A stretch of DNA of 64,000 nt from assembly GCA_963705305.1 (NCBI GenBank), contig OY970067.1:4032001-4096000 (forward strand), written 5' to 3'. A model generated the notes under the pieces. That model ran no database searches. It was not told the origin of the DNA and worked only from the letters and a program-made list of their open reading frames with translations. Every line of letters begins with the position of its first letter. Positions within the stretch are counted from its first letter, which is position 1. This stretch comes from an uncultured Methylomirabilota bacterium. GTDB taxonomy: Bacteria; Methylomirabilota; Methylomirabilia; Methylomirabilales; 2-02-FULL-66-22. Below, piece after piece: positions 1 through 64,000 of the stretch. Both the position numbers and the translations under genes were made by a program.

Positions 1-1060
1 TGTGCGAGTCAAAGAGCTTAGCGAGACCGCCATAGAGGCGATCGGCATTGGCAAAGATCCGATCATAAAAGCCCGATTGGCTGATCTCCTCAAGAGATGC
101 GAGCGCTGCCAGGACCGCAAATAAGTGGCCGGAGTATGTGCCGGAGTGGGCCGCCTGCCCGATAGGGCTGAACGCCTGCATGAAGTCTCGCCGGCCAGCC
201 ACGACAGCCATTGGCAGCCCATTCGCCACCGCCTTAGCCAATGTGCACACGTCGGGTGTGACCCGGTAATACCCCTGGGCCCCACCGCTGGCCATCCGGA
301 ACCCGCTCAGCACCTCGTCGAAGATTAACAGGATGCTATGCCGCGTAGCTTGCTCCCGGAGGAGCTCGAGCATGCCCGGGCGGGGGAGGATGCAGCCGGA
401 GTTATAATTGACCGGCTCGCATATGATGGCGGCGAGTTCATCCGCATGCTCGCGCATTGCCTGGTCAAAGGCAGCGGGATCGTTCCAAGGGATGACGATC
501 ACTAAGTCCGCGATCTGTGGCGGAACCCCCGCCGATTCGACCTGCGTCGGGACATAGGGATACGTGGGTAGCTCATCGCGCACTGGTCCATGAGCGTTCC
601 ACATCACATAATCATGCAGACCATGAAAATGACCTTCAAATTTTAGGATCTTCTGCTTGCCGGTAACCGCACGCGCCAGGCGGATTGCGGCAAGGGTCGC
701 CTCAGAACCGGAGTTGGCGAACCGGACCTGCTCGGCGCAGGGCACTAACGTACACAGCCGTTCGGCTAGGCGACTGTGGTACTCGGTGTCGTACGCGCAG
801 ATCACACCCATGTCGAGGGCCTGCTCAATTGCCTTCCGGATTTTCGGATGGTTATGCCCGAGAAATGTCGCGCCATGGGAAAGGTTGTAGTCGATGTAGC
901 TCCGACCATCCACGTCATACACCCGGCAGCCGTCGCCTCGCGTGAGATACAGAGGGTGGCCGAGGGCGGCATTGAAGCGAGCTGAACCGGATACGCCGGC
1001 CACGAGGTACCGACCAGCAAAATCAAAAAGCGCTGCGCTCTTCCCAGACGTTTGAGTCAT
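1..1060 (-). CDS. Class III PLP aminotransferase, glutamate-1-semialdehyde aminomutase-like (runs off left edge)
   Basis: Not in the ORF track. Manual translation from ATG 1060 (RBS AAAGGAG): MTQTSGKSAALF...RVYDVDGRSYIDY...FLGHNHP...VRFANSGSEAT...ILKFEGHFHG. Confidence 0.85.
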   Translation of the reverse strand, partial: MTQTSGKSAALFDFAGRYLVAGVSGSARFNAALGHPLYLTRGDGCRVYDVDGRSYIDYNLSHGATFLGHNHPKIRKAIEQALDMGVICAYDTEYHSRLAERLCTLVPCAEQVRFANSGSEATLAAIRLARAVTGKQKILKFEGHFHGLHDYVMWNAHGPVRDELPTYPYVPTQVESAGVPPQIADLVIVIPWNDPAAFDQAMREHADELAAIICEPVNYNSGCILPRPGMLELLREQATRHSILLIFDEVLSGFRMASGGAQGYYRVTPDVCTLAKAVANGLPMAVVAGRRDFMQAFSPIGQAAHSGTYSGHLFAVLAALASLEEISQSGFYDRIFANADRLYGGLAKLFDSH

Positions 1061-1130
1061 CTCTCGCTCCTTTCAGAATACATGCGTGTGCCCACCACTA
1101 CAGCAACGCCTTCGTTCAAATACGAAAACA

Positions 1131-2118
1131 TCAGCACGATACCCCTACTTGCCGCGCCAAGCTTTGCAACTCGTTCCATGTCTCTTCGGGCAGCGGAATT
1201 CCCCTCAGGAGACGTTGCCGGCGGGTCCGCGTCTCCGGCTCGCCGGGCAGCATGACCTCCTCGATTCCTTCTGCGGCCGGGGTGGACTTGATCTTGGCGG
1301 CGAGGGCGGTCGCCTGGTTCGCAAATTGGTCGAACGGCACGAAACATGCGATATTCAGAGCCAGGGAAAACGTGCCGTTTCCACCCTCATACTCGGACAG
1401 GGCGGAGGGCGCCATGGCGGACAACGCGCCAGCGGTCAGCTCGATCATGATGCTCAGCGCCGAGCCCTTATGCCCGCCGAAGGGCAGCAGAGCCCCCCCG
1501 GCGAAAAAACGGCCGGGTTCAGGGAGGGGCGGCCGTCGCAGTCCAGCAACACGCCTGCTGCGACCTTTTCCCCCCGCGTCCGAGCGACGCGAAACTTACC
1601 TTCGGCCACGCTAGCCGTGGCAAAATCAAGCGACAGGGTCTCGTGCCCCGCACCGCAGGGCACCGCCCAAGCCAACGGATTTGTGCCGATTGCGGGGCGG
1701 CGTCCGCCGTGGGGCACAACAACGGCGTCCGTATTGCACATCGCCAGACCGATCATCCCAGCACCACTTAGCGTCGCCGTATACTCTCCCAGGCGCCCGA
1801 CGTGATTGCATCGGCCAATGGTGACAGCTCCCACGCCAAACCGCTCGGCCAGCTCGATCACCGTCTGAGCGGCCAGTCGCGCTGCCACTTGCCCCCACCC
1901 CCAGGCTCCGTCCACGTGCGCCGTGGCAAACTGTCGCCTTTCGATGGTGGGCTGGGCAGTCGGTTTAACCTGTCCTGTGCGAACATATGTCGCATACAGT
2001 GCAGGTTCGCTTCGATCAACGAGTCCTGGACCGCCCGCGCCGAGTCTGCAGGGGTTCCCAGGCCCTCTAGAATCCCCTGGGCGATGCAGCTCAAGTCCTC
2101 AACATGAAGAGTTGGCAT
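1131..2118 (-). pseudogene. Ldh_2 family (malate/L-lactate/sulfolactate) dehydrogenase, frameshifted
   Basis: Three frames carry consecutive family motifs (LIEANL; DGAWGWGQVAA, NHVGRLGEY, GTNPLAWAVP, LDFATASVAEGK; VMLPGEPE). The usual GHDSHG motif is missing. Confidence 0.8.
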
Positions 2119-2283
2119 GAACACAGATCCTGTCTCGGCGCGAATCTCTATGACTTTCACACACTGGAGCAGACCGGGACGACACAACGAAGCTTCGATC
2201 GGGCGACCCTAGTAACGTCCCTTCTCCTCTTGCTCTCGGTGGGCGGAAACGGGTAGCTACCGAGCCGGGATTGCGCATTGAAT

Positions 2284-2949
2284 TCAGAGGATGCCGTATT
2301 CTGCAAATACCTGACGAATGCTGGTCCCCCGCGCCAGAATGCCCCGGACCTTGTTCTCGCCCGAGACCTTTTGCAGGGCGCGCGAGATTGCCTCATTTTC
2401 AACTGCTGCTGGGATCGCGACACTGCCATCTCCGTCAGCCACGACGAGGTCCCCGTCCTTCACGAGGACGCCGCCCACCTCGATCGGACAACGGATGGCG
2501 GTGACGTGAGCGCGGCCCTTCGAATCCGCGGCCCCACAGCCGGTGGTGAAGACCGGAAACCGCATGGCGGTGATCCCGGCCACGTCACGAGTCAATCCAT
2601 CGAAGATCGCCCCCCGCCCACCTCTAGCCCGGGCGTGGGTGCTCAGCAATTCCCCCCAAATGGAGCAGCGCCGGGAGCCGTGCGTGGTGCAGACAATGAC
2701 TTCCCCGGATCTCAACTCATCCAGCAGCGCGAGTTCGAGTTCGTACGGGTTCGCCAGGATCTCGTCCACGTTGGTCGCCAACATCGTGGCAGCGCGACCA
2801 ACGATTTTGGCCTCTGAATAGACCGGCCGAATGTCATACCGCATGACTTGATTCCGGTACCCAAGGTCGTCCAGGACGTCGGCCACCACGGCCGTATAGA
2901 GCTTCGTCGCGATCTCGTCGAAGTAGGATTCGGTCCAGTTCGTTTCCAC
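2284..2949 (-). CDS. RraA family protein (HMG/CHA aldolase-like)
   Basis: TAVVADVLD, IVGRAAT, WGELLSTHARARGGRGAIFDGLTRD, GDLVVADGDG; GTG start after GGAGGA. Confidence 0.85.
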   Translation of the reverse strand: METNWTESYFDEIATKLYTAVVADVLDDLGYRNQVMRYDIRPVYSEAKIVGRAATMLATNVDEILANPYELELALLDELRSGEVIVCTTHGSRRCSIWGELLSTHARARGGRGAIFDGLTRDVAGITAMRFPVFTTGCGAADSKGRAHVTAIRCPIEVGGVLVKDGDLVVADGDGSVAIPAAVENEAISRALQKVSGENKVRGILARGTSIRQVFAEYGIL

Positions 2950-3050
2950 GCTATCCTCCCTCACATCCCGAGCGACTGTCGGACCGATGTTCCGAAACGC
3001 GTCCCAAGGTTTTGCACCAAGCCTTATTCGCCTTATTCCTGCCACGCGGA

Positions 3051-4250
3051 TCAGAAAAGGGGTACCGCGGGAATCCACTCGGGCCGGTGCGGATCATAGA
3101 ATTCGTTGACGGCCCCTGCCTCTTGGTATGCCCGGTGATACTTCTCGACTTTCGTTGGGTCCAGCGTCACTCCGAGACCGGCGCCAGTGGGAACGGTAAA
3201 ATGACCATCCTCATACGCAAAGGGCTGCGTGATCACGTCATCTGCCTGATCATGGTAATGACTATCAATGGCATAGCGCAGATACGGACTCGCCGCCGCG
3301 AGATGCAGCATGGCCGCCGTGGAGATGCCGAGCTCCCGATCGCTGTGCATGCCCACACCGAGCTGGAACGCTTCCGCCACTGCCATCATGCGCTGATTCT
3401 GACGGAACCCTCCCCAGAAATGAATGTCGCTTAAGATCACGTCCACGCTCCGGGCGCGAATGCCCGGGGCGAGTTGTTCCCACGCCACGAGACACATGTT
3501 CGTGGCCAGGGGAATCGGCACAGCCTTGCGAACTTGGCTCATCCCCTCCATGTTTAGCGTCGGGTCCTCTAGATACTCCAAATCTATCCCTTCCGCGAGG
3601 AGGCGATGCCCGACGCGAATGGAAGTCTCCACCGACCACGCTGCGTTGGGGTCCCACCGGAGCGGGGAGGCAGGGAATTCTTTGCGGAGGAGCCGGACGA
3701 CGCGGAGCTCCTCATCGGGGGGAAGGACCCCCCCCTTAAACTTGATGACCCGAAAGCCGTACTCGTCGACAAGCTGCCGGGCACGGTCCACCATGGCTTC
3801 CGGGGTGGACTCGCCCCCGACAGTCCCGGTCGCATCCCAGTAGCGGTAGAAGAGATAGGCACTCGCCTCGATGCAGTGGCGCGTGGCCCCGCCCAGCAGC
3901 TTGTACAGAGGAAGGTTGAGGGCTTTCCCGGCCGCATCCAAGCAGGCCATTTCGATTCCTGCCCGAGTGACCGCCGGTACGGTGGTTTCATAACTCGTGA
4001 AAAATACGCTCAACCGGTGGTGCATCACCCCCGTGTCCAAGGGGTCGAGCCCGACGAGATACGGTCGCGCAACGTCGATCGCGTGTTCCGTCCCTGGCCC
4101 CCCGTACGTTTCGCCGATGCCGATAATCCCGTCGTCGGTATGGAGTTCGATGAGACTCCGGGTGGTCCCGACCTCGACCCCGAGGCTCCACCGCAAAGGC
4201 GCCTTCATGGGGACCGTGACCGAGATCGCCTTCACATCCGTGATTTTCAT
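3051..4250 (-). CDS. Enolase superfamily (mandelate racemase/glucarate dehydratase-like) enzyme
   Basis: KITD..., GIGETYG, KFKGG, DPNAAWS, YLEDP, PLATNM, GMHS motifs. Confidence 0.9.
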   Translation of the reverse strand: MKITDVKAISVTVPMKAPLRWSLGVEVGTTRSLIELHTDDGIIGIGETYGGPGTEHAIDVARPYLVGLDPLDTGVMHHRLSVFFTSYETTVPAVTRAGIEMACLDAAGKALNLPLYKLLGGATRHCIEASAYLFYRYWDATGTVGGESTPEAMVDRARQLVDEYGFRVIKFKGGVLPPDEELRVVRLLRKEFPASPLRWDPNAAWSVETSIRVGHRLLAEGIDLEYLEDPTLNMEGMSQVRKAVPIPLATNMCLVAWEQLAPGIRARSVDVILSDIHFWGGFRQNQRMMAVAEAFQLGVGMHSDRELGISTAAMLHLAAASPYLRYAIDSHYHDQADDVITQPFAYEDGHFTVPTGAGLGVTLDPTKVEKYHRAYQEAGAVNEFYDPHRPEWIPAVPLF

Positions 4251-4278
4251 GTGTCATTCCTTCGCCCGTCAGGGCGCT

Positions 4279-5061
4279 TCAGGGATGCAGAATGGCCTGG
4301 AGGAAGGTCCGGGTCCGCTCGTTCCGGGGACTGTCAAAGACTTGCTCGGGCGAGCCCTCTTCCACCACCTTGCCCCCCGCCATTAGAACCACCCGGTTCG
4401 CCACGTAGCGGGCAAATCCCATCTCGTGGGTAACCACCACCATCGTCATCCCATCCTTCGCGAGCGTACGGATCACGTCGAGCACCTCGGCGGTCATCTC
4501 CGGATCGAGTGCGGAGGTGACTTCATCGAACAACATGAGATCCGGGTTCATGGCGAGCGCGCGCGCAATGGCCACGCGTTGCTGCTGCCCCCCCGAGAGT
4601 TGAATCGGGAGGTACAGGGCCTTGTCCTCAAGACCAACCTTCGCCAGGAGGTTCATCGCCTGGGATTCCGCCTCCCCTCGTGGAACTCGGCGGACGTTGA
4701 TCGGCGCCAAGGCGATGTTGTCCAGGGCGGAAAGATGGGGGAACAGGTTGTATTGCTGGAACACGATCCCGATCTCCATCCGCAGGCGGCGCAGCGGCTC
4801 CCCCGCCAACTCAAACCCCGGCTGGCCCGGCAGCTTCCGCGCCAGAGTTTGCCCTTTGAATAGGATCTCCCCAGCGGTGATCGACTCCAGCCGGTTCAGG
4901 CATCGCAGAAACGTGGTCTTCCCAGACCCGCTCGGGCCAATGACCGCGACGACCTCGCCGCGCGTAATATTCAGACTGACCCCGGTTAAAACGTGCACAC
5001 GGCCAAAGGACTTGTAGATGTCCCGGGTCTGCACGACCGTCGCGTCACTCTGCTCACTCAT
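4279..5061 (-). CDS. Polar amino acid ABC transporter ATP-binding protein
   Basis: [44 protein letters not shown]. Confidence 0.95.
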
Positions 5062-5065
5062 GTGC

Positions 5066-5785
5066 TTACGCCTCCGTCCCCGACCGCGCGAATAGCTGGG
5101 CTCTCTTCGCCTGCCTTGGCTCCGGAATAGCCTTCATTTTTCGCTCCACCCATGTCGCGAGGAGCGCCCACGGATAGCAGATGATGAAATAGAGCACGGC
5201 CACCTCAGTGAAAATGGTCAAATACTTGTACGTGGTCGCTCCAAGCAAGATGCCTGCGAACATCAGTTCCTGAATGGTGATTACCGACAGGAGTGAAGTG
5301 TCCTTAAAGAGTCCGAGGAGATAGTTCACGGTGGGCGGGAGGGAAACGCGCGCGGCCTGCGGCAGAATGACCAAGCGCATGGTCTGCCAGTACGAGAGTC
5401 CCAGAGATTCGGCCGCCTCCGTCTGGGTTTTCGGCACGGAATTTATTCCGGCGCGATATACCTCCGAGAGATAGGCCGTGTAGTTAACGCTCATCCCGAT
5501 AATACCGGCAACGATGGCGGGGAGCGTGACCCCGAAAAACGGAAACACGTAGAAGATGTAGTAGAGCTGCATCAACGCCGGCGTGCCTCGGATGAATTCC
5601 ACGTAGGCGATCATCGGCACCCGCAGCATCCGGAACCGGGAGATCCGGGCCAAGGCCACGAGCACTCCCGCGACGATTGAAATCGTCATGATGACAAAGG
5701 TCAGAATAATCGTGTACTCCGCCCCCTTCAGAAGCGTGGGGAGATACTCCATGAGGTCTACCCATCGAATGGCCGGAACGTGCAT
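5066..5785 (-). CDS. Polar amino acid ABC transporter permease
   Basis: [22 protein letters not shown] motif, ILPQA, KDTSL. Confidence 0.95.
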
Positions 5786-5871
5786 GATTCACTCCCGAGC
5801 AGTCGTTGGTCGATTTGTGAGCGCGAGCCCGAGGCCGGCAGTGTCCGGCCTCGGGCAGCTCGCCTTTTCGA

Positions 5872-6705
5872 CTACTTGATGAGATTCACCTCGGACAACC
5901 CGTACTTCTGTAAGATGGCCAATAGGGTGCCATCGGCCTTCATCTTGTTGAGCTCCGCGTCAAAGGCCGCCTTGAGCGTTACGTCCTCCTTTCGGAACCC
6001 GATGCCGGAGGGTCGGGGCGCCTTGCCGGCCCAGACCCGCAGGATCTCAAGGTCGGGCTCGGGGTTGACGACGAACGCATAGCCCGTTGTGGTCTCATCC
6101 GCGAGGGCGCCATCAATCCTCCCCGCCTTCACGTCCGCGAACATGTCCCCATGCTCCTTGTAGGGGACAGCTATCGCACCCGGCACCGCCTTAATTTCGT
6201 CGAGATTCGTCGCGCCCAGGATGCCTCCCATCCTCTTGCCGACCCAGTCAGCCTTTCCTTTGATGTTCTTGGGGTTGCCCTTGCGGACGACGATCGCATC
6301 CCCATACTGGTAAATCGGCTCGGAGAAGAGGATCTCCTCTTTCCGCTTATCCGTGATGCTCATTCCGACCGACATCAGGTCCCATCGACCTGCCTGCAGC
6401 CCCGGGATCAGCCCCGACCAATCCGCGACGATGAAATTCCATTTTTCGACGCCGATCTTTTTCAAGATGTACTCGACGATGTCGTTGTCAATGCCTTTCC
6501 ACTTGCCGTCGCTCGGGTCGAACCAGTCATGGGGAGGTTCATTGTACGAGGCAAGCAGGGCGTACTTCGTGGTCTTGAGCTTGGTGAGCGTGTCTGCGGC
6601 ATTGGCTGGGGCACACTGAACGGCCAAGAACACGCCCACGATGGAGACTGCCAGCAACCAGAAGAGGAGCGCGAATGGGGAATGCTTTTCTCGTCGCTTC
6701 ATCAC
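5872..6705 (-). CDS. Polar amino acid ABC transporter substrate-binding protein
   Basis: Signal peptide, WSGLIPGLQAGRWD, FSEPIY, MKADGTL. Confidence 0.93.
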   Translation of the reverse strand: MMKRREKHSPFALLFWLLAVSIVGVFLAVQCAPANAADTLTKLKTTKYALLASYNEPPHDWFDPSDGKWKGIDNDIVEYILKKIGVEKWNFIVADWSGLIPGLQAGRWDLMSVGMSITDKRKEEILFSEPIYQYGDAIVVRKGNPKNIKGKADWVGKRMGGILGATNLDEIKAVPGAIAVPYKEHGDMFADVKAGRIDGALADETTTGYAFVVNPEPDLEILRVWAGKAPRPSGIGFRKEDVTLKAAFDAELNKMKADGTLLAILQKYGLSEVNLIK

Positions 6706-6917
6706 AGACTCCCTCCTTCGAAAGCAACAGTACCCTCAGGGCCAAAAAGGTCCGTCCTCCCTTCGCTTTGCCACCTCCTTTCAAGTCACGGGGCTGAATC
6801 TCTTCACGTTAAGCAAGCTGCGACCAGAATGAATCCGGCCGCCGCCCACGTGAACTAGTATCTCCCTTAGAAGAACTCGTAAATCGGATAGCTCTCCAAA
6901 TCTCTGAACCCGAAGGA

Positions 6918-7709
6918 TCAGGATCTCCGGGCGCACGGTGCAGAGTGCAAACCGCCTTCTCCTCGCTGCCATGCCTCTAGGCGCTCTTGAAACGCCCTCG
7001 AGACATCCTGCGCTGTCGGCGATCCGTGACGGACCCCCGAATGCCGGCTATCTCGCTGCTCATCCTGCGGGAAAAACCGCATCGGCAACACGGTGAGGTC
7101 CTTCTGTAGCCACTCGATCATTCGTCCAGCGTTCTTGGCGGCCCAGGCGTTGTACATGCCTTCGTGGAATTGTTGAACATCAGAGAGATTCACTTCCCTC
7201 TGCAAGTGCATGTAATAGATGTAGGGACTCACCCGGGCCCAGAGGAGATCTATGTGACGCATCAACACAGCTGATGCCCCATACGAGTAGATCAGATGAT
7301 GAAAGGCGAAATTGGCTCGGACATATTTCGCTGCTGACTTCTGGAGGTGGATCGCCGTTTGGTCCAACAAAACCCTCGCCTTGGCCAAGGCGGTGTCCGG
7401 CCGCAACTTACATGAGCGTTGAGCCGTTAAGGACTCCAGCAGAAGTCGGATCTGGAAGATCTCCTGCATCTCCGGAACCGACAGGGTGTTCACTCGGATC
7501 CGGCGATTGGTCTCGATGATCACGACTCGTTCCGATTCGAGTTGCCAAACCGCCTCCCGAACAGGCATGAGGCTGACGCCGAACTCTCGTGCCAGCCCGC
7601 GCAGGCTTAGTGTCTCGCCGGGGAGAACACCAGCGAAAGCGATTTTCTCTCGCAGTTGGTCGTAAACCTGCTGGCGCAGGGTTATTGTGGAGAGTTTCGT
7701 GAAACGCAT
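6918..7709 (-). CDS. GntR (FCD) family transcriptional regulator
   Basis: LRQQVYDQLRE...PGETLSLRGLAREFGVSLMPVREA; NFAFH. Confidence 0.9.
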   Translation of the reverse strand: MRFTKLSTITLRQQVYDQLREKIAFAGVLPGETLSLRGLAREFGVSLMPVREAVWQLESERVVIIETNRRIRVNTLSVPEMQEIFQIRLLLESLTAQRSCKLRPDTALAKARVLLDQTAIHLQKSAAKYVRANFAFHHLIYSYGASAVLMRHIDLLWARVSPYIYYMHLQREVNLSDVQQFHEGMYNAWAAKNAGRMIEWLQKDLTVLPMRFFPQDEQRDSRHSGVRHGSPTAQDVSRAFQERLEAWQRGEGGLHSAPCARRS

Positions 7710-8033
7710 TGGTCCACCCCGGGATCACCCATATCAATGGTGTCGCATTTCAGTCCGCGCAAGAAACGCGTGGGGCCGCGCTGAGATGGTTCTCGTTTGG
7801 CAGCAAGGCTTCGGCTCCAGGTCCGCGGTGCGAGTGTGCTCACGCGTGGATGCCGGCCCTTTGAGACTCGGTTGGGCAGAGTGCCAGGTATGTTTCCCAT
7901 GATACCGAGCGGCCGGCTCCCGCTCTGCGACTCGCGTGACCTCGGTCATCGCGACGCTCCGAACGCTCTGATGCCAAGACCTGAAGGCAATGGCTCGCTT
8001 GGGCCGGTGATAGTCGGCACGTCGAATTCTAAC

Positions 8034-8068
8034 TGTGATCACATATATCATTCCTGAGCTGTTGTCAA
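8034..8068 (-). promoter_or_regulatory. Candidate promoter (TTGACA) overlapping palindrome TGTGATCACA, upstream of the GntR cluster
   Basis: TTGACA on minus strand at 8068-8063; perfect 10-bp palindrome 8034-8043. Confidence 0.45.
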
Positions 8069-8198
8069 CACGAAAATGAGGTCGTTTGACCAAACGGAGG
8101 CTGAAGGAGCACTTCCACTTCCGGACCCGCACTCGAGTTGTTTGTGGATTCGCGACCAAGTTGAGTGGCGCCTTTGGCCAGGCACGCCCCCCGTGCTT

Positions 8199-8731
8199 CA
8201 GCATAATTCCTGGCACTATGCCGGGCAAAGCAAGGAGAGGACGTCCAAGTGCTCGTGAATCAAGGATGCCGCCCATATCCGTCCGCACTGTCGCCCGGCA
8301 TAGGTTTCTTGGGATTACGGCTGGTTGAGGAGCGCCGGCAACTCGTCGCAAGCCCCATAGCGACTGGGCGTTCCGTCGGGTGGCGTGGTCTTGGCGAGGA
8401 TTTCCTCCTTGAGTGCGGGGTTGGCCTCGAGGTAGATCTGCGTGGTTTCGACCGATTCACCGTCTGCTGGGAGGAGCCTTCGGCGTGTATCTCAACCGCA
8501 AAGGCATCACTGTACGGACCCAGCGGGCCCTCATGCAGGCGCTGAACTGTTGGGGCATGTCTGGAGAGTGATGGGTCATGTGCCTCCGCCTTGTGGAATG
8601 GGTTACTCAGAGGAGACACCGAACTATGCCGGGCGTGCAACTCTGAAGCACGCCATGGATGGGACAACGCTCGCTCTACCCGGCATAGTCCGGAGGTCGG
8701 CATAGTGCCGGCTATGCTGGGGCCGGCATAG
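8199..8731 (-). mobile_element. Internally deleted RIT (recombinase-in-trio) element remnant
   Basis: RitA-like N-terminus (RLHEGPLGPY) fused to RitC-like C-terminus (ESVETTQIYLEAN..LKEE.LAKT) over 8315-8579; six CTATGCCG/CGGCATAG copies at 8216, 8296, 8624, 8681, 8698, 8724. Confidence 0.65.
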
Positions 8732-8733
8732 CA

Positions 8734-8752
8734 GGCAAACATTTGGCAAACA
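8734..8752 (+). repeat. Direct repeat GGCAAACA x2, candidate integrase arm-type sites
   Basis: 8734-8741 and 8745-8752, about 120 bp from the reconstructed tRNA-Val att core once IS110 is removed. Confidence 0.45.
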
Positions 8753-8876
8753 GGAGCCCCCAGAACAAGGCAAAATAGGCTTGGGCGGGCTGAAAGGCGA
8801 AATGCTTAACTCCTTGACAACAAAAGCCATTCTGAAATAGCCAGGAACGGAATTACTGTTTTGGCCTTGCCTTCTT

Positions 8877-10260
8877 TCAAGAAACTGTGCTACCGGCCGG
8901 AGTGGCCGGCACGAGCTGAAACCCGAGGGCCCGGGCCTGGGCGCGGAGCCGGGATTCGGTCCGGCGCCGGTGGTCGGATTCCGCAGCCGCCAGGCGGCTC
9001 TCGTCATAGGGCTCGTGGGTGGTCAGTAAGTGATAAATGATCCGCGCGAGCTTGTGGGCGGTGGCGGTGATCGCCTTGGGGGCCCCGAGCTTGGCGCGCA
9101 TCCGGCGGAAGAACACCCCGAGCACCGACGGGCTGCGGGACAGGCTCTGGGCGGCGAGCCGCAAGGCCTGCGCCACCCGGTGCTTGACGTGGCGCGTTTT
9201 CACGGACAGGATCTTCCCGCCGGAGATCCGATTATCGGGACAGAGGCCGAGCCACGAGGTGAAGTGGTCATTGGCAGGGAACGGGGACAGGTCGGCCCCG
9301 AGCTCCGTGAACAGGGTGGAGACCGTGGAGGTCTGCAGGCCGGGCACCTGCGTGAGGTCGGTCCCCAGGATCCGGTAGAGCTCGGTGCGGAGATCGAAGC
9401 CCGGAGGGACGGGGATGCCGCGCGGTGTGCGGCGAGACCCTTTGGAGGGTGGGAGCGGGTGCGTGGCGGGATCGATGGTGGAGGCGAACGTGCCGAGCCG
9501 CCGCTGGATCTCCGTCTCGCACTCCCCGATCAGGTGCTGGGCATGGCGGTAGGAGGCCAGCGCCTGGCGGAGCGTGAAGCGGGGCTCCGACCGGGAGTCC
9601 CCCACGAGCGCTTTCGCGATGGTTTCCGCGGAGGCCTTGACGCGGTGGTCGCGGTGGCCGGCCAGCACCTGGGGATCCCGCTCCCCCGCCAGGAGGGCGT
9701 CCAGGATGGCCAGGCCGGTGACGCCGGTGAGATCCGTGAGGACGTGGTGGAGCTGGAGGTTCATCTGGGTGAGCGCCTTCTGCATGTGCTGGGTGGGGGC
9801 CGCGGCGGCCTGCACCAGCCCGTCGCGGTGCCGGAGCAGGGTGCGCACAGCGCAGACCGCCTCGGGCGGCCGGAAGGAGGCGCGGAGGAGACCCACGGAG
9901 TGCAGGTACTGGAGCCACTGGCAGTCCTGGACGTCGCTCTTCCGCCCGGGGACGTGCTTGACGTGGCGCGCGTTCACCAGGCAGACCTCGAAGCCGCGGG
10001 TCTCCAGGATCTGGGAGAGCGGGATCCAGGACCACGCCCGTGGCCTCCATCGCGACCGCGGTGATCCCGCACTGCCGGAGCCAGTCCGCGAGGGCGTGCA
10101 GGTCCTCCGTGAAGGTCCCGAAGCGCCGGATGGGCTCGGGGTTCCGGTCGAGGGGCACGCAGGCGTAGATCTCGGTGGCCCCGAGGTCGATGCCCGCGGC
10201 GTGCGGCTGCAGGATCGGCATGGTGACGGGGCGGGTGGTGCGGGGCAGGCGTCTGGCCAT
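8877..10260 (-). pseudogene. IS110 transposase, one frameshift at about 10030
   Basis: GIDLG, AMEATGV, KSDVQDC, FTSWLGLCP...SGG, ATAHKLARI; the frame changes where GVYW is expected. Confidence 0.9.
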
Positions 10261-10567
10261 GGGGGCTCCTCCAGGTGGGGGGTGAAGGCCAGAACCGGCA
10301 GGCGGCCCAGGTCGTGCCGAACGGCAGGTACTCTTTCAATCGGGATCACCACCCGACGGCGGACCCCCATCGGGGGCGTAACCAGTGACTTGCGCACGCG
10401 ACCTGGCACCACGCTTACAAACGGGCTGAACTCCTCGGCACCAGTCGTATCGGTCGGTGTATTGCTTGCCTCGGCCAGCCATGGTGCCGGTACGATACAG
10501 GAGACGCACGCGCCAGGAAAGTCAGTTTCTTTTGTCATTGCCCCGGCCCACGCGGGCAGGGTCGCGG
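10261..10567 (-). ncRNA. Putative IS110 bridge RNA region
   Basis: Two parallel motifs: CTTACAA-ACGGG (10414-10425, equals the target) and CTTTCAA-TCGGG (10333-10344, equals the element end). Exact RNA ends unknown. Confidence 0.65.
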
Positions 10568-10612
10568 CTTACAAGCAGGGGGTCGGTGGTTCGAAACCAC
10601 CTTCGCCCACCA
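10568..10612 (+). tRNA. 3' fragment of tRNA-Val(TAC), att-like, not a complete gene
   Basis: CTTACAAGCAGGGGGTCGGTGGTTCGAAACCACCTTCGCCCACCA: anticodon loop, T-arm, CCA; no D-arm or 5' acceptor strand. Confidence 0.85.
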
Positions 10613-10623
10613 CGGAACTCTGC

Positions 10624-10670
10624 GGAAACACACACCTCCAGAGAAGGTCACCCTGGAGGTGTGTGTTTCC
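10624..10670 (+). terminator. Perfect 18-bp hairpin after the tRNA-Val 3' end
   Basis: GGAAACACACACCTCCAG-N11-CTGGAGGTGTGTGTTTCC. Confidence 0.65.
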
Positions 10671-10734
10671 AGATCGCTCCCAGTAAGCACGAGACTCCGA
10701 AATAGACGGCACTGCCCGAGATGAGGGCGAACGT

Positions 10735-11433
10735 ATGATGAACGTCCACGTCCTCCAGCACGTGCCCTTCGAGGGGCTCGGCAGCATCGCCCCGTGGCTC
10801 GAGGCGCGGTACGCTAGGATCACGATGACGTCGTTCTATGCCGATCCCAGCCTTCCGACCATGAGCGGACTTGATCTCGTCATCGCGCTGGGGGGACCGA
10901 TGAGCGTGAATGACGAGGCGGCCCTGCCCTGGCTCCGGGCCGAGAAGGCGTTTCTGCTCGAGGCGATCCGGCGCGGCGTCGCCGTCCTGGGCGTGTGCCT
11001 CGGGGCCCAGCTCATCGCGAGCGCCCTCGGCGCCCGCGTGTACCGGAACCCGGTCAAGGAGATCGGCTGGTTCCCGATCGAGCGCACCACCGGGGCCTCC
11101 GATGTCGTGCCACTTCCCTCCGGCCATCCCGTGTTCCACTGGCACGGCGAGACGTTCGACCTGCCCGCCGGCGCAGTGCACCTGGCGCGGACCGCGGCCT
11201 GCGCACACCAGGCGTTTCAGCTGGGGGCCAAGGTGGTCGCGTTGCAGTTCCACCTGGAGACGACCCCGGAGAGTGCGCGCGCGTTGGTCCACCACTGCCC
11301 GGAGGATCTCACCTCCGGTCCCTGCGTCCAATCCGGCACGGAGCTGCTGGCGGTTCCCCCGGACGTTTTTCGCCAAATCCACGCCGGCATGGATCAGGTG
11401 CTGGCCTATCTCGCCAAGCGATGGCAGCTGTAG
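10735..11433 (+). CDS. Type 1 glutamine amidotransferase (GMP synthase-like)
   Basis: LQHVPFEG, LGGPMSVND, GVCLGAQL, HWHGETF, QFHLE. Confidence 0.92.
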   Translation: MMNVHVLQHVPFEGLGSIAPWLEARYARITMTSFYADPSLPTMSGLDLVIALGGPMSVNDEAALPWLRAEKAFLLEAIRRGVAVLGVCLGAQLIASALGARVYRNPVKEIGWFPIERTTGASDVVPLPSGHPVFHWHGETFDLPAGAVHLARTAACAHQAFQLGAKVVALQFHLETTPESARALVHHCPEDLTSGPCVQSGTELLAVPPDVFRQIHAGMDQVLAYLAKRWQL

Positions 11434-11462
11434 GGGCGGGACAAGTGCAGAAGGGAGGTACC

Positions 11463-12161
11463 ATGACTGCAATCGCCTTGATCACGGGTGCGAACCACGG
11501 CATCAGGCTGGAGACTGCCCGCCAGTTAGCCGGGCGCGGCATCCACGTCGTCCTGGGGACGCGCAGGCGAGCGGAGGGTGAGCAGGCGGCGGCGCGGATC
11601 AAGCAGGAGGGCAGCACGGCGAGCGTGCTCACCATAGATGTGCAGGATTCGGCCAGCATCCACAGGGCGGCCCAGGCCTTCACGCGAATCGGAGAGCGCC
11701 TGGACGTCCTCGTGAATAATGCCGGCATCTACCCAGATAAGGGCGTCTCGATCCTGACGGTCTCCCGGGAACAGGTGACCACCACGCTCCAGACCAACAC
11801 GGTCGGTCCATTGATGGTCACCCAGGCGTTCGTGCCCCTCCTGAAGAAGGCCGCCCCGGCGCGGGTCATCAACGTCTCCAGCAGCTACGGGCAGCTCAGG
11901 GACCTCTCCCCGGAGGTCCCCAGCTACTGCCTGTCGAAGCTCGCGCTCAACGGGGTGACGATCCTGCTCGCGAAGGCCTTGGCAGGGGAGCGCATCGCCG
12001 TGAACTCCATGTGCCCCGGGTGGGTCCGCACGGACATGGGCGGGCCCACCGCGCCGCGCTCGGTGGCCGAGGGAGCGGACACGGCCGTCTGGCTGGCAAC
12101 CGAGGCATCCCAGGAGCTCACCGGTAAGTTCTTTCGCGATCGCCAGGAGATCCCCTGGTGA
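11463..12161 (+). CDS. SDR family NAD(P)-dependent oxidoreductase
   Basis: ITGANHGI (G-rich motif partly degenerate), LVNNAG, YCLSK, CPGWVRTDMGG; RBS GGAGG before ATG 11463. Confidence 0.9.
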   Translation: MTAIALITGANHGIRLETARQLAGRGIHVVLGTRRRAEGEQAAARIKQEGSTASVLTIDVQDSASIHRAAQAFTRIGERLDVLVNNAGIYPDKGVSILTVSREQVTTTLQTNTVGPLMVTQAFVPLLKKAAPARVINVSSSYGQLRDLSPEVPSYCLSKLALNGVTILLAKALAGERIAVNSMCPGWVRTDMGGPTAPRSVAEGADTAVWLATEASQELTGKFFRDRQEIPW

Positions 12162-12190
12162 ATGCAGAGGTCGTGCGAGCACGTGATATA

Positions 12191-12249
12191 CGGGACTCAA
12201 AATCCCGCGAGGGTAACCTCATGAGGGTTCGATTCCCTCCCCCGGCACC
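12191..12249 (+). tRNA. 3' fragment of tRNA-Leu(CAA), att-like
   Basis: CGGGA-CTCAAAA-TCCCG anticodon arm, long variable arm, GAGGGTTCGATTCCCTC T-arm, CCCCGGCACC; no matching 5' half upstream. Confidence 0.8.
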
Positions 12250-12389
12250 CTAATTGTGCAATGGATGTCTGGGGTCAGAGGAGCCGAAGGGGCAAGCGGA
12301 AAATGCGCTTGACAAGGCCATCTAGGAAGAGTTAAAAGTGTCGACATTCATCAGTCGGAATCACACCTGTTGTTGCCGGGGGGTACCGG

Positions 12390-13244
12390 ATGAACGCCGT
12401 CACGAATCCTCCGAGGACAGCCTCTCGCGCAACAACCACGTCCCGGGCCTCTGACCCACCGATCCCGTATCGCACGATCGCCGAGCGCGTGGCCGACTGG
12501 ATGCGCCAGCGCATCCTCGGTCGAGAGCTTACGCCTGGCACGCTCCTGCGCGAGGCGCGGATCGCGCGGGAGTTGCAGACGAGCCGGGCACCAGTCCGCG
12601 AGGCGATCGGCCAACTCGTGCAAGAGGGGTGGGCGACCAAGCGGCCAAACCAGAGCGCCCGCATCATTGCTCCCAATGAAACCATGCTCCGAGAGGCGGC
12701 GACGCTGCGCAATGTGCTGGAAGGGTATGCGGCCACGCTGGCTCTAGACCGGCTCGACGAGGAAGCGTATCGCGCGCTCGCGGACATCGTGAACGGCATG
12801 CAACGCGCCATGGCAAAGGGGCAGTTTTCGCGCGCATTCGAGTTGGATTATGCCTTCCATGATGCCGTGATGCGCGCAGCTGGACACCGGATGCTCTACG
12901 AGATGTGGGCGCGGATGGGGATGCATGTCCGGCTCCTGATCTCGGGGACGAACGTCTTGGACCGCGACCTGCGCAGGACCGTGAATCTGCACCGGCGCCT
13001 TCTCACCGCATTTCGACGGCGAGATGTCGTGAGCGCGCGGCAGTTGATGGGGACCCCTCCCCAAGACTTCGAGGAGTTGGTGGCTCGCGTCGCCCCGGTC
13101 GCCGCGGGGCGGTGCAACGCCGGAAGGACGTCAGGTCGGGGTAATGCCGATGCGAGGAAAGGTGGACCGCAGGACGTGGCGGTGGCGGGCGCGCGGTACG
13201 CACGCTCCTCGCAAGGACCCGGGCGGAGGTGGCGGTCCCGCTAA
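12390..13244 (+). CDS. GntR (FCD) family transcriptional regulator
   Basis: IAERVADWMRQRI...SRAPVREA; DYAFHDA; TTGACA at 12309 and a TGTCGACA palindrome upstream. Confidence 0.88.
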   Translation: MNAVTNPPRTASRATTTSRASDPPIPYRTIAERVADWMRQRILGRELTPGTLLREARIARELQTSRAPVREAIGQLVQEGWATKRPNQSARIIAPNETMLREAATLRNVLEGYAATLALDRLDEEAYRALADIVNGMQRAMAKGQFSRAFELDYAFHDAVMRAAGHRMLYEMWARMGMHVRLLISGTNVLDRDLRRTVNLHRRLLTAFRRRDVVSARQLMGTPPQDFEELVARVAPVAAGRCNAGRTSGRGNADARKGGPQDVAVAGARYARSSQGPGRRWRSR

Positions 13245-13313
13245 ATCGGGAGCGCGAGGTGGACCACTTTCCATTTCCCGGGCCTTTGGACAACATTCGC
13301 AAGGAGACTGGCC

Positions 13314-14666
13314 GTGAATATCAGCGATGCCAAGTACGCCACCGAGCAATACCTCCGCCACATCATGCTGGATTACATGCAAATGACGGAGTTCGTGAAG
13401 GAGCCCTTCGTCGTCGCGAAGGCCGACGGCATTCGCTTCTGGGATGTCCACGGGAAGGAGTACCTGGACGGACTGGCCGGCATCTTCGTGGTGAATGTCG
13501 GGTACAATAACCCCCGAGTGCTCGAAGCGGTCCGGCGGCAACTCGAGACGTTACCGTTCAACCCCCCGATGCACGGCACGAACCCCCGGGCCATCGAGCT
13601 GGCCAACCTCCTGGCCGAGATCACGCCCGGCGACCTCCACACCGCGCGCCTGGTGGACAGTGGCTCCGAGGCGAACGAGGCCGCCTTCAAGATCGCCCGG
13701 CAGTACCATCGGCAGACGGGGAACCCCGGAAAATTCAAGATCCTCTCCCGTTACCTGAGTTACCATGGGGCCACCGGCTCCACGATGAGCGCCGGCGGGG
13801 TCGGCTATCGCAAGACCCTCTACGAGCCCGCGGCCATCGGCCACCTCCACACCTACCCGCCCTACTGCTACCGGTGCCCCTACGAGAAGACGTACCCCGC
13901 CTGCGAGGTCTTTTGCGCCCGCACGGTTCGGCAGCTGATCGAGTGGGAGGACCCCCGGTCGATCGCGGCGATCATCGTCGAGCCCATCAGCAACACTGGC
14001 GGGATCATCACCCCACCCTCGGAGTACCTGAAGATTCTCCGGCAGCTCTGCGACGAGCACCAGATCCTCCTCATCTTCGACGAGATCATCACCGGCTTCG
14101 GCCGGACGGGGGCTCTCTTCGCCGCCAACACCTTCGACGTGGTGCCGGACATCCTCTGCTGCGGGAAGGGTATGAGTAGCGGCTACGCCCCCTTGGCCGC
14201 CGCTATCCTCCGGGAGCCTGTGGCAGCGGCCTTCTGGGGGAAACCGGGAACCGAATTCGCCCACGGCCACACCTATGCGGGCAATCCGGTGGCCTGTGCC
14301 GCCGGCCTGGCCAGCATTCGGGAGATCCTCGAACGCAAGCTCCCGGAGAACGCGAAGCAGGTAGGGGCTCACCTCGTGCAGCGACTCGAAAAGCTCCGGC
14401 CCCTCGGGGTCGTCGGCGACATCCGAGGCAAGGGGCTCATGATCGGGGCGGAGCTGGTCAAGGATCCCGTGACGCGGACCCCCTTTGGAACCGAGGTGAA
14501 GTTCGGCCTGCGGGTGGGGCGGCGCTGCCTCGAGCGCGGCCTCCTGCTCCGCTACGATCCGCACTGGATCGCCTTCGGTCCGGCCCTCATCGTGACCGAG
14601 GCGGACATCGACCAGATGGTCGACATCCTGGAACAGAGCATTAAGGAGGTGCTGCGGGAGCTGTAA
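13314..14666 (+). CDS. Class III PLP aminotransferase
   Basis: SGSEANEAAFK, SYHG, FDEIITGFGRTG, PDILCCGKG, HGHTYAGNP. Confidence 0.93.
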   Translation: MNISDAKYATEQYLRHIMLDYMQMTEFVKEPFVVAKADGIRFWDVHGKEYLDGLAGIFVVNVGYNNPRVLEAVRRQLETLPFNPPMHGTNPRAIELANLLAEITPGDLHTARLVDSGSEANEAAFKIARQYHRQTGNPGKFKILSRYLSYHGATGSTMSAGGVGYRKTLYEPAAIGHLHTYPPYCYRCPYEKTYPACEVFCARTVRQLIEWEDPRSIAAIIVEPISNTGGIITPPSEYLKILRQLCDEHQILLIFDEIITGFGRTGALFAANTFDVVPDILCCGKGMSSGYAPLAAAILREPVAAAFWGKPGTEFAHGHTYAGNPVACAAGLASIREILERKLPENAKQVGAHLVQRLEKLRPLGVVGDIRGKGLMIGAELVKDPVTRTPFGTEVKFGLRVGRRCLERGLLLRYDPHWIAFGPALIVTEADIDQMVDILEQSIKEVLREL

Positions 14667-14696
14667 GAACCCCAGAGCGGAAAGGAGGAGCAGAGA

Positions 14697-15159
14697 ATGC
14701 CAGCCAATCGCGAGCGTGCCCTGGCCATCATGCGGGAGCACAACCTCGATGCCATCGTCACGATGATGCCGGAAAACATGACCTATCTGACAGATTTCCC
14801 GATGCTGCACGGCTGCCTGGCGGAGACGAAGGTCTATGTAGTCTTTCCGGCCGCCCTGGATCAGAAACCGAGTATCGTGATCCCGCGGAATTCAGTGGAC
14901 ATGCTGACGTCCTCCAGCTCCACCGTGGACGACATCTGGCTTCACGGGAATTTTTTCCTGTTCGAGTCCGAGGGAATGGATCCGACGACCCTGACCGAGG
15001 AGGAGCGGCGCCTGCGCGCAGCGCTCCGCAGCCCGCACACCCCGTCCGATCTGGATGCGCTGCGGGCCTGCCTGAAGGCCAAGGGTTTGGAGGCCGCGCG
15101 CATCGGGTTCGACGAGAAGTCGCTCCAGAGTCCGGATGTCTTTGAGCAGATCGCGGGCC
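14697..15159 (+). pseudogene. M24 peptidase/creatinase-like N-terminal domain, truncated by IS3
   Basis: NLDAIV..PEN.TYLT, RIGFDE; the frame runs into the IS3 left IR and no continuation follows the IS. Confidence 0.65.
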
Positions 15160-15231
15160 TGACCTGCCCCCCGGAAATTGGTCCAGGGTTGATGTAGGAT
15201 AGGACCGATTTTCCAAGAGAGGAGGCAGGGC

Positions 15232-15510
15232 ATGCCACAGAAGCGCTTCACCCCAGAAGAGATCATCGGCAAGCTCCGCCACGCCGATGTCCTGCTTGGC
15301 CAGGGGAAGAAGCTGGCCGAGGTCGTCAAGGCCCTCGGCGTCAGCGACGTCACCGACTCCCGCTGGCGCCAGGAGTTCGGCGGCCTGTCCACCGCCCAGG
15401 CGAAGCGCCTGAAGGAGCTGGAGCGGGAGAACGGGCAGCTCCGGAAGGTGGTCGCCGATCTCACCCTTGACAAGCTGATCCTCCAGGAGGCCGCCACGGG
15501 AACCTGCTGA
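15232..15510 (+). CDS. IS3 OrfA (HTH)
   Basis: KRFTPEEII.KLR, RLKELEREN..LRK.VADL.LDK.IL. Confidence 0.88.
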   Translation: MPQKRFTPEEIIGKLRHADVLLGQGKKLAEVVKALGVSDVTDSRWRQEFGGLSTAQAKRLKELERENGQLRKVVADLTLDKLILQEAATGTC

Positions 15511-15515
15511 GCCCC

Positions 15516-16385
15516 TTGCGGCGGCGCCGGTGTGTCGCGGCGGTGTGCGGGGGGCTGGGGGTCTCCGAACGACGGGCCTGCCGCGTCCTGGGTCAGCACC
15601 GGGCGACGCAGCGGCATCAGCCGGTGCTGCGCCCCGACGAGGCCCCACTGACCGCCGCGATCGTGCAGCTGGCGACCCAGTACGGCCGGTACGGCTACCG
15701 GCGGATCACGGCGCTCTTGCGACAGGACGGGTGGACAGTGAATCCCAAGCGGGTGGAACGGCTCGGGCGGCTTGAGGGGTTGAAGGTGCCGCCCCGGCAA
15801 CCCAAGCGGGGCCGCCTGTGGCTCACCGACGGCTCGTGCGTGCGGCTCCGGCCCATGCACCGGAATCACGTCTGGGCGTATGACTTCCTGACGGACCGGA
15901 CCCACGCTGGAAAAGCGTTCCGGCTCCTCACGGTGCTGGACGAGTTCACCCGGGAGTGCCTGGCGATCGTGGTCGCCCGCCGGCTTACGGCGGGTGACGT
16001 CCTGGCCACTTTAACGCGGCTCTTCGTCGAGCGCGGGGTCCCGGAGCACCTCCGGTCGGATAACGGCCCGGCGCTCTGTGCCAAGGTGGTCCGAGGTTGG
16101 TTACATTGGCTGGGCGTACACACTCTGGTTCTCGAGCCGGGGAGCCCCTGGGAGCACGGTTACAACGAGTCCTTCAACGGGAAGCTCCGGGACGAGCTCC
16201 TGAATCGGGAGATCTTCTCCACGCTACAGGAGGCGCAGGTCCTGATCGAGCGATGGCGGCAGCACTACAACCGGATCCGGCCCCACAGCGCGCTGGGCTA
16301 CCGACCCCCAGCTCCCGAGACGCGGGCCTTCCCCACGCTGTCCCCGCCGCCAGTCCCCGGGCTGGCATTAGGAGCTTTGAACTAA
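15516..16385 (+). CDS. IS3 OrfB DDE transposase (degenerate)
   Basis: YGYRRI, VWAYDF, LRSDNG, ESFNGKLRDE, RPHSALGY. Confidence 0.88.
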   Translation: MRRRRCVAAVCGGLGVSERRACRVLGQHRATQRHQPVLRPDEAPLTAAIVQLATQYGRYGYRRITALLRQDGWTVNPKRVERLGRLEGLKVPPRQPKRGRLWLTDGSCVRLRPMHRNHVWAYDFLTDRTHAGKAFRLLTVLDEFTRECLAIVVARRLTAGDVLATLTRLFVERGVPEHLRSDNGPALCAKVVRGWLHWLGVHTLVLEPGSPWEHGYNESFNGKLRDELLNREIFSTLQEAQVLIERWRQHYNRIRPHSALGYRPPAPETRAFPTLSPPPVPGLALGALN

Positions 16386-17025
16386 CATGCGGGTGGACCA
16401 ATCAGTGGGGGCAGGCCAAGGTATGGGGATGACCTCGCGTGAACGTATGCTGGCGGCTTTATCCCATCGGCAGCCCGATCGGGCTCCGCTGGACCTCGGC
16501 GGGACAAGAAACTCCACGATGGTATTGGAAGGCTACGAGCGGATTAAGGCACATTTCCTCATCTCGGCGCCGTCCGTGATAACCGAGCGGATGATGCAGG
16601 TGGTGGAGATCGATGAGGGGGTCCTCACTCTCCTGGGGATCGATACCCGGGCGGTTTTCCCGAGCGGGACGACGCGGGGGCTAGCGGCCGACCTTGGACC
16701 ATGCCGGTATCGCGACATGTGGGGCGTAGAACGAGTCCAGCCCGAAGGAAGCCACTATTGCGATCTGGTGCTCTCACCCCTCTCGGGAGACGTGACGGAC
16801 GACGGCATCCTGAAATACCCCTGGCCGGATCCCGACGACCCCGGATTCACTGCCGGCCCGAAGGATCGCGTGGGCTGGATCCGGGAGCACACACAGGCTG
16901 CGTCGGTCCTGGCGCTCCCATCCGCCTTCGTTCACATCAGCCAGTACCTGCGCAGCTTCGAGGACTGGTTTTGCGATTTCGTCGCGAACCCGAAACGGCT
17001 GAATATCCTCTTTGACGCCATCCTA

Positions 17026-18193
17026 GTCTACCGTGTCACACAGATGCCATCTTATGCAGCACTGCTCGAGCCCGCTCGACTTTCGCCAGGATGTCCTCCA
17101 CCTTGGCCGTCCAGGTGAACGACCGGGGGTGGCGGTTGTGGTGTGCGATGAAGGCCTCAATGGCGGCGATGAGGTCGGCGACGCTCTTGAAGACGCCCCG
17201 GCGGAGCCGCTTGGTCGTGAGCTCCCGGAACCACCGCTCGATGAGATTCAACCACGAGCTGCTGGTCGGAATGAAGTGCATGTGGAAGCGTGGGTGGCGG
17301 GCGAGCCAGCGCTGGACCGCAGGGTGTTTATGGGTGGCGTAGTTGTCCACGATCAGGTGGAGGTCCAGGTCGGGCGGGGTCTGCGCGTCGATCAGCCGGA
17401 GGAACCGGAGCCACTCCTGGTGCCGATGCTTGGGCAGGCACGTGCCGATGAGCTGGCCCGTCACGAGCCCCAGGGCGGCGAAGAGCGTGGTCGTGCCGTT
17501 CCGCTTGTAGTCGTGGGTCAGGGTGCCGCACCGGCCCTTCTTCAGCGGGAGGCCGGGTTGGGTGCGGTCGAGCGCTTGGATCTGGCTCTTCTCGTCGGCG
17601 CACAGCACCAACGCGTGCTCAGGGGGATTCAGGTACAGCCCCACCACATCGGTCAGCTTCTCGAGGAACCGCCGGTCGCGGCTCACCTTGAACGGGCGGA
17701 CCCGATGCGGCTTCAGGCCGTGGGCCTGCCAGACCCGGTGCACGGTCTTCGGGCTCACGCCGACCGCGGCCGCCAGGGTCCGCGTGCTCCAGTGGGTGGC
17801 GGCGGGCGGCGCGCTGGTTGTCGTCAGGGTGACGATGCGCTGCAGGACCGCCGGGGCGATGGCGGGCGTCCGGCCGGGGCGCGGGGCATCCCGCTCGATC
17901 CCGGCCAGCCGCTGCTGGGCGAAGCGAGTCCGCCACCGACCCACACACTCGCGATCCGTGTCCAGGGCCCGGGCGACCTCGTCGTTCCGCTGCCCCGCCG
18001 CCGCGCGCAGGACGATCTGCGCCCGGCGCACGAGGCGCGCGGGGGTGCGCCGCCCCCGTGCCCAGCGTTCCAAGATGGTGCGTTCCTGCGGGCTCAGCAC
18101 AATCGGCACCGCCACACGCATGGCTTGCTCCTCCTCACCGAGGAGCATACCAGAGTACGTACTATAAGTCACCGTATTTATGACACACTAGAC
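17026..18193 (-). mobile_element. IS630 family element
   Basis: TA duplication (17024-25 / 18194-95, within CTAG); imperfect IRs GTCTA..GTGTCA. Confidence 0.92.
17036..18121 (-). CDS. IS630 transposase
   Basis: [43 protein letters not shown]. Confidence 0.93.
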
Positions 18194-18815
18194 TAGATGT
18201 CACGATGGCCATCGCCAGGCGCCAACTCCAGGAGGTCGGCCACGAGGTGGACGTGGTACTCACCTCGGATGATCTGGGCTCCCAGAATGATTTCCTAGTG
18301 AGCCGCGAGCACTATCTCAGGTACATCAAGCCGAGGCAACAGCGCCTCTTCCGGCAAATCAAAGATCTCACGCCGGCCAAGGAGGTCTTCCACTCCTGCG
18401 GCGCGGTGGCTTCGATCATCGATGACCTGATCGAGATGGGTGTGGACGGGCTGAATCCCGTTCAGGCCCAGGCTACTGGGATGCAGCCGGCCGAGTTGAA
18501 GCGGAAGTACCGGGGGCGGATGGCTTTCTGGGGCGGGACGGATGCGCAGGGCATTGTCCCGCGTGGCGGCGTGGCCGAGGTGAAGCGGATGGTCGAGGAG
18601 TTGATCGAGGCCATGGGTGAAGGGGGCGGGTACGTTTTCTCCAACTGTCACAACATCCAGCCGGACGTTCCCCTGGAAAACGTACTGGCCATGTTCGAAC
18701 ACGCCCGGGAGTACGTTCCTTCGTTTGCACACTAGCGTACGTCTAACAAGCCCCTGTTAAACAGGGCAAACAGGGCATCTGAATCCAGAATACCCACAGG
18801 ACACCGGAGGACCCC

Positions 18816-19550
18816 ATGTTCCAGGATGTATTTGCGCTGTTTAATTTTCGAAATACACTTGAGTATCTCCCGGATCTCCTCTGGGCAGCACTGATCAGCG
18901 TCGAACTCACCTTTGCGGTCATGGCGCTCAGCCTCGTATTCGGGTTAATTGTGGCGCTGGCGCGGATGTCCCGTCTTCGGGCCATCCGAACTATCGCGGC
19001 GACCTACGTAGAAATCATGCGCGGAACGCCCTGCCTGCTGCAACTCTTTTATATCTATTTCGTTTTCCCAGCGTTTGGGATCCGGCTCCCTCCGTTTACA
19101 GCGGCCGTGATCGGGCTAACGATGAATTATTCGGCGTACCTATCCGAGGTGTACAGGGCCGGCATTCAAGCGGTTGCGAAGGGGCAACTCGAAGCCGCCC
19201 AGGCCCTCGGGATGTCTCGGGTTCTGATGATGCGATTGATCATTTTGCCGCAAGCAATCCGAATTGTAGTGCCTCCCCTGGGGAACTATTTCATCTCTCT
19301 CTTCAAGGACACATCGCTCGCCTCCACGATTACCCTTCGGGAGTTGATCTTCACCGGACAAATTATGTCGGCGACGAATTTCCAGTATTTCACGATTTTC
19401 ACGATCATCGGAGGCATATACCTCGCGCTCTCGTATCCCGGCGCGCTGGTGGTCCAGGCGCTCGAACGGCGCATGAAGATTGGTTACCGTCCACGCCAAG
19501 CCGCGCGGTTTTCAGGGGGAATCCAAAAAGTATCACAGAGTGCCGTCTAG
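18816..19550 (+). CDS. Polar amino acid ABC transporter permease
   Basis: [27 protein letters not shown]. Confidence 0.95.
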   Translation: MFQDVFALFNFRNTLEYLPDLLWAALISVELTFAVMALSLVFGLIVALARMSRLRAIRTIAATYVEIMRGTPCLLQLFYIYFVFPAFGIRLPPFTAAVIGLTMNYSAYLSEVYRAGIQAVAKGQLEAAQALGMSRVLMMRLIILPQAIRIVVPPLGNYFISLFKDTSLASTITLRELIFTGQIMSATNFQYFTIFTIIGGIYLALSYPGALVVQALERRMKIGYRPRQAARFSGGIQKVSQSAV

Positions 19551-19561
19551 GAGAGTGAGCA

Positions 19562-20359
19562 ATGATCCGCCTTGAACACGTTCACAAGTCGTTCGGACAC
19601 TTGCAGGTACTGCGCGATGTCTCGCTAGACGTGCAGAAGGGGGAGGTTGTCTGCATCATCGGCCCCTCGGGAGCTGGGAAATCCACCCTGCTGCGGTGCA
19701 TCAACCATCTGGAGCGGATTGATAGCGGGACCATCTATTTCGAGGGCACGCCCATTTACCGTTTCACGAGTCACGGTAAGCTGGTGGTTGATTCGGACCG
19801 CCGGATCGAACAGGTTCGAGCCCAAATCGGGATGGTGTTCCAGTCGTTTAACCTTTTCCCCCATTTCTCCGTGCTGGAGAACATCATGGTGGCCCCGATC
19901 CATGTCCGTGGCGATGCGCGGGATGAGGTGCGGCAGATCGCCCTGGCGCTCCTGACGAAGGTGGGACTGTCCGACAAAGTCGAAGCCTACCCTCATGAGT
20001 TGAGCGGAGGTCAGCAGCAGCGGGTGGCCATAGCCCGGGCGCTGGCGATGCAGCCAAAGGCCATGTTATTTGACGAGGTGACCTCGGCCCTTGACCCGGA
20101 ACTGATCGGTGAAGTGTTGCGTGTCATGCGACAACTCGCGGCCGAGGGTATGACGATGCTCGTCGTGACGCATGAAATGGGGTTCGCCCGCGATATAGCC
20201 GACCGGATCGTGTTCATGGCGGACGGGAGTGTATTGGAAGAAGGCACATCACAACAGATCTTCACCGCCCCGACGAACGAGCGCACCAAGCAGTTTCTCC
20301 AGTCGATCCTGGAGCGCAATGGGGAGCTTGAAGCTGGACCGCAGAGGTCTTCTCCGTAG
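19562..20359 (+). CDS. Polar amino acid ABC transporter ATP-binding protein
   Basis: [27 protein letters not shown]. Confidence 0.95.
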   Translation: MIRLEHVHKSFGHLQVLRDVSLDVQKGEVVCIIGPSGAGKSTLLRCINHLERIDSGTIYFEGTPIYRFTSHGKLVVDSDRRIEQVRAQIGMVFQSFNLFPHFSVLENIMVAPIHVRGDARDEVRQIALALLTKVGLSDKVEAYPHELSGGQQQRVAIARALAMQPKAMLFDEVTSALDPELIGEVLRVMRQLAAEGMTMLVVTHEMGFARDIADRIVFMADGSVLEEGTSQQIFTAPTNERTKQFLQSILERNGELEAGPQRSSP

Positions 20360-20617
20360 TATGAGGGCACTTAGGCCGCGTCGGGCTGGAACGCGGCGGC
20401 GAAGCCTGTCACCTGACAAGCAGAGGAGTCCTGCTGGTTTGATCGAGCGTTTGTAATCGGGTAGCCCTCGGTCCAGGTCGCACCATGTCAGAAAGGAGGT
20501 GAAACCGAGCTTCCGAGTAGCTAGGATGGGCCGGTCGCATGGCGGACCGACCCGAGAAGCGAGAACGGATCGATTGCTTCATCCCAGTTCTTGTAAGCAG
20601 TAAGGAGGAGTGAGGCC

Positions 20618-21490
20618 ATGCATCCACAATTGCGGGGAATCCTCTGGATAATTCTTACGGTACTATTGTTGGTGGGCACATCAGTTCCAGCATTTGCCGC
20701 TGGCGGAATACCGGGGATCAGCTCATTCAAGGGAGGAGATGGGTCCTTCGATCGCGTCGTCCGCGAAGGGATCGTCATCGCCATCTCCAACGACCCCCCG
20801 TATACTTACCAGGATGAAAAGACAAAAGAGTTCGATGGCGTAGACGTTCGCATCCTGCGGATGGTAACGAAACTCCTCGGGATTCAGAAGGTCCGTTGGG
20901 AGATCGTCCAGTTTGATACCATGATTCCGGGACTCATAGCAAAGCGTTGGGATGTTGTTGGGGACAATATCCATGAGAATGAGAAACGGCTTCCCGTGAT
21001 CGACTTCACGAGCCCGTCTTTCTGGTACGGTACCGCCTTGGCCGTGCAGAAAGGGAACCCGAAGAACATCCATACCTCGGCCGACCTCGCGGGTAAGGTC
21101 GTCGGCGTGGTCCGTGGGGCCTTTCAACACGGCCTTCTTGAAAAGCGTACTGACATCAAAGAACTCAAAATGTACACGTCCACTGAGACAGAGTTAGCCG
21201 ACCTAATGGCCGGCCGTATCGACGTAACCATGGATGATGACATCAAGATCAGCCTGTTCTTGAAGAACCATCCGAACGTTCCGATCGAGTTCGCATCCGG
21301 GTATTCCCCGGCCCTCGAGGAGTATGGCTATGCGCGGTACGGTCTCCGAAAGCAGGATGTTGACCTGAACCACGCCATATCCCGAGCGCTCGAGGAACTG
21401 CGGGCTAATCGCGATGGCATTCCCAAGCTCCTTGAAGAGGCTGGCTTCTCGCTCCGCAACATGTGGTACTGGCCAGCTTGCGGCAAGTAG
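20618..21490 (+). CDS. Polar amino acid ABC transporter substrate-binding protein
   Basis: Signal peptide, NDPPY, MIPGLIAKRWD, KGNPKNI. Confidence 0.92.
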   Translation: MHPQLRGILWIILTVLLLVGTSVPAFAAGGIPGISSFKGGDGSFDRVVREGIVIAISNDPPYTYQDEKTKEFDGVDVRILRMVTKLLGIQKVRWEIVQFDTMIPGLIAKRWDVVGDNIHENEKRLPVIDFTSPSFWYGTALAVQKGNPKNIHTSADLAGKVVGVVRGAFQHGLLEKRTDIKELKMYTSTETELADLMAGRIDVTMDDDIKISLFLKNHPNVPIEFASGYSPALEEYGYARYGLRKQDVDLNHAISRALEELRANRDGIPKLLEEAGFSLRNMWYWPACGK

Positions 21491-21499
21491 CGCTGCTGC

Positions 21500-21529
21500 A
21501 GCAGGGGCGGGGAGACACCCGCCCCTGCT
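21500..21529 (+). terminator. GC-rich hairpin after the SBP gene
   Basis: AGCAGGGGCGGG-GAGACA-CCCGCCCCTGCT. Confidence 0.6.
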
Positions 21530-21860
21530 CTATGTATTGTGGACACAATCCCGGGCCAACGCATTTTTGAATGGATGGTACTGGCCATCGTGATGAGATA
21601 AACAAAAGCACCCCAGCTCGCGACTTCCCGTTTGAGATCACGCGGAACCCCGCTTGTACAGCATCATGGAGGCCACCCGCTGAGAATCGTAATAACCACT
21701 GGGGCTACCCAGCGTCCATGCTGCTGGGGCGCTGATATATTGTTTTGGCACGGAGTCACGGGAAACGGATTCGTGCACGGCGTAGTCCTCAGACCGTTGC
21801 TGAGTTGGGGTTCGAAATCAAGAAGGATGATGGTACGTGGTAACCATAGGAGAGTCACAC

Positions 21861-22922
21861 ATGCAAGGCGGTGACAACCTAAGAGGCAATGTGCAGACCG
21901 TACTCGGTCCCATTCCTCCTGAGAAACTCGGCGTCACCCTGCCTCACGAGCATGTTCTCATCGATGAGCGATGTATGTTCAGAACGAGAGGTGTAACGGA
22001 CGCGCCTCACGCGGTGGAAGAAGTTATCGCTTCCAATTTATACGAGCTGACATGTGACTGGAAATCTAGTCTGGACAATCTGGTCCTAGACGAGAAGTGT
22101 GTGACGGCCGACCTCGACCTGTTCCGAGTCGAGGGCGGCCAGGCGATCGTCGATGTGACGCCTCGCAATCTCGGACGGGATCCGCTTGGGCTCCAAAGAA
22201 TCGCAAGGTCGACCGGACTGAATATCATTATGGGAGCCGGATACTACGGGGGGGATACTCGGCCAGCTGACATCGAATCTAAGTCGGAGGAGGAGATCGC
22301 TGAGGACCTCGTGCGCGAGGTAAGGATGGGGGTCGGCGATACCGGCGTTCGGCCCGGCGTCATTGGCGAGATCGGTTGTTCCTGGCCGATCCGGACCGGA
22401 GAACGCAAGGTACTCCGAGGAGCCGCGCAGGCGGCCAAGCATACTGGGGCATGCCTGATGGTTCACCCCGGTCTCGATTCGAGTGCGCCCTTTGCCCACT
22501 TGAACGAGGTCGAGAAGGTCGGGCTGGATCCTGAGCGCGTGGTTATGGCGCACGTCGATCACATTCATCCTAGTCGATGTGACAAGGATTGGCTGGCCTC
22601 ACTTGCGGGGGCGGGATGTTTCCTTGCCTTCGATCATTTCGGGAAAGAAGTTTCGTATTATCCTGAGGAAAGCGAGTACGAGATGATCTCGGATGCGGAG
22701 CGCATTCGACGCATCCTGTGGCTGATGGAACGCGGACACGGGAAGCAGATTCATCTGTCTCACGATATTGCCCTGAAAGTTAAGCTGGTTCAATTCGGTG
22801 GATTTGGATACCGACACATTTTGAGACGAGTTGTGCCGAGGTTGAGGAGGCTGGGATTGTCAGACACGGATGTGAAACTGCTGATTGTAGAGAATCCCAT
22901 GAGAGCAATTACGTTTGGATGA
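21861..22922 (+). CDS. Phosphotriesterase-family amidohydrolase
   Basis: VQTVLGPI, TLPHEHV, GVIGEIG, VHPG, AHVD, LSHD. Confidence 0.9.
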   Translation: MQGGDNLRGNVQTVLGPIPPEKLGVTLPHEHVLIDERCMFRTRGVTDAPHAVEEVIASNLYELTCDWKSSLDNLVLDEKCVTADLDLFRVEGGQAIVDVTPRNLGRDPLGLQRIARSTGLNIIMGAGYYGGDTRPADIESKSEEEIAEDLVREVRMGVGDTGVRPGVIGEIGCSWPIRTGERKVLRGAAQAAKHTGACLMVHPGLDSSAPFAHLNEVEKVGLDPERVVMAHVDHIHPSRCDKDWLASLAGAGCFLAFDHFGKEVSYYPEESEYEMISDAERIRRILWLMERGHGKQIHLSHDIALKVKLVQFGGFGYRHILRRVVPRLRRLGLSDTDVKLLIVENPMRAITFG

Positions 22923-23252
22923 GCAGGGCGGTATAGGGGCTTCTCAGGGTTTGGCGGCGGAGACGGTCTGGGTCGTCAGGGTTAGGACCTGTAGAGGAAG
23001 TGCGAATGACCCATCCCGCGATTTTGTGGGGCGATACCCTTACAAACGTAGAGGTCCACACTCCAACCGAAGTCCGGAGACTACCCCATCACCATCGAGC
23101 TATAGCTTGGCATTCGGGCCGTACCGAGTCGCCTGATTTGCGTTTTCGGGATCGACAGCCACATATATGCCAGAGCTCGCTCCGGACGTAGTACCGTTTT
23201 ATCGAACCCGCAGCGCGCCTTCTGAAGCGAACGAATTTGGTGCACATCGGAA

Positions 23253-23608
23253 ATGACGACGCCCCCGAAACTTCAACTCCGGTCGATCTTCGACCTCCTG
23301 AAGGAGCGGTTCTTGGTTCCGTCGTACCAGCGGGGCTATAGGCGGCCCGCGCGGCAGGTCGAGGCGTTGCTCGACGATCTGGCGGCGTTTCAGTTGTCGT
23401 CGCGACAGAGCAACCCCAACACCTTCTACTGCCTGCAGCCGGTCGTCGTCCGTCGGCGCCCCGAGAACGAATGGGAACTTGTCGACGGGCAGCAGCGATT
23501 GACCACGATCTTCTTGATCCTGCGTGCGCTGCGCGATGTGGCGAAGATGCTCAGCCGAGACTGCTACGAGATTGCCTACCAGACGCGCGAAGGAAGCGCA
23601 GAGTTTCT
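23253..23608 (+). pseudogene. DUF262 (GmrS-like) N-terminal domain truncated by a transposable element
   Basis: VPSYQRGYR, YCLQPVVV, ELVDGQQRLTT. Confidence 0.85.
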
Positions 23609-23704
23609 TGGGCTAACAACCAGATCATGAGCAAAAGTCCGTGAGGAAAATGGGTGACACTCCGACACCGAGGTTCCCCGGGGGAACCGAAAGGAGTGTG
23701 ACCC

Positions 23705-25591
23705 ATGGAGAGGATCGGCAAGGCAGGAGGGAGGCGGAAGCAGAGCCGGGGGCCGCGGAAGGCAACGCGGCGGGCGGGTGGGGCGCACCCCCACGTCCAC
23801 CCGTTCGAGGTCCGGCGCAAAGCGGTGCAGCTCTGCCTGGAGGAAGGGTTCCCCCCCAAGCAGGTCGCCCGCGAACTCGGCGTCGGCTTCAGTACGCTCG
23901 GGGCGTGGGTGCGCCGGTATCGCGCCGAGGGGGAAGCGGGCCTGCAGGCGAAGCCGACACGGCCGCACCGGCAGCGCCCGAAAGTGGCCCCGGCGGTGAA
24001 GGCGGAGGTCGTCGCCCTCAAGCGGCGCCACCCCGAGGCGGGGATCCAGAAGATCAGCCAGTTCCTGCGGCGCGTGCTGTGCCTGCCGGTGAGCCGGGAG
24101 ACGGTGCGCCGCACCCTGCACGCGCACCAGCTCCTCAAGAAGCCACGCCCCAAACCCCAGCGGAACCCGGCCCGACCGCGCTTCTTCGAGCGCGCCACGC
24201 CGAACCAGCTCTGGCAGACCGACATCTTCACCTTCCGCCTGGGCGGCAAGAACGCTTACCTGATCGGCTTCCTCGACGACCACTCCCGCTACGTGGTGGG
24301 GCTGGACGTCTTCCGCAGCCAGACGGCGGAGCACGTCCTGGAAGTGTACCGCCGGGCGGTGGCGGAGTACGGGGTCCCCAAGGAGCTGCTCTCCGACCAG
24401 GGCCGGCAGTTCTCCAGCTGGCGCGGGACCACCCGGTTCGAGGCGGAGCTCCGGAAGGATCGGGTGCACCACATCAAGAGCCGCCCGCACCACCCCATGA
24501 CCCTGGGCAAGCTGGAGCGCTTCTGGAAGACGATCTGGGAGGAGTTCCTGGCGCGCGCCCAGTTCGAGAGCTTCGAGGCGGCCGGCGAGCGGATCCGGCT
24601 CTGGGGGACGCACGACAACCACCGGCGGCCCCACCAGGCCCTGGAGGGGCTCTGCCCGGCGGATCGCTTCTTCGGCATCGCCCAGGAGCTCCGGCAGGTG
24701 ATCGAGCGGGGCATCCAGGAGAACGTGCTCGAGCTCGCGCTCCGCGGGCAGCCCCAGAGCCCCTTCTACATGGTGGGCCGGCTGGGCGAGCAGTCGGTGG
24801 TGATCCGGGCGGAGAAGGGCCGCGTGAAGATGCTCGTCGATGGCGAGGAATCGCGACCACAGCAGGAGGTGACCTACGACCTGGAAGGAGGGGCCCGTGA
24901 GCACGGAAATCCCAGCCAAACCGGACCCGCTGCGATACAATGCCCAGCAGCGCGTGCAGGCGGTGCTGTCGCTCTGGACCGAGCGGCGGCGCCCGGGGGA
25001 GGTCTGCCAGGAGCTGGCGATCAGCCCGAAGGTGCTCGCCCAGTGGGAACAGCGGGCGCTAGCAGCGATGCTCCAGGCGCTGGCGGCGCCGACGCGCCGC
25101 GACCCGGGCCCCGCGCTGAGCCCGAAGCTGGAGCGCCTGCTCGCGCGGCAAGCCCTGCAGCAGCAGAGCCGCCTGGCCCGACTGGAGCAGCGGCTCACCA
25201 AGCTCCAGGAATCGAAAGCCCCACCGCCGCCCACCAAGTAGAGAAGGCCCGCGGGGCGGGAGGACGCGATGCGCGAGCCGACGGCCAGTCCCCACCAGCA
25301 AGCCCTGGCCCGGCAACGGGCGCAGCTGATCATGCAGGCGCGGAGCGGGGTGGTGAGTGCCCAGGAAGCCGCCCGGCAGCTGGGGGTCTCCCGCAAGACG
25401 GACTCCAAGTGGGAGCGCCGGGCCCTGGCGGCGATGGTCGCGGCCCTGGGCAACCGGGGCCAGGGGCGGTCGGCGCAGCCGCACGACCTGGAGAAGGCGG
25501 CCCTCCGACGCCAGACCCAGGAGCTGCAGGCCCAGCTCACCGTCCTGCAGCAGACGGAGCGGCTCCGGCAGGTGCTCGCGCAGCCGGATAA
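23705..25591 (+). CDS. IS481-like transposase (HTH + rve) with a low-complexity C-terminal read-through
   Basis: PNQLWQTD, FLDDHSRY, LSDQGRQF, GKLERFWKT, RPHQAL; conserved-looking part ends near 24900. Confidence 0.85.
   Translation: MERIGKAGGRRKQSRGPRKATRRAGGAHPHVHPFEVRRKAVQLCLEEGFPPKQVARELGVGFSTLGAWVRRYRAEGEAGLQAKPTRPHRQRPKVAPAVKAEVVALKRRHPEAGIQKISQFLRRVLCLPVSRETVRRTLHAHQLLKKPRPKPQRNPARPRFFERATPNQLWQTDIFTFRLGGKNAYLIGFLDDHSRYVVGLDVFRSQTAEHVLEVYRRAVAEYGVPKELLSDQGRQFSSWRGTTRFEAELRKDRVHHIKSRPHHPMTLGKLERFWKTIWEEFLARAQFESFEAAGERIRLWGTHDNHRRPHQALEGLCPADRFFGIAQELRQVIERGIQENVLELALRGQPQSPFYMVGRLGEQSVVIRAEKGRVKMLVDGEESRPQQEVTYDLEGGAREHGNPSQTGPAAIQCPAARAGGAVALDRAAAPGGGLPGAGDQPEGARPVGTAGASSDAPGAGGADAPRPGPRAEPEAGAPARAASPAAAEPPGPTGAAAHQAPGIESPTAAHQVEKARGAGGRDARADGQSPPASPGPATGAADHAGAERGGECPGSRPAAGGLPQDGLQVGAPGPGGDGRGPGQPGPGAVGAAARPGEGGPPTPDPGAAGPAHRPAADGAAPAGARAAG
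24897..25241 (+). CDS. Small HTH/coiled-coil accessory protein
   Basis: GGAGG RBS, AVLSLW..RR..EVCQELAI...L.QWEQRA, coiled-coil C-terminus. Confidence 0.65.
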   Translation: MSTEIPAKPDPLRYNAQQRVQAVLSLWTERRRPGEVCQELAISPKVLAQWEQRALAAMLQALAAPTRRDPGPALSPKLERLLARQALQQQSRLARLEQRLTKLQESKAPPPPTK

Positions 25592-25604
25592 AAAAAACCC
25601 CTGA
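25269..25604 (+). CDS. Small HTH/coiled-coil protein (OrfA-like)
   Basis: SAQEAARQLGVSRKT..KWERRA; ends in an A8 run. Confidence 0.7.
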   Translation: MREPTASPHQQALARQRAQLIMQARSGVVSAQEAARQLGVSRKTDSKWERRALAAMVAALGNRGQGRSAQPHDLEKAALRRQTQELQAQLTVLQQTERLRQVLAQPDKKNP

Positions 25605-25614
25605 GGTGGCCGCG

Positions 25615-26679
25615 ATGCTGATCCCGACCTTCACCCAGCTGAAGCACGACGTGCGCTGGCCCTACGAGCGCCTCTGCCGGGTCCTGGGGGTGCCCTATGG
25701 GACCGTCCGGCGGTGGAAGCAGCGCCTGGCGCAGGGCCAGCCAGCCCGGTTCCCGCCGGGGCCCAAGAAGGTGGCGCCGCTGCGCCTGGACGAACTGCGC
25801 GGGACCGTGGCCCGCCTGGACCACGGCCGCCGGCGCAGCCGAGGCGTCGGGGCGGTGTACCGGCAGTTCCACCCGCAGGTCTCCCGCCGCACGCTGCAGG
25901 CGCTGACCGAGACGCTGCGGCGGCAGCGGGCCCAGCAGTGCCAGGCGGCACTCTGCCACATCACCTGGCAGGTGCCCGGGTTAGTCTGGTCGCTGGACGA
26001 CGCGGAGCTGGCGCGAGGGAGTTCGCCTCTCCTGCGCCTCCATCAAGCGCAGGATCTCGCCTCGCGCTATAAGTTCACACCCTGGGTGGGAGAGCGAATC
26101 TTCGGAGAATCCGTGGCTGCTCGGCTGGAACACCTGTTCTTGCAGTATGGACCGCCGCTGGTGCTCAAGCGCGACAACGGCTCCAATCTCAATCAGCACG
26201 CGGTCGAGGAGGTGCTGGCCCGGTACGGGGTCCTGCCGCTGAACTCGCCTCCCCATTACCCGCCCGACACCGGCGGGATGGAGCGCGCGGTGCGGGAACT
26301 CAAGACGCCGCTGGTGGCGAAGCTCCGCGCCAGCGGTCCGATCCCGGAGTCCCAAGTGCAGAGCTGGGCGGCCCTCTTGGCGCATGACCTGAACCATCGC
26401 CGCCGTCGCTCTCTCCAGGGGGACGTGGCCTGCCGGGTGTTTCAGGATGCCAGGCCAGCCCTGCAGGCGTATACTCGTCGCAAGCGACGGGAGGTCTTCG
26501 AGGAGATCAACGAACTGACCCGGACGCTCATGGAGGCCCAGACGGATTGCACCCCCCGTCACGCCGGAACGGCCCGGCGGCTGGCGGTGGAAGCCTGGTT
26601 ACAAAAACACGGGGTCATAAGCATCACTCAGAACCACAGAGTGTTACCCATTTCCCTCGAAGAAATCGCTCATAATTAG
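25615..26679 (+). CDS. Second integrase-core (DDE) transposase
   Basis: VWSLDD, QDLASRYK, LKRDNGSN, MERAVRELK, LNHRRRRSL. Confidence 0.8.
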   Translation: MLIPTFTQLKHDVRWPYERLCRVLGVPYGTVRRWKQRLAQGQPARFPPGPKKVAPLRLDELRGTVARLDHGRRRSRGVGAVYRQFHPQVSRRTLQALTETLRRQRAQQCQAALCHITWQVPGLVWSLDDAELARGSSPLLRLHQAQDLASRYKFTPWVGERIFGESVAARLEHLFLQYGPPLVLKRDNGSNLNQHAVEEVLARYGVLPLNSPPHYPPDTGGMERAVRELKTPLVAKLRASGPIPESQVQSWAALLAHDLNHRRRRSLQGDVACRVFQDARPALQAYTRRKRREVFEEINELTRTLMEAQTDCTPRHAGTARRLAVEAWLQKHGVISITQNHRVLPISLEEIAHN

Positions 26680-26723
26680 GTTGGCCCCACACACCCCTCG
26701 GCGAGCGGGAACGCGACCCGCTC

Positions 26724-27074
26724 GTGTGCTATATCTCGGAAATGCCTGGCCTGGTAGCCGCCCGGGAGATACTCGGTCCCAACCGTGGCCCGGTGGTGTG
26801 GGGGTGCCCAGAGGACTTCGCCGGTTTTCCGACCGCCGATAGTGAGCTCGTCTACCATGTGGAGCTGCGTTCGATGTTTGTGGATGTCGCCGTGAAGACC
26901 GAATCCCAGGACATGGTCACGAAACATCCCATCAGTTCCAACGAGAGGTACCTGCTTCACCACGATGAGACCATAATGGGGCCGCTGTTTGCCCGTGGGG
27001 CCCGACACCAGTGGAAGTGGGATGGTGAGCGCCTCTCGTTACTGGAGGAGGGGTGGTCGACATGGGTGTCGTGA
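26724..27074 (+). CDS. Hypothetical protein (possibly a 3' remnant)
   Basis: 116-aa ORF with protein-like composition, immediately after the element end. Confidence 0.35.
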   Translation: MCYISEMPGLVAAREILGPNRGPVVWGCPEDFAGFPTADSELVYHVELRSMFVDVAVKTESQDMVTKHPISSNERYLLHHDETIMGPLFARGARHQWKWDGERLSLLEEGWSTWVS

Positions 27075-27563
27075 GGGTCGCCGAACCGATGGGCAGGGCG
27101 GCGTAAACAACCGTCCCGGTCAAAGTGGGCATAAACAACCGAGGAGTTGTTTATGGGGAAGACGAGGGTCCGAATCCCCACGGGGTCTGAATCCTGGTAG
27201 GACAGGGCCCCACTTTTGAGATTCGGGGCAAGACTCTCGCTGCATAGACTGGTAGGAGGACCCCTTGGGGGGAATTTCTAAGCATGGCGCGCGTCAGCGT
27301 GAGGGTTGGTATGGGGGGGCGCACCGCGCATTGAGGAAAATTCATTTACGGACGGCCGCTTCAGTAATTGATAGCAATGAAAGCGATCAACAGAGCCATA
27401 TCCCGCAGTCCCCAGAACTGCTCTCGGAGAAAGCTGCTTGCATTTGGCTCTTACGACAAACTCCCCCGATGATGTTTGCTTACACTTCGATCTGTTTGCA
27501 CATGAGGACGAAACTGTGTGCGCGAAACCTCGACGTGGATTTCGTGGGAGCATGAAGGTACAG

Positions 27564-28889
27564 TCATTCCGCACCTTTCAGCCCGTTGCGAATTTCGGCC
27601 ACAGCTTGCCGAATTGCCGCCCTGAGGTCACCACGGTCTTTGTCTGTAAGTTCCTGGAACGGCACGTACTGTTGTGTCTCCGTATTGGGGATGCCATCTA
27701 GCGCAAATCGCTTGTTGATCCTGTGCAGAGCTTGCCAGAAGTTCGAGGCGATGTGGGCCGCGGTAGTCTGGTCCATTTTCATGTTCGCAAGCCTGGTCGG
27801 AAGATACCGCGCGTTGAAGACCCCGCCGTCCTTCCCAAATCCGAGCAGGCTGGCACTTCTCGCTTCCTCTGCTGGATCGGGAAACTTGAGCATCAACGAC
27901 GCGGTAGCGAAGGTGGTTTCGAGACCGAGTTCTTGGCGGAGGTCAGTGTAGAGCGTCCGGATTGCCTTTGTATTGTCGTCTCCAATAGCTCCTTTGAGGG
28001 CGGCAAGGAAGACTTCTTCAGTCAAGGCCTGTTTCGATACCCCAGGTCCGGTTGGAGAAACCATGGATTTCGATTCCACACGCAACTGCTCCTGCAAGCC
28101 CGTCGCATACTCGATTCGGATATACGCACGCTGGACGGGTTCGACCTCCTGCACGATCTCTGGAACGACGAGGAGTCCTTTCTGGCCGGGCATGTTGTAG
28201 CAGCGAAGTGCGACTAGCCCGATCGAGTAACGCAGGTGAGAGGAATTCTCGCACAAGTAATCAACCAACTGCTGCAGCTGGGTCGTGATACCATCCCCCA
28301 CGATTATTGAGATGATGTCCCCCACATGCAAGGCCGCATTGACGGTATCTGTAAGGTCATCTTCCGCGATCTCATCACCAGCCAGGTCTGCGATCGCTGC
28401 CGCTAGAGAGAGGCCCCGCTTTTTCTCGGCCAAGAAGCACTTTTCGGACTTTACAAAGTCACGCCACGTCGTTTCAAGCCACGCAAAATCCAACGTGGCA
28501 AGCTCTCTCGTGTACTCGACGACCTGGCCAAACACATATCGACGGGCCTCGGCATTGCGCCAGAGCTTTGCCTCGACCACGACGGGATACCCGCTGGTGC
28601 TGAGGTAGAGATTGTCGATTGCATTGCCGCTCGGCAGCGGCACCTCCCGGCCAATGCAGAGCAGGTCCTCGGCATCGGCGCGCAGGAACTTTACCGGGAG
28701 CAGGGCGGGGTGCACCGCGAGCAATTCCTTGATGAAGGATTCATCGAATTGATCGTGGGCCTTGGGAACCCGGGTTAGCAGATGCCGAGTATATTGCTCG
28801 AACCTCGCTCCGGTCGATGCGGCGTTGGCCCCCGTCTTGGCATTATCATCAAGCGTGAGGAGTACAGGGTCTGCGGCCTGCCTGGGCAT
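27564..28889 (-). CDS. PD-(D/E)XK endonuclease domain protein (NucS/DUF91-like)
   Basis: GREVPL..G.IDNLYL...G.PVVVEAKL..N.EARR.VFGQVVEY. Confidence 0.75.
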   Translation of the reverse strand: MPRQAADPVLLTLDDNAKTGANAASTGARFEQYTRHLLTRVPKAHDQFDESFIKELLAVHPALLPVKFLRADAEDLLCIGREVPLPSGNAIDNLYLSTSGYPVVVEAKLWRNAEARRYVFGQVVEYTRELATLDFAWLETTWRDFVKSEKCFLAEKKRGLSLAAAIADLAGDEIAEDDLTDTVNAALHVGDIISIIVGDGITTQLQQLVDYLCENSSHLRYSIGLVALRCYNMPGQKGLLVVPEIVQEVEPVQRAYIRIEYATGLQEQLRVESKSMVSPTGPGVSKQALTEEVFLAALKGAIGDDNTKAIRTLYTDLRQELGLETTFATASLMLKFPDPAEEARSASLLGFGKDGGVFNARYLPTRLANMKMDQTTAAHIASNFWQALHRINKRFALDGIPNTETQQYVPFQELTDKDRGDLRAAIRQAVAEIRNGLKGAE

Positions 28890-28975
28890 TGGTGTCTCCT
28901 AATAATGTTGGACTCACCACGTAGCGGCCCCCTTCAAACTTCAAGGAATCGGGTCCTCGCCCAGATTTGAAGCGC

Positions 28976-31900
28976 CTATTCCTCTATTAGATTCCGTGTG
29001 CATTGGCCTGCCCGGACCGAAAAGAGGCCGGCATACTTCACCGGGGCCCCGGTGAGCGCTGCCCACTGCTTGGCATACTGGCGGACCTGATTCCCGTAGA
29101 GCGCGACGAGCGTCACGGCATCCACCTGATCCGTCTTGTAGTCCACCAACCCCCAGCCATCGGCGGACCGGAACGCGAGGTCAATGACCCCGTGGAGGAT
29201 GGACGGCGGTCCATCGCCATTGGATACCTTCACGGCGAAAGGCACCTCGACCAGGCGCTCCTCGGCGGCCATGGCGCGGCGCCAGAGATCGGAGGCCATC
29301 ACGCGCTCCTCGGTGTCGAGCGCCTCGGGGATCACCGGCTGCAGCTCCGCTTGCTCCACGGTAAACCAACGCGCAAGGCGCTCCAGGTGAGCGCGGTCGC
29401 AGTGCGGACCTCGGAGGGCCTGCTCCAGGAGGGCGTGGACCAGGTGGCCCCAGGCCATGCCGGTATCCGGCTCGCGACTGTGCCCCGCCTCCGGGGGCTG
29501 CGCAGGTCTGGCCCCCCGATGAGCAGTCCCGGTGACCGATTCGACTCGCCAGGACGGCGTAGCCGCCTGTCTCAGTCCTTCCTCACGGGCGGTCTGGGCA
29601 GCCATTCGAGCCTGGGGGCCGAGATCGCCCACCTGTGCGGGCGGCGCAGCGACCGCACCAGGGATCGCAAGGAGCGTGGCGTCCTTGAGGTACGGGGCCA
29701 GCGGCTCCCAGGGACACGTGGCCCGCCCGCCCGCGCTCCCGTAGCGGCTGATGACCAAGAGTTCCTTGGCTCGCGTCGCGGCAACGTAGAGGAGGCGGTG
29801 CTCCTCGGCGGTCACGTAGGCAAGCTCCGCGGCCTCATGCTCGGCCCAGCCTTTCGGGACAGCCAGCAACTTACGCCGCCAGTCGCCGACCGGTCGCGTG
29901 ATCGGGAGGAAGCCCACCGCCCGGATGCCATCCCGGAGGATCCGGGCGTCGGCCCGGGCCTTCACACCGCCGAGGGGGTCGGCCAGGAAGACAGTAGAGG
30001 CTTCCAGTCCCTTGGCCTTGTGGAGGTTCATGATCCGGACCACGTTCCGCCGTCCGGGTTCGAGCGGCACGGCATCGATGTCGGTGGATTCGATGTCCTC
30101 CTCCAGGGCGAGGGCGGCGTCGGCGAGGCTGCCCCCGGTCTCGGTGATCTGGCGCACGCGGTCCACCGCGTGGAGGAGGTTCCCCGTCGCCCCGCCGCCC
30201 AAAGTCGCCGTGGCGGCCTTGGCCAGGAGGCCGGTCTCCTCCAGCGCGCGCTCGACCGCGGCAGGCGCGGGCAGGCTTCGGGTCCACCGGAACATCGCCT
30301 GGAGGGCCCGGAGCGCCTCGGCCACCGGACCGGTCGCCCCCTCCGGCAGGGGTGCAGTCAGCAGCAAGCTTAATCCCACATCGCGGTGGCGGAAAAGCGC
30401 CTCGTCGCTCAGACCGAAGAGCGCCCCCCGAAGCACGCCGACCAGGGCCGTCGCGTCCCCCGCATCGCTCAGGGCCTGGAGGAGATTGGCGAGCACCCGC
30501 ACGCCTGGGGACTCCGCAAAGGCGGCCCCGCCGCTCACCTCCACGGGGACCTGCAGCGCCTCCAGGGCCCGGGCGTAGACGGGGAGCTGCTGCTTCTTCC
30601 GGGTCAGGATGAGAAAGTCCCCCCACTGGCCCTTGCCGCCCAGCACTGCCTTGTGGATGAACCGGGCGATCGCCTTCGCCTCGGCAAGGACCATATCCGC
30701 CCGGGGGCCGGTCCCTGGAATGTCCAGGATGCGGAGGCCAGTGGTCGCTGGATCGCCCTTGGCTCGATTGGGATCGGGATCCAGGCCGCCGAAGGCCGGC
30801 TGCTCCTGGGTCGCGGTGTCCGGGAAGAAGTTGGGGAAGACCCCGTTGCCCCACGTGCAGAGGGCGGGATCGGCCCTGAAGGAGGTCGTCAGGGGGATCA
30901 CCTGCCCGCCGGAGTCCTCGATGAGCTGGCGGACGCGGGTGTAGGTGTCGATGTCGGCCCGGCGGAACCGGTAGATGGACTGCTTCGGGTCCCCCACGAT
31001 GAAGAGGGCTCCCGGGCGAAGCGGGACGCGGGTCCAGTCGCGCTCCGCCGCCCCGGCGGCCGCTAGGAAGAAGATGACCTCGGCCTGGATCGGATCGGTG
31101 TCCTGGAACTCGTCCACGAAGAGCCACCGGTACTTCTGCTGGAGCGCGGTGCGGACCTCGGGCTTCTCCCGCAAGAGGTGGGCGGCCCGCTCCAGGAGAT
31201 CCCCGTAGTTCAGGGCAACGGCCCGCGCCCGCGCCTGTGCTGCGAACTCCCGACCCCCGCAGAGCAAGGTCATGGCCAGCCGATACACATACTGGCGCCA
31301 GTTCGCCAGGAACGGGGTGACGGTCTCCACCTGGAAGCGCTGAACGAGTGTCGCGACCTTCTCCGCCGCCGCCTTCTTCTGCTTGGGATCGGGATGCCAC
31401 CACTTCTGCGTGGCCTTGAATCCCCCCTCCCAGTCGGCGAGCAGATCCGCTAGGCCGCCCGGCCGGGAGCGGTCGGCCACCCGGAGCCGGCCACTGAATC
31501 CCTGCATGGTCTGCTGGATCGGGCAGGTGGTCTCTGGTTCGATTGGCCCGGGAAGGCAGCCATTGAGCGCCGTCCAGAACCGATCAAGGGCCTGCCACGC
31601 CGGGGCCGGATCCGGCGCCGTCCCCTCGCCCGGCGGGAACTCGATCTCCGCATAGGTGCACACGATCCGGAAGGCGCCATCCAGGTCCGGCGGCCTGACG
31701 CCCGCGTCGAGGAGATCACGGAGGGTGGGCGAGCCTGCCGCGCGCTCGCGGTCGAGATACAGGCGCCAGGCGCGCTCGCGCTGCTCCTGGTCGGCCGTCT
31801 CGTCCAGCTCCGTGAAGCCGGGCGCGACGCCGGCCTCCACGGGGCGTTCCCGGAGCAGGTGGGCGCAGAAGGCGTGGATCGTGCCGGCAAACAGCCGCTC

Positions 31901-32200
31901 CAGGCGGGAGAGCGCCTGCCGGATCCGGTCCTGGCGGGCCGTGCCTGTCTCTTCGGCGAGCCGCTTCTCCAGCGCGATCTGGAACCGGCCACGCAGCTCT
32001 GCAGCCGCCTTGCGGGTGAAGGTGACGGCGGCCATGCCCTCGATCTCGTAGGCCCCGGCGGCGATGCCTGCCGCCATGCGCCGGGCCAGGCTCTCGGTCT
32101 TGCCCGATCCGGCGCCGGCCTCGACGAGGAGGTTCAGGTCGAGCCGGGCCTCCATCAGGTCCCGGGCAGCCGCATCCCGAAGCCGCTTCCGCTCAGGCAT
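28976..32200 (-). CDS. AddA-like UvrD helicase with a C-terminal RecB-type nuclease
   Basis: AGAGSGKT, TFTRKAA, VDEFQDTD, VGDPKQSIYRFR, HKAKGLE, YVAATRA, GVIDL...VDYKTD. Confidence 0.92.
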   Translation of the reverse strand: MPERKRLRDAAARDLMEARLDLNLLVEAGAGSGKTESLARRMAAGIAAGAYEIEGMAAVTFTRKAAAELRGRFQIALEKRLAEETGTARQDRIRQALSRLERLFAGTIHAFCAHLLRERPVEAGVAPGFTELDETADQEQRERAWRLYLDRERAAGSPTLRDLLDAGVRPPDLDGAFRIVCTYAEIEFPPGEGTAPDPAPAWQALDRFWTALNGCLPGPIEPETTCPIQQTMQGFSGRLRVADRSRPGGLADLLADWEGGFKATQKWWHPDPKQKKAAAEKVATLVQRFQVETVTPFLANWRQYVYRLAMTLLCGGREFAAQARARAVALNYGDLLERAAHLLREKPEVRTALQQKYRWLFVDEFQDTDPIQAEVIFFLAAAGAAERDWTRVPLRPGALFIVGDPKQSIYRFRRADIDTYTRVRQLIEDSGGQVIPLTTSFRADPALCTWGNGVFPNFFPDTATQEQPAFGGLDPDPNRAKGDPATTGLRILDIPGTGPRADMVLAEAKAIARFIHKAVLGGKGQWGDFLILTRKKQQLPVYARALEALQVPVEVSGGAAFAESPGVRVLANLLQALSDAGDATALVGVLRGALFGLSDEALFRHRDVGLSLLLTAPLPEGATGPVAEALRALQAMFRWTRSLPAPAAVERALEETGLLAKAATATLGGGATGNLLHAVDRVRQITETGGSLADAALALEEDIESTDIDAVPLEPGRRNVVRIMNLHKAKGLEASTVFLADPLGGVKARADARILRDGIRAVGFLPITRPVGDWRRKLLAVPKGWAEHEAAELAYVTAEEHRLLYVAATRAKELLVISRYGSAGGRATCPWEPLAPYLKDATLLAIPGAVAAPPAQVGDLGPQARMAAQTAREEGLRQAATPSWRVESVTGTAHRGARPAQPPEAGHSREPDTGMAWGHLVHALLEQALRGPHCDRAHLERLARWFTVEQAELQPVIPEALDTEERVMASDLWRRAMAAEERLVEVPFAVKVSNGDGPPSILHGVIDLAFRSADGWGLVDYKTDQVDAVTLVALYGNQVRQYAKQWAALTGAPVKYAGLFSVRAGQCTRNLIEE

Positions 32201-35200
32201 GGTCCGCTAGCCTCCGGTACGCCGTGAGGATCGTGTTGGCCGCGTTGTCGCGCTTCCGCGTGGCGCGGGCGACCGGATCCCCGCCGCAGGCCCGCTGGAA
32301 CTCGCAGTAGCGACAATCCGCGTCGGTCGCAGTCGTGAGGAACGTGCCCCCGGCCAGAAGATCGAAGAGATCCCGCAGGACGGGGCCGACCGCGCCTGGA
32401 TCGGCCTGCGGCCGGGACACACGCTGCCCCTGTCCACGAACTGTCGGGAAGTAGTAGGTACTGGACGTCACGCGGGCCTTCGGCGCGCGCGCGGCGAGGA
32501 GCTGCCGCGCAGCCAAGGCGTACAGCGCGTGCTGGAGCACGCGACCCCCCGCAAAGGTGCCGGCCCAGTCGTCGGGCCAGTACCGGCCCGTCTTGTAGTC
32601 CACGACCTCGACGCTCCCATCGGGGAGGCGGTCCAGCCGGTCGATGCGACCCCGGAGGCGGAAGCGAAGGCCGGTGCCGAGGTCGAGCGTGACGGGGTCG
32701 GCCTGGGCCAGCGGCTCGCCCGCGGCCGCCCCGGCCCCGAAGGAGACCTCGAGCCCGATGGGCACGCGCCCGGGGGCTTCGGCCTCCAGCCGGAGAAAGA
32801 GGTCCAGGTCCCGGAGGACCTCGTCCCGCTCGCGCTCATAGACACTGTCGGAGGGCGGGGGAATCAAGGCCCGAAGTTCGGCCAGCTTCCCTTCCCCCAG
32901 GCTCCGGAGTCGCGGAAGGTCCCGCCGGGGGTCGGGCGCCTCGTTCGTGACCCGCACCTCTCGCAGGAATGTCGCATAGAGGGCGTGGAGCGCCAGGCCG
33001 CGGGTCAACGGATCCAGCCACCGATCGGGGTCGGCCTCGGCCTCCTCGATCGGGTCGATGCCGAGGCCGTGCTCGAGGAAGTACCGGAAGGGGCACGTGG
33101 CCAGGCTCTCGAGGCGGCTGGCAGAGACCGCGCGCCCCGACTGGCGCGGGTCGAGGCGTGGACCGGCCTCGCGAACGAAGCCGTCGTAGATGGTAAAGGC
33201 CTCGGAGTCGCGCGCGGCCTCGGCGGCCTCGCCCTGCGCGAGGCCCGGGAAGGCGGCGGACACGGCGGCCCGCCCGGCGCTGCCCACTCCCCGGAGAGAG
33301 GCCAGCCACCACCCCGCATCGCCAAGCGCCAGCTCGCGGCGAGGCGGGACGAGGGAGACGGGTTCCCCCAGTGCCTGGTTCAGGTGGTCATAGGTCACGT
33401 CTTCTCCGGGCCGCTCCAGTCGGAGGGCCTGGAGGAGGACCCAGGAGGGGAAGGTCTCCCGACTCTCGCGGAGGTCCCGGCAGGAAAAGCTCAGACAGAC
33501 CCGTCCGCCCAGGGCGGCCAGGCGTGAGATCACGGCGAAGAGGGCCTCGCTCACCCGGTCGCGCGAGGTGGGAAGCGGAAGGCCGAGCGTGCTCCCCAGC
33601 CGCTCCCGCTCCACGTCGAGGAGCACCGGATCTTCGATCGGCGCCGGGAAGACGCCACCTTCCTCCAGCCCCACCACGAAGGTGTGCGGGCGCCCCGCAT
33701 ACCCCGCGCGGATCAGGCTGCTGACATGCAGGTGCCCCGGTCGCGCCCGGTCGCCGCCCACGAGGAGCCCGGCGATCCGGTCCTGAATGAAGGCGACGGC
33801 CTCGCCGAGGGGGCGGCTGAAGCCGCCGAGCAGCCCCAGCTCGTCGAGGGCCCCGGTGAGGGCTGTGACGGCCGCCCCGTCCAGGGCGCTGCCGCGGGCT
33901 GCGGTGCTCTCGACGAATCCGGCGCAAGCGGTGAGGAGGGCGCCGAGACCCACCCGCCCGTCTCGGTCGGGCTCCGGCACCAGCGCCAGGTGGCCGCGAA
34001 TCCACGTGCCGAGGCGCTCGACTTGCGCCGCCCGGAGGGTGTAGCGACCCCTGGTCTCCTCATCCGCTTCGATGTCCGTCGCCCGCTCCCGGTAGGATTC
34101 GGCGAGAGCGGTCAGGGCACCCGCATAGGTCTGTCTCCCCCAGGTCGCGCCGGACTCCGCCAAGAGGCGGGCGGCCTGACCGGCCGTCGGGCCATCGTCG
34201 AGATCCAGCCGCATATCGCCCGATTGCAGCAACCGGCGCAGGCCGGCCGCCGGGAACCCGTCGGCGATCCACGTGCAGAAGGCCAGCAGCGCCCGCGCCG
34301 GCCGCGTCAGCGTGATCGGAATCCCCGGGTCGACCGTGACGGGCCAGCCGTACCGCTGGGCTTTCTCCCAAATGAGGACGGTGTACTCCGGCGCAGCGCA
34401 GGCGACCTCGACATGATCGAAGGGAAGGCGGTCGGCCTGGATGCGGCGGAAGACCTCCTCGACCTCGGCTTCCTTCCCGCCCGCCCGGAACATGCTGAGC
34501 GTGCCGTCCGGCTTCGGCGGGGGGGCAACGTCCGGCGCGAGGAGGAATGCCAGGCGGTCGGCGTCCGAGGCTGGGACGGCCGGCGCCTCGGCCTGGGGTG
34601 TCGCCAGGAGCGCCAGCCGGCGGGGGGCCGCAAGGCCCGGAAGGCGGGGGGCGGCCGGAAGGAGGCGCTCCCCCGGCAGCCTGTCCAGGAATTTTCGCTC
34701 CAAAGGCGCCCAGATCACGCCGGGCAGCTCGACCTGCACGTCCTCGGGAAGGACCGGGCAGCGGTCCAGGTGCCGGAGCGCCTCTTGGAAGACGGACGCC
34801 TGGTCTGCCAGCCGCTGGTCGCCGAGATGGGCTTCGTACGCCGACAGCAGCGCCTGGAACTCGATGGCCTTGTCTGGACTGAGGAAGGCATCCCTTGACA
34901 GGTCTGCCGCCGCCACCCCAGCCATGCGCAGCTCTCGGATGGTGCTCCACAGGGCATCCGCCATCTGCGGCTGCTCGGCCAAGGGCCGGAAGTACGGGGG
35001 CGTGCTGCCAGGGAGTTCGAGCAAGAGCCGCATGATGAGCGCCGGACCCAAGGTGTCGGGGGCCGGGTCGATCTCCCGCTCGACCAGGAAAGGAGCAGCC
35101 ACCTGCAGGGCGAGATCCAGCGGCCGCACGAAGCGGACGTTCGCCCAGTTCGTCCCCTCGAGGACCAACCGCTCGCCGAGCGTGTGGCCGACCGCGTGGG

Positions 35201-35282
35201 AGAGCACAAAGACCCACTTGGTCGTAGTTCGGCGCGTCCGACATATTTCTGCGAGCTGAACAAGGAAGGGATCCACTGCCAT
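32193..35282 (-). CDS. AddB-like protein with an Fe-S PD-(D/E)XK nuclease
   Basis: SASRLE.LATCPFRYF, RGRIDRLD, VVDYKTG, Q..LY, CRYCEFQRAC; overlaps the start of the AddA-like gene. Confidence 0.88.
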   Translation of the reverse strand: MAVDPFLVQLAEICRTRRTTTKWVFVLSHAVGHTLGERLVLEGTNWANVRFVRPLDLALQVAAPFLVEREIDPAPDTLGPALIMRLLLELPGSTPPYFRPLAEQPQMADALWSTIRELRMAGVAAADLSRDAFLSPDKAIEFQALLSAYEAHLGDQRLADQASVFQEALRHLDRCPVLPEDVQVELPGVIWAPLERKFLDRLPGERLLPAAPRLPGLAAPRRLALLATPQAEAPAVPASDADRLAFLLAPDVAPPPKPDGTLSMFRAGGKEAEVEEVFRRIQADRLPFDHVEVACAAPEYTVLIWEKAQRYGWPVTVDPGIPITLTRPARALLAFCTWIADGFPAAGLRRLLQSGDMRLDLDDGPTAGQAARLLAESGATWGRQTYAGALTALAESYRERATDIEADEETRGRYTLRAAQVERLGTWIRGHLALVPEPDRDGRVGLGALLTACAGFVESTAARGSALDGAAVTALTGALDELGLLGGFSRPLGEAVAFIQDRIAGLLVGGDRARPGHLHVSSLIRAGYAGRPHTFVVGLEEGGVFPAPIEDPVLLDVERERLGSTLGLPLPTSRDRVSEALFAVISRLAALGGRVCLSFSCRDLRESRETFPSWVLLQALRLERPGEDVTYDHLNQALGEPVSLVPPRRELALGDAGWWLASLRGVGSAGRAAVSAAFPGLAQGEAAEAARDSEAFTIYDGFVREAGPRLDPRQSGRAVSASRLESLATCPFRYFLEHGLGIDPIEEAEADPDRWLDPLTRGLALHALYATFLREVRVTNEAPDPRRDLPRLRSLGEGKLAELRALIPPPSDSVYERERDEVLRDLDLFLRLEAEAPGRVPIGLEVSFGAGAAAGEPLAQADPVTLDLGTGLRFRLRGRIDRLDRLPDGSVEVVDYKTGRYWPDDWAGTFAGGRVLQHALYALAARQLLAARAPKARVTSSTYYFPTVRGQGQRVSRPQADPGAVGPVLRDLFDLLAGGTFLTTATDADCRYCEFQRACGGDPVARATRKRDNAANTILTAYRRLADHA

Positions 35283-35312
35283 GACAGGCTCCCAGCTATC
35301 GGACCTCGCTCT

Positions 35313-35900
35313 CTATGAAAAGGTCTTGAGCCCTCCTGCCTCGTCCCACGCGCGGACCAGTTTCTTGGTCACGGTAGCGAGCTTCATCTGTACAGTACTC
35401 ATTTCATTCGGCAGAATGGGTTCCGAGAAGTAGATGCCGTAATTGTACGGCTCCTCGTATTTCTGAGCCTGGGACTTCTCGAACTCGGGCCAAGCGCTCT
35501 GGAATTTACTCTTGCTCTCAACATAAATCGTCGCAGATGCCTGAATAGAGGAGGTGTCACCATTTTCACTCCACCAACATACCTCCACCGCGAAAGCAAG
35601 CTCATGCTCCTTGAGATTAATGCGTGCCCCGAGTGATGCCCCATGCTGGGCTATCCACTTGTCCCGGGAAATAGTTTCAGGGAACAATATTGAGGAGATT
35701 TGGCTCTCATCCATTCGGATTTTAATCGCATCTCCCAGTGCGGGGAGATTCATTCGCAGCACATCCGCGCACCTATGCTGGACCTCGCGGGAGAACTCGT
35801 TCAGCGCAACAATGGCTTGCAAGTAAGAAGATGCGCCTTGCTCTAGCAATTTCTTCTTAGCCGCCTCCAACCTCTCCCTCAAATCTTCAGGCGTTTCCAT
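35313..35900 (-). CDS. Hypothetical protein
   Basis: GGAGG RBS; overlaps the upstream nuclease gene; lower GC than the flanking helicase genes. Confidence 0.6.
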   Translation of the reverse strand: METPEDLRERLEAAKKKLLEQGASSYLQAIVALNEFSREVQHRCADVLRMNLPALGDAIKIRMDESQISSILFPETISRDKWIAQHGASLGARINLKEHELAFAVEVCWWSENGDTSSIQASATIYVESKSKFQSAWPEFEKSQAQKYEEPYNYGIYFSEPILPNEMSTVQMKLATVTKKLVRAWDEAGGLKTFS

Positions 35901-36786
35901 GATGCCCCTCCGCGCAGAGGCATTCCTCGAGGTGCTCCGTGAGAGCCGAGCCCACCTTGACCCGCTTACAGTCAAATGCCTGTTTGGCAATTGACGCTGA
36001 CAGGCCACAGAGGTTCTGCTCTACTGCACCGACAAACGCGAGGGTCATGCCCGCCACCACGATCTCTTCTCCGGCCTTCGTGGTCCTGACTAGTTCTGGA
36101 ATCATCTGCCTCAAGCTGGCACAGAGCTGTGCCCATGTGAGAAGCCGGAAACCCTCATACAGTAGCTTTTCTCCTTCTGTCGCCAAAAGGATGGTATGTT
36201 TGTGCGGCGAAGGTTCCCGTTGGTCTTCTAACCATTTCCTGTAGCCGCGCTGCTTCACAGTGTCCGCCGCGTCGGCGGAAACCTTCTTGACCTCAACCAT
36301 AATTAAGGCGTTGCCTGGGTAGCGAATTTCCAGATCAATCCTGCCCGATTGGCCTTCGTGGCCTTCCGATACCCAGACCTCGCGTCGAATCACCGGAGGG
36401 ACGCTCTCACACTTTCGCATACCTTCAGGATCATCGATCCGAAGCAACCGGAACACTAGCTCCGGAGTCGGCAGTACTTTCACAATCCAGTGGAGCCAAT
36501 CGGAGTATGCCGTCTCGGGTTCCTTCGATAGCCACCTGTGGACGCCAAAATCAATCAACAGCGGGTCCCCCAGAGGATAAAGACGCACTCTCGATTCTTG
36601 GAGCAATCCTCGTAGCTTTTCCCCTTCGAGTACCAAGAGTTCCTCCGCGCTCTCGATGATTCGATGGACCGAGGACCAGCCTCCTGTGCGTGCCTGTTGG
36701 ATGGAGAGGATCTCAGCTCCGAGTTCAGCCCATCGCCTCCACGTCTTCAACAGCTGGTCTACCGTAATCATCCTTGTTGACCTCAT
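35887..36786 (-). CDS. PD-(D/E)XK nuclease family protein
   Basis: ETAYSDWLHW, IRREV...GRIDLEI...IMVEVK. Confidence 0.7.
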   Translation of the reverse strand: MRSTRMITVDQLLKTWRRWAELGAEILSIQQARTGGWSSVHRIIESAEELLVLEGEKLRGLLQESRVRLYPLGDPLLIDFGVHRWLSKEPETAYSDWLHWIVKVLPTPELVFRLLRIDDPEGMRKCESVPPVIRREVWVSEGHEGQSGRIDLEIRYPGNALIMVEVKKVSADAADTVKQRGYRKWLEDQREPSPHKHTILLATEGEKLLYEGFRLLTWAQLCASLRQMIPELVRTTKAGEEIVVAGMTLAFVGAVEQNLCGLSASIAKQAFDCKRVKVGSALTEHLEECLCAEGHHGNA

Positions 36787-36982
36787 GCATCGCCTTTGCA
36801 TCCGACACCTGCTGGAAATGCCAGACCTTCCCGGAACTCTTTAGCAGTAATGGAAAAAGCCCCTCGCAATGACCCCGCAGCGAGGCCGACTCTGCATGTG
36901 AAGGTGGCCCATACAGTTCATCATCCCTTGGCGGGAATTCGTCCTCGCCGGATTTTGCCGGATGTCTGCCTCTTGGCGGACA

Positions 36983-37016
36983 AAAATACTACTGACCCGT
37001 GACATGTGCGGTCACA
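36983..37016 (-). promoter_or_regulatory. WYL-box promoter 1
   Basis: Minus: TGTGAC-cgcacat-GTCACG-N9-TATTTT, facing the nuclease/AddAB-like operon. Confidence 0.7.
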
Positions 37017-37663
37017 GTTTCCCTCGGGGGTGTCCCCCGTAGTGGAGGTAGGAAGAAATTGCTCTGCGTGGGGTCACCTCCACCTGTCAACGGGAGCACT
37101 GGAACTCCGTCATCCCGCGGAACCAGTGGAATGCGAAACGCAGACAAAGGAGCGGCCCCGGCGCTTACGCCCGAAGATCCTCTTGGGGCGACACCATCGA
37201 GATGCCCTAGAGAGCAAGGGTCGAAAGTTAGAAGGAGAAACGCCCGCCGAACCCAACAGCATTCCCACGTCGCGAGAGGATGTCTCGCAAAGTAAAATGG
37301 GGCTCAGGGGCCAGGGGGGTCGGGAAAGTGCGTGGGCGCCGATCCCGAGCCGGCTCCGCGGATGCAACAATGCGGGGTGCGGATCGGCGAATGCAGGATG
37401 GAGGAGCCAGAGACTCCGTAGATCCGCACACTGGTGGCGATTTATAGCAAACCGGTCCTTCAGAGACAAGATTTTCGACGGAGTTGTCTCTCCGCCCAAA
37501 CATGGCGCAAGATTCCGAATCCTCCGGAAGACCGGCAGGGCTCTGAGGCAGACCAAGACAGCGGGCGCCGCCGCCACTTTGACCGCCAGCCTAGGGCGCT
37601 CGGGGGCGACCTCGATTTGCATGGGGGTCTCCTGGCGCGCCGTCTCGGAGGGTGCGCGGGAGC

Positions 37664-37697
37664 AGCATACCCGGGGAGTGTGGCAGGTAACGTCACA
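37664..37697 (-). promoter_or_regulatory. WYL-box promoter 2
   Basis: Minus: TGTGAC-gttacct-GCCACA-N9-TATGCT, divergent from WYL-1. Confidence 0.7.
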
Positions 37698-37756
37698 GGA
37701 GATGAGGCTCAGTTTCGTCTTGCGGGCGAGCGGGAGACGGGCCTATAGTCTCCGGG

Positions 37757-38752
37757 ATGGCGACGACCCCGGCCCCGCGTCGCGAGCGCCAGATGGTCCG
37801 GCTGCTCACGCTCCTCAAGCTGCTGCGGGAGAACGGGCACCCGTCCGTCCACGACCTCGCCGCCCGGTTCCATACCCGCCGCGAGACGATTTACCGCGAC
37901 CTCCGCGCCCTGCAGGCGGTTGGCTACCCTATCATCGGCGATGCCGAGGGCCGCCTGAGCCGACCCACCCTGCCCGTCGAGTTCCGGACGACCGTCCCCG
38001 CGGTGCCGTTCACCCGGCACGAGCTGACCGCCCTGACCTGGGCCGCCAAGCAGGCGGACTCGCGACAGCCGTTCCACACCGGCCTGGAGAGCGCGCTACG
38101 GAAGCTCCACGGCATGGCGGCCGCCCCGGATGCCCGCTTGGCCCAGTCGCTGACGGGCGTCTTCGACGGCTGGTCCCGGGGTGTGAAGAACTATGCCGGC
38201 TTTCAGGAGATCATCCTCCAGCTCGTGGAGGCGATCGTGGCCACCCGCCGCTGCTTCGTGCGCTACCAGGCGCCCGGGCGGGCCGCCCCCAACAACTTCC
38301 GGTTCGAGCCCTACCGCCTCCTCCTGATCCAGGACAGCCTCTACTGCGTGGGAAAGGGAACCTACCACGACTCCCTCATGAGTCTCGCCATCGACCGCTT
38401 CCAGCGGGTCACGGTGACCGGGGAGCCCTTCGCGCCGGACGCCAAGTTCGACCTCACAAAGTACAAGGCGGAGGCCTTCGGCGTGGTCTGGGAGAAGCCC
38501 ATGACCGTGGTCGTGCAGTTCCGCGCCGAGCAGGCCCCCTACGTCCACGAGCGCGAGTGGCATCCGACCCAGAGGCTGAAGACCCTGCGAGACGGGCGGC
38601 TGGAGCTCGCCTTCCGGGCCGGCGGCGCCTTCGAGATCACCCGCTGGATCCTGGGCTGGGGCGACGCCGCCGAGGTCGTCCGACCGGCGAAGTTGCGGCG
38701 CGAGGTGGGTGCCATCCTCCGGGCGGCAGCAAATCACTACCAACCTCGCTAG
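37757..38752 (+). CDS. HTH-WYL-WCX transcriptional regulator (WYL-1)
   Basis: RETIYRDLRAL HTH, FEPYRL...SLYCVG...LAIDR, REWHPTQ, WILGWG. Confidence 0.92.
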   Translation: MATTPAPRRERQMVRLLTLLKLLRENGHPSVHDLAARFHTRRETIYRDLRALQAVGYPIIGDAEGRLSRPTLPVEFRTTVPAVPFTRHELTALTWAAKQADSRQPFHTGLESALRKLHGMAAAPDARLAQSLTGVFDGWSRGVKNYAGFQEIILQLVEAIVATRRCFVRYQAPGRAAPNNFRFEPYRLLLIQDSLYCVGKGTYHDSLMSLAIDRFQRVTVTGEPFAPDAKFDLTKYKAEAFGVVWEKPMTVVVQFRAEQAPYVHEREWHPTQRLKTLRDGRLELAFRAGGAFEITRWILGWGDAAEVVRPAKLRREVGAILRAAANHYQPR

Positions 38753-38760
38753 CGAGCCCC

Positions 38761-40356
38761 ATGGCGCAGATCGTCCCCTCCGACATCGCCCCCTACGAAC
38801 GGTCAGGTTGGCATACCCCCGAGCTCGAGACCCTGAATACGCTGCGAGCGCGCCTGCCGGCCGCATACACGGTCTACCACGGCGTGCACTGGGCCCGCGA
38901 GGGCGCGCAGGCAACGGCCTTTGGAGAACTGGACTTCGTCGTCGTGAACGCGGTGGGGCGCGTGCTCGTCGTCGAGCAGAAGAACGGGGCGCTGGAGCAG
39001 ACCGCTTCCGGCCTGGTGAAGACCTACCCCGATGGGTCGAAGAGCGTCGGGGAGCAGGTGCAGCGCTCCCTCGACGGCATCCGTCGGAAGTTCAGGGCAG
39101 TCCATGGACCCGGCGCAACGCTCGACCTTGACTATCTCATCTATTGCCCGGACCATCGGTTACACGCCCTCAACGCGGCGGCCCTCGATGCCAGCCGGAT
39201 CGTCGATGCAGAGCAGCGCGACCGACTGGCCGAGCGGATCGAGGGTATCCTCGGACCGGGCCTCCCCCCGGACCCTGCCCGAGCCGAGCGAGCCCTGGCC
39301 TTCTTTCGGCAGACCTTCGAGGTGGTCCCGGACATCCATGCCCACATGAGCCAGCAGGAGAAGGCATACACCCGGCTCGCCGGCCCCCTGGCCCAGCTCC
39401 TGGCCAATCTGGAGATGACCCCCCTCCGCCTGCGGATCTACGGCACGGCGGGCTGCGGGAAGAGTCTGATCGCCGGCCAGTTCTTCCAGAAGGCCCTCGC
39501 CCAGGGGAAGAGGCCCATTCTCGTCTGCTACAACCGGCCGCTCGCCGAGAAGTTGAAGGCCAGCCTGCCGTCCGACGGCCTCGTCACCAATTTCCACGGG
39601 CTCTGCGACCAGTTCCTGAAGAGCCAGGGGCATCCGCCCGTCTACGACGACTGGACACGCATTGTCGAATCGGTCGCGGCAGAGTCTGTTCCGGGTTCGT
39701 GGAAGTTCGATGCGGTGATCGTGGACGAGGGGCAGGACTTCGAGCAGGAGTGGGTGGAAACCCTTCGCCTCTTCCTCCGGGACCAACCGGATATGGTGTG
39801 GCTCGAGGACCCGGACCAGAACGTTCACGACCGAGCACCTGTGACTCTTGCCGGCTTCGTTGGCTACCGAGCCCGAGTCAACTACCGGACGCCCCGCACG
39901 ATTGCCAAAGCCATCCAGGACATGCTCTCGATCGACTTCGAGATCGGGAATCCCCTTCCGGGCCTCGGGGTGGGAACGACGCCCTACAAAGACCCTGCAG
40001 AGCAGCCTGGCCACGTCGCTCGGATCATCGATGGACTGCTGCAGAAGGGATTCACTCACGATGAGATCGTGGTGCTAACCCTGCGCGGCGTGCAGCACTC
40101 GGTCTTCAGCACGCGGGAGCGGGTCGGCAACTTCACCCTGCGGCGGTTCACAGGGGAATACGATCTGTTCGGCAACCAGATCCTCTCGGCCGGTCAGATC
40201 ACCTTCGACAGCGTCCGCCGCTTCAAGGGCCAGCAGTCCCCTGCCGTGATTCTGGTGGACGTAGAATCCGATTCCAGCCATCCAGAACTATCACAGCGCC
40301 TCCTCTACACAGGCATGACGCGGGGGACGGTGCGGGTGGAGCTGCTAAGAAGGTGA
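38761..40356 (+). CDS. NERD nuclease domain + SF1 helicase/ATPase
   Basis: GELDFVVV...VVEQKNG, GTAGCGKS, VDEGQDF, NYRTP, RFKG, LYTGMTR. Confidence 0.87.
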   Translation: MAQIVPSDIAPYERSGWHTPELETLNTLRARLPAAYTVYHGVHWAREGAQATAFGELDFVVVNAVGRVLVVEQKNGALEQTASGLVKTYPDGSKSVGEQVQRSLDGIRRKFRAVHGPGATLDLDYLIYCPDHRLHALNAAALDASRIVDAEQRDRLAERIEGILGPGLPPDPARAERALAFFRQTFEVVPDIHAHMSQQEKAYTRLAGPLAQLLANLEMTPLRLRIYGTAGCGKSLIAGQFFQKALAQGKRPILVCYNRPLAEKLKASLPSDGLVTNFHGLCDQFLKSQGHPPVYDDWTRIVESVAAESVPGSWKFDAVIVDEGQDFEQEWVETLRLFLRDQPDMVWLEDPDQNVHDRAPVTLAGFVGYRARVNYRTPRTIAKAIQDMLSIDFEIGNPLPGLGVGTTPYKDPAEQPGHVARIIDGLLQKGFTHDEIVVLTLRGVQHSVFSTRERVGNFTLRRFTGEYDLFGNQILSAGQITFDSVRRFKGQQSPAVILVDVESDSSHPELSQRLLYTGMTRGTVRVELLRR

Positions 40357-40507
40357 GAAAGTCTGGGAGACCTCATTCACGGGGAGCTTTCCCTGCCGTG
40401 TATTTCCAAGTAGCGGGGTGATGTCCGCATTGAGGTTCCCCCACGACGCCCGAGGCCCGATCCTGGCAGGCGCTTGCGCTCCCAAAGACAACGACGGACT
40501 TCCCGGG

Positions 40508-41746
40508 CTACCCTTGGCGGGCACCGACCAGCGTTCCAGCATCGTACTCCAGCAATATCCGAGTGGGGCGGTCACCCTCTTGGAGGAGCTGGTGGGTACG
40601 AACGATCGCGCCACTGCCTACCTGAGCCTGTTGCTTGATCGCCTTTGCAAGCGCATTGCACTTTCTGTACAGCGTCTTCCGCCGTGCCCGAAGCGTTGAT
40701 TCCAGATTGAATGTTGCATCGACTGCCCGGACCTCGCCACGAACCGCCGCCATCTCCTGCCGCAGAGCCTCGAGCGCCGAAAGTGATCTCTCAATGCTGG
40801 CGCGACGCGCCGCCTTCATCTGGGGCTCACCGGGATACAGGCACAGGACATGCCAGGCAGCGATCCGGCATTTGAGACACAACTCTAGGTCCTCGACAAT
40901 CTTTCCGAGCTCGTCGACCTTGGCCGAGATTCCGTCCGTTAGCTTTCTGGAGCCGATGAGATCAGTACCCTCCACCCGCTTCTCGAGTTTCTGCCGAAAC
41001 TCGGCTTCGAGGTGATCCTGGATTTTCAAGAGATCGCGCTCGCAATTCTCCAAGTGAATACGGGCAGGCAGGGGCAACTCGCCCGCAGTCAGTGCCGTAC
41101 ACACCTGAGTGAGGTATTCGTATGTCGAGCGGATCCGCGCCTGTCGCTGATTGTTGAGGAACTGGCAGACGGCCTCCACGCGATCCTTGATCTCCCCGAG
41201 TATTTTGCTGATGTCGGCAAGGTGCTTTTGGGCGACGATGACAGAAGCGACTTGCCATACCGCTGCCGCATTGATCATGCTCTGCAGTGTATTCACATCA
41301 AAAAGGCGCGCGTGTTCCGAAATCCTACCCCCCGCCATCGCGAAGGCCCGACGGCCGCTCCCGTCCGCGGCTCGTACGAGGTCCCCGTTGATGACTACCT
41401 CCATCAAGTGTTTACCGTGAGCTTGATGCGCAACGAGGATCGATGGCGCAGATTGGACCAGTGCGCCCAGCTTGCTGACTGGGGCGCTCTGCAGAGCTAT
41501 TGGCTTGGCCTTCTTGAAATCGCGAGGAGATCGGAGGGGCCCAATAGTCATGATGGGCCGGGTCGGCGTATCGCCGATCGCAATGCTCGTGGGTGGCGGA
41601 CCCGTCGGCGGCTCGGCGCGTGGCAGCGATGCTTGTCTTTCAAGAGCCGGAGGCTGCTGCCGTCTCAGCCAGAGCACATAGAGAACCGCTGCGACAAATG
41701 CCAAGAGAAGCGTCAGCGTGATCAAGCCCTGTCCGCTCAGAGTCAT
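40508..41746 (-). CDS. Membrane-anchored hypothetical protein
   Basis: N-terminal hydrophobic helix, helical/coiled-coil body. Confidence 0.7.
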   Translation of the reverse strand: MTLSGQGLITLTLLLAFVAAVLYVLWLRRQQPPALERQASLPRAEPPTGPPPTSIAIGDTPTRPIMTIGPLRSPRDFKKAKPIALQSAPVSKLGALVQSAPSILVAHQAHGKHLMEVVINGDLVRAADGSGRRAFAMAGGRISEHARLFDVNTLQSMINAAAVWQVASVIVAQKHLADISKILGEIKDRVEAVCQFLNNQRQARIRSTYEYLTQVCTALTAGELPLPARIHLENCERDLLKIQDHLEAEFRQKLEKRVEGTDLIGSRKLTDGISAKVDELGKIVEDLELCLKCRIAAWHVLCLYPGEPQMKAARRASIERSLSALEALRQEMAAVRGEVRAVDATFNLESTLRARRKTLYRKCNALAKAIKQQAQVGSGAIVRTHQLLQEGDRPTRILLEYDAGTLVGARQG

Positions 41747-41892
41747 GGGCCCTCCATTCCGCTGGCTAAATTCAGGGAATAATACCACAGCTTGCGGTCG
41801 GTCGGTACCCGCACGACATTGTGAGGAGCATCAACATCCACCATGGCAGGAGGATCGCCAGCACGGTAGCGACAATCAGGACGGCCCAATCC

Positions 41893-42693
41893 TCACCCCT
41901 CAGTTTCGCGTCCATCTTCCTTTCCCTTCCCGGACTTCAGCAGGGCACTCCAGGCCTTTTGTGCCATAGACAATGTGGGCACCCTTCCCCATCGTCGCCA
42001 TCGGGGCGGCAGGCGATCTCGGTATTGGTACGTTTCCACGCGGAGGGCAGGCTGGAGAGCCGGGATGGCGCAGATACCACCGACATGGCAAACGCCCTGT
42101 GCTATCAATCGGATGATCGGCGCAATCTCGCGGATACCCCGGAGGAGGTGCCGAGGGTGCGCCGAGGTGTGGAACAAGATCCACCGATCCAGGAGACCAC
42201 ATTCCGCCACTGCAGCGGCTAGCGCTAGGAAGTAGCCCCGCGGGTTTACCAGGGAGATTACGCGGGGGATATGGAGACTCTTGATGCGCCGGACTCCCCG
42301 TACCAGGGCCTCATTCAGTTCTTCGAGGGCAGTCCACCGGCCGGATCGGGTCGGACGGAACCAGCGCCATGACGGGGCGCCCCAGTCCTCCCCGTCCGGA
42401 TTCCTGGCCCGATCCATCTCGGTCTCCAGGACGATGGCCCCCCGCGGATCGTCCGGGGCGGTCTCCAGGATAGAGCTGTCTACCGCCGCCAAGGCCACGC
42501 GCCCTGCAAGGCGAAGATCCCGGAGCTGCGCATCCGCCTCCCGCCAGGTGTTCCAGCCGGACTTCCGGTACGCCTCCGCCCTGAAGTAGTTCCCCACGCA
42601 GGCGGCGGCGTTGCACGGGAGGATCAGGAGAACCTCCGCGTGCGCCAGCGACCGCAGCTGGACCCATGACTCCTCTCCCTTGATGCGCCTCAT
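41893..42693 (-). CDS. Hypothetical protein translationally coupled to the Clp-fold protease
   Basis: ATGA overlap with the protease stop, GGAGG RBS. Confidence 0.6.
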   Translation of the reverse strand: MRRIKGEESWVQLRSLAHAEVLLILPCNAAACVGNYFRAEAYRKSGWNTWREADAQLRDLRLAGRVALAAVDSSILETAPDDPRGAIVLETEMDRARNPDGEDWGAPSWRWFRPTRSGRWTALEELNEALVRGVRRIKSLHIPRVISLVNPRGYFLALAAAVAECGLLDRWILFHTSAHPRHLLRGIREIAPIIRLIAQGVCHVGGICAIPALQPALRVETYQYRDRLPPRWRRWGRVPTLSMAQKAWSALLKSGKGKEDGRETEG

Positions 42694-43682
42694 GGAGCCT
42701 CCCCCGGGTGGCCCCGTCGCCGTGGGCGGGGTTGGGCTTCGGAGGGAGACGCGTCTGGCCCTGCCGGCATATCGGCCAGGACCCCCTGCGCGGCGTCGAT
42801 CGTCGCCTGCGGGAGGCCGGCCATCGTGATGAGATCCTGCTCGGTGCCGTAGGCGATCAGGGCGAAGGCGAACCGGTCCAGGAGGGCCGCCTCCTCGGCA
42901 TCGGGGAGCCGCGTGGGGAGGCCGAGGGCCTCTGCCTCTTCCCAGTCGATGACGAAGCCGTGGGTGGGATAGCCGTGGACCAGGCGGTCCAGGAGCTTCG
43001 GGCCCGCATCGGCCCAGAGGGCCGGGCGGTACCGCTTGAGGAGGCGCTCGGCGTACTCGCCCCCGGTCTCCATTCCCCGGGCGCTCTCGGCGAGGTGGGC
43101 GGGGTCGAGCCGGGCGTAGAGCGGGCCGTAGAGGCCGGCCGTCAGTTCCGCGGCCTTGCTGCAGGCGTCGCAGAGCCGCATCCCGCTCTTGCTGGAGATC
43201 CGGGCGACGAGGTCGTCGTACAGCCCGACGGCCCCGTGCTGGAGCTGCTGGAGGGCCTTGAAGGGGACCAGGCGCGAGGTGGTGAGGGGGCCGTCCGCCT
43301 CCTGCTTCTCGTCCCCCTGCTGGTCCAGGGGGCCCAGCTCGCCCAGGCTCCCCAGGACGAGCTCGTCGGCGGCCAAACAGAGGAGGGTCGCCGCGCTCTT
43401 GGCCCGGAAGGGGACGAAGATGGTGAGCGCCTCGAACCGGCGCCGGAGCTCCCGGGCCACCAGGTAGGCGGCCTCGATGTCCCCGCCGGGACTGGCCACG
43501 AGCACGTCCAGGTGCGGGCCGGTCTCCTCCTCCAGGGCGGCGCGGATCGCCCGGACATCGGCATGGACCAGCCGCCGGCTGACGAACAGGAGGCAGGGAC
43601 GCTGGCGGTAGGCCCGGAGCTGCGCGCCCAGCTCGCGGATCTCCTGCTCGGCCTCGGCGGGAGTGGCTTTCGCAGTGACCAT
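42690..43682 (-). CDS. SDH family Clp-fold serine protease (copy 1)
   Basis: SPGG, AKSAATL, LGPLD, YPTHGFVI; AAGGAGG RBS before ATG 43682. Confidence 0.85.
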   Translation of the reverse strand: MVTAKATPAEAEQEIRELGAQLRAYRQRPCLLFVSRRLVHADVRAIRAALEEETGPHLDVLVASPGGDIEAAYLVARELRRRFEALTIFVPFRAKSAATLLCLAADELVLGSLGELGPLDQQGDEKQEADGPLTTSRLVPFKALQQLQHGAVGLYDDLVARISSKSGMRLCDACSKAAELTAGLYGPLYARLDPAHLAESARGMETGGEYAERLLKRYRPALWADAGPKLLDRLVHGYPTHGFVIDWEEAEALGLPTRLPDAEEAALLDRFAFALIAYGTEQDLITMAGLPQATIDAAQGVLADMPAGPDASPSEAQPRPRRRGHPGEAP

Positions 43683-43769
43683 GGACAACCTCCTTGGAAG
43701 TTGGAACCCGGCCTTTGGGGGGCCGGCCGTCAGTCGGTAGCCATTGGCCTCAAGAAGTCCACGGCCCTT

Positions 43770-43922
43770 TAGCAGGCGGCTCAAAAAGGTCCGGATGCAA
43801 GGCTGCGTCACCCATCCTTCCGGATGGGTACCCGGCGCGGTGCGAGGCGTACTTCGCTCGTACGTCGCAGTGCCGCGCGAGCGCGCTAACGACGCAGATG
43901 GGCCTTTTTCAGCAGCCTGCTA
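43770..43922. mobile_element. MITE-like palindromic element (copy 1)
   Basis: TA-GCAGGCGGCTCAAAAAGG ... CCTTTTTCAGCAGCCTGC-TA, internal hairpins. Confidence 0.7.
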
Positions 43923-44099
43923 GGCCAGGCCGACCCTGACGGGGATGACCAAGTACTGGTCCCCCCACTCCTCGGCATCGGGCTGCACGAAGGCCTCGGC
44001 CTCGGCTCGCTCGGCGAACAGGACCGGCATCCCCTCGTGCTCCAGCCGGGCCGGCCTGTCGCAGGGCGATGTCCACTTCCACAGTTCGTACATCTGCAT
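43920..44099 (-). CDS. 59-aa hypothetical protein (copy 1)
   Basis: GGAGGAGG RBS; first gene after the WYL-box promoter. Confidence 0.6.
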   Translation of the reverse strand: MQMYELWKWTSPCDRPARLEHEGMPVLFAERAEAEAFVQPDAEEWGDQYLVIPVRVGLA

Positions 44100-44145
44100 G
44101 GGCCCCTCTCCTCCTCCGCATCGCCGGTCGGCTCTGTGCAGCCGG

Positions 44146-44179
44146 ATTCTACGAGGGGCCTGTGGCATCTACGGTCACA
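44146..44179 (-). promoter_or_regulatory. WYL-box promoter 3
   Basis: Minus: TGTGAC-cgtagat-GCCACA-N9-TAGAAT. Confidence 0.72.
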
Positions 44180-44556
44180 GAATCATCCGTCGACCGACTT
44201 GAGCCAAGCGAGGTGAATCCCTGAGTAGTTGAATGAACCAACGCGATCGATCCCCACCGCCCGGACGATATGGCCCATCCGCATTGCCAATCCGAAAGCT
44301 GGGGCCGTCTTCCTTGTCGGCCGACTTTTCACAAGGGCACAATCATTGCCACTCATCAGGGGTTTTTGAGGGATTCTACAGCGTGGTTAGGAGGTGGGAA
44401 GGCGCGAAGAAGTGAGCGCGGCTGAAGCCCGGAGGGCACATTTGGGCCGCGCTCTGATGTGGTGCCCAGTTGGAGGCCCGCGCACCTACCGGTCCAATGC
44501 GGTCGCAACAACGTAAACGACATACCCCCCCGGGGGGGTGCGTAATCTGTGCCCGG

Positions 44557-45816
44557 CTAGCGCGGGACATTTGTGGGCAAGATGATGTCGGGGTGCCGGT
44601 TGGTGGGCTCTTTCCAAATGGCGTCCTTGCACCGATCGGTCGGGAGGGCTTTCCAATCGTCGATGCTGGGCTGGTAGTTCTGACGTGGGTCGGGCCGCAT
44701 GTAGATGGTGCAAAGTCTAGGCGGCTCGGCGACGCTGTACACGGTGTATTGGTAGTAACCCGGTGCTGGGGTGTAGGAATACCCTGGGTGTGTGGGGACG
44801 GCTGTTCGGTCGATCTGCTGTTGGAGGACGTGTTGGCATTGCATCCAGGCTGGGCTACCGACTGCCCCGTTTCGTTCACAGCGGACTTGGATGTTGCCGG
44901 CCGGTGCGCCGGTGTTTCCCGCCTCGATCCCGCTCCCCATCCCGACGACAGCGCCGGGCTCGCCTCGGACACGCGGACATGGAGGAGGTGGGGAGCTGTA
45001 ATTGGGGTTGACATAGACGGGGGCGTAGACGCCCGGGTCACCCAACTGAATGGGGATCAAGCCCGGAACTGGTATACAGGAGTAGGGCGGGAGGGGTTGA
45101 GACGCCGGCGCAGGTTGCAGGACCGAGGTGGCCGGGGTGGGCTGAGACCCCACAGTTTGGACACCCGTGATCAGATGAGAACGGTCCAGAGACTTGATCA
45201 AGCGCGCGTAGGTTGACCGGTGATCTTGGGAATACGCGTTGGCATCGGCATAGCCGCGCAGTTTCCCCACGGAATCCGACGACAAATTGATGGAGCCCAT
45301 TTCGAGGGTGCCCGGAGGGGCCGGGTGGGGGTGCGCTTCTACCCTGATGATCAGGAACATGGAGCCGATGTCGGGCGAGGGCGGGCCTACGGCGGTGTCC
45401 CCAAATTTGCCCTGAGGAAATTTGGGGGCGAGCACTGCGTGAACGGAGACATGCGTGACCTGCGGGTGCCTCATAACAATTGGATATACGGAATTAGCGA
45501 GAGCTTCCGACAGGGCAGTGGGGTCGGCGGCTGGATTAAGAAATGCCGTGAGGTAGAGATCCGCGGGGTGGGTGAAAGAGAGGGAGTCCTCCATTTGCCG
45601 GATCATCTCGTCGAACTGCTGTGTGAGAGCGGGGTGCTCAGGGGAGGGTGCGGCTGCCGAGGCGGCCGGTGGACCCTCGCGGGTTTGCCGTTGGCGTTCG
45701 CATTCCAGGCGAGAGAGCGACCCCGCCTCGAACTCTTGGCACGATGGCAGCTCACCGGCGTACGCGATGCTGGACCACAGCAAGAGCAGTCCGATGAATA
45801 CGGTGAGTCTCCTCAT
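44557..45816 (-). CDS. Secreted Pro/Cys-rich hypothetical protein
   Basis: Signal peptide MRRLTVFIGLLLLWSSIAYA; paired cysteines. Confidence 0.65.
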   Translation of the reverse strand: MRRLTVFIGLLLLWSSIAYAGELPSCQEFEAGSLSRLECERQRQTREGPPAASAAAPSPEHPALTQQFDEMIRQMEDSLSFTHPADLYLTAFLNPAADPTALSEALANSVYPIVMRHPQVTHVSVHAVLAPKFPQGKFGDTAVGPPSPDIGSMFLIIRVEAHPHPAPPGTLEMGSINLSSDSVGKLRGYADANAYSQDHRSTYARLIKSLDRSHLITGVQTVGSQPTPATSVLQPAPASQPLPPYSCIPVPGLIPIQLGDPGVYAPVYVNPNYSSPPPPCPRVRGEPGAVVGMGSGIEAGNTGAPAGNIQVRCERNGAVGSPAWMQCQHVLQQQIDRTAVPTHPGYSYTPAPGYYQYTVYSVAEPPRLCTIYMRPDPRQNYQPSIDDWKALPTDRCKDAIWKEPTNRHPDIILPTNVPR

Positions 45817-45922
45817 GACCGTTCCCTTCATGTGCTACGTGAGTTGGTGGCTGACTCACGGCTGGTCCGGATGTCCGAGGAGATAGCTGGACGCTGTGTG
45901 GTATCTAACTTACGGCTTTGGG

Positions 45923-47446
45923 GCTGTCAAGGGGAGACGGATTATCCTAATCTCCGACTAAGCCGGGGCCAGTCGGGCGATCTTGCGTCGGACCCGGTGG
46001 AGTAAGGCATGCTGCAGGGCGGCCGAGAGCCGCAAGAGGGTCTGCCGGGCATGCGCGACGACCTTCCCGACGGTGTTGAACAGCAGGAACCGGAGTCGCT
46101 TCGGCCGGGCGGTCCGGAGATCTCCGGGTAAGGTCAAGCGCTTCAGGGCGGTGAGCAAGTTGTACGTCAGCACATTGAGGCGGAACCACGCGGCGTTCGC
46201 CCCGAACTTCCCGCTGGGCAGGGCGGCGGCCGCCAGCTCGTTCTTGAGGACGTGATGGGTATGTTCGACGGTCCCCGCTTTCTCCCGGTGCCACTGGAGG
46301 ATCGTGAGGCCCTCCTCGGTCCGATTGGTGACCACGGCGAAGTAGTGGACGCTGCTCCCATCCGCGAAGAGGTGCCCCTGGCGCGGCTGGATCCGCACCG
46401 CGAGGTAGCGGCGCACGCACGGCCGAGCCTTCCGGTGATCCCCATCCTCGGGGACGTAGGGGACCTCGGCCCAGGCGCGGACGGCCTCGGGTTCCTCGCG
46501 CTCGAGCTGCCAGGCGGCCTCGGGGAGGCGGACGATCTCGGCCTGGAGTTGCTCCGAGAGATCGGCGCTGATGGCGTACGCGATCGGGGGGGCCGCGTCC
46601 TCGCACCAGCGGAGGACCTCGGTCTCGTAGAGCGCCCTGTCGGCGCGGAGGCGGATCCGCGGGATCCCCTGGGGCAGATTGGCCACGGCCTGTTCGAGAA
46701 CGCGCACGTTGCCACACCCGGCGGGCACCTGGCCATCGCGGAACTGATCGTGCAGGATCAGGTCCTGCTCGGCCCAGAGGACGACGACCGGCTGGGACGC
46801 CGCGGGTCCCATCGTAGGCGACGGTGGCCGTGTCCTTATGGCTCTCGACGAGCGTGGCGTCCACATCCAGGGTAGCCGTCGTCTCGCGGGCCCCGCGCTG
46901 GACGCCCGCGACCAGCGTCCGGTTCGCCTGGCCCAGCCCCGCGAGGGCGCTGGACTCCAGCGGGATCGCCGCGTGGGGCCCGGCCTGCCACAGGGGGCCG
47001 TTCTCCACGTGGAACGCCTCGAGGAAGTCCCGCACGGTGGTCGCCGCGGGCAGGGGGTACCCGAGCAGGGTCGCCAAGGCCTGATCCTCGCGCAGCGTCG
47101 TGAGGTCCTGGCAGCGGTCCCCGCCGCTCGTCCACAACGCGACGAGGCTCTCGACGAGCTGCAACGGCTGCAGCCCGCGCTGGCGCTGTTTGACTGGGAC
47201 GTGGGTATCGACCGCCTGGGCCACCCCGAGCTGGCGGAACAGCTCGATCACGAGCGGCACTCCGGCCCGCCCGGTGACCAGCGTGGGGTCAATGGCATCA
47301 TCGATCTCGAACGGCAACCGCGAGTTCTCGGCCGGCATCGTCGTCCTCCCTGTGAGCGCTGCACCCACTGGGTGAAGACAAGCAAACCCGATGCCATCAA
47401 CGACAACCGCGTACACGGCGGGTTCTCGTAGAATCCGCTTGACTGC
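45923..47446 (-). mobile_element. IS1380 family element (ends approximate)
   Basis: Short inverted ends GC(T/A)GTCAAG / CGGATT around the transposase. Confidence 0.75.
45958..47338 (-). pseudogene. IS1380 transposase, frameshift at about 46796
   Basis: VTGRAG, TLDVDAT, FRDG.VPA, LRAD.ALY, VVTN, GTVEH...LKNE, FGANAAW. Confidence 0.88.
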
Positions 47447-47738
47447 TCAACTTCTTAACCGGAGAAGAGGGGATTACATCGGATTACATCATGCAAGACT
47501 ATGACTTCGACCAGTAGGGGGGATGCGGCGCTGAACCCGAGATCAATCTCGGATCACATCTTTCCTATTCATGCCGTGGCCAGGCTCTATTTCAAGGGCC
47601 ATCTAGAGGGTGGTGAGCCAATCACGCGAGCAGGGCGCTGTCATCGCGATGGTGACAGCCACAACAGCGTGCGTAGTTGATGCAGGTGCAACCGTCGCGG
47701 AGGCAGCTATCCGCGAACTCCGCGTTCGCGGGTTATCG

Positions 47739-48404
47739 TCAAAGCGCTTTCTGCTCTTTCGGTGTCGGGCGCACGAGGCGCGCCGTGCACACATGCCTTC
47801 CTTTGTGGTAGACCTCAACCTGCTTGGGGAAAGTCGCGTTGAAGTGCACCTCGACGATAGCCCGCTTTCGCGCGAGCTCGAGCAGCGCATCGTCCCAATA
47901 CGAATAGGGCCCAAATGAGAAGCCTGCAGCCGAGGCGAGCCGCCTTTCGAGCTGGATCGGCGTGGGCGAAAGGACGGGCGCCAACTCCGTGATCACCCGC
48001 CCGATCCGGTTCAAGGCCTGCCGGAGTTCATGCTGGTTCTCGGCGGCCTCCTCAAAGTCCGCAGATGCCGTTCCGCGCTGAACGTTCAGGTTGAAGAGAA
48101 CCGAGGGATCGAGTTGCTGCCCCCTCTCGTGGCGAACGCGCTCGCGGGCAGTAACCCGCGCGCCGGCGCGCGGCACCGGAACAAATGGAGCGAGCGCCGT
48201 CACTGCCTGCGCAACGCGGTTCATGCAGTCCCTGAGAGCATACTGATTTTCGGCAGTCTCTCGAAATTCGGTGCTGGACGTTCCTCGAGAAATCGTCAGG
48301 GCGAAGATCACCGGAGGGGAAATCGTTTGCGCCATGTCTGCGCGCATGCGCTCGCGGGCACTCTTCCTCTTGGGGGGCTGCTCGTCGTTGGTTTGCATAA
48401 GCAT
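47739..48404 (-). CDS. Hypothetical protein: tandem 42-aa repeat + Mu-transposase C-terminal-like domain
   Basis: Two copies of F.L...RGT.S..F.E.AENQ..LR...NR....T.LAP; C-terminus VEVHFNATFPKQVEVYHKGRHVCTA. Confidence 0.6.
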   Translation of the reverse strand: MLMQTNDEQPPKRKSARERMRADMAQTISPPVIFALTISRGTSSTEFRETAENQYALRDCMNRVAQAVTALAPFVPVPRAGARVTARERVRHERGQQLDPSVLFNLNVQRGTASADFEEAAENQHELRQALNRIGRVITELAPVLSPTPIQLERRLASAAGFSFGPYSYWDDALLELARKRAIVEVHFNATFPKQVEVYHKGRHVCTARLVRPTPKEQKAL

Positions 48405-48690
48405 TCCTCATGGTTGGGCCGAGGCTCGGGTTCGGACTGATGCCTCGTCTGCACGGGAGCCCAGGAGCACCTCGATCAAGGCCAAGATGCGAGGGCGACA
48501 TCGAACCCTAGCCTCCGATTGTCAGGAGCCGAATGCCGCGAGTCTCTCCTGCCGGGGCTCATCGGCCTCGCGCACCGTACCACCGGCCGCCCGTTCGCGT
48601 CAACCCACCTTGCCATTCTTTCCCGCCCCCTCTCGGCTTGACTTTGTCCTCGTCGGTGGTAGTGTTGCCCGCACCCAGGGGTGGGCCGAG

Positions 48691-49461
48691 GTGCTCGAGC
48701 GGACGTTCATTCACATTCCAGGAATCGGCAGGGCGACGGAGCAGGCCCTCTGGCGGCAGGGAGTGACGAGCTGGAGGGATGCCGAGGCGCTGGAGTCCGG
48801 GGCGCCGGGCGTCCGGCCTCGGGCCTTGGCGCTGCTCCGCAGGCATCTCCCGGACTCTCGGCGTGCGCTCGAAACCAAGGATGCCGGCTTCTTCGTGCGC
48901 CTCTGCCAGCTCGGGGAGGCATGGCGAGTCTTCAGCCGGTTCGCGGCCGACTGTGTCTACCTCGACATCGAGACCACCGGCCTCTCGCCCGGCGACGATG
49001 ACCTCACGCTCGTGGGCGTCTACGACGGCGTGGCGTACCAGCCGTTCCTCGCCGGCGACAACCTGCCGGCGCTGCCGGCGTACCTGCAGCGGTTCCGGCT
49101 GATGTGCACCTTCAACGGCGCCGGCTTCGACCTCCGGTTCCTCCGGACCGCCTTTCCCGGCCTCGCCCTCCCGCCGATCCACATCGACCTGCGGCCGACG
49201 ACGCGGAAGCTCGGGCTGACCGGCGGGCTGAAGCCGATCGAGGCCGCGCTCGGCCTCGTGCGCGAGGCCGCCATCCGCGACCTCTCCGGCTACGATGCCG
49301 TCCTCCTCTGGCACCGGCACCTCCGCGGCGATCGCCGGGCGCTGGACCTCCTGATCGAGTACAACCGGGCGGACGTTCTCCACCTGAAGACGATCCTGGA
49401 GACGTGCTACGATCGGCTCGCTGCAGAGGCAGTTCATGCGTGGCCAACGCCCTCTCCCTAG
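48691..49461 (+). CDS. YprB-like RNase H-fold (DEDD) exonuclease with an N-terminal HhH
   Basis: HIPGIG, YLDIETTG, TFNGAGFDL, GGLK.IE, YNRADV. Confidence 0.87.
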   Translation: MLERTFIHIPGIGRATEQALWRQGVTSWRDAEALESGAPGVRPRALALLRRHLPDSRRALETKDAGFFVRLCQLGEAWRVFSRFAADCVYLDIETTGLSPGDDDLTLVGVYDGVAYQPFLAGDNLPALPAYLQRFRLMCTFNGAGFDLRFLRTAFPGLALPPIHIDLRPTTRKLGLTGGLKPIEAALGLVREAAIRDLSGYDAVLLWHRHLRGDRRALDLLIEYNRADVLHLKTILETCYDRLAAEAVHAWPTPSP

Positions 49462-49522
49462 GCCGAACGCTCGTTCGAAGCGCGCGTGTCATCGTTCCTT
49501 TCTGTTTCATCAGATTTGATAC

Positions 49523-49614
49523 TTTCAGCGTATGCTGAAAATAGCTTGAATAATGAAAAGACATTGACGCAGCTTGTATTTCATCGTACAATGCCATTTC
49601 AGCAATCGCTGAAA
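49523..49614 (+). promoter_or_regulatory. Sigma70 promoter flanked by two palindromic operators
   Basis: TTGACG 49564, 17 bp, TACAAT 49587; TTTCAGC-N4-GCTGAAA at 49523-49540 and 49597-49614. Confidence 0.8.
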
Positions 49615-49626
49615 GTTGTGATCAAG

Positions 49627-50688
49627 ATGAAAATAAAAGAAAAAGAACTCCTCGTTCAGGTGGAGACAGCAGCACGGAACTGTCTCGAGGCGGCGCCTTT
49701 TCTTTCAGTAAAACGCGTGCAAAAGGCTACGGATGCAAAAGAGGAGGCCCGCCCCGATCTTCTGATTAAAGCCCAAACACCGGACGGCGAGCAGACGATT
49801 GTGGTGGAGGCCAAGAGCAGCGGTCAGCCCAGGGCGGTGCGTGAGGCGGTGAATCAACTGCTTCGGTACCGGTCCACCTGGCCCAATGCGTACGGCGTAG
49901 TGGCTGCCCCATTTATCTCGGCTCAATCCGCCGACATTTGCTGGAAAAACGGCGTCGGGTATATCGACTTGGCGGGTAATTGTCGCTTGGCGTTTCCCCG
50001 ATTCTACGTTGAACGGGAGGGTCGCCCCAATCCGGCTCCGCAGCGCCGCGATCTCCGGTCGCTCTATTCAGCGAAAACGACCCGCGTCCTGCGCGTGCTT
50101 CTCGTGAAACCCAAGAAGGCCTGGAAGTTGCAGCCGCTCGCACAGGAGGCGGGGGTGAGCCTCGGACAAGTCTTCAACGTGAAGAAGTTGCTGGCCGAGC
50201 GAGAATGGGTCCGGGCAGATGACGAGGGGCTACGGCTCGCGGAGCCCGGGCAACTGCTCGCCGAGTGGGCTCAGAACTACAACTTCCGTCGGAACGCGGC
50301 CCGGGACTTCTACTCGTTGGATTCCTTGCCGGAGATTGAGAGCAAGCTTGCAACCATCGGTCGCGACAAGAACATCCGATACGCATTCACCGGGTTCTCT
50401 GCCGCTGCCCGCCTGGCCCCGATGGTCCGCTACCAGCGGGCGACTGCCTACGTGGAGGGAGACCCGTCCGTCCTGGCGAAAGCCCTTGGCGCCAAGGAAG
50501 TGCCTTCGGGGGCGAACCTGACGCTGCTCTCCCCCTACGACGACGGAGTCTTCTACGGCGGCAACGAAGTCGGAGGGGCCCAGATCGTGTCCCCGGTCCA
50601 GGCGTACCTCGACCTCATGGGGTATCGCGGGCGCGGCGAAGAAGCCGCGACCTTCCTCCTCGAGCAGGTGATCCAGCCCCAATGGTAA
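49627..50688 (+). CDS. AbiEi-like type IV antitoxin/regulator
   Basis: VEAKS.GQPR, GYIDLAGN, wHTH LAQEAGVSLGQV, VSPVQAYLDL...RGEEAA. Confidence 0.78.
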   Translation: MKIKEKELLVQVETAARNCLEAAPFLSVKRVQKATDAKEEARPDLLIKAQTPDGEQTIVVEAKSSGQPRAVREAVNQLLRYRSTWPNAYGVVAAPFISAQSADICWKNGVGYIDLAGNCRLAFPRFYVEREGRPNPAPQRRDLRSLYSAKTTRVLRVLLVKPKKAWKLQPLAQEAGVSLGQVFNVKKLLAEREWVRADDEGLRLAEPGQLLAEWAQNYNFRRNAARDFYSLDSLPEIESKLATIGRDKNIRYAFTGFSAAARLAPMVRYQRATAYVEGDPSVLAKALGAKEVPSGANLTLLSPYDDGVFYGGNEVGGAQIVSPVQAYLDLMGYRGRGEEAATFLLEQVIQPQW

Positions 50689-51509
50689 ACACGAGAGCGG
50701 ACTACCCGGCAGACGAAGTGGCGGCAGCGCGGTCGGTGATGCTGGAACTGGTCCGTATCCTCGGCGAGTACCGGGATGATCTGGTGATCATCGGAGGATG
50801 GGTGCCGGAACTCCTCCTATCCTCCGGATCCGCGAGACACATCGGCAGCATTGACGTGGATGTGGCGCTGAATCACCGTCGGGTGACCGAGGCCGCGTAC
50901 CGGACAATCCGTGAGCACCTCCTGGCACACGGGTACGAGCCGGGAAAGCAACCGTTCATCTTCTTCAGGACGGTCACGGCTCGCGAGCGAACGATCACGG
51001 TGCAGGTCGACTTCCTGGCGGGCGAATACGGCGGCGCGAGCAAGACGCACCGGACGCAACCGGTGCAGGACCTCGCCGCCCGGAAGGCTCGCGGCTGCGA
51101 CCTCGCGATCGACATCAACACGCGGGTCAAGATCGACGGAACCCTTCCGGAGGGCGGGCTCGATTCGGCGGAGGTCCGGGTGGCGGGCATCGTTCCGTTT
51201 CTCGTGATGAAAGGGATGGCCCTCCACGATCGCCTGAAGCCCAAGGACGCCTGGGACATCTATTTTTGCCTGCTCCATTATCCCGGAGGCCTCAAGGCCC
51301 TCATCCAGGAATTCCGCCCGCACCTCGAGCATGGCTTGGTCCGGGAGGGGCTGCAGAAGATTCGCGACAAGTTCGGTTCGCCGGACCATGTTGGGCCAAA
51401 GTCCGTCGCTGATTTCGAGGAAGTGACAGATCCGGAGGCGCGACAAGTTATACAACGCGATGCGTTCGAGAGAGTGATCGCCCTGCTCGAAAATCTACGA
51501 ATAGCCTGA
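50682..51509 (+). CDS. Nucleotidyltransferase (AbiEii-like type IV toxin)
   Basis: IIGGW, GSIDVD, VDFL, MKG.AL..R.K.KDAWDI. Confidence 0.78.
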   Translation: MVNTRADYPADEVAAARSVMLELVRILGEYRDDLVIIGGWVPELLLSSGSARHIGSIDVDVALNHRRVTEAAYRTIREHLLAHGYEPGKQPFIFFRTVTARERTITVQVDFLAGEYGGASKTHRTQPVQDLAARKARGCDLAIDINTRVKIDGTLPEGGLDSAEVRVAGIVPFLVMKGMALHDRLKPKDAWDIYFCLLHYPGGLKALIQEFRPHLEHGLVREGLQKIRDKFGSPDHVGPKSVADFEEVTDPEARQVIQRDAFERVIALLENLRIA

Positions 51510-51563
51510 GCGAGTGACGCTCCTAGCTGATCGAAAGTTTCTTGTGGTGATCCGGGGAATGAT

Positions 51564-52337
51564 ATGCGGGATCCGCACGTTGTCGCATTGAAATATAGGT
51601 TCGAATCGAACGACGCGCTCATCTTTGACAACGCTCCCCCCCTTGAGAGGGAGACAGATGAATTTCGTATGAAGCTGAAGGATGGTTTAACGAGATTCGA
51701 GATGAAGACGCACTACGCCGACGTACCGTCGGCCAGAGCGGTGTTAGAGCGGTACCTCCGAACTTGGGAGGTGGACGCTGGCCTGATCTTTGATTGTGAT
51801 GCCATCAAGTTCAGGTTCATCGAGCCAGAGATTGTCGATAGGAGCCCAGATCCAGACCAGCCGCCCGTTTCGGTAGTGACGGTCACAGTGACTGTCCCAG
51901 TGGAGACTACAGTCACACGTATTGTGAAGCCGCGTTACCCCGAGCCTCCGGCTGGCTTTGTCGCATCGCCGGATGTGGAGACGATGTGGACCCGGTTCCA
52001 AGGGTATCGGTACGGTCGAGAGCCGCTCTCTTCGATGGGCTACGTGTGCCTCACGGTTCTCGAAGCGAGTGCAGGTGGACGGAAACAGGCCGCCAGTCGG
52101 TACGGTATCGATGTTCAGGTGTTGAGGAAGTTGGGCTACTTGACCAGCGAGATAGGAGATCCAAAGAGCATGCGCAAAGCAACCAGTGGAAACACCGTGC
52201 GGGCGCATACTCCTGCGGAAGTCGCATGGGTCGACGCTGTGATTCGCAGACTCATTCGGCGTGTAGGTGAATGGGCATTTGACCCCAAGGGTGTACGGCC
52301 GACATTGACGATGGCCGATTTTCCACACCTCCCCTGA
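51564..52337 (+). CDS. Hypothetical protein
   Basis: 257-aa ORF between the AbiE-like pair and the NACHT gene, same strand. Confidence 0.65.
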   Translation: MRDPHVVALKYRFESNDALIFDNAPPLERETDEFRMKLKDGLTRFEMKTHYADVPSARAVLERYLRTWEVDAGLIFDCDAIKFRFIEPEIVDRSPDPDQPPVSVVTVTVTVPVETTVTRIVKPRYPEPPAGFVASPDVETMWTRFQGYRYGREPLSSMGYVCLTVLEASAGGRKQAASRYGIDVQVLRKLGYLTSEIGDPKSMRKATSGNTVRAHTPAEVAWVDAVIRRLIRRVGEWAFDPKGVRPTLTMADFPHLP

Positions 52338-52433
52338 CAGTACGTTTGCAGAAATCGGCCTAGCGCGCCAACGCCCGTCCGTGTCACGGAATGCCTCGGC
52401 AGCCTCGAATGGGGGTAAGAGAACAGCCTCAAC

Positions 52434-55400
52434 GTGGAAGAGTTAGCAGGGCTCCGCCGAACAGGAAAGCACGTGAGAGACGATTTCAGCAAGCGGACCA
52501 TCGAAATCATCGCCAGGCGGGCGGGATACCTCTGCTCGAATCCAGCCTGCAGGCGCTCGACGATCGGGGCTGCGCGGTGGCACGATGGAGTCGTGAATAT
52601 CGGAGTCGCCGCTCATATCACGGCCGCCTCACCAGGCGGACCACGGTATGACCCCTCCCTCTCGCGAGAAGAGCGGCGGCACCAATCGAACGGCATCTGG
52701 GCCTGTCAATCGCATGGCAAGCTGATCGATTCGGATCCCGAGGAATTTTCTGTTGCGATGCTGCGGGAGTGGAAACAGCGCGCAGAGGAGCAATCCTTCC
52801 GTGCCCTCCTCGAGCTTCAGCCAGTTCATGGCGACCACGTCGCGCCACTGGCCGCCGATACAGAGGAGAGCGTTCTGCTCGCGCGGCTGGGATTGGCGAT
52901 GGAAGGTGATCTTGAGTCGATCGCCCTCTGGGTGGTCGGTGCGGCACAGGCCGATCTTGCCGTCTTTCGGCAAACCGCCAGGTGGCCCCAGCATCCCATT
53001 TCATTGAACCTCAGAATGGCCGATGGCCACGATCCTGGCGTATTTGACGTCGCGGCATTGGCGGCCACGGTTGTAACCTTCAACGAACTGGTTGTGGTCG
53101 CACCTCCAGGGACCGGCAAAACGGTCACGCTGCTGCAGCTGGCCGGAGCCATCCTCTCTCGAACCAAGGCAGCGGCCGTCTTTGTCCCGCTCAGTGAATG
53201 GTCGTCGCAGGCGGACTCCTTTCTCCTATCCATCGTGCGGCGCCACGCATATGTTGGCTTCCGAAAAGAGCACTTGGAGTTGCTGGCCCATCAAGGTCGG
53301 CTGGTATTGGTGCTCGACGGGTGGAATGAACTGGACGCGGCATCCCGGACGCGAGCCCGCCATAGCCTGGAGGCGCTGCAACGGGATTTTCCCGCTCTGG
53401 GTGTCGTGATCAGCACGCGGCGGCAGGCGCTGGACGTCCCGATTGCCGGGCGAGTGGTGGAGATCGACGGACTGACCGAGGATCAGCAGTTGGAGCTTGC
53501 CAGGGCTCAACGGGGCGCGCGAGGCGAGGCCATTCTCGATCATGCCTGGCGAACACCCGGGGTCCGGGACCTGATAACGATTCCGTTGTATCTCGGGGCT
53601 CTACTCACATACGCCACGGACGAGGCCTTCCCGACGACAAGAGAAGCGATCCTGCGGCTGTTCGTGGGCGAACACGAACGAATGGCTGATAGAACCGAAG
53701 CGCTGCGGGCGATCCTCTTCGGGTTCCACAAGGAGATGCTCGCAGCGCTGGCCGTAGAGGCCACGCGTGCCGGGAACATAACGATCAGCGAGAGCCGGGC
53801 CCGGGCGGCGGTCAAGCGGGTTACGGACCGACTCATTGAGGATGGGCAGATCACAAGCGCACCCCAGCCAACCACGGTCTTGGATGCGCTCGTCGATCAT
53901 CATCTGCTCGTTCGCTCCAGCGCAGATATTGACGGGCTGTCTTTCCAGCATCAGCAGTTCCAGGGATGGTACGCGTCCTTCGAGGTCGAGGCGCTCATGG
54001 CCGCCATGGTAGCGGGCGACCCGGACGCTAAGCAAGAGCTCAAAACCGAGGTGCTCGACGTCCGGAATTGGGAGGAGTCGATCCTCTTCGCGTGCGAGCG
54101 GGTATCGAAGGCGGACGGGGCTGGCGCGAGGGCCGTGGCGGCTGCGGTTCTTGAGGCCGTGGCGATCGACCCGATGCTGGTCGCAGAGATGATCTACCGC
54201 TCGGCTCCCGGAGTCTGGAATGAGGTCCAGGAGAAGATCCTTGCCTTTGTCGGCCGATGGCACGCGGACGGCACGATAGACCGGGCCGTGCATTTCATGA
54301 TTAGCACGGGTCGGGGCGAGTTTGCCCCGCTCCTCTGGCCGCTGATCTCTCACCCGGATGATCAGGTCCGTTTTGCGGCTCTCCGCGCGGGGCGGCAGTT
54401 CCGTCCCTCGATCCTAGGGGCCGACGTTGAGTGCCGTATTACGGAGTTGCCTGAAGCGGTGCGCAGGCACGTGCTCTCGGAGATGGCCAGCGAGAGCGAC
54501 ATGGATGGGATTGAACTGGCGGCCAAGATGGCTCGGGCGGATGCCAGCCCAGAAGTGCAGGGTGGTGTGATCGAGGCGCTCCATTTTCGACGGGCCGACC
54601 GTTTCGTGGCCGACATCCTTCGCACGGCACCGGATCAGGTCTGGGAGCTTCTCGCGCGTAACGGGTCCGTCGAAGAGATCGCCGACCCGGCGATGGCGGC
54701 GCGTCTGCGGGTTGAGCGGCAACGCTTTCTCGAGAGTGTCAGCGATCCCCTGGAAAAACTCGGCCTGCTTCTTCGTCTCGAGCGAAGTGGCGCAGTCGGG
54801 CCCGAAGTGGGCGCGCTGGTTGAGGCAGTAGAGTTCCCTGCGACGGATCCGGGAAAGGGATGGCTCCTCCGCGAGGCGCACCGGCGTTTTCCCGACGAGG
54901 TGGCCCAGGCGTTGGTGCGTCGGGTCGAGGCCGGCCGGGGAATCCCCTATCAGGCCGATGACCTGCTGCGGGATGCCGACCTCGCCATTGATGAGGGCCC
55001 ACTGCTGGAGCTGGTTTCACGACCGGACGCTCTTGAGAGGGTGCCCGAGGCGGCGGCCAGCGTTGTTGGGCCGCGGATCGTGGGCAGGATCATCGACCAG
55101 CTGGCCGCGATGGATCGGCAATTGAGAGGCTCTCGGGAACCTCTAGATAAGGCGGCAGTCGAACAGTTTTACCTACTGAAGACCTTCCTTTCGAAGACGG
55201 GGCTCAGGGCGTTCGCTCAAGCCCTGTTGAGCCGATCGGCAACTGAGGACCCGCCCGAAATTGCGCTCCTCGCGGAGCTGGTGGCCCACCACGGTGGCGC
55301 GGTTCACGAAGGGGCCCTCCGATTCGATGAGCCGCTGTACGAGCCAATGGTCGCTCTCGTCGGGCGCTGGGCCGAGACCCTCTTGGCTTCTCCCGCCGCG

Positions 55401-56903
55401 AGTCGTACCCACCTCGCCGAGGCTGCCTGTGCAATCGAACGATTGGCCGCGCCGCCGCTGCTCCCCGCCCTGAGACGCCTCCTGGCGGAGGACCTGACTC
55501 GCTGGCGGCGCGCCCGACAGGAGTTCTTTGCCGCACGCGCTCGAGGGCTGGCAGCCTCGGTCCCGGCGGATGTGAGTTCCTCCTGGACGCTACAGTATAG
55601 AAGGGCCTTTGCCGCCATCGGCAGCTCCGAGGTCGTGGAGCTGATGACGGAGTACTTGCGGGACGCGGAATTCGGCGTCGATGCCGCCTATGTGCTGCAG
55701 GCAATCTGGGATCGAAAGCACCGCCTGCCGGAGCGGAAACCGTTTGACCTTTGGGCGGAATTTTCCGAGGTGAGGGCGCGACGCGCGGAGCGGCAGGAAA
55801 GGGGAGATAGCGAATCCTCTCCATTCGCCGATGCGATCCTGGCGGTGGTCGATGAGCTTGCCACGCCGGATGCGGGCGGGGAAGCTCAGCGGCATGCCTT
55901 GCAGCTGGCGAGGGTGGCTTTCACCATGCCGTATGGCAACAAGGCGGAGAGCATCGAGATGCTCCTGAGGTTGCCGCGGCCACTTCAAGAAAAGCGACCG
56001 CTGCTCGCCATTCTGGTGCTCGCCGGAGAAATAATTCGATCGGAGGTGGTTCTAGAAGGTCTCAAGGCACTGCTGGAAAGGGCAAAGACGGAGCGGTGGC
56101 TCCTGGACCAGAACCAAGGGGCGTTGGAGGGATGGCTCGAACTGATGCCCTTCTCCGATCGGCCCGGCGCCACGCTCGAAGCCCTGGAAATGGTCGATCC
56201 CAACCTTCGGCCCCCATGGCTGCTGCGTCGTTTGTTCTTGGCATTGGGCTACGCCCCATCACAAGAAGCCGAGAATGTGTTAGCTCGACTAGCCCGCGAG
56301 GATGCTAGGCTCTTGGGCGAACACGGCTGGCTGGCCGCCTTGGAGAAGCGCGGTACCGAATCAGCGGCCCGGATTCTTCTCGATCTGATCTGCGAGTACC
56401 CCTTAGCCGGAACTCCCAAGGGAATAGATGGCTGGATCCTCTCGGGCCGGTTGGCAGAAGCGATGCGAGTGTATCCTGACCTGCGGGCGGATCTATACAG
56501 GCGGTATGAACTCCTGCCCGCCAGTCCGGCCAAGGCCGTCCTCGAAGGCGCCATTGCCGAGGTCGCGGACTCGAACGGAGTATTGGTCCTTGTCCGTGCC
56601 CATGCCCGGCAGGGCGGGTCATTCTCCGGCGTCCTTCATTCTGCGATCCGACATGCTGTTGTTGGCCAACGCCCATCCATTTATTGGAAGGGGGCAGATG
56701 AGACTTTCAGGGTGCCGGTTCCCGAGCTGCGGAAGGAGCTTTTCGCTATGACACGGCAGCAGGGTGCCGAAGCACGGTTAGCAATAGCATGCCTCAACGC
56801 GATCGACGAAATCCGCGAAGACTACGGTCCGCCTGAATCCGAGCCGCGCCATCCGGACATTGAGAGTGGCCGTCCCTGGCCCCTTGCGGCAGAAACACCC
56901 TGA
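52434..56903 (+). CDS. HNH-like nuclease + NACHT/STAND NTPase + helical repeats (NLR-like defence protein)
   Basis: CSNPAC..AAHI.AAS..GPRY..NGIWAC..H..LID; APPGTGKT; LVLDGWNE; ISTR; PLYL; FQHQQFQ; long helical C-terminus. Confidence 0.85.
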   Translation: MEELAGLRRTGKHVRDDFSKRTIEIIARRAGYLCSNPACRRSTIGAARWHDGVVNIGVAAHITAASPGGPRYDPSLSREERRHQSNGIWACQSHGKLIDSDPEEFSVAMLREWKQRAEEQSFRALLELQPVHGDHVAPLAADTEESVLLARLGLAMEGDLESIALWVVGAAQADLAVFRQTARWPQHPISLNLRMADGHDPGVFDVAALAATVVTFNELVVVAPPGTGKTVTLLQLAGAILSRTKAAAVFVPLSEWSSQADSFLLSIVRRHAYVGFRKEHLELLAHQGRLVLVLDGWNELDAASRTRARHSLEALQRDFPALGVVISTRRQALDVPIAGRVVEIDGLTEDQQLELARAQRGARGEAILDHAWRTPGVRDLITIPLYLGALLTYATDEAFPTTREAILRLFVGEHERMADRTEALRAILFGFHKEMLAALAVEATRAGNITISESRARAAVKRVTDRLIEDGQITSAPQPTTVLDALVDHHLLVRSSADIDGLSFQHQQFQGWYASFEVEALMAAMVAGDPDAKQELKTEVLDVRNWEESILFACERVSKADGAGARAVAAAVLEAVAIDPMLVAEMIYRSAPGVWNEVQEKILAFVGRWHADGTIDRAVHFMISTGRGEFAPLLWPLISHPDDQVRFAALRAGRQFRPSILGADVECRITELPEAVRRHVLSEMASESDMDGIELAAKMARADASPEVQGGVIEALHFRRADRFVADILRTAPDQVWELLARNGSVEEIADPAMAARLRVERQRFLESVSDPLEKLGLLLRLERSGAVGPEVGALVEAVEFPATDPGKGWLLREAHRRFPDEVAQALVRRVEAGRGIPYQADDLLRDADLAIDEGPLLELVSRPDALERVPEAAASVVGPRIVGRIIDQLAAMDRQLRGSREPLDKAAVEQFYLLKTFLSKTGLRAFAQALLSRSATEDPPEIALLAELVAHHGGAVHEGALRFDEPLYEPMVALVGRWAETLLASPAASRTHLAEAACAIERLAAPPLLPALRRLLAEDLTRWRRARQEFFAARARGLAASVPADVSSSWTLQYRRAFAAIGSSEVVELMTEYLRDAEFGVDAAYVLQAIWDRKHRLPERKPFDLWAEFSEVRARRAERQERGDSESSPFADAILAVVDELATPDAGGEAQRHALQLARVAFTMPYGNKAESIEMLLRLPRPLQEKRPLLAILVLAGEIIRSEVVLEGLKALLERAKTERWLLDQNQGALEGWLELMPFSDRPGATLEALEMVDPNLRPPWLLRRLFLALGYAPSQEAENVLARLAREDARLLGEHGWLAALEKRGTESAARILLDLICEYPLAGTPKGIDGWILSGRLAEAMRVYPDLRADLYRRYELLPASPAKAVLEGAIAEVADSNGVLVLVRAHARQGGSFSGVLHSAIRHAVVGQRPSIYWKGADETFRVPVPELRKELFAMTRQQGAEARLAIACLNAIDEIREDYGPPESEPRHPDIESGRPWPLAAETP

Positions 56904-57083
56904 GACGGTCAATGTGTGAACCGCGCCTGTTTTCTGACCAAAGACCTATTCTCCGCAAGCATTACATATTCCGCAGGATACGGGTTGATAAGCCATGGGT
57001 CCGGGAATTCATGGCCCTGATTTGGCCGCAGAAGAGCGGCCGCTTCGGGCTCAAGCCGTGAAATTACCGCTAGATGAGGACCG

Positions 57084-57107
57084 AAAAACGTGCCCAAAAA
57101 CGTGCCC
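57084..57107 (+). repeat. Tandem AAAAACGTGCCC x2, candidate integrase arm-type sites
   Basis: Perfect 12-bp tandem repeat about 110 bp before a tRNA-Val fragment. Confidence 0.55.
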
Positions 57108-57214
57108 GCGACCAGCTATAAACCGCCCAAAACCACCCCCCGCGGGCCAAGGTGGGTAGTGGAAACCCCTTGATAAATATAGGATTTTGCTGTTACCCTT
57201 TACGGGTTGTTGGA

Positions 57215-57234
57215 CTTACAAGCAGGGGGTCGGT
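57215..57234 (+). repeat. 20-bp tRNA-Val(TAC) fragment (att core), direct repeat of 10568-10587
   Basis: CTTACAAGCAGGGGGTCGGT identical at both sites. Confidence 0.8.
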
Positions 57235-57719
57235 CACACTTGAATGAGCAGATCACCATTGGTCGGCGTACCCCTCCAAGCGCGGAATTCTACAATTTAT
57301 TTTTGTTGGCTTCGCGATCGCCGGTTGCCGGAAGCAGGCTACGCGCGGTGTGCGCTTCGATCAGGTATGCGCAAGTACGAAAGCGAGTGCTGAGAGGTAG
57401 CGTTTTCGTCAATACCGACAGACACTTCCCTGCGATCGTCCGCGAAACATGGGTGCCGATCCTCCGCTCCTAACCCTCACGCTCCCTCCAATTTTTCCTC
57501 CTCCTGATTGATTGGAGCCCCGGCAAGGCTCGAATGGGGCTTTGACTCCCGCCGGGCCCCGGGCCGCTCCTCACGCCAAATTACGCATCCAGGTTTGAGG
57601 AACATCGGTCCAAGAATCATCGCGGGCAGGGAGGGATCTTCGCCCATCCTCCGGCCCTCTATACGCGGAGGAAATTCGTCATCACCCGGAAGCACCGGCA
57701 CTGAATCCCTCCTCTTGGC

Positions 57720-57960
57720 GTGGTTATAGATGTTCGTGGTGTCCAGGCGGATGTGGTCGAGCAGGGCGCGCACCTCCTCCACGTTGTTGCGCTGCTCGAG
57801 GACCTCCATGGCCCCGCCGTGCCGCAGGGCGTGGGGCTTCAGAGTCGGCGCGCCGATCCGGCGCCCGTAGACCTTGCACAGCCGCCAGCTGTTCTTCCCG
57901 GTCATGGGCCGCCGGATCTTCCCGAGGGACTTCCGTCTCGTCCAGCTGCTCGATCGGTAC
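57720..57960 (-). pseudogene. Tyrosine recombinase C-terminal remnant
   Basis: PHALRH...VRALLDH.RLDTT.IY. Confidence 0.75.
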
Positions 57961-58260
57961 GACAGCGAGATGGCGATGCGTAGACATGTGGGGCTTCTCG
58001 CTTTCCCGAGGAGGCCGCCTGGCGGACGACCTCGGTCCAGCGTTTCTCCGTTAGCCACAATGGGAAACCGGGGATCTCATTGTTCGTCGGCCACGAGCGC
58101 CTATGCGGGCCGTCCTCCTCAGCTGTCCCGCGCTTCGGACGCTGGCTTTTATCGGCAGTCCGGTGACGTGCCGCCACTCCTTTTTGGAATTTCTTTGCGA
58201 ATGTCTTCGTATGGAAGCGCTATACGACAACTATTTGGCCTTTCTGAAACTCGGCGATTC

Positions 58261-58294
58261 TGTGACCGTAGATGCCACAGGCCCCTCGTAGAAT
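58261..58294 (+). promoter_or_regulatory. WYL-box promoter 4 (duplicate of promoter 3)
   Basis: TGTGAC-cgtagat-GCCACA-N9-TAGAAT. Confidence 0.72.
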
Positions 58295-58340
58295 CCGGCT
58301 GCACAGAGCCGACCGGCGATGCGGAGGAGGAGAGGGGCCC

Positions 58341-58520
58341 ATGCAGATGTACGAACTGTGGAAGTGGACATCGCCCTGCGACAGGCCGGCCCGGCTGGAG
58401 CACGAGGGGATGCCGGTCCTGTTCGCCGAGCGAGCCGAGGCCGAGGCCTTCGTGCAGCCCGATGCCGAGGAGTGGGGGGACCAGTACTTGGTCATCCCCG
58501 TCAGGGTCGGCCTGGCCTAG
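58341..58520 (+). CDS. 59-aa hypothetical protein (copy 2)
   Basis: Identical to 43920-44099. Confidence 0.6.
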   Translation: MQMYELWKWTSPCDRPARLEHEGMPVLFAERAEAEAFVQPDAEEWGDQYLVIPVRVGLA

Positions 58521-58670
58521 CAGGCTGCTGAAAAAGGCCCATCTGCGTCGTTAGCGCGCTCGCGCGGCACTGCGACGTACGAGCGAAGTACGCCTCGCAC
58601 CGCGCCGGGTACCCATCCGGAAGGATGGGTGACGCAGCCTTGCATCCGGACCTTTTTGAGCCGCCTGCTA
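58518..58670. mobile_element. MITE-like palindromic element (copy 2)
   Basis: TA-GCAGGCTGCTGAAAAAGG ... CCTTTTTGAGCCGCCTGC-TA. Confidence 0.7.
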
Positions 58671-58757
58671 AAGGGCCGTGGACTTCTTGAGGCCAATGGC
58701 TACCGACTGACGGCCGGCCCCCCAAAGGCCGGGTTCCAACTTTCAAGGAGGTTGTCC

Positions 58758-59735
58758 ATGGTCACTGCGAAAGCCACTCCCGCCGAGGCCGAGCAGGAGA
58801 TCCGCGAGCTGGGCGCGCAGCTCCGGGCCTACCGCCAGCGTCCCTGCCTCCTGTTCGTCAGCCGGCGGCTGGTCCATGCCGATGTCCGGGCGATCCGCGC
58901 CGCCCTGGAGGAGGAGACCGGCCCGCACCTGGACGTGCTCGTGGCCAGTCCCGGCGGGGACATCGAGGCCGCCTACCTGGTGGCCCGGGAGCTCCGGCGC
59001 CGGTTCGAGGCGCTCACCATCTTCGTCCCCTTCCGGGCCAAGAGCGCGGCGACCCTCCTCTGTTTGGCCGCCGACGAGCTCGTCCTGGGGAGCCTGGGCG
59101 AGCTGGGCCCCCTGGACCAGCAGGGGGACGAGAAGCAGGAGGCGGACGGCCCCCTCACCACCTCGCGCCTGGTCCCCTTCAAGGCCCTCCAGCAGCTCCA
59201 GCACGGGGCCGTCGGGCTGTACGACGACCTCGTCGCCCGGATCTCCAGCAAGAGCGGGATGCGGCTCTGCGACGCCTGCAGCAAGGCCGCGGAACTGACG
59301 GCCGGCCTCTACGGCCCGCTCTACGCCCGGCTCGACCCCGCCCACCTCGCCGAGAGCGCCCGGGGAATGGAGACCGGGGGCGAGTACGCCGAGCGCCTCC
59401 TCAAGCGGTACCGCCCGGCCCTCTGGGCCGATGCGGGCCCGAAGCTCCTGGACCGCCTGGTCCACGGCTATCCCACCCACGGCTTCGTCATCGACTGGGA
59501 AGAGGCAGAGGCCCTCGGCCTCCCCACGCGGCTCCCCGATGCCGAGGAGGCGGCCCTCCTGGACCGGTTCGCCTTCGCCCTGATCGCCTACGGCACCGAG
59601 CAGGATCTCATCACGATGGCCGGCCTCCCGCAGGCGACGATCGACGCCGCGCAGGGGGTCCTGGACACCATGACGAGCGAGGGGGAGGGCGGTTCTGATA
59701 TGCCGGCGTGCGTACCGCCAGGAGCAGACGGGTGA
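58758..59735 (+). CDS. SDH family Clp-fold serine protease (copy 2, different C-terminal tail)
   Basis: Same motifs as copy 1; diverges after AAQGVL. Confidence 0.85.
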   Translation: MVTAKATPAEAEQEIRELGAQLRAYRQRPCLLFVSRRLVHADVRAIRAALEEETGPHLDVLVASPGGDIEAAYLVARELRRRFEALTIFVPFRAKSAATLLCLAADELVLGSLGELGPLDQQGDEKQEADGPLTTSRLVPFKALQQLQHGAVGLYDDLVARISSKSGMRLCDACSKAAELTAGLYGPLYARLDPAHLAESARGMETGGEYAERLLKRYRPALWADAGPKLLDRLVHGYPTHGFVIDWEEAEALGLPTRLPDAEEAALLDRFAFALIAYGTEQDLITMAGLPQATIDAAQGVLDTMTSEGEGGSDMPACVPPGADG

Positions 59736-59798
59736 TCTCGAAAGCAGGGCCTCTCGCTGGGCAGGCTGTAGCGGTGCATCCGGCGTGTCGAGAGAAGG

Positions 59799-60206
59799 CT
59801 ACAAGGCGGCCAGGAACTCCGCGACGGTCTGCACGATGACGGAGTGGGTCGTATCCGGGCGGTTCATGAAGGGGCCAAAGTGCTGCAAGTCGCCGGTGAG
59901 GAAATGGGTGGCTCGGCAAGCCATGGCGGCCTGAAAGATGACGGCATCCTTGGCGGCAAGCTGATCGGGGAACGGGGCGGAGCGGTCCGCAGTGGTCAGA
60001 GTGATCCGGCGGAGCAGGGTCGCCAGGCGAGGCAGAGAGTCGGGATGCTTGGCGGCGAGATTTCGCTCGGCCTCCTCGCGGGCAGCGTCGCTGGTGAAGA
60101 GGGAGAAACGTCCCGCCGTGCCCAGCTCGATGACGAATGCCGCCTTGCCGCGGGGATTGTGGGCGGCGGTGAAAAGCACGTTGGCGTCGAGAAAGACGCG
60201 CATCAT
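59799..60206 (-). CDS. PIN domain toxin (VapC-like)
   Basis: RVFLDANVLF, KDAVI, FLTGD..HF. Confidence 0.88.
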   Translation of the reverse strand: MMRVFLDANVLFTAAHNPRGKAAFVIELGTAGRFSLFTSDAAREEAERNLAAKHPDSLPRLATLLRRITLTTADRSAPFPDQLAAKDAVIFQAAMACRATHFLTGDLQHFGPFMNRPDTTHSVIVQTVAEFLAAL

Positions 60207-60454
60207 TTCCGCGCCGCCAGGCGCTTTCGCACGCGCTGTCGCTCGGCGTCGTCAAGACGATCCGCCGCATCCCACGCCGACACCTGGGCCTCGGTGTACA
60301 TCTCGACTTCCGTCACCAGGGCCGGTTTGAGGACCAGCTCGGCGCCCCGCTCCTCCAGGATGACGGCGCCGCCATCCTTGATGCCGAAGCGTTTGCGCAG
60401 GCGGGCGGGCAGGGTCAGCTGCCCGCGGCTCGAAACGATGAGAGTCTGCTTCAC
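60203..60454 (-). CDS. AbrB/MazE family antitoxin
   Basis: VSSRGQLTLPARLRKRFGI; upstream inverted repeat TCTGTAAT..ATTACAGA (60474-60502). Confidence 0.88.
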   Translation of the reverse strand: MKQTLIVSSRGQLTLPARLRKRFGIKDGGAVILEERGAELVLKPALVTEVEMYTEAQVSAWDAADRLDDAERQRVRKRLAARK

Positions 60455-60622
60455 GGCGGATACCTCCGTACAATCTGTAATCCAGATTAAACGAATTACA
60501 GACATACGTCAATACTGATTGTCCAAAATAGTGGTCTCGGCCCGCGAAGCCGGACACGTCATCGTGGTCCCCGGCTGGCGCCGAATTGTGAATGGGGGCG
60601 GTGCCGACGTCGCGGGCGGGCG

Positions 60623-61612
60623 TTACCGATACTGCGTCGCAGCGGCCTGCAGGATGGTGGCGACGTCCTTGCGCAACGTCGCCGGTCGGACGACCTCGGC
60701 GGCAGCGCCCCAGCCGAGGATCCAGCGGGTGATCTCGAAGGCGCCGCCGGCCTGGAAGGTCAGTTGCAGCCGCCCGTCGCGCAGGGTCTGCAGCCTCTGG
60801 GTCGGACGCCACTCGCGCTCGCGAACGTAGGGGGCCTGATCGGCGCGGAAGCGGACGACCACGGTCCTAGGCTTCTCCCAGACCACGCCGAAGGCCTCCG
60901 CCTTGTACCTCGTGAGGTCGAAACCCGGATCGATCGTGAAGGGCTCGGCGGTGATCGTCACGGCATGGAGCCGGTCAATGGCGAGGCTGACGAGGGAATC
61001 GTGGACGGGGACCTTGCCGATGCAGTAGAGCAGCCCCTGGATGGCCAGCAGGCGGTACGGATCGAACCGAAAGCCGTTGGGCTTACTCCGCGAGGGCGCC
61101 TGGTAGCGCACGAAGCAGCGGCGGGTGGCCACGATCGCCTCCACCAGCTGAAGGATGATCTCCTGAAAGCCGGAATAGTCCTTCACACCCCGGGACCAGC
61201 CGTCGAAGACGCCCGTGAGCGACTGGGCGAGGCGGGCATTCGGGGTGGCCGCCATGCCGTGGAGCTTCCGCAGGGCGCTCTCCAGTCCGGCGTGAAACGG
61301 CTGTCGCCCGCCCGCCTGCTTGGCGGCCCAGTTCAGGGCGGTCAGCTCTTGCTGGGTGAGCGGCACCGCCGGGATCGTCGTCCGGAACTCGGCGGGCAGG
61401 GTGGGCCGGCTCAGTCGCCCTTCCGTGTCCCCGGCAATGGGGTAGCCGACCGCCTGCAGGGCGCGCAGGTCGCGGTAGATCGTCTCGCGGCGGGTGTGGA
61501 ACCGGGCGGCGAGGTCGTGGACGGACGGGTGGCCGTTCTCCCGCAGCAGCTTGAGGAGCGTGAGCAGCCGGACCACCTGGCGCTCACGACGCGGGGCCGG
61601 GGCGGTCGCCAT
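60623..61612 (-). CDS. HTH-WYL-WCX transcriptional regulator (WYL-2, paralog of WYL-1)
   Basis: Near-identical N-terminal HTH to 37757-38752; diverged WYL domain. Confidence 0.92.
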   Translation of the reverse strand: MATAPAPRRERQVVRLLTLLKLLRENGHPSVHDLAARFHTRRETIYRDLRALQAVGYPIAGDTEGRLSRPTLPAEFRTTIPAVPLTQQELTALNWAAKQAGGRQPFHAGLESALRKLHGMAATPNARLAQSLTGVFDGWSRGVKDYSGFQEIILQLVEAIVATRRCFVRYQAPSRSKPNGFRFDPYRLLAIQGLLYCIGKVPVHDSLVSLAIDRLHAVTITAEPFTIDPGFDLTRYKAEAFGVVWEKPRTVVVRFRADQAPYVREREWRPTQRLQTLRDGRLQLTFQAGGAFEITRWILGWGAAAEVVRPATLRKDVATILQAAATQYR

Positions 61613-61712
61613 GCCGGCGACTATACGCCGGAGGCACTCCGGGGTGCAACGAGGATTCTGGCTAGGATGGCATGGTTCGCTGGAGTATACTTCTGGCAAG
61701 GAGGTGGGCGCC

Positions 61713-61910
61713 ATGATCTACCGCATTGCACTTCGAGCGTCCGAGGAGGGGTACAGCGTATCCGTGCCCGGACTGCCCGGCTGCTGGTCGCAGGGTGCCA
61801 CCGAGGAAGAGGCCGTCCAGAATATCCGGGAGGCCATCCGAGAGTACCTTGCTGTGGCAACGGAATTGGTGCAAGGGGCCGAGATCCGCGACGTCGACGT
61901 GGCCATGTAG
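61713..61910 (+). CDS. hicB: HicB family antitoxin (short form)
   Basis: GYSVSVPGLPGCWSQGATEEEA..NIREAI. Confidence 0.88.
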   Translation: MIYRIALRASEEGYSVSVPGLPGCWSQGATEEEAVQNIREAIREYLAVATELVQGAEIRDVDVAM

Positions 61911-61912
61911 CC

Positions 61913-62124
61913 ATGGGAAGCTTGCCGGTGTCTACTACCTGGATGCCGTGCGCGCCCTCGAAAGAGCCGGTTTCCGCATAGCCCGACAAGGCAAACACAT
62001 CGTCATGACTGACGGTGTTCGTATTTTAACCATCCCCCGTCACAATCCTGTCAACGCCTTCACCATGGGCGGTATCGTAAGGGACGCCGCCCTGACGATC
62101 GAAGCGTTCAAGGTGCTCCTCTAA
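61913..62124 (+). pseudogene. hicA: HicA family toxin with an apparent 1-nt frameshift just after the ATG
   Basis: ALERAGF...RQGKHIVM...LTIPRH is in a different frame from ATG 61913. Confidence 0.7.
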
Positions 62125-62233
62125 CCCTCCTTTCTTTTCAATCAACCCATTCTGTGCTCCGCCTTCGCGCCATCCGAAAGGGTTGCCTGATGCCTTTCAG
62201 ATTTGGTTATTGCGCGCCAGCGCATAAACCAGT

Positions 62234-62267
62234 TGTGACCTTACCTGCCACACGCCCCGGGTATGCT
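62234..62267 (+). promoter_or_regulatory. WYL-box promoter 5
   Basis: TGTGAC-cttacct-GCCACA-N9-TATGCT, divergent from WYL-2; homologous to 37664-37697. Confidence 0.7.
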
Positions 62268-62286
62268 CCTCTCGCGCGCACTTCCG

Positions 62287-62386
62287 GTACGCCGCAGCGA
62301 GCGCGCGAGCGCGCGGGTACCCAGCCGAAGGTTGGGCACCCATCAGATGGGTGCCCGGCAGATGGGCCTTTTTCAGCAGCCTGTTA
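62287..62386. repeat. Truncated relative of the MITE-like element
   Basis: Ends GCAGATGGGCCTTTTTCAGCAGCCTG-TTA, as in 43894-43922. Confidence 0.6.
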
Positions 62387-62459
62387 GGCCTTGCGGATGA
62401 ATGGGCTTGAGCTGGGCCGTCTTGACTGGTATGATCTATTCATACCGAGGAGGGATGCC

Positions 62460-62693
62460 ATGGGTACCGCAGTCAAAAAGACGATCTCGCTGCCGCCGGA
62501 GCTGGCCCGGGAGGCACAGGAACTGGCCCGCGAGCAAGGGCGGACGCTCAGCGCCGTGATCCAGGATGCCCTGCGCCTTGCGGCCCGCGAGCGGCTCCGG
62601 ACGGAATTCGCCAAGGCGCAGGGATACTGGAGCAAGCGCGCGCGCGAGAAGGGGATTCTGACCGAGAAGGCCCTGGAGAAATACCTCGGATGA
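62460..62693 (+). CDS. Ribbon-helix-helix (CopG-like) antitoxin
   Basis: KKTISLPPELARE....AREQGRTLSAVIQDAL; GGTATGA-N5-TCATACC palindrome upstream. Confidence 0.8.
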   Translation: MGTAVKKTISLPPELAREAQELAREQGRTLSAVIQDALRLAARERLRTEFAKAQGYWSKRAREKGILTEKALEKYLG

Positions 62694-63091
62694 GGGTGGT
62701 CTTCGACACCAATATCTTCGTCTCCGCCCTGGTGTTCCCCGGGGGGCGTGCCGACGCGGCGCTCCAGCGCATCTTGAGCGGAGAGGACACCCTCATCATC
62801 TCCCCGGCCATCATCGACGAGGTCTTGGCGGTGTTGGCGGGGAAGTTCGGTCGAGATGCGGAGGAGTTGAGTCGGGTCGCCGTGCTCCTGGCCGAGGCGG
62901 CGGATCTGGTGAAACCGCGGAAGCGCCTGACCATTCTGGCCGACAAGCCGGACAATCGCATCCTCGAATGCGCGCTGGCCGGGACGGCGGATGGTGTCGT
63001 GACCGGCGACAAGGCTATGCTGCTCCTGGAATCATTTCAGGGCATCGCGATCATGTCGCTGGATGCCTATCTGAGGACACGTCGTCTGTAG
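62690..63091 (+). CDS. PIN family toxin
   Basis: RVVFDTNIFVSAL, D.PDNRILECA, VTGDK. Confidence 0.9.
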   Translation: MRVVFDTNIFVSALVFPGGRADAALQRILSGEDTLIISPAIIDEVLAVLAGKFGRDAEELSRVAVLLAEAADLVKPRKRLTILADKPDNRILECALAGTADGVVTGDKAMLLLESFQGIAIMSLDAYLRTRRL

Positions 63092-63369
63092 GGGCTTTAC
63101 GCCTACTGCCGGGAGCTCAAGGACCAGGGCTACGACGGGCACCAGAGAAAGCAGATGATCTACGGCAGCTACCGGTGGACCAGCGGGAGAGGGAAGCCAT
63201 CAGAGGAGCCGATGACGGAGCGATAGCGCCGGATTGCAGTTGCGCAAGGGATGCGCCGGCCGTTGCCTCGGCAAGCGTCGGCGACGGGCGTTGGTGAACG
63301 AAGTGAATATCCTGGAGGGGTACCCGGCGATCAAGATCGTGGCCCCACCCGAGGTGTGAGGAGGTCGGC

Positions 63370-63567
63370 ATGATATTCGATTACCTGACCGCCGCGACGC
63401 GGGCCGGTATTCTTTCCCAGGATCTGGATCGGCTCGTCACCCTGACTCGTGCGGAGTTCCCCGGAGACGAGATGATGGTGGAGCTTCATGTCCTCCGGGC
63501 CGTCCAGGCGGTGGAGCGGGGGGATGTCACTCTGCCGGAGGTTCTCCGTCCCCGGGCCGCCGCGTGA
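63370..63567 (+). CDS. Small hypothetical protein
   Basis: GAGGAGG RBS, 65 aa, EFPGDEMMVELHVLRA. Confidence 0.6.
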   Translation: MIFDYLTAATRAGILSQDLDRLVTLTRAEFPGDEMMVELHVLRAVQAVERGDVTLPEVLRPRAAA

Positions 63568-63659
63568 CCTGTCCCGACTGCCGCGGCATGCGGCTCTCCT
63601 GGAGCCTGGTCCGGCCACTTTACGTTTGGCCATTCCGCATTCCACAATCCGCATTGTCG

Positions 63660-63886
63660 TTTTTGTGATCTCATACGGTCAAACAGGCCATGCTGGCCCG
63701 CGACATCCGCCGTACGCCTTTAGGGAACAGGGCCTTGCGATGCTTTCAAGCGTTTTGAACAGCCCCAAGGCCAACCGGCAGCTCATGGCCCCGCCTGAGA
63801 AGGCGCGGCGCTCCATCGGCTTCCGGGTCGAGGACGCGCGGCCGCCCTACCGCGTGCGGCGCCCGGGGCGCCGAGCCCGCGTGTGA
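63660..63886 (+). pseudogene. ORF6N/KilA-N-like DNA-binding protein remnant
   Basis: FVIS...PYAFREQG.AMLSSVLNS fused directly to RQLM.PP...R.IGF, so the middle is deleted. Confidence 0.65.
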
Positions 63887-64000
63887 ACGTTCCCCTTTCC
63901 TCCGTGTCCCCGCCCCTTCGTCCGCTTTCCTTGATGCTTGCCTCCTGGGGCCACCTTTGGTAGAAGGGTAGTATGCCCTGAGAGTCCATTCCTGGGAGTC

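Follow-up and report, generated by a model that had tools for sequence, protein, structure and literature searches.

The window, a 64,000-nucleotide stretch of the genome of an uncultured Methylomirabilota bacterium, contains a 1,692-bp IS110-family element on the minus strand (8876-10567), which is present as a single copy within the 5.6-Mb genome and abuts the 3′ fragment of a tRNA-Val gene. The transposase gene of the element is broken in two; a single nucleotide separates its stop codon from the far end, and a 307-nt non-coding end (10261-10567) precedes the gene on its upstream side. The features of the locus are as follows.

8725-8873, plus strand: att arm on the island side; IS-free att copies have homologous arms upstream of them (alignment A1)
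8871-8873, plus strand: three bases CTT, absent from IS-free paralogous att sites; boundary fixed by L211 and L213
8874-8875: core dinucleotide at the transposase-distal end, CT on the plus strand and AG on the element's sense strand
8876-10567, minus strand: element body, from same-genus homology (84%, 84% and 80%) mapping to 8871-10570 and from the junction alignment
8877-10028, minus strand: C-terminal piece of the transposase, in the other frame, from WIPLSQ... to the stop codon at 8877-8879 (Pfam, NF033542, alignment A3)
8879-8887 (AAGAAACTG) and 10523-10531 (CAGTTTCTT): arms of a sub-terminal inverted repeat, 9/9 complementary
10029-10032, minus strand: frame break, 4 nt in place of one codon in intact homologues (GVYWIP; alignment A3, DNA comparison with L015, and identity over 9851-10081 to a metagenome contig that may come from the source sample)
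10033-10260, minus strand: N-terminal piece of the transposase, residues 1-76, ending ...AMEATGV
10568-10569: core dinucleotide CT at the bridge-RNA end, bases 1-2 of the anticodon loop
10568-10612, plus strand: 3′ fragment of tRNA-Val(UAC) running from the anticodon loop to CCA; it is the core of an orphan att site

The C-terminal piece matched the Pfam domains DEDD_Tnp_IS110 and Transposase_20 (PF01548, E 8.2e-12; PF02371, E 6.4e-10) and scored 188.6 bits against a cut-off of 140 with the NCBIfam model NF033542, 'IS110 family RNA-guided transposase', which gave 261.7 bits for the intact relative L212. These matches confirm the IS110 identity proposed in an earlier, sequence-only reading of this DNA. 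The transposase of intact relatives is ~457 amino acids long, and the reading frame is broken here once, between residues 76 and 77 of the 457-aa homologue. No intact copy of the transposase was found in the genome, where the matches comprised the two pieces and a 72-aa remnant. With a frameshift in its transposase and no intact relative elsewhere in the genome, the element is now immobile: this IS copy is dead, a fossil relic with no evident consequence for the genome.

The element boundaries given in the earlier reading agree with those of elements that are 80–84% identical, and are supported as well by multi-copy groups A–D and by six copies in a same-genus genome. In L211 and L213 the element end ...CAGTTTCTTGAAAG is common through the AG, and the two sequences part directly after it (GAG.. 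and GTG..). CT opens both junctions, as had been claimed. The family-recurrent motifs AAGAAAC and GTTTCTT lie at the left and right ends, respectively, and a scan of 8700-10750 found no sigma-70-like promoter sites in the integrated copy.

The att sites of tyrosine-integrase islands can lie in tRNA genes, the anticodon loop being one of their sublocations. At this locus the tRNA fragment begins exactly at the 7-nt anticodon loop and corresponds to tRNA-Val(TAC), in line with the anticodon-loop target that had been read from the sequence. The intact tRNA-Val(TAC) gene lies at genome positions 1744941-1745013 and is the sole TAC gene among 53 tRNAs; five further fragments of the same att core are carried in the genome, and the other att copies are unoccupied. 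With tRNA-gene att sites the locus shares an identity block from the anticodon stem-loop to the tRNA 3′ end, a conserved island-side arm with paired direct repeats and several paralogous copies; it differs in that this copy is orphaned and interrupted by the IS, with only a sub-threshold integrase remnant at the neighbouring att fragment. The 5′ stem strand of the tRNA anticodon stem-loop is not conserved in this att copy. Candidate arm sites had been placed at 8734-8752, and the direct repeat found there (GGCAAAC-N4-GGCAAAC, 8734-8751) is conserved and covaries in paralogous att arms, GGCAAAC occurring twice in L006 and AGTAAGC twice in L002 and L004.

The predicted bridge RNA and its guides

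From its sequence, the non-coding end is predicted to carry a bridge RNA. Its parts, all on the minus strand, are as follows.

10296-10464: structured core of the predicted bridge RNA with two internal loops (covariance model R1; covariation)
10407-10459: loop 1 closing helix (10455-10459 paired to 10407-10411); within it lie the hairpin 10422-10443 and the target guide
10444-10454: loop 1 5′ strand (ACCGAUACGAC), expected slot of a second target guide, with a weak family signal
10414-10421: target guide UUUGUA-AG, 3′ strand of loop 1; the adjoining flank reads cTTGTA-AG
10307-10406: loop 2 closing helix (10400-10406 paired to 10307-10313); within it lie the hairpin 10341-10384 and the donor guide
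10385-10406: loop 2 5′ strand and closing helix, with GGUCGCG as a candidate second donor guide that complements bases 2-8 of the bridge-RNA end (CGCGACC)
10333-10340: donor guide AUUGAA-AG, 3′ strand of loop 2; the far end reads cTTGAA-AG (8874-8881)

A covariance model of homologous element ends had been proposed as a check. Such a model, R1, trained on 27 distant homologues with the window and its closest relatives left out, matched the window over its full length (1-148) with 73.6 bits (E 4.4e-19), and this match was the sole one in the window and in the 5.6-Mb genome. RNAalifold on 36 sequences gave 27 pairs, 16 of them with changes on both sides. In this fold 94.6% of cells were paired, versus 33–45% with the partners slid, and the covariation score was 0.441, a value reached by none of 500 shuffles, versus at most 0.103 in controls. 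The loop 1 helix (columns 6-10 with 64-68) was 99.4% paired, with two pairs changed on both sides, and all seven pairs of the loop 2 helix (columns 69-75 with 172-178) had changes on both sides. A single-sequence fold of the non-coding end was no better than shuffles (z +1.09) and is therefore uninformative; an Rfam scan of 8000-12500 with E up to 1 returned only a tRNA-Leu at 12164-12247.

The sequence-only reading had pointed to two parallel motifs in the non-coding end, and both are present: CTTACAA at 10414-10420, followed by ACGGG, recurs at 10568-10574, and CTTTCAA at 10333-10339, followed by TCGGG, recurs at 8874-8880. On the RNA strand the two fall into guide slots that are conserved in the family as CCCG, six nucleotides and AG, with the closing AG of both slots invariant in nearly all homologues. 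Each window guide agrees with its junction at 7 of 8 nt, the first position differing. The target guide carries the flank sequence and so would pair with the plus strand, CT-TACAA.

Guide–target covariation, also put forward as a check, was evident across the family. The 7-mer of a locus's own target guide occurred 90–200 nt upstream at 45 of 59 loci versus 23 of 3,656 swapped guide/locus pairs (0.6%), and that of its own donor guide occurred at the far end at 44 of 56 loci versus 98 of 3,027 swapped pairs (3.2%), counts that overstate independence because multi-copy groups place repeated copies among the loci (33 distinct target 7-mers, 21 distinct donor 7-mers). The claimed order, target guide before donor guide in the transcript, is supported, as is the CT core. 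The two nucleotides after the AG of the target guide equal the first two of the bridge-RNA end in 28/29 and 24/29 elements, which fits the IS621 handshake-guide rule as given in the available part of PMC11208158. Within one genus, the target guides UUUGUA-AG (window), UUUAGA-AG, UUUGUG-AG and GCUGUU-AG sit on a conserved scaffold and each matches its own flank with at most one G·T-type difference, a natural reprogramming of the 6-nt guide.

We suggest that the locus very probably holds a fossil IS110-family IS that was inserted by way of its bridge RNA into the anticodon-loop core of the orphan tRNA-Val att site. The non-coding end would give an RNA of ~170 nt with two pseudo-symmetric internal loops and long-range closing helices, each loop holding a UGG...CCG-closed hairpin and, directly 3′ of it, an 8-nt guide of six variable nucleotides and the invariant AG. 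Guide 1 would pair with the tRNA-Val anticodon loop, guide 2 would correspond to the sequence of the element's far end, and a circular form and the target would recombine at their common CT/AG dinucleotide, leaving an element with CT on either side. The circular intermediate, the synaptic RNA–DNA pairing and the strand exchange at the core would follow by analogy with IS621. The locus is a clear example of the known RNA-guided IS110 mechanism and not a new mechanism. It provides a clean natural case, in which target and donor guides can be read from one genome and checked in the family, and in which the same 7-nt tRNA anticodon-loop sequence would be used by an RNA-guided IS and by integrase-type islands.

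Extent of the targeting and alternative readings

The claim that the element is programmed for the att core stands for an 8-nt half-site and not beyond it, because one strand-guide was matched per loop. Four scans for second-strand guides (column-by-position, longest complementary runs, a register test and a k-mer own-versus-swapped test) gave a weak signal for the loop 1 5′ strand and none that fits the window copy. In the register test this strand was 55.7% paired versus 38.2% (z 5.4, related sequences included), and 5-mers matched in 4 of 30 own pairs versus 8 of 866 swapped ones; against the flank of the window copy the longest complementary run was 2 nt. The complementarity of GGUCGCG in loop 2 may be due to chance, since it is without family-wide support and is conserved in relatives with differing ends. 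Near the ribosome-binding site lies a conserved GGCCUUC that could be matched to the flank, as it complements the core G and AAGGC there, but it is kept in relatives with other flanks and was rejected as a guide.

These scans bear on a plausible alternative, which we nevertheless rate as short of likely, that the element made a half-site (off-target) insertion: the att core would not be its full cognate site, a match would exist for the 8-nt guide but not on the other side of the core, and one matching half can suffice. A 'half-match' insertion is reported for IS621 in the available part of bioRxiv 10.64898/2026.08.31.748434, and the loop 1 5′ strand is without a match to the other flank of this copy. 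A real match of the second guide may have been missed, however, or the RNA may have drifted in sequence since the insertion, the element being dead; compared with its relatives this RNA shows two extra nucleotides in the loop 1 5′ strand and one C·A mismatch in the first hairpin. The guide 7-mer occurs at 57 sites genome-wide and the 8-mer CTTACAAG at 22, only six of these in tRNA/att contexts, so the guide alone cannot single out att cores; against this, the insertion site is among very few dispensable copies of the sequence. The closest relatives carry other target guides, and there is therefore no lineage-wide tRNA targeting.

The earlier reading also proposed that the insertion, by splitting core from arm, would lock the island in place. 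An adaptive role of this kind, with an element tuned to att cores that fixes an island by separating the core from its arm sites, is most unlikely. The IS does sit at the left edge of the tRNA-identity block and part it from the conserved arm with its co-varying repeats, and the genome does hold the five further att-core fragments; yet the remaining att copies are unoccupied, the targets of relatives are other sequences, and the case consists of one insertion only, from a single-copy dead element. The 11.4-kb segment between the att fragments at 4031067 and 4042568 is occupied by metabolic genes, with products that comprise an aminotransferase, an RraA-like protein, an MR/MLE enzyme, an ABC transporter and a GntR regulator. 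Its sole integrase trace, one of 27 PF00589 matches in the genome (4031337-4031477), scores 23.1 bits, below the cut-off of 27.1, and no full tRNA that could be an intact partner site was found within 1.5 kb of the neighbouring att fragment. With metabolic genes, no nearby attL or tRNA partner and a dead IS, locking is moot because the island retains a mere trace of an integrase.

A further alternative concerns the surplus CTT. The bridge model calls for the empty site GCCTT-CT-TACAAG that was proposed from the sequence, yet the tRNA and four paralogous att copies free of the IS have ..CCTTACAAG, 3 nt shorter than this reconstructed target. Were the far end placed 3 nt further out (...GAAAGA plus core AG), the target would be an ordinary GC-CT-TACAAG with no surplus triplet, and the circle junction would read ...TTGAAAGAAG-CC.. 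rather than ...TTGAAAG-CC..; the flank triplet AAG is indeed a repeat of the final three nucleotides of end plus core. This placement is scarcely credible given the shared end of L211 and L213, after which the two diverge, and the register of the donor guide, which is family-fixed and equals cTTGAA-AG. No orthologous empty site was found in the genomes of 40 relatives, in which the flanks matched only the tRNA piece.

Last, coincidence of both 7-mer identities is effectively refuted: the bare 7-mers are not rare within the 64-kb window (CTTACAA 5 against 1.5 expected, CTTTCAA 7 against 3.8 expected), but the guide slots were defined without this copy, the swapped-pair controls gave the low rates above, and the identities are meaningful because both lie in homologous guide slots and each equals its expected junction.

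Layout relative to known bridge-RNA and seekRNA systems

As described in the available parts of PMC11208160 and PMC11208158, IS621 has long left guides (LTG A50-U58, and LDG) 5′ of the stem-loop of each loop, and its core CT lies on the RNA-sense strand with RE 5′ of CT, then LE. By these descriptions the fossil element resembles IS621 in its DEDD/Tnp_20 recombinase, in a non-coding end upstream of the gene that would encode the RNA, in a target-binding loop followed by a donor-binding loop, each pseudo-symmetric around a hairpin, and in a 2-nt core at both junctions that is read by the guides, with two handshake-like positions after an AG-ending guide. Unlike those of IS621 in the same sources, its matched guides follow their hairpins on the 3′ side, within the closing helices, in the RTG/RDG slot, and end in AG, and the RNA-sense strand reads end-AG-start; further differences are the transposase length, ~457 amino acids in intact relatives, and the frameshift of the window copy. 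Because the guides occupy the RTG/RDG slots and the core is AG on the RNA-sense strand, the layout appears mirrored relative to IS621 as so described: read on the opposite DNA strand, the RNA–DNA geometry matches and the element body is inverted relative to the core.

ISPpu10, an IS110-group element of Pseudomonas putida, pairs by the same logic as IS621, has a CT core and inserts into REP elements, recognizing its target by base pairing together with a target hairpin, according to the available part of bioRxiv 10.64898/2026.03.19.712850. Set beside that account, the window element is alike in having its predicted bridge RNA upstream of the gene and its target in a stem-loop-forming sequence, whereas this target is a tRNA anticodon stem-loop remnant and not a REP. 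In IS1111-type seekRNAs (ISEc11 and others), the target-strand segments stand in the opposite order to those of IS110-type RNAs, as the available text of PMC11187229 describes. By that description the window element is IS1111-like in its guide order, also reversed relative to IS621, and in its 9-nt sub-terminal inverted repeat; L104, a metagenome relative, adds a further likeness, as it has the same RNA fold but downstream of its transposase. In the IS1111 group the guide-RNA region is downstream of the transposase, and the sub-terminal inverted repeats measure 7–17 bp and lie a few nucleotides from the end. The window element has its non-coding region upstream, the IS110-type placement, and the second arm of its repeat lies 36 nt inside the element end.

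It is conceivable, though we consider it doubtful, that the clade represents a distinct architectural class of bridge-RNA elements, although such layouts may already be shown in the figures or Supplementary Data of PMC11208160 (Fig. 6d, Extended Data Fig. 10). The features in question are an upstream RNA gene, programmable guides in RTG/RDG slots with the body inverted relative to the CT core, and a sub-terminal inverted repeat together with a guide order reminiscent of IS1111. If the class were distinct, the main specificity determinant would be the extended 'right' guide, followed by the handshake positions, and insertion may, as a by-product, duplicate the 3-nt (N + core) triplet at the junction away from the transposase. 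An apparent duplication of this kind is seen in the window, in L018 versus L020 and in three of five copies of a same-genus genome. The apparently mirrored layout, with guides in the RTG/RDG slot and the core on the opposite strand, could widen the design space for tool builders.

In a protein scan the clade comprised 576 relatives, with MAG labels including Acidobacteriota, cyanobacteria, Elusimicrobiota and Planctomycetota. A metagenome scan for the guide within its scaffold yielded one real bridge RNA, that of L104, among 80 examined of more than 119 matches; the target-side junction of L104 falls off its contig. The sequencing runs listed as containing the sequence included no RNA run, and none contained more than 0.17 of the sampled words. 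The contigs of four runs contained no empty site or circle joint, rare forms being invisible to contigs. They did contain relatives at 85–95% identity and, in run X1, two stretches identical to the window, at 8820-8984 and 9851-10081. Run X1 may be the source sample.

Boundaries and state of the element

The insertion is an IS110-family element with a copy number of one in the 5.65-Mb genome, in which no other family members were found beyond a 72-aa remnant. Its transposase matches the Pfam families DEDD_Tnp_IS110 and Transposase_20, and the NCBIfam model 'IS110 family RNA-guided transposase' at 188.6 bits (cut-off 140). The element lies at:

8876–10567, minus strand: IS110-family element (the window begins at genome position 4032001, making window position 10568 genome position 4042568)

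In a search of 40 relatives' genomes, same-genus elements (84%, 84% and 80% identity to the window element) showed homology over query positions mapping to window 8871–10570, and one genome held six copies of a relative at 76–77%. The far end of the window element, ...CAGTTTCTTGAAAG, is common to the same-genus relatives L211 and L213, which diverge immediately beyond it; in four multi-copy groups the copies cease to be alike where the guide-matching strings end. Therefore, the boundaries and the CT core proposed in the sequence-only reading are right. A perfect 9-nt inverted repeat is also present (AAGAAACTG at 8879–8887, CAGTTTCTT at 10523–10531), its arms lying 5 and 36 nt inside the two ends, respectively; AAGAAAC and GTTTCTT motifs recur in the same places family-wide.

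Compared with intact homologs of 455–457 aa, the transposase is in two pieces, with residues 1–76 in one frame and the rest in another, and 4 nt stand in place of the homologs' single codon at the break. A metagenome contig is identical across this break, although it may stem from the source sample. No sigma-70-like promoter was found in a scan of the integrated copy. The element belongs to a known class and is dead. The gene is also broken in two of the closest relatives (L211 and L213, the closest by end sequence), whose open frames (360 and 358 aa) carry unrelated tails; intact transposase genes occur in L212, in the family locus L015 and in L223, from the six-copy relative.

Guides and bridge RNA across the family

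The sequence-only reading had named two motifs in the non-coding end, CTTACAA (10414) matching the flanking target and CTTTCAA (10333) matching the element's other end, and every string it named lies at the stated position. Such 7-mers are not rare per se in the window (5 and 7 copies versus 1.5 and 3.8 expected), so the weight of the observation must come from position. Scanning one genome per species at the protein level yielded 576 confirmed relatives, from which 79 loci (48–79% identity) were retained. Their upstream non-coding ends have one architecture in common: CCCG, six variable nucleotides, AG, C.UGG... and a variable hairpin region, followed by UGGUGA, a hairpin, AUCCCG, six nucleotides and AG. 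The guide motif was present in 66 of 87 loci examined. Its first 8-mer is hypervariable (33 distinct 7-mers); variability is lower in the second (21 distinct 7-mers, consensus UUUAGG-AG).

Among loci with at least 200 nt of upstream sequence, the 7-mer of the element's own first guide occurred 90–200 nt upstream in 45/59, versus 23/3,656 swapped pairs. Where enough downstream sequence was available, the own second-guide 7-mer was found at the far end of the element in 44/56 loci versus 98/3,027 swapped pairs. Misses include one-mismatch copies and truncated contigs, and the loci include multi-copy groups, such that these counts are not independent events. In the six-copy relative (guide GCUGUU-AG), the four visible left junctions end in cCTGTT-AG or GCTGTT-AG; on the right, five junctions end in CTTAGA-AG, identical to its own second guide. 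On the same scaffold, the guides of the closest relatives are UUUAGA-AG and UUUGUG-AG, and the flanks of these relatives end in CTTAGA-AG and CTTATG-AG.

RNAalifold analysis of 36 non-redundant sequences yielded 27 pairs, 16 with compensatory changes. On the predicted structure 94.6% of cells were paired, versus 33–45% with partners slid by 1–3 columns, and the covariation score of 0.441 (at most 0.103 in controls) was reached by 0/500 shuffles; the structure derives from the same alignment, which somewhat favours it in these counts. A covariance model built from 27 homologs, excluding the window and its four closest relatives, matched window 10296–10464 on the minus strand over its full length (73.6 bits, E = 4.4e-19), the only match in the window and in the whole genome. 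The predicted features, all on the minus strand, are:

10455–10459 with 10407–10411: closing helix of loop 1
Inside loop 1, in order: 11-nt 5′ strand; hairpin, 10422–10443; target guide, 10414–10421
10400–10406 with 10307–10313: closing helix of loop 2
Inside loop 2, in order: 5′ strand; hairpin, 10341–10384; donor guide, 10333–10340

Both matched guides are 3′ of their hairpins. We regard the observation as confirmed and its core interpretation, an RNA-guided IS110 element with readable guides, as correct.

Target guides resembling the family donor guide occur in L013, L043, L048, L056 and L211, which directly follow what appears to be a related element's right end (for example, ..cagtttCTTAGAAG|), and the family locus L024 is a tandem pair. 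Such arrangements suggest self- or kin-targeting. The metagenome element L104 (minus orientation) has the same bridge-RNA scaffold and an identical target guide, UUUGUAAG, near position 1122 of the reverse-complemented locus. Its RNA lies downstream of the homologous transposase, an IS1111-like placement, with a donor-guide match, CCTCATGAG, about 250 nt further on.

Guide layout and the second strand

For IS621, Hiraizumi et al. (PMC11208158) give the loop order as stem, left guide, stem-loop and right guide, with the right target guide (RTG, G77–G80) ending on a G that pairs with core C8 and two handshake positions next. Durrant et al. (PMC11208160) place the right end 5′ of the CT core and the RNA-encoding left end after it. 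In contrast to this CT core, the order on the RNA-sense strand of the window element is end-AG-start, and AG terminates the strong guides. The two nucleotides that follow the first guide match those that open the RNA-encoding end in 28/29 and 24/29 elements, respectively, as would be expected of a handshake guide following an RTG-type guide in the IS621 account. We read the RNA–DNA geometry as that of IS621, with the DNA taken on the window plus strand and the core as CT, as originally written; on our reading, the long programmable guides occupy the RTG and RDG (right donor guide) slots, and the element body is inverted relative to the core. Reversed guide order as such is already in print, because Siddiquee et al. 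(PMC11187229) state that IS1111-type RNAs carry their two target-matching segments in the reverse of the order seen in IS110-type RNAs.

The 5′ strand of loop 1 is modestly complementary to the other flank across the family: the mean longest complementary run was 3.97 versus 3.20 in controls, pairing in one register was 55.7% versus 38.2% (z = 5.4), and a 5-mer was found in 4/30 own pairs versus 8/866 swapped pairs. In the window copy the longest such run is 2 nt. With no clear other-strand match, the insertion may represent a 'half-match' event such as has been reported for IS621 (bioRxiv 10.64898/2026.08.31.748434), or the RNA may have drifted after the element's death. In loop 2, GGUCGCG is complementary to bases 2–8 of the element's own RNA-encoding end; this candidate second donor guide may be a chance match, as the segment is conserved in relatives with differing ends and the family test was negative.

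The tRNA-Val target, its junction and the surrounding segment

ARAGORN found no tRNA at the insertion site. Positions 10568–10612 are identical to the 3′ part of the tRNA-Val(TAC) gene, starting from the first anticodon-loop base; the genome has one such gene. The att/tRNA target that had been proposed is real, although it is shown for one 8-nt half-site only. In the genome, 22 sites carry the 8-mer CTTACAAG, six in tRNA/att contexts. This 8-mer is also part of the single, essential tRNA-Val(TAC) gene, which may be why the sole surviving insertion is in a dispensable copy.

The tRNA-Val 3′ fragment itself occurs without an IS at four more places, as att remnants at genome positions 4031067 (L002), 1630054 (L003), 1634525 (L004) and 843266 (L006). 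Three have arms homologous to that of the window, L002 and L004 retain the tRNA's own downstream hairpin, and several tRNA-Val remnants lie within about 10–30 kb of integrase matches. A 20-nt stub of the att core is found at window 57215–57234 (CTTACAAGCAGGGGGTCGGT), about 500 nt from a partial integrase match at 57714–57914 (33.7 bits, profile positions 102–169). Directly after the tRNA fragment at the insertion, a long perfect hairpin (10622–10672; GGAAACACACACCTCCAG...CTGGAGGTGTGTGTTTCC) differs from that following the true tRNA gene. A class-I glutamine amidotransferase gene (10735–11433) separates the fragment from an intact tRNA-Leu(CAA) at 12163–12250, 1.55 kb to its right.

The left flank (8560–8873) can be aligned with the upstream arms of the IS-free L002, L004 and L006; it stops at ...GCCTT, where these go on ACAAGCAGG. 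With the boundaries fixed as above, the bridge model calls for ...GCCTT-CT-TACAAG as the pre-insertion site, which exceeds ...GCCTTACAAG by 3 nt (CTT). The triplet was either present in this att copy before insertion or arose by duplication at the junction. Read on the sense strand of the element, the flanking AAG (8871–8873) is a repeat of the final three bases of end plus core. At right junctions elsewhere, GAG follows ...AGGAG in the family locus L018, a repeat that is lacking in L020, its counterpart (otherwise 91% identical). In 3/5 right junctions of the six-copy relative (L222, L223 and L225), AAG follows ...AGAAG; at least two of these three targets have the same left flank and may represent a single repeated target. 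The mirrored guide layout of the family and this triplet deserve a specialist's second look.

A direct repeat, GGCAAAC-N4-GGCAAAC (8734–8751), is conserved in L006, and both copies are replaced by AGTAAGC in L002 and L004, a pattern that fits putative arm-type binding sites. As had been claimed, the IS separates this candidate arm from the tRNA-identity block. The further proposal that the insertion locks an island in place is unsupported. The att fragments at 4031067 and 4042568 bound 11.4 kb of sequence encoding an aminotransferase, an RraA-like aldolase, an MR/MLE enzyme, an amino-acid ABC transporter and a GntR regulator; the only integrase signal there is a 47-residue match (23.1 bits, under the cut-off set by Pfam) located 218 nt past the first of these fragments, and no intact tRNA partner lies nearby. 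The segment therefore looks fixed already, making locking unnecessary. Between the GntR gene and the att arm, about 1 kb (7710–8725) without a Pfam-matching ORF contains imperfect repeats of CCGGCATAG.

Follow-up and report, generated by a model that had tools for sequence, protein, structure and literature searches.

An excess of A:T>C:G changes in IS elements of an uncultured Methylomirabilota bacterium

Excess of A:T>C:G changes in IS elements

The IS elements in the window, a 64,000-nt stretch of contig OY970067.1 from an uncultured Methylomirabilota bacterium (genome G000), carry a real excess of A:T>C:G changes. We give about an even chance to the reading that this excess reflects an A:T>C:G bias of the oxidative-damage and repair type that affects the lineage as a whole, probably in episodes, and is not directed at repeats. 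Pooling the IS3, IS110, IS1380 and double-DDE elements over 1583 A/T and 3098 G/C sites conserved in relatives, we counted 49 A:T>C:G, 15 A:T>G:C, 3 A:T>T:A and 1 C:G>A:T changes, with A>C exceeding A>G by approximately 3:1 (p=2e-5), whereas four non-IS genes of the window had A:T>C:G changes at 0 of 689 A/T sites (p=3e-8 vs the IS elements, with slightly unequal conservation thresholds between the two counts). The first-pass annotation had described unrelated transposases as changing in one direction; the A:T>C:G excess bears this out, but the same four elements also contained 57 C>T and 56 C>G changes (codon positions pooled), and only 10 of 16 amino-acid deviations in IS3 were A:T>C:G.

Across the whole genome, 61 IS fragments held 258 radical changes, of which 94 were A>C, vs 274 of 1794 in 580 other fragments (p=3e-14). 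The IS list was hand-picked, with 4 near-duplicate rows removed, because an automatic classification of transposases had also taken in response regulators. The A>C events fell 53 on A and 42 on T, showing no strand bias, in a genome with a GC4 of 89%. An ISL3-like relic had A>C in only 1 of 12 changes, which counts against a lineage-wide bias.

Derived states in the individual elements

The mobile elements of the window and one tract within them were:
8877..10400, minus strand: IS110-family transposase, frameshifted (split ORF), single genome copy, assigned by NF033542 and Pfam
15160..16418, plus strand: IS3-family element, OrfA 15232-15510 and OrfB 15516-16385, with no full second copy
17023..18196, minus strand: IS630, 9 identical copies, inside a UroD-like gene
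23609..26691, plus strand: IS481-like double-DDE element, 3 near-identical copies and one 94% relative
25699..26659, plus strand: mosaic tract in the double-DDE element in which 71 of the 72 mismatches to the other two copies lie, of mixed types, attributed to recombination or conversion with another subfamily
45946..47472, minus strand: diverged, frameshifted IS1380 copy with 85% identity to a family of 27 copies

The motifs that had been proposed as derived (TDSRW, PWEHG, IFS, WGTHDNH, KTDSKW, YPPDTG, PLSQ, GDSR and RADR) were all read where the first-pass annotation had placed them, and comparison with homologues upheld this polarity. In IS3, with A:T>C:G sites at 15355, 15359, 15762, 15765, 16071, 16131, 16155 and 16218, TYYRW was found in 78 of 87 OrfA rows and TDSRW in two, both from this genome, while among 119 OrfB homologues the N of PWENG was present in 118 and H in none, and the Y of IFY in 91 and S in 3. 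The element lacked a target duplication and links the 5′ part of an M24 peptidase to the UroD start. Congener copies of the double-DDE element have WVKH/YYNH, KTYYKW and YPPYNG, and WGTHDNH, KTDSKW and YPPDTG occurred in 0 of 80 metagenome loci; relative to congeners, the element showed 22 A:T>C:G changes vs 9-11 A>G, and no C>A. The supposed terminal TGT>TGG change was mistaken, given that rows reaching the end read TGG in 30 of 34, TGC in 4 and TGT in none, and the ends TGG...ACA are normal for the family.

The IS110 transposase had 10-12 A:T>C:G changes, including 10015 and 9595 (both Y>S), and in IS630 such changes made up 6 of 10 radical deviations from ~60%-identical homologues, none of them private to a copy. 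In the IS1380 copy the RADS>RADR change stands at 46386 (S>R), but the signal is weak, with 2 to 5 A:T>C:G changes that include 46796. Many loaded ORFs stay open because A:T>C:G seldom creates stop codons.

A sequencing or assembly artefact, through collapsed repeats or long-read miscalls, is extremely improbable. Contigs from two public runs with different study codes had no differing letters, X1 over 24522-24913 and 24930-25476 (double-DDE) and X2 over 15189-15416 (IS3), single-copy IS elements carry the signature, and derived bases are common to diverged copies. On the other side, run X1 is possibly the source sample, and the agreement spans three motifs, with the IS110 motifs and IS1380 outside its reach; runs X3 and X4 contained almost no words of the window. 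Transposases with D or S instead of Y are thus genuine sequence here rather than assembly errors, and the collapsed-repeat explanation raised in the first-pass annotation falls away.

Control genes and the proposed repeat targeting

The non-IS genes that serve for comparison were:
1131..2118, minus strand: Ldh_2 pseudogene with a deletion and a frameshift, in a 60%-GC island
14697..15159, plus strand: M24/creatinase 5′ remnant, no A:T>C:G among 123 conserved A/T sites, judged against just two comparators
16428..18735, plus strand: UroD-like gene cut by IS630, 0 A:T>C:G at 230 conserved A/T sites
58758..59735, plus strand: duplicated non-IS gene for an SDH-type Clp-fold protein, with its other copy inside 42776-44184

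Single-copy pseudogenes had been said to show mixed changes. This held for Ldh_2, in which C>T was foremost and A:T>C:G made up 2 of 26 changes (p=0.002 vs IS), but the UroD-like gene serves poorly for this comparison because the interrupting IS630 has 9 identical copies, making the breakage probably recent. The decay of Ldh_2 is clear, since it deviates 21 times at columns that are invariant across 4 homologues, vs 3-9 times for the homologues themselves, although this decay may have happened in a donor; neighbouring island genes likewise lacked the signature, and no Ldh_2 relatives were found among viral contigs.

RIP of fungi changes C:G to T:A, requires duplication and hits copies independently. 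The load in this genome resembles it in being directional, in affecting transposons above all and in mildly preferring a dinucleotide context, but the excess is A:T>C:G and arises without a need for duplication and without independent hits on copies. RIP-like, homology-triggered mutagenesis of multicopy elements, as the first-pass annotation had suggested from this concentration in IS elements, is therefore very unlikely: the two other full double-DDE copies are identical to each other and have every motif change in common, the 27-copy IS1380 had only 1-2 changes vs 10 in the single-copy IS3 and 12 in IS110, and the duplicated SDH-type gene was clean (1 of 4 deviations). We looked for a per-copy private spectrum as a sign of RIP and found none: where near-identical IS copies differ, not one of the 15 private changes was A>C. 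From the latter we also conclude that there is no visible activity of the bias at present.

MutY, mismatch repair and a proposed lineage-wide bias

The first-pass annotation had likened the changes to the spectrum of 8-oxo-dGTP misincorporation, which our counts support, and to mutT loss, which is not supported: a mutT-like Nudix gene, an open and apparently intact 130-aa ORF with a full box, lies upstream of mutY, its score under the TIGR00586 cut-off leaving orthology uncertain. Besides this gene and a short MutY, G000 retains MutM and DinB, while MutL and NucS are absent from it; MutS1 was found in 0 of 21 genomes of the genus and 8 of 66 in the order. mutY was present in 16 of 21 genus genomes; in incomplete genomes absence is weak evidence. 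Under the reading of a lineage-wide bias, 8-oxo-dG or dG would be inserted opposite template A and left uncorrected, and MutY would then remove the correct A, fixing A:T>C:G and suppressing C:G>A:T. Selection would clear most such changes from host genes, while IS elements would retain them through relaxed constraint and through mutated copies that are still copied or homogenised, and loaded IS elements would outlast ordinary pseudogenes.

The A>C:C>A balance follows mutY presence, a correlation that involves one mutY-less genome at scale (G020). In the IS elements of congeners it was 123:60 in mutY-bearing vs 49:59 in mutY-less genomes (p=3e-4; G000 and G012 left out, kin non-independent). 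Among orthologues, non-synonymous A>C toward G000 numbered 1946 vs 1557 against G020 (genes 193 vs 117, p=2e-5), and 1365 vs 1374 against the mutY-bearing G005 (genes 118 vs 118). Three-way core genes gave A>C:C>A of 159:164 in G000, 217:227 in G005 and 140:211 in G020.

Neutral DNA genome-wide gave a divided picture. Like the orthologue asymmetry, a decayed non-IS histidine kinase (G000:C1:3999335-4000729), chosen after ranking, shows an A>C bias, with 11 A>C vs 3-4 A>G; it has 15 radical changes, 7 of them A>C (p=0.004 in comparison with host genes). The clearly decayed Ldh_2, the recent private changes and 23 non-IS remnant/paralogue pairs (152 vs 152, most young or distant) do not, and G020 lacks mutY, yet one of its IS110 copies has 11 A>C; these observations, and the intact look of the mutT-like gene, count against a lineage-wide bias.

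Several approaches were discarded. Four-fold sites in three-way core alignments were uninformative because of saturation, there being 93-136 A/T sites that were conserved and about as many A>C as A>G in each of the three genomes. Raw pairwise DNA asymmetry was confounded by GC differences, with intact rml genes topping the scores; an automatic set of truncated remnants (262 vs 233, 177 rows) consisted mostly of intact genes missed in gene calling; and among frameshift-defined pseudogenes many were young or broken in the query, leaving the asymmetry unclear.

Comparison with known mutation spectra

According to one study (PMC13511376), A:T>C:G is the only gain in Escherichia coli mutT strains, and mutY loss lowers A:T>C:G in mutT and wild-type strains alike. 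The signature shares with this GO system the strict A:T>C:G specificity, an almost complete lack of C:G>A:T alongside mutY, and the presence of MutM and MutY genes (PMC13511376). It differs in that the mutT-like gene looks intact, in that MutY is short, its ORF lacking a C-terminal Nudix-like domain, and in that the spectrum is inferred from natural IS relics, and missing from the newest changes, rather than measured. Mismatch-repair loss ordinarily raises transitions rather than transversions (PMC7015689), which also counts against the lineage-wide reading.

Mycobacterium smegmatis, according to PMC4938668, is likewise GC-rich and without MutS/L, with many A:T>C:G transversions; A:T>G:C (209) exceeds A:T>C:G (111) in that bacterium, and 45% of A:T>C:G fall in GACC/CACC. 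By contrast, A>C predominates over A>G in the present genome, TpA is favoured, NucS is absent, and GATC, GACC and CACC were not enriched as hotspots (8 events among 262 GACC/CACC sites vs 95 among 2430 elsewhere). Bacterial mutation is usually described as near-universally A/T-biased (PMC8717266, PMC4938668), and the IS relics of this uncultured genus, which lacks canonical mismatch repair and in which mutY is variable, record a strongly GC-directed, transversion-led spectrum. We found no description of an A:T>C:G signature in bacterial IS elements in the literature searched, which was mostly non-subscription and largely at abstract level. If the lineage-wide reading is true, dead IS elements are recorders of mutation spectra in unculturable bacteria, and the genus is a natural test of whether MutY drives genomes towards high GC.

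Possible import of the changes and a possible process acting on mobile DNA

The changes may instead have been made in other biased host lineages and imported with the elements by horizontal transfer, which we regard as improbable. Other genomes of the genus (G003, G004, G007, G008 and G019) and unrelated records contain loaded copies too, and every full double-DDE copy in this genome has the changes, an unmutated copy not having been found. Against importation, at least five unrelated IS families in this one genome are loaded, with 31.8 A>C per 1000 A/T sites vs 11.6 in G020; two IS3 copies of the genome have 4 derived bases in common, every one of them A>C, and both carry further derived changes; and the histidine kinase with the signature has close in-genome paralogues.

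A process specific to IS elements or mobile DNA, either A:T>C:G bursts at a stage of the life cycle or a host enzyme removing adenines, is unlikely but the most serious of the alternatives. Candidate stages are an intermediate in single-stranded or circular form, arrival in a new cell, and DinB gap filling with an oxidised dNTP pool. This explanation would account for the near-pure A>C loads (18 of 23 changes in a RAYT relic, 10 of 14 in the window IS3, and 12 of 13 and 13 of 20 in the unrelated homologues P0044 and P0065), the lack of the signature in Ldh_2 and its island, the lack of A>C among recent private changes, the clustering of A>C in G000 (12 pairs within 6 nt, 5.7 expected, p=0.004) and the TpA context (12/125 vs 55/1552, an enrichment of only ~2-3-fold). 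It is opposed by the signature in the non-IS histidine kinase, by a host-gene asymmetry that tracks mutY, by freshly copied IS elements that acquire no A>C, and by clustering that was not repeated in 13 loaded metagenome loci (5 pairs vs 6.5 expected, low power). Argonaute gave 0 hits and no second DnaE was found in G000. Quasi-palindrome or hairpin templating showed no signal in G000 (116 events vs 1902 other sites, p=0.25-0.8); one of 8 tests of hairpin or direct-repeat templating reached p=0.026, in other genomes.

More specifically, and with somewhat less probability still, a bacterial process specific to mobile DNA may turn adenines into cytosines in bursts and inactivate IS elements without needing repetition; it might, for instance, excise adenines from intermediates of transposition or transfer, or fill gaps in them with oxidised nucleotides. 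Such a process would match RIP in function but not in chemistry; if the IS-specific reading is true, it would be an undescribed means of disabling transposons.

As a separate, post hoc observation, paired TnnnA>GnnnC changes numbered 5 vs 0.7 expected, every one of them in G000, but the pattern did not recur in the 13 metagenome loci (0 vs 0.25 expected, low power).

An A:T>C:G signature in IS elements

The genome under study (G000) is a single contig of 5.65 Mb with 66% GC and shares ~83-88% rpoB identity with 20 congeners; its window, at G000:C1:4032001-4096000, carries IS110, IS3, IS630, an IS481-like double-DDE element (23609-26691) and IS1380. All mutated motifs named in the first-pass annotation were read in the window sequence and represent derived states: TYYRW occupied 78 of 87 rows for IS3 and TDSRW two, both of this genome, and the congeners and 80 metagenome loci retain WVK(H/Y)YNH-like, KTYY and YPPYNG motifs in the double-DDE element. 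The terminal TGT>TGG change claimed for that element was mistaken, as TGG is the usual family end (30/34 rows; TGT in none). Most relatives have asymmetric TGG...ACA ends, and none of the three sites in G000 showed a target duplication.

The four IS elements named by that annotation contained 49 A:T>C:G, 15 A:T>G:C and 3 A:T>T:A changes at 1583 conserved A/T sites, and 1 C:G>A:T, 56 C:G>G:C and 57 C:G>T:A at 3098 conserved G/C sites, and four non-IS window genes contained no A:T>C:G at 689 A/T sites. Genome-wide, radical A>C changes per 1000 opportunities reached 18.5 in 61 IS fragments versus 4.1 in 580 others, the count being restricted to fragments having two or more homologues and to a hand-picked IS list with four near-duplicates removed; C>A, C>G and A>T rates were similar between the two classes. 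The signature in IS elements is real, and it recurs outside this genome, given loaded homologues in unrelated records (P0044, P0065 and P0113) and in the congeners G003, G004, G007 and G008.

Assembly artefact and repeat targeting

Collapsed repeats in the assembly, one of two origins proposed earlier, are rejected as an explanation, because the signature occurs in single-copy IS elements, for which they cannot account. Contigs from the public sequencing run X1, possibly the source sample itself, matched the window over 24522-24913 and 24930-25476 with zero differing letters, and contigs from X2, a run with another study code, matched 15189-15416.

The other proposal, a RIP-like mutagenesis triggered by homology among multicopy elements, failed all three tests for such targeting and is likewise rejected. 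Two other full double-DDE copies are identical to each other over 3083 bp, all motif changes are common to the copies, and the window copy differs chiefly within a mosaic tract (25699-26659) of mixed change types. The signature is also missing from a window gene that is duplicated but is no IS element, and load does not increase with copy number among the IS families of G000.

Copy number and A:T>C:G load of IS families in G000
IS1380: 27 copies; 1-2 A:T>C:G changes
IS630: 9 copies; 6 of 10 radical changes A:T>C:G
RAYT relic: 3 copies; 18 changes to C:G at 98 conserved A/T sites
IS3: single copy; 10 A:T>C:G changes
IS110: single copy; 12 A:T>C:G changes

Isolated private changes among near-identical IS copies comprised 12 C>T, 2 A>G, 1 A>T and no A>C. 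Across G000, seven of these 12 C>T fell in CGT[C] (2% expected), six of them in CGT[C]G, a clustering that suggests a cytosine-methylation motif; they may be methylation-linked miscalls or deamination, and with the CGT[C] set removed A>C still made up 0 of 8. The RAYT/TIRtron relic (G000:C1:490150-491154; loci L023 and L363) has ~79% GC, and the 99% identity of its three copies indicates that it was probably still copied following decay.

IS-specific or general bias

Evidence on whether the bias is specific to IS elements is mixed. Counting toward a general bias, a decayed non-IS histidine kinase (G000:C1:3999335-4000729), compared with eight paralogues at 52-61% identity, seven of them in G000, showed 11 A>C versus 3-4 A>G; its H-box, N-box and G-box motifs are eroded, and it sits among duplicated two-component genes. 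The same direction is given by intact orthologues, in which A>C toward G000 exceeded that toward G020 (1946 vs 1557; 193 vs 117 genes) but not G005 (1365 vs 1374), over ~1.2 Mb and ~0.8 Mb of these genomes, respectively. Radical-only counts were 884:674 (G020) and 572:682 (G005), and A>G/C>T was not asymmetric in either comparison. Against a general bias, the Ldh_2 pseudogene had 2 A:T>C:G among 26 deviations, 23 non-IS remnant pairs stood at 152:152, and core genes showed no excess specific to G000. The island around Ldh_2 has 60% GC and its intact genes drift C>T; the pseudogene may therefore have decayed elsewhere. A process of the IS life cycle is the less likely reading, but a plausible one.

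Repair genes and a MutY-linked reading

MutS1 was absent from all 21 genomes of the genus and from 20 of family f7, and was found in 8 of 66 of the order, a tally in which the unpublished G048 is one no-match row on which no claim depends. Neither MutL, NucS nor Argonaute was found in G000, which has MutM, one DinB and one DnaE. Its short MutY (L394:1474-2570; G000:C1 ~136350-137450), without a C-terminal domain, lies immediately downstream of, and overlaps, a MutT-like Nudix that scores above the NUDIX_4 cut-off and yet has a complete Nudix box. G000 contains another, partial mutY (G000:C1:508617-509033). Across the genus, 16 of 21 genomes yielded mutY and five, G020 (98% complete), G012, G009, G010 and G011, did not; IS A>C:C>A was 123:60 in mutY+ congeners versus 49:59 in mutY-less ones, kin that are not independent and whose IS elements move between hosts.

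A lineage-level MutY-linked bias is the most likely reading, with about an even chance of being right. In E. coli, A:T>C:G is the only change that mutT strains gain, and mutY loss reduces it in mutT and wild-type strains alike (PMC13511376). Taking these results together with the repair-gene set and the IS balance by mutY status, we infer that mis-insertions opposite adenine, left uncorrected where mismatch repair is missing, would be fixed by MutY, and that the resulting A:T>C:G changes would be kept in relaxed, long-lived IS elements. Bacterial pseudogenes are generally short-lived. Mismatch-repair loss alone increases transitions (PMC7015689), so another source of 8-oxo-dG or dG mis-insertions would be required. 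The newest changes include no A>C, which points to a bias that acted in episodes. The signature behaves like a mutT/MutY-type bias but differs from a mutT-loss mutator in that the Nudix beside mutY appears intact. The titles and abstracts listed in literature searches held no description of an A:T>C:G signature in bacterial IS elements.

Among A:T>C:G events, TpA was 2-3-fold enriched, with no strand bias. GACC and CACC, which are hotspots in M. smegmatis (PMC4938668), were not enriched. Events in G000 were clustered (12 pairs no more than 6 nt apart, 5.7 expected), with five TnnnA>GnnnC pairs spotted post hoc; TACWA>GACWC double changes (n=4) occurred in three unrelated IS families (window IS3, double-DDE and the RAYT relic). 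None of these three patterns was seen again in 13 metagenome loci, a set of low power, and hairpin templating found no support.

Setting of the window

Cumulative GC skew peaks at the window position, a probable replication terminus, and a tRNA-Leu(CAA) lies at ~12163-12250. Within 14697-16428 the IS3 element, without target duplication, fuses the 5' part of an M24 peptidase gene to a UroD start, which suggests an adjacent deletion; a longer M24 gene was found in one congener. Inverted arms at 37740-44184 and 58256-61629 share, in opposite orientation, a stretch of 1409 bp carrying an SDH-type Clp-fold gene (99.9% identity) and two WYL/HTH regulators (86%), and between them sit IS1380, RNase H-like, AbiE-type and NACHT genes.

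Follow-up and report, generated by a model that had tools for sequence, protein, structure and literature searches.

A multicopy insertion sequence that encodes two different DDE transposases

RESULTS

One mobile element encloses four open reading frames

To our knowledge, DDE transposases and retroviral integrases act as multimers of one catalytic polypeptide, with a short target duplication as their hallmark. Why, then, does a locus in the 64-kb stretch of DNA analyzed here (the window) hold two different DDE enzymes between a single pair of inverted repeats (IRs) (Table 1)? An earlier note, made from the sequence alone, had proposed a non-nested element of 3.08 kb with four open reading frames (ORFs) and imperfect IRs of about 50 bp. 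Its bounds proved exact: two further full copies in the same genome (G000:C1 512285-515367 and 941729-938647) and the window copy align from first to last base, over 3,083 bp and with 97.7% identity. Miniature derivatives, consisting of the ends only, lie at separate sites of this genome, which also contains three remnants that retain nothing but the left end and one copy truncated on its left side. Among the genome copies, all nine left ends start with TGGG and all seven right ends close with CACA, and the flanks are unrelated. A nested insertion was rejected on the basis of the full-length copies, the conserved gene order and the joint occurrence of ORF1 and ORF4 across loci (see below), and no internal insertion sequence (IS) ends were seen within the element. 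Positions 23609 to 26691 are thereby confirmed as a single, multicopy, mobile IS. The viral contigs searched contained no match to the element, and a plasmid search returned only three weak, partial matches for ORF4 and a best match of 38% for ORF1.

Table 1. Positions of the element and its features in the window
Feature	Position	Strand	Description
Host GmrSD_N gene	23253..23608	+	Domain match; cut off at left end of element
Whole element	23609..26691	+	3,083 bp, without target duplication; from end-to-end alignment of genome copies
Left IR	23609..23662	+	54 bp; inner conserved box 23643-23662
ORF1	23705..25591	+	628 aa; HTH-HTH-DDE core at about aa 35-395; triad D173, D231, E271; W at E+7
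ORF2	24897..25241	+	114 aa; HTH plus helical/coiled-coil; +1 frame relative to ORF1
ORF3	25269..25604	+	111 aa; HTH plus helical/coiled-coil, OrfA-like; paralogue of ORF2
A8 run, ORF3/ORF4 junction	25590..25597	+	ORF1 stop codon overlaps start of run
ORF4	25615..26679	+	354 aa; second DDE enzyme with own N-terminal HTH; triad D128, D187, E223 (D-35-E); K at E+7
Right IR	26639..26691	-	53 bp; contains ORF4 stop

The two IRs are identical in 37 of 54 columns, with 18 of 20 positions matching in the inner box and 8 of 15 in the outermost part; other reverse-strand 20-mers in the 64-kb window reach at most 14 of 20 matches to the inner box. The outer 15 bp have different consensus sequences on the left and on the right, each conserved over its own set of unique ends (39 and 51, respectively). 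In distant members, both ends start with TGT. Over the unique ends of both sides, the first base outside is biased (T in 1 of 90).

Relationship of the ORFs to known families

ORF1, rightly recognized in the earlier note as IS481-like, scores 236.9 bits against the NCBIfam IS481 model NF033577 (cut-off, 224), groups with two annotated IS481 transposases in our tree (UFBoot 99) and has a predicted model resembling IstA (Z 17.9). No stop follows its transposase domain; the frame runs on over ORF2 and ORF3 to a total of 628 codons, adding a tail, about 230 aa long and of low complexity, that overlaps both genes in another frame. Given its own-frame dN/dS of 1.9 and its shortness in some distant members, we rejected the tail as a conserved protein domain; it is only the absence of a stop on which selection acts. 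Fusion of ORF1 to ORF4 through a -1 shift was likewise rejected for this clade, where ORF1 terminates before the A run can be read. At three other loci (L171, L122 and L147), ORF1 reads past the A run.

The two short ORFs with a helix-turn-helix (HTH), suspected from the outset to resemble each other, are paralogues (35% identity over 85 aa; profile probability, 98%). ORF3 is followed by an A8 run, in which one A fewer would give a 469-codon ORF3-ORF4 fusion. Runs of A6 to A9 separate ORF3 and ORF4 at 80 of 80 loci, and at the 77 loci scored, the frame of ORF4 relative to that of ORF3 was +1 in 68, -1 in 7 and identical in 2. In IS1447, +1 slippage on A7 to A9 has been demonstrated (PMC6211511), and we infer that +1 slippage probably occurs at the A8 run as well. 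Since this run ties ORF3 to ORF4, an orfA/orfB-like arrangement is indeed present in this half of the element.

ORF4, the second integrase-core protein, has a predicted fold of the retroviral-integrase type and, as had been noted, a stop within the right IR (26677-26679). Its integrase core matches Pfam rve below the cut-off (E=1.6e-6), and, scored alone, ORF4 reaches 63.2 bits against the NCBIfam IS481 model and 62.4 bits against the IS3 model (cut-off, 160), below both family cut-offs. It forms a separate clade on a long branch, outside the IS3 references; ORF3 and ORF4 align onto the OrfA and OrfB portions of the IS3 model. The original claim that the organization matches neither IS481 nor IS3 therefore stands for the element as a whole but not for its parts, with ORF1 belonging to the IS481 group and ORF3/ORF4 having the orfA/orfB layout that in IS1447 goes with slippage. 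The literature searched contained no two-transposase IS of this kind and no described IS group matching the unit.

The two DDE enzymes are inherited together

ORF1 was present at all 60 metagenome ORF4 loci that had at least 900 nt upstream, and ORF4 at seven of eight further loci found by means of ORF1 (39 to 46% identity), many of the loci counted coming from one close clade and hence not being independent. Across the host phylum (251 genomes), the ORF1 matches all lay upstream of an ORF4 locus, the two exceptions being a truncated remnant and a match located where its contig ends, and neither these genomes nor the metagenome loci contained the two enzymes apart with IRs of their own. A single decayed locus (L177) carries ORF1 without ORF4. 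Gene order is retained down to 29 to 41% identity. Neither triad varies in any of 56 elements (six acidic residues in all), nor does the ORF4 triad in any of 117 diverse relatives; at locus L171, a Glu aligns at the first Asp of ORF4. Pairwise distances for ORF1 and ORF4 are strongly correlated (r=0.955; as high in none of 500 Mantel shuffles), and dN/dS values over 37 elements were 0.13 for the ORF1 core, 0.20 for ORF2, 0.23 for ORF3 and 0.29 for ORF4. At the level of sequence comparison, purifying selection on all four ORFs and near-obligate joint inheritance of ORF1 and ORF4 are thus shown, and the locus very probably represents one element with two working enzymes. This bears out part of the earlier interpretation, whose heteromeric or two-step transposition system is a candidate arrangement.

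The window copy has some unusual residues (ORF1 Y304D, ORF3 YY to DS, and ORF4 Y218D/N219T), for which sequencing error is an unlikely source, as copies A and B share them. Contigs of run X1 are identical to the window at positions 24522-24913 and 24930-25476, a match that is not independent since X1 may be the source sample.

The enzymes differ seven residues after the catalytic Glu (E+7). All 12 reference cores, both IS481 references included, have K or R at this position, as does ORF4 in 50 of 56 elements and 102 of 117 relatives, whereas ORF1 has it in none of 56 (W in 48, L in 4, Y in 3 and F in 1). The corresponding K159 of HIV integrase cross-links to viral DNA ends (PMC3185514). By analogy with the retroviral integrase, the E+7 residue would contact the donor end, and the difference between ORF1 and ORF4 favors a split of labor by substrate.

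Insertion sites lack target duplications

Testing of lengths from 2 to 45 bp revealed no target duplication longer than 2 bp at any of 39 unique two-ended sites, 24 of which lie on metagenome contigs or in fragmented genomes, where assembly may join flanks from different copies; 2-bp matches occurred at the chance rate. At the five distant loci with recognizable ends (L172, L173, L044, L141 and L070, with the right end of L070 placed by eye), which were kept out of 19 after 14 had been dropped for ends that were internal TG or absent, duplication never exceeded 1 bp. As a control, 23 of 25 sites of a 1,520-bp repeat family from the genome of the window retain duplications of 4 to 6 bp. Since several small repeat families of that genome (ends unverified) also show few or no duplications, this control rests on one large family.

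Additionally, interrupted host genes did not continue across the element at any of 11 sites, including none of 5 in long-contig genomes, and in both cases searched the missing gene half was not found elsewhere in the genome. For the gene truncated at the left end in the window, a genome search yielded neither a second GmrSD_N match nor a GmrSD_C match. None of 20 other genomes from the genus matched a ParA-like flank, and relatives of a gene beside a miniature derivative (MITE) matched just part of that gene. No empty site emerged from a DNA search of 21 genomes, from blastn of 39 joined flanks or from a protein comparison within the genome itself. Such flanks would arise if target DNA were deleted at insertion itself, which may be the case.

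DISCUSSION

A proposed division of labor and its rivals

The missing duplication, together with the broken host genes at the flanks, suggests that the two enzymes divide the job. We tentatively regard the element as an autonomous IS of IS3/IS481 ancestry that requires two DDE enzymes with different jobs, a reading that comes close to an even chance. It is possible, though a little less assured, that ORF4, alone or as ORF3-4, joins the ends, that ORF1 cuts other DNA and that insertion replaces the target. Transcriptional slippage at the A run would then yield an OrfAB-like ORF3-ORF4 enzyme alongside free ORF3 and ORF4; having kept the donor-end lysine, this enzyme would nick the CA-3' ends and then join them. 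ORF1, with an intact triad but an altered end-contact helix, would cut different DNA, in the target or on the second strand next to the ends, so that the ends would be joined at separate target positions rather than across a short staggered cut, the DNA in between being replaced instead of duplicated. ORF2 and ORF3 may bind the inner IR box and either scaffold or damp the complex. That such replacement is the normal pathway, with one of two different active DDE enzymes serving the ends and the other re-purposed for target cutting while a piece of the chromosome is swapped for the element, we consider doubtful.

Rather unlikely is a split by steps within an IS3-type copy-out/paste-in pathway, in which one enzyme makes the figure-eight and circle and the other integrates, insertion being clean (blunt or with a short duplication) and the flanks broken later by adjacent deletions or recombination between copies. 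The ancestry of both enzymes fits such a scheme, IS3 and IS481 elements forming a circular intermediate with abutted ends; among the matches listed from contigs of four runs, in which rare forms drop out, no circle junction was found. The ORF4 regions of the genome copies are mosaics of one another, so recombination between copies does take place, and the left-end remnants and the truncated copy also agree with this scheme. Adjacent deletions are common in some ISs, more so with fused OrfAB, and either they or inter-copy recombination could remove duplications (PMC11708052). However, the scheme needs loss of the duplication at all 39 sites and of the other half of all 11 genes, against a control family that kept 23 of 25, and no cross-copy flank matches of at least 4 bp occurred among 16 and 18 ends.

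Uncoupled joining with one enzyme per end, ORF1 on one and ORF3-4 on the other, would explain the flanks too and could account for outer IR segments that differ from each other while each is conserved. We judge it improbable: the CA-3' and the bias in the first outside base are common to both ends, which fits a single joining enzyme, no donor-end K/R is present in ORF1, and distant members have TGT at both ends. Still less probable is that catalysis falls to only one protein, the fold of the other being conserved for its role as a structural or regulatory partner. The long branch and subthreshold scores of ORF4, or the loss of K/R in ORF1, might be read in this way, but dead transposase partners usually lose their catalytic acidic residues, which here are invariant in both enzymes. 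Finally, it is hardly credible that an IS481 and an IS3-like element, acting independently, form a nest by chance or a fixed composite here, for although the placement of ORF1 with IS481 references and of ORF4 in its own clade may point to an ancient merger as the origin of the element, no internal ends were seen, gene order is kept, distances are congruent, the ORF1 frame is interlocked with ORF2-3, and co-occurrence of ORF1 and ORF4 across loci largely refutes the idea.

Comparison with known systems

Tn7 has a heteromeric transposase, TnsA plus TnsB, which needs an ATPase and target selectors and in which TnsA is not of the DDE/RNase H type. The likeness lies in two nucleases per element, likely cutting different bonds; here, in contrast, both enzymes have a predicted integrase fold and there is no ATPase, TnsA, TnsC and TniQ being absent from the four ORFs, for which Pfam and NCBIfam give just HTH and integrase-core families. 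IS21 and IS66 are multi-ORF elements in which accessory genes likewise adjoin the transposase gene (and the ORF1 model is IstA-like), but they have one DDE enzyme, partnered by an ATPase or small noncatalytic proteins, instead of two.

IS481 elements have a single transposase ORF and a left end starting with TGT. The element studied here shares the TG...CA ends and, in ORF1, membership in the family, but differs in its four ORFs with two conserved DDE genes, in the E+7 residue lost from ORF1, in the TGG or TGC left end of this clade and in the absence of a target duplication, given for IS481 as 2 to 15 bp, mostly 6 (PMC10045372). With IS3 and IS1447 it shares the layout of ORF3/ORF4 (A7 to A9 run, second frame +1) and, with IS3, the D-35-E spacing and K at E+7 of ORF4. 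Unlike IS3, it carries two extra genes upstream, one for a DDE enzyme and one for another OrfA-like protein, and its ORF4 falls below the family cut-off when scored alone, has its own N-terminal HTH and forms a separate clade; the 3- to 5-bp duplication listed for IS3 (PMC10045372) is lacking.

A job split of this kind between enzymes was not found in the literature searched. The conserved overlap of 230 ORF1 codons with two other genes is a second, putatively regulatory feature. This 3-kb element, in which both DDE triads are invariant and the end-contact helix of one enzyme is changed, would be a natural experiment in splitting the steps of transposition. If insertion does replace target DNA, bacteria of soil, peat and sediment would lose genes to these elements unnoticed, and IS finders that rely on duplications would overlook them or set their bounds wrongly.

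Copies and Ends of the Element

The four-ORF element, comprising an IS481-like DDE gene (ORF1), two paralogous HTH/coiled-coil genes (ORF2 and ORF3) and a second DDE gene (ORF4), has exactly the boundaries proposed in the earlier note (see the table). The genome to which the window belongs (G000), a single contig of 5.65 Mb, contains two further full copies, which have the same sequence and share 97.7% identity with the window copy, as well as one left-truncated copy and three remnants with the left end only. Three additional derivatives in this genome (1,119, 542 and 138 bp) have both ends and little or no coding DNA, and since such end-only derivatives occur at separate sites, the two ends are implied to move as a unit. 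The left and right inverted repeats (IRs) match in 37 of 54 columns, including 18 of 20 in an inner box that is retained in relatives down to 36 to 44% ORF4 identity.

Coordinates of the features discussed in the text
Feature	Position	Strand	Remark
Element	window 23609-26691
ORF4	window 25615-26679		contains 71 of the 72 differences between the window copy and its two sisters
1,174-bp repeat	window 17023-18196 (G000:C1:4049023-4050196)		one of 9 near-identical copies; CTAG-bounded ends
441-aa ORF	window 27564-28889	-	no Pfam match; adjoins helicase-nuclease-like ORF
Helicase-nuclease-like ORF	window 28976-32200	-	1,074 aa; named by eye
Variant element	L008:4379-5594		one hybrid HTH gene

In the window copy and its two sisters, both catalytic triads are intact; nearly invariant residues have changed in ORF1 (Y304D), ORF4 (Y218D/N219T) and ORF3 (YY to DS), and, judging by these substitutions, the three copies may therefore be weakened. 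The differences within ORF4 combine into a mosaic that also involves the truncated fourth copy, the result of recombination between copies. Among the lineage-private substitutions of the window element, A>C/T>G changes are enriched (21 of 66, versus 10 of 81 in one relative and 16 of 157 in another), and several of these fall on conserved Tyr codons.

ORF1 and ORF4 Form One Unit

Among the best 80 of 538 confirmed metagenome loci, which are not independent because many represent one clade at 60 to 86% identity, ORF1 was present at all 60 loci where 900 nt or more precede ORF4, and the 18 loci without an ORF1 match have at most 839 nt there. In the reverse test, with up to 8 candidates scored per genome, ORF1 matches were found in 10 of 251 host-phylum genomes, all at ORF4 loci, bar one contig-end match and one truncated remnant. 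Matches were also found in 8 of 401 genomes of the phylum containing L004, a relative from the Terriglobia; ORF4 lies downstream at seven of the eight new ORF1 loci (two of those with a single HTH gene), and at one, ORF1 is internally deleted and ORF4 is missing. A check of DDE conservation, suggested in the earlier note, showed the triads of ORF1 (D173, D231, E271) and ORF4 (D128, D187, E223) to be invariant in 56 distinct elements; among further loci, the first ORF4 Asp is replaced by Glu in L171. Pairwise distances of ORF1 and ORF4 correlate across the 56 elements (r=0.955), and dN/dS across the four ORFs is 0.13 to 0.29 (37 close elements). The hybrid HTH gene of the L008 variant apparently arose by deletion between ORF2 and ORF3, and loci L170 and L171 represent a distant variant with one HTH gene.

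Two Different DDE Enzymes

ORF1 passed the IS481 model, and its core is predicted to fold as HTH-HTH-RNase H followed by a small sheet at the C terminus (mean pLDDT, 72.9), resembling retroviral integrases, IstA and TnsB (Z, 17 to 18). The predicted ORF4 fold is confident (pLDDT, 93.5) and also resembles retroviral integrases; identity between ORF1 and ORF4 is only 28%, over 127 residues. In a midpoint-rooted core tree (164 columns, 12 references), from which we claim no order of events, two annotated IS481 transposases fall together with the ORF1 proteins (UFBoot, 99), and a separate clade on a long branch holds the ORF4 proteins (UFBoot, 100). The HTH of the paralogous ORF2 and ORF3 proteins is related to the first HTH of ORF1 and of ORF4.

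The residue seven positions past the catalytic Glu is K or R in all 12 reference cores (4 annotated IS3/IS481 records and 8 unannotated DDE frames). ORF4 likewise has K or R in 50 of the 56 elements and, among 117 diverse relatives, in 102; in ORF1 this position is W, L, Y or F in every one of the 56. Because K/R is kept in one enzyme and lost in the other, and because K159 of HIV integrase, which lies on the same helix as E152, can be cross-linked to the end of the viral DNA (PMC3185514), this analogy suggests that ORF4 might act on the CA-3' ends, and ORF1 on a different substrate.

Overlapping Reading Frames

In the same best 80 of 538 loci, ORF1 continues without a stop at the ORF2 start in all 62 ORF1-bearing loci, with ORF2 (58 of 58) and ORF3 (61 of 61) in frame +1 relative to it. 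This tail spans 91 to 349 codons, mostly about 230, and ends 24 to 30 nt upstream of the ORF4 start. Synonymous resampling gave 1.6 expected stop-free tails versus 60 observed among 69 (related) loci, and 71 of 120 database relatives are 615 to 645 aa long. The tail sequence is unconserved, and the tail is short in some distant members. Our guess is that it may tether the finished core to the transcript for cis action, or that ORF4 initiation may be coupled through it to the termination of ORF1.

A run of 6 to 9 A's marks the ORF3/ORF4 junction in 80 of these 80 loci, and of 77 scored, ORF4 is in frame +1 relative to ORF3 in 68 and -1 in 7, whereas 2 have both ORFs in the same frame. In IS1447 (PMC6211511), OrfAB is made via +1 transcriptional slippage on 7 to 9 A's, and OrfA and OrfB are also made separately; by analogy, we infer that ORF3 and ORF4 would yield a +1 slippage product beside the separate proteins. 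The protein database includes in-frame ORF3-ORF4 fusions of 469 aa, which may be homopolymer errors. At three loci, L171 (A7), L122 and L147, the ORF1 frame reads through the A run, and a -1 shift could join both DDE domains into one chain; locus L042 has a 1,011-aa frame with both domains, via an upstream indel.

Target Sites and Flanks

Of 39 unique two-ended sites, 15 of them from the three genomes of 1 to 7 contigs, 35 lacked a duplication and 4 had a 2-bp match, the same rate as for mismatched end pairs (at least 2 bp in 152 of 1,482). Cross-copy end matches of at least 4 bp were absent from G000 (16 ends) and from G020, another genome with element copies (18 ends), and of 90 ends examined only 1 had T as the first outside base. 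The control was a 1,520-bp repeat family of G000, which had 4- to 6-bp duplications at 23 of 25 sites listed, 3 of the 23 with an offset of up to 3 nt; smaller families, with unverified ends, had them at 0 to 2 of 3 to 9 sites. Duplications of 5 to 8 bp flank three of five insertions nested in G020 element copies. Five copies in that genome (L072 to L076) are interrupted by a 2.28-kb insertion that was classed as IS21-like by eye, on the basis of its ORFs. It occupies four different positions around ORF2-ORF3, so that this region is an apparent hot spot.

None of 11 Pfam-named host genes cut at an element end resumes beyond the opposite end, as judged by eye and, in four cases, by score against a paralogue; 5 of these sites have less than 135 nt of opposite flank, 5 are in long-contig genomes, and four further cases were omitted (three without a Pfam name, one probably uncut). 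The missing parts of the window's cut GmrSD gene and of a cut peptidase S13 gene in G020 were not found in their respective genomes. A codon-usage test gave in-phase coding on both sides at 0 of 30 sites versus 188 of 400 random breakpoints; this test is weak, since a single genome served to train its model and 18 sites came out as noncoding. Several points count against a reading of these sites as replacement at insertion, in which target DNA between the joined ends is swapped out and not duplicated: no empty site was found, the element copies are mosaics, wrong flanks can be joined in short-read contigs, and duplications are known to be lost through later adjacent deletions (PMC11708052).

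The 1,174-bp repeat elsewhere in the window, weakly similar to the N-terminal half of ORF1, is probably another IS. Together with the cut GmrSD gene, the 441-aa and helicase-nuclease-like ORFs look like an accessory region.

Relation to Known Families

The earlier note had placed this organization outside both IS481 and IS3. On the tested features the element does fall outside both, although in its workings it resembles members of the IS3/IS481 group. Searches of the literature for an insertion sequence with two transposases, or for duplication-free insertion, yielded no such element, and we consider it improbable that the element has already been entered in ISfinder. While its transposition mechanism is something that we infer, the element itself is real and conserved, and, as far as searched, its two-enzyme architecture is not that of any IS family described.
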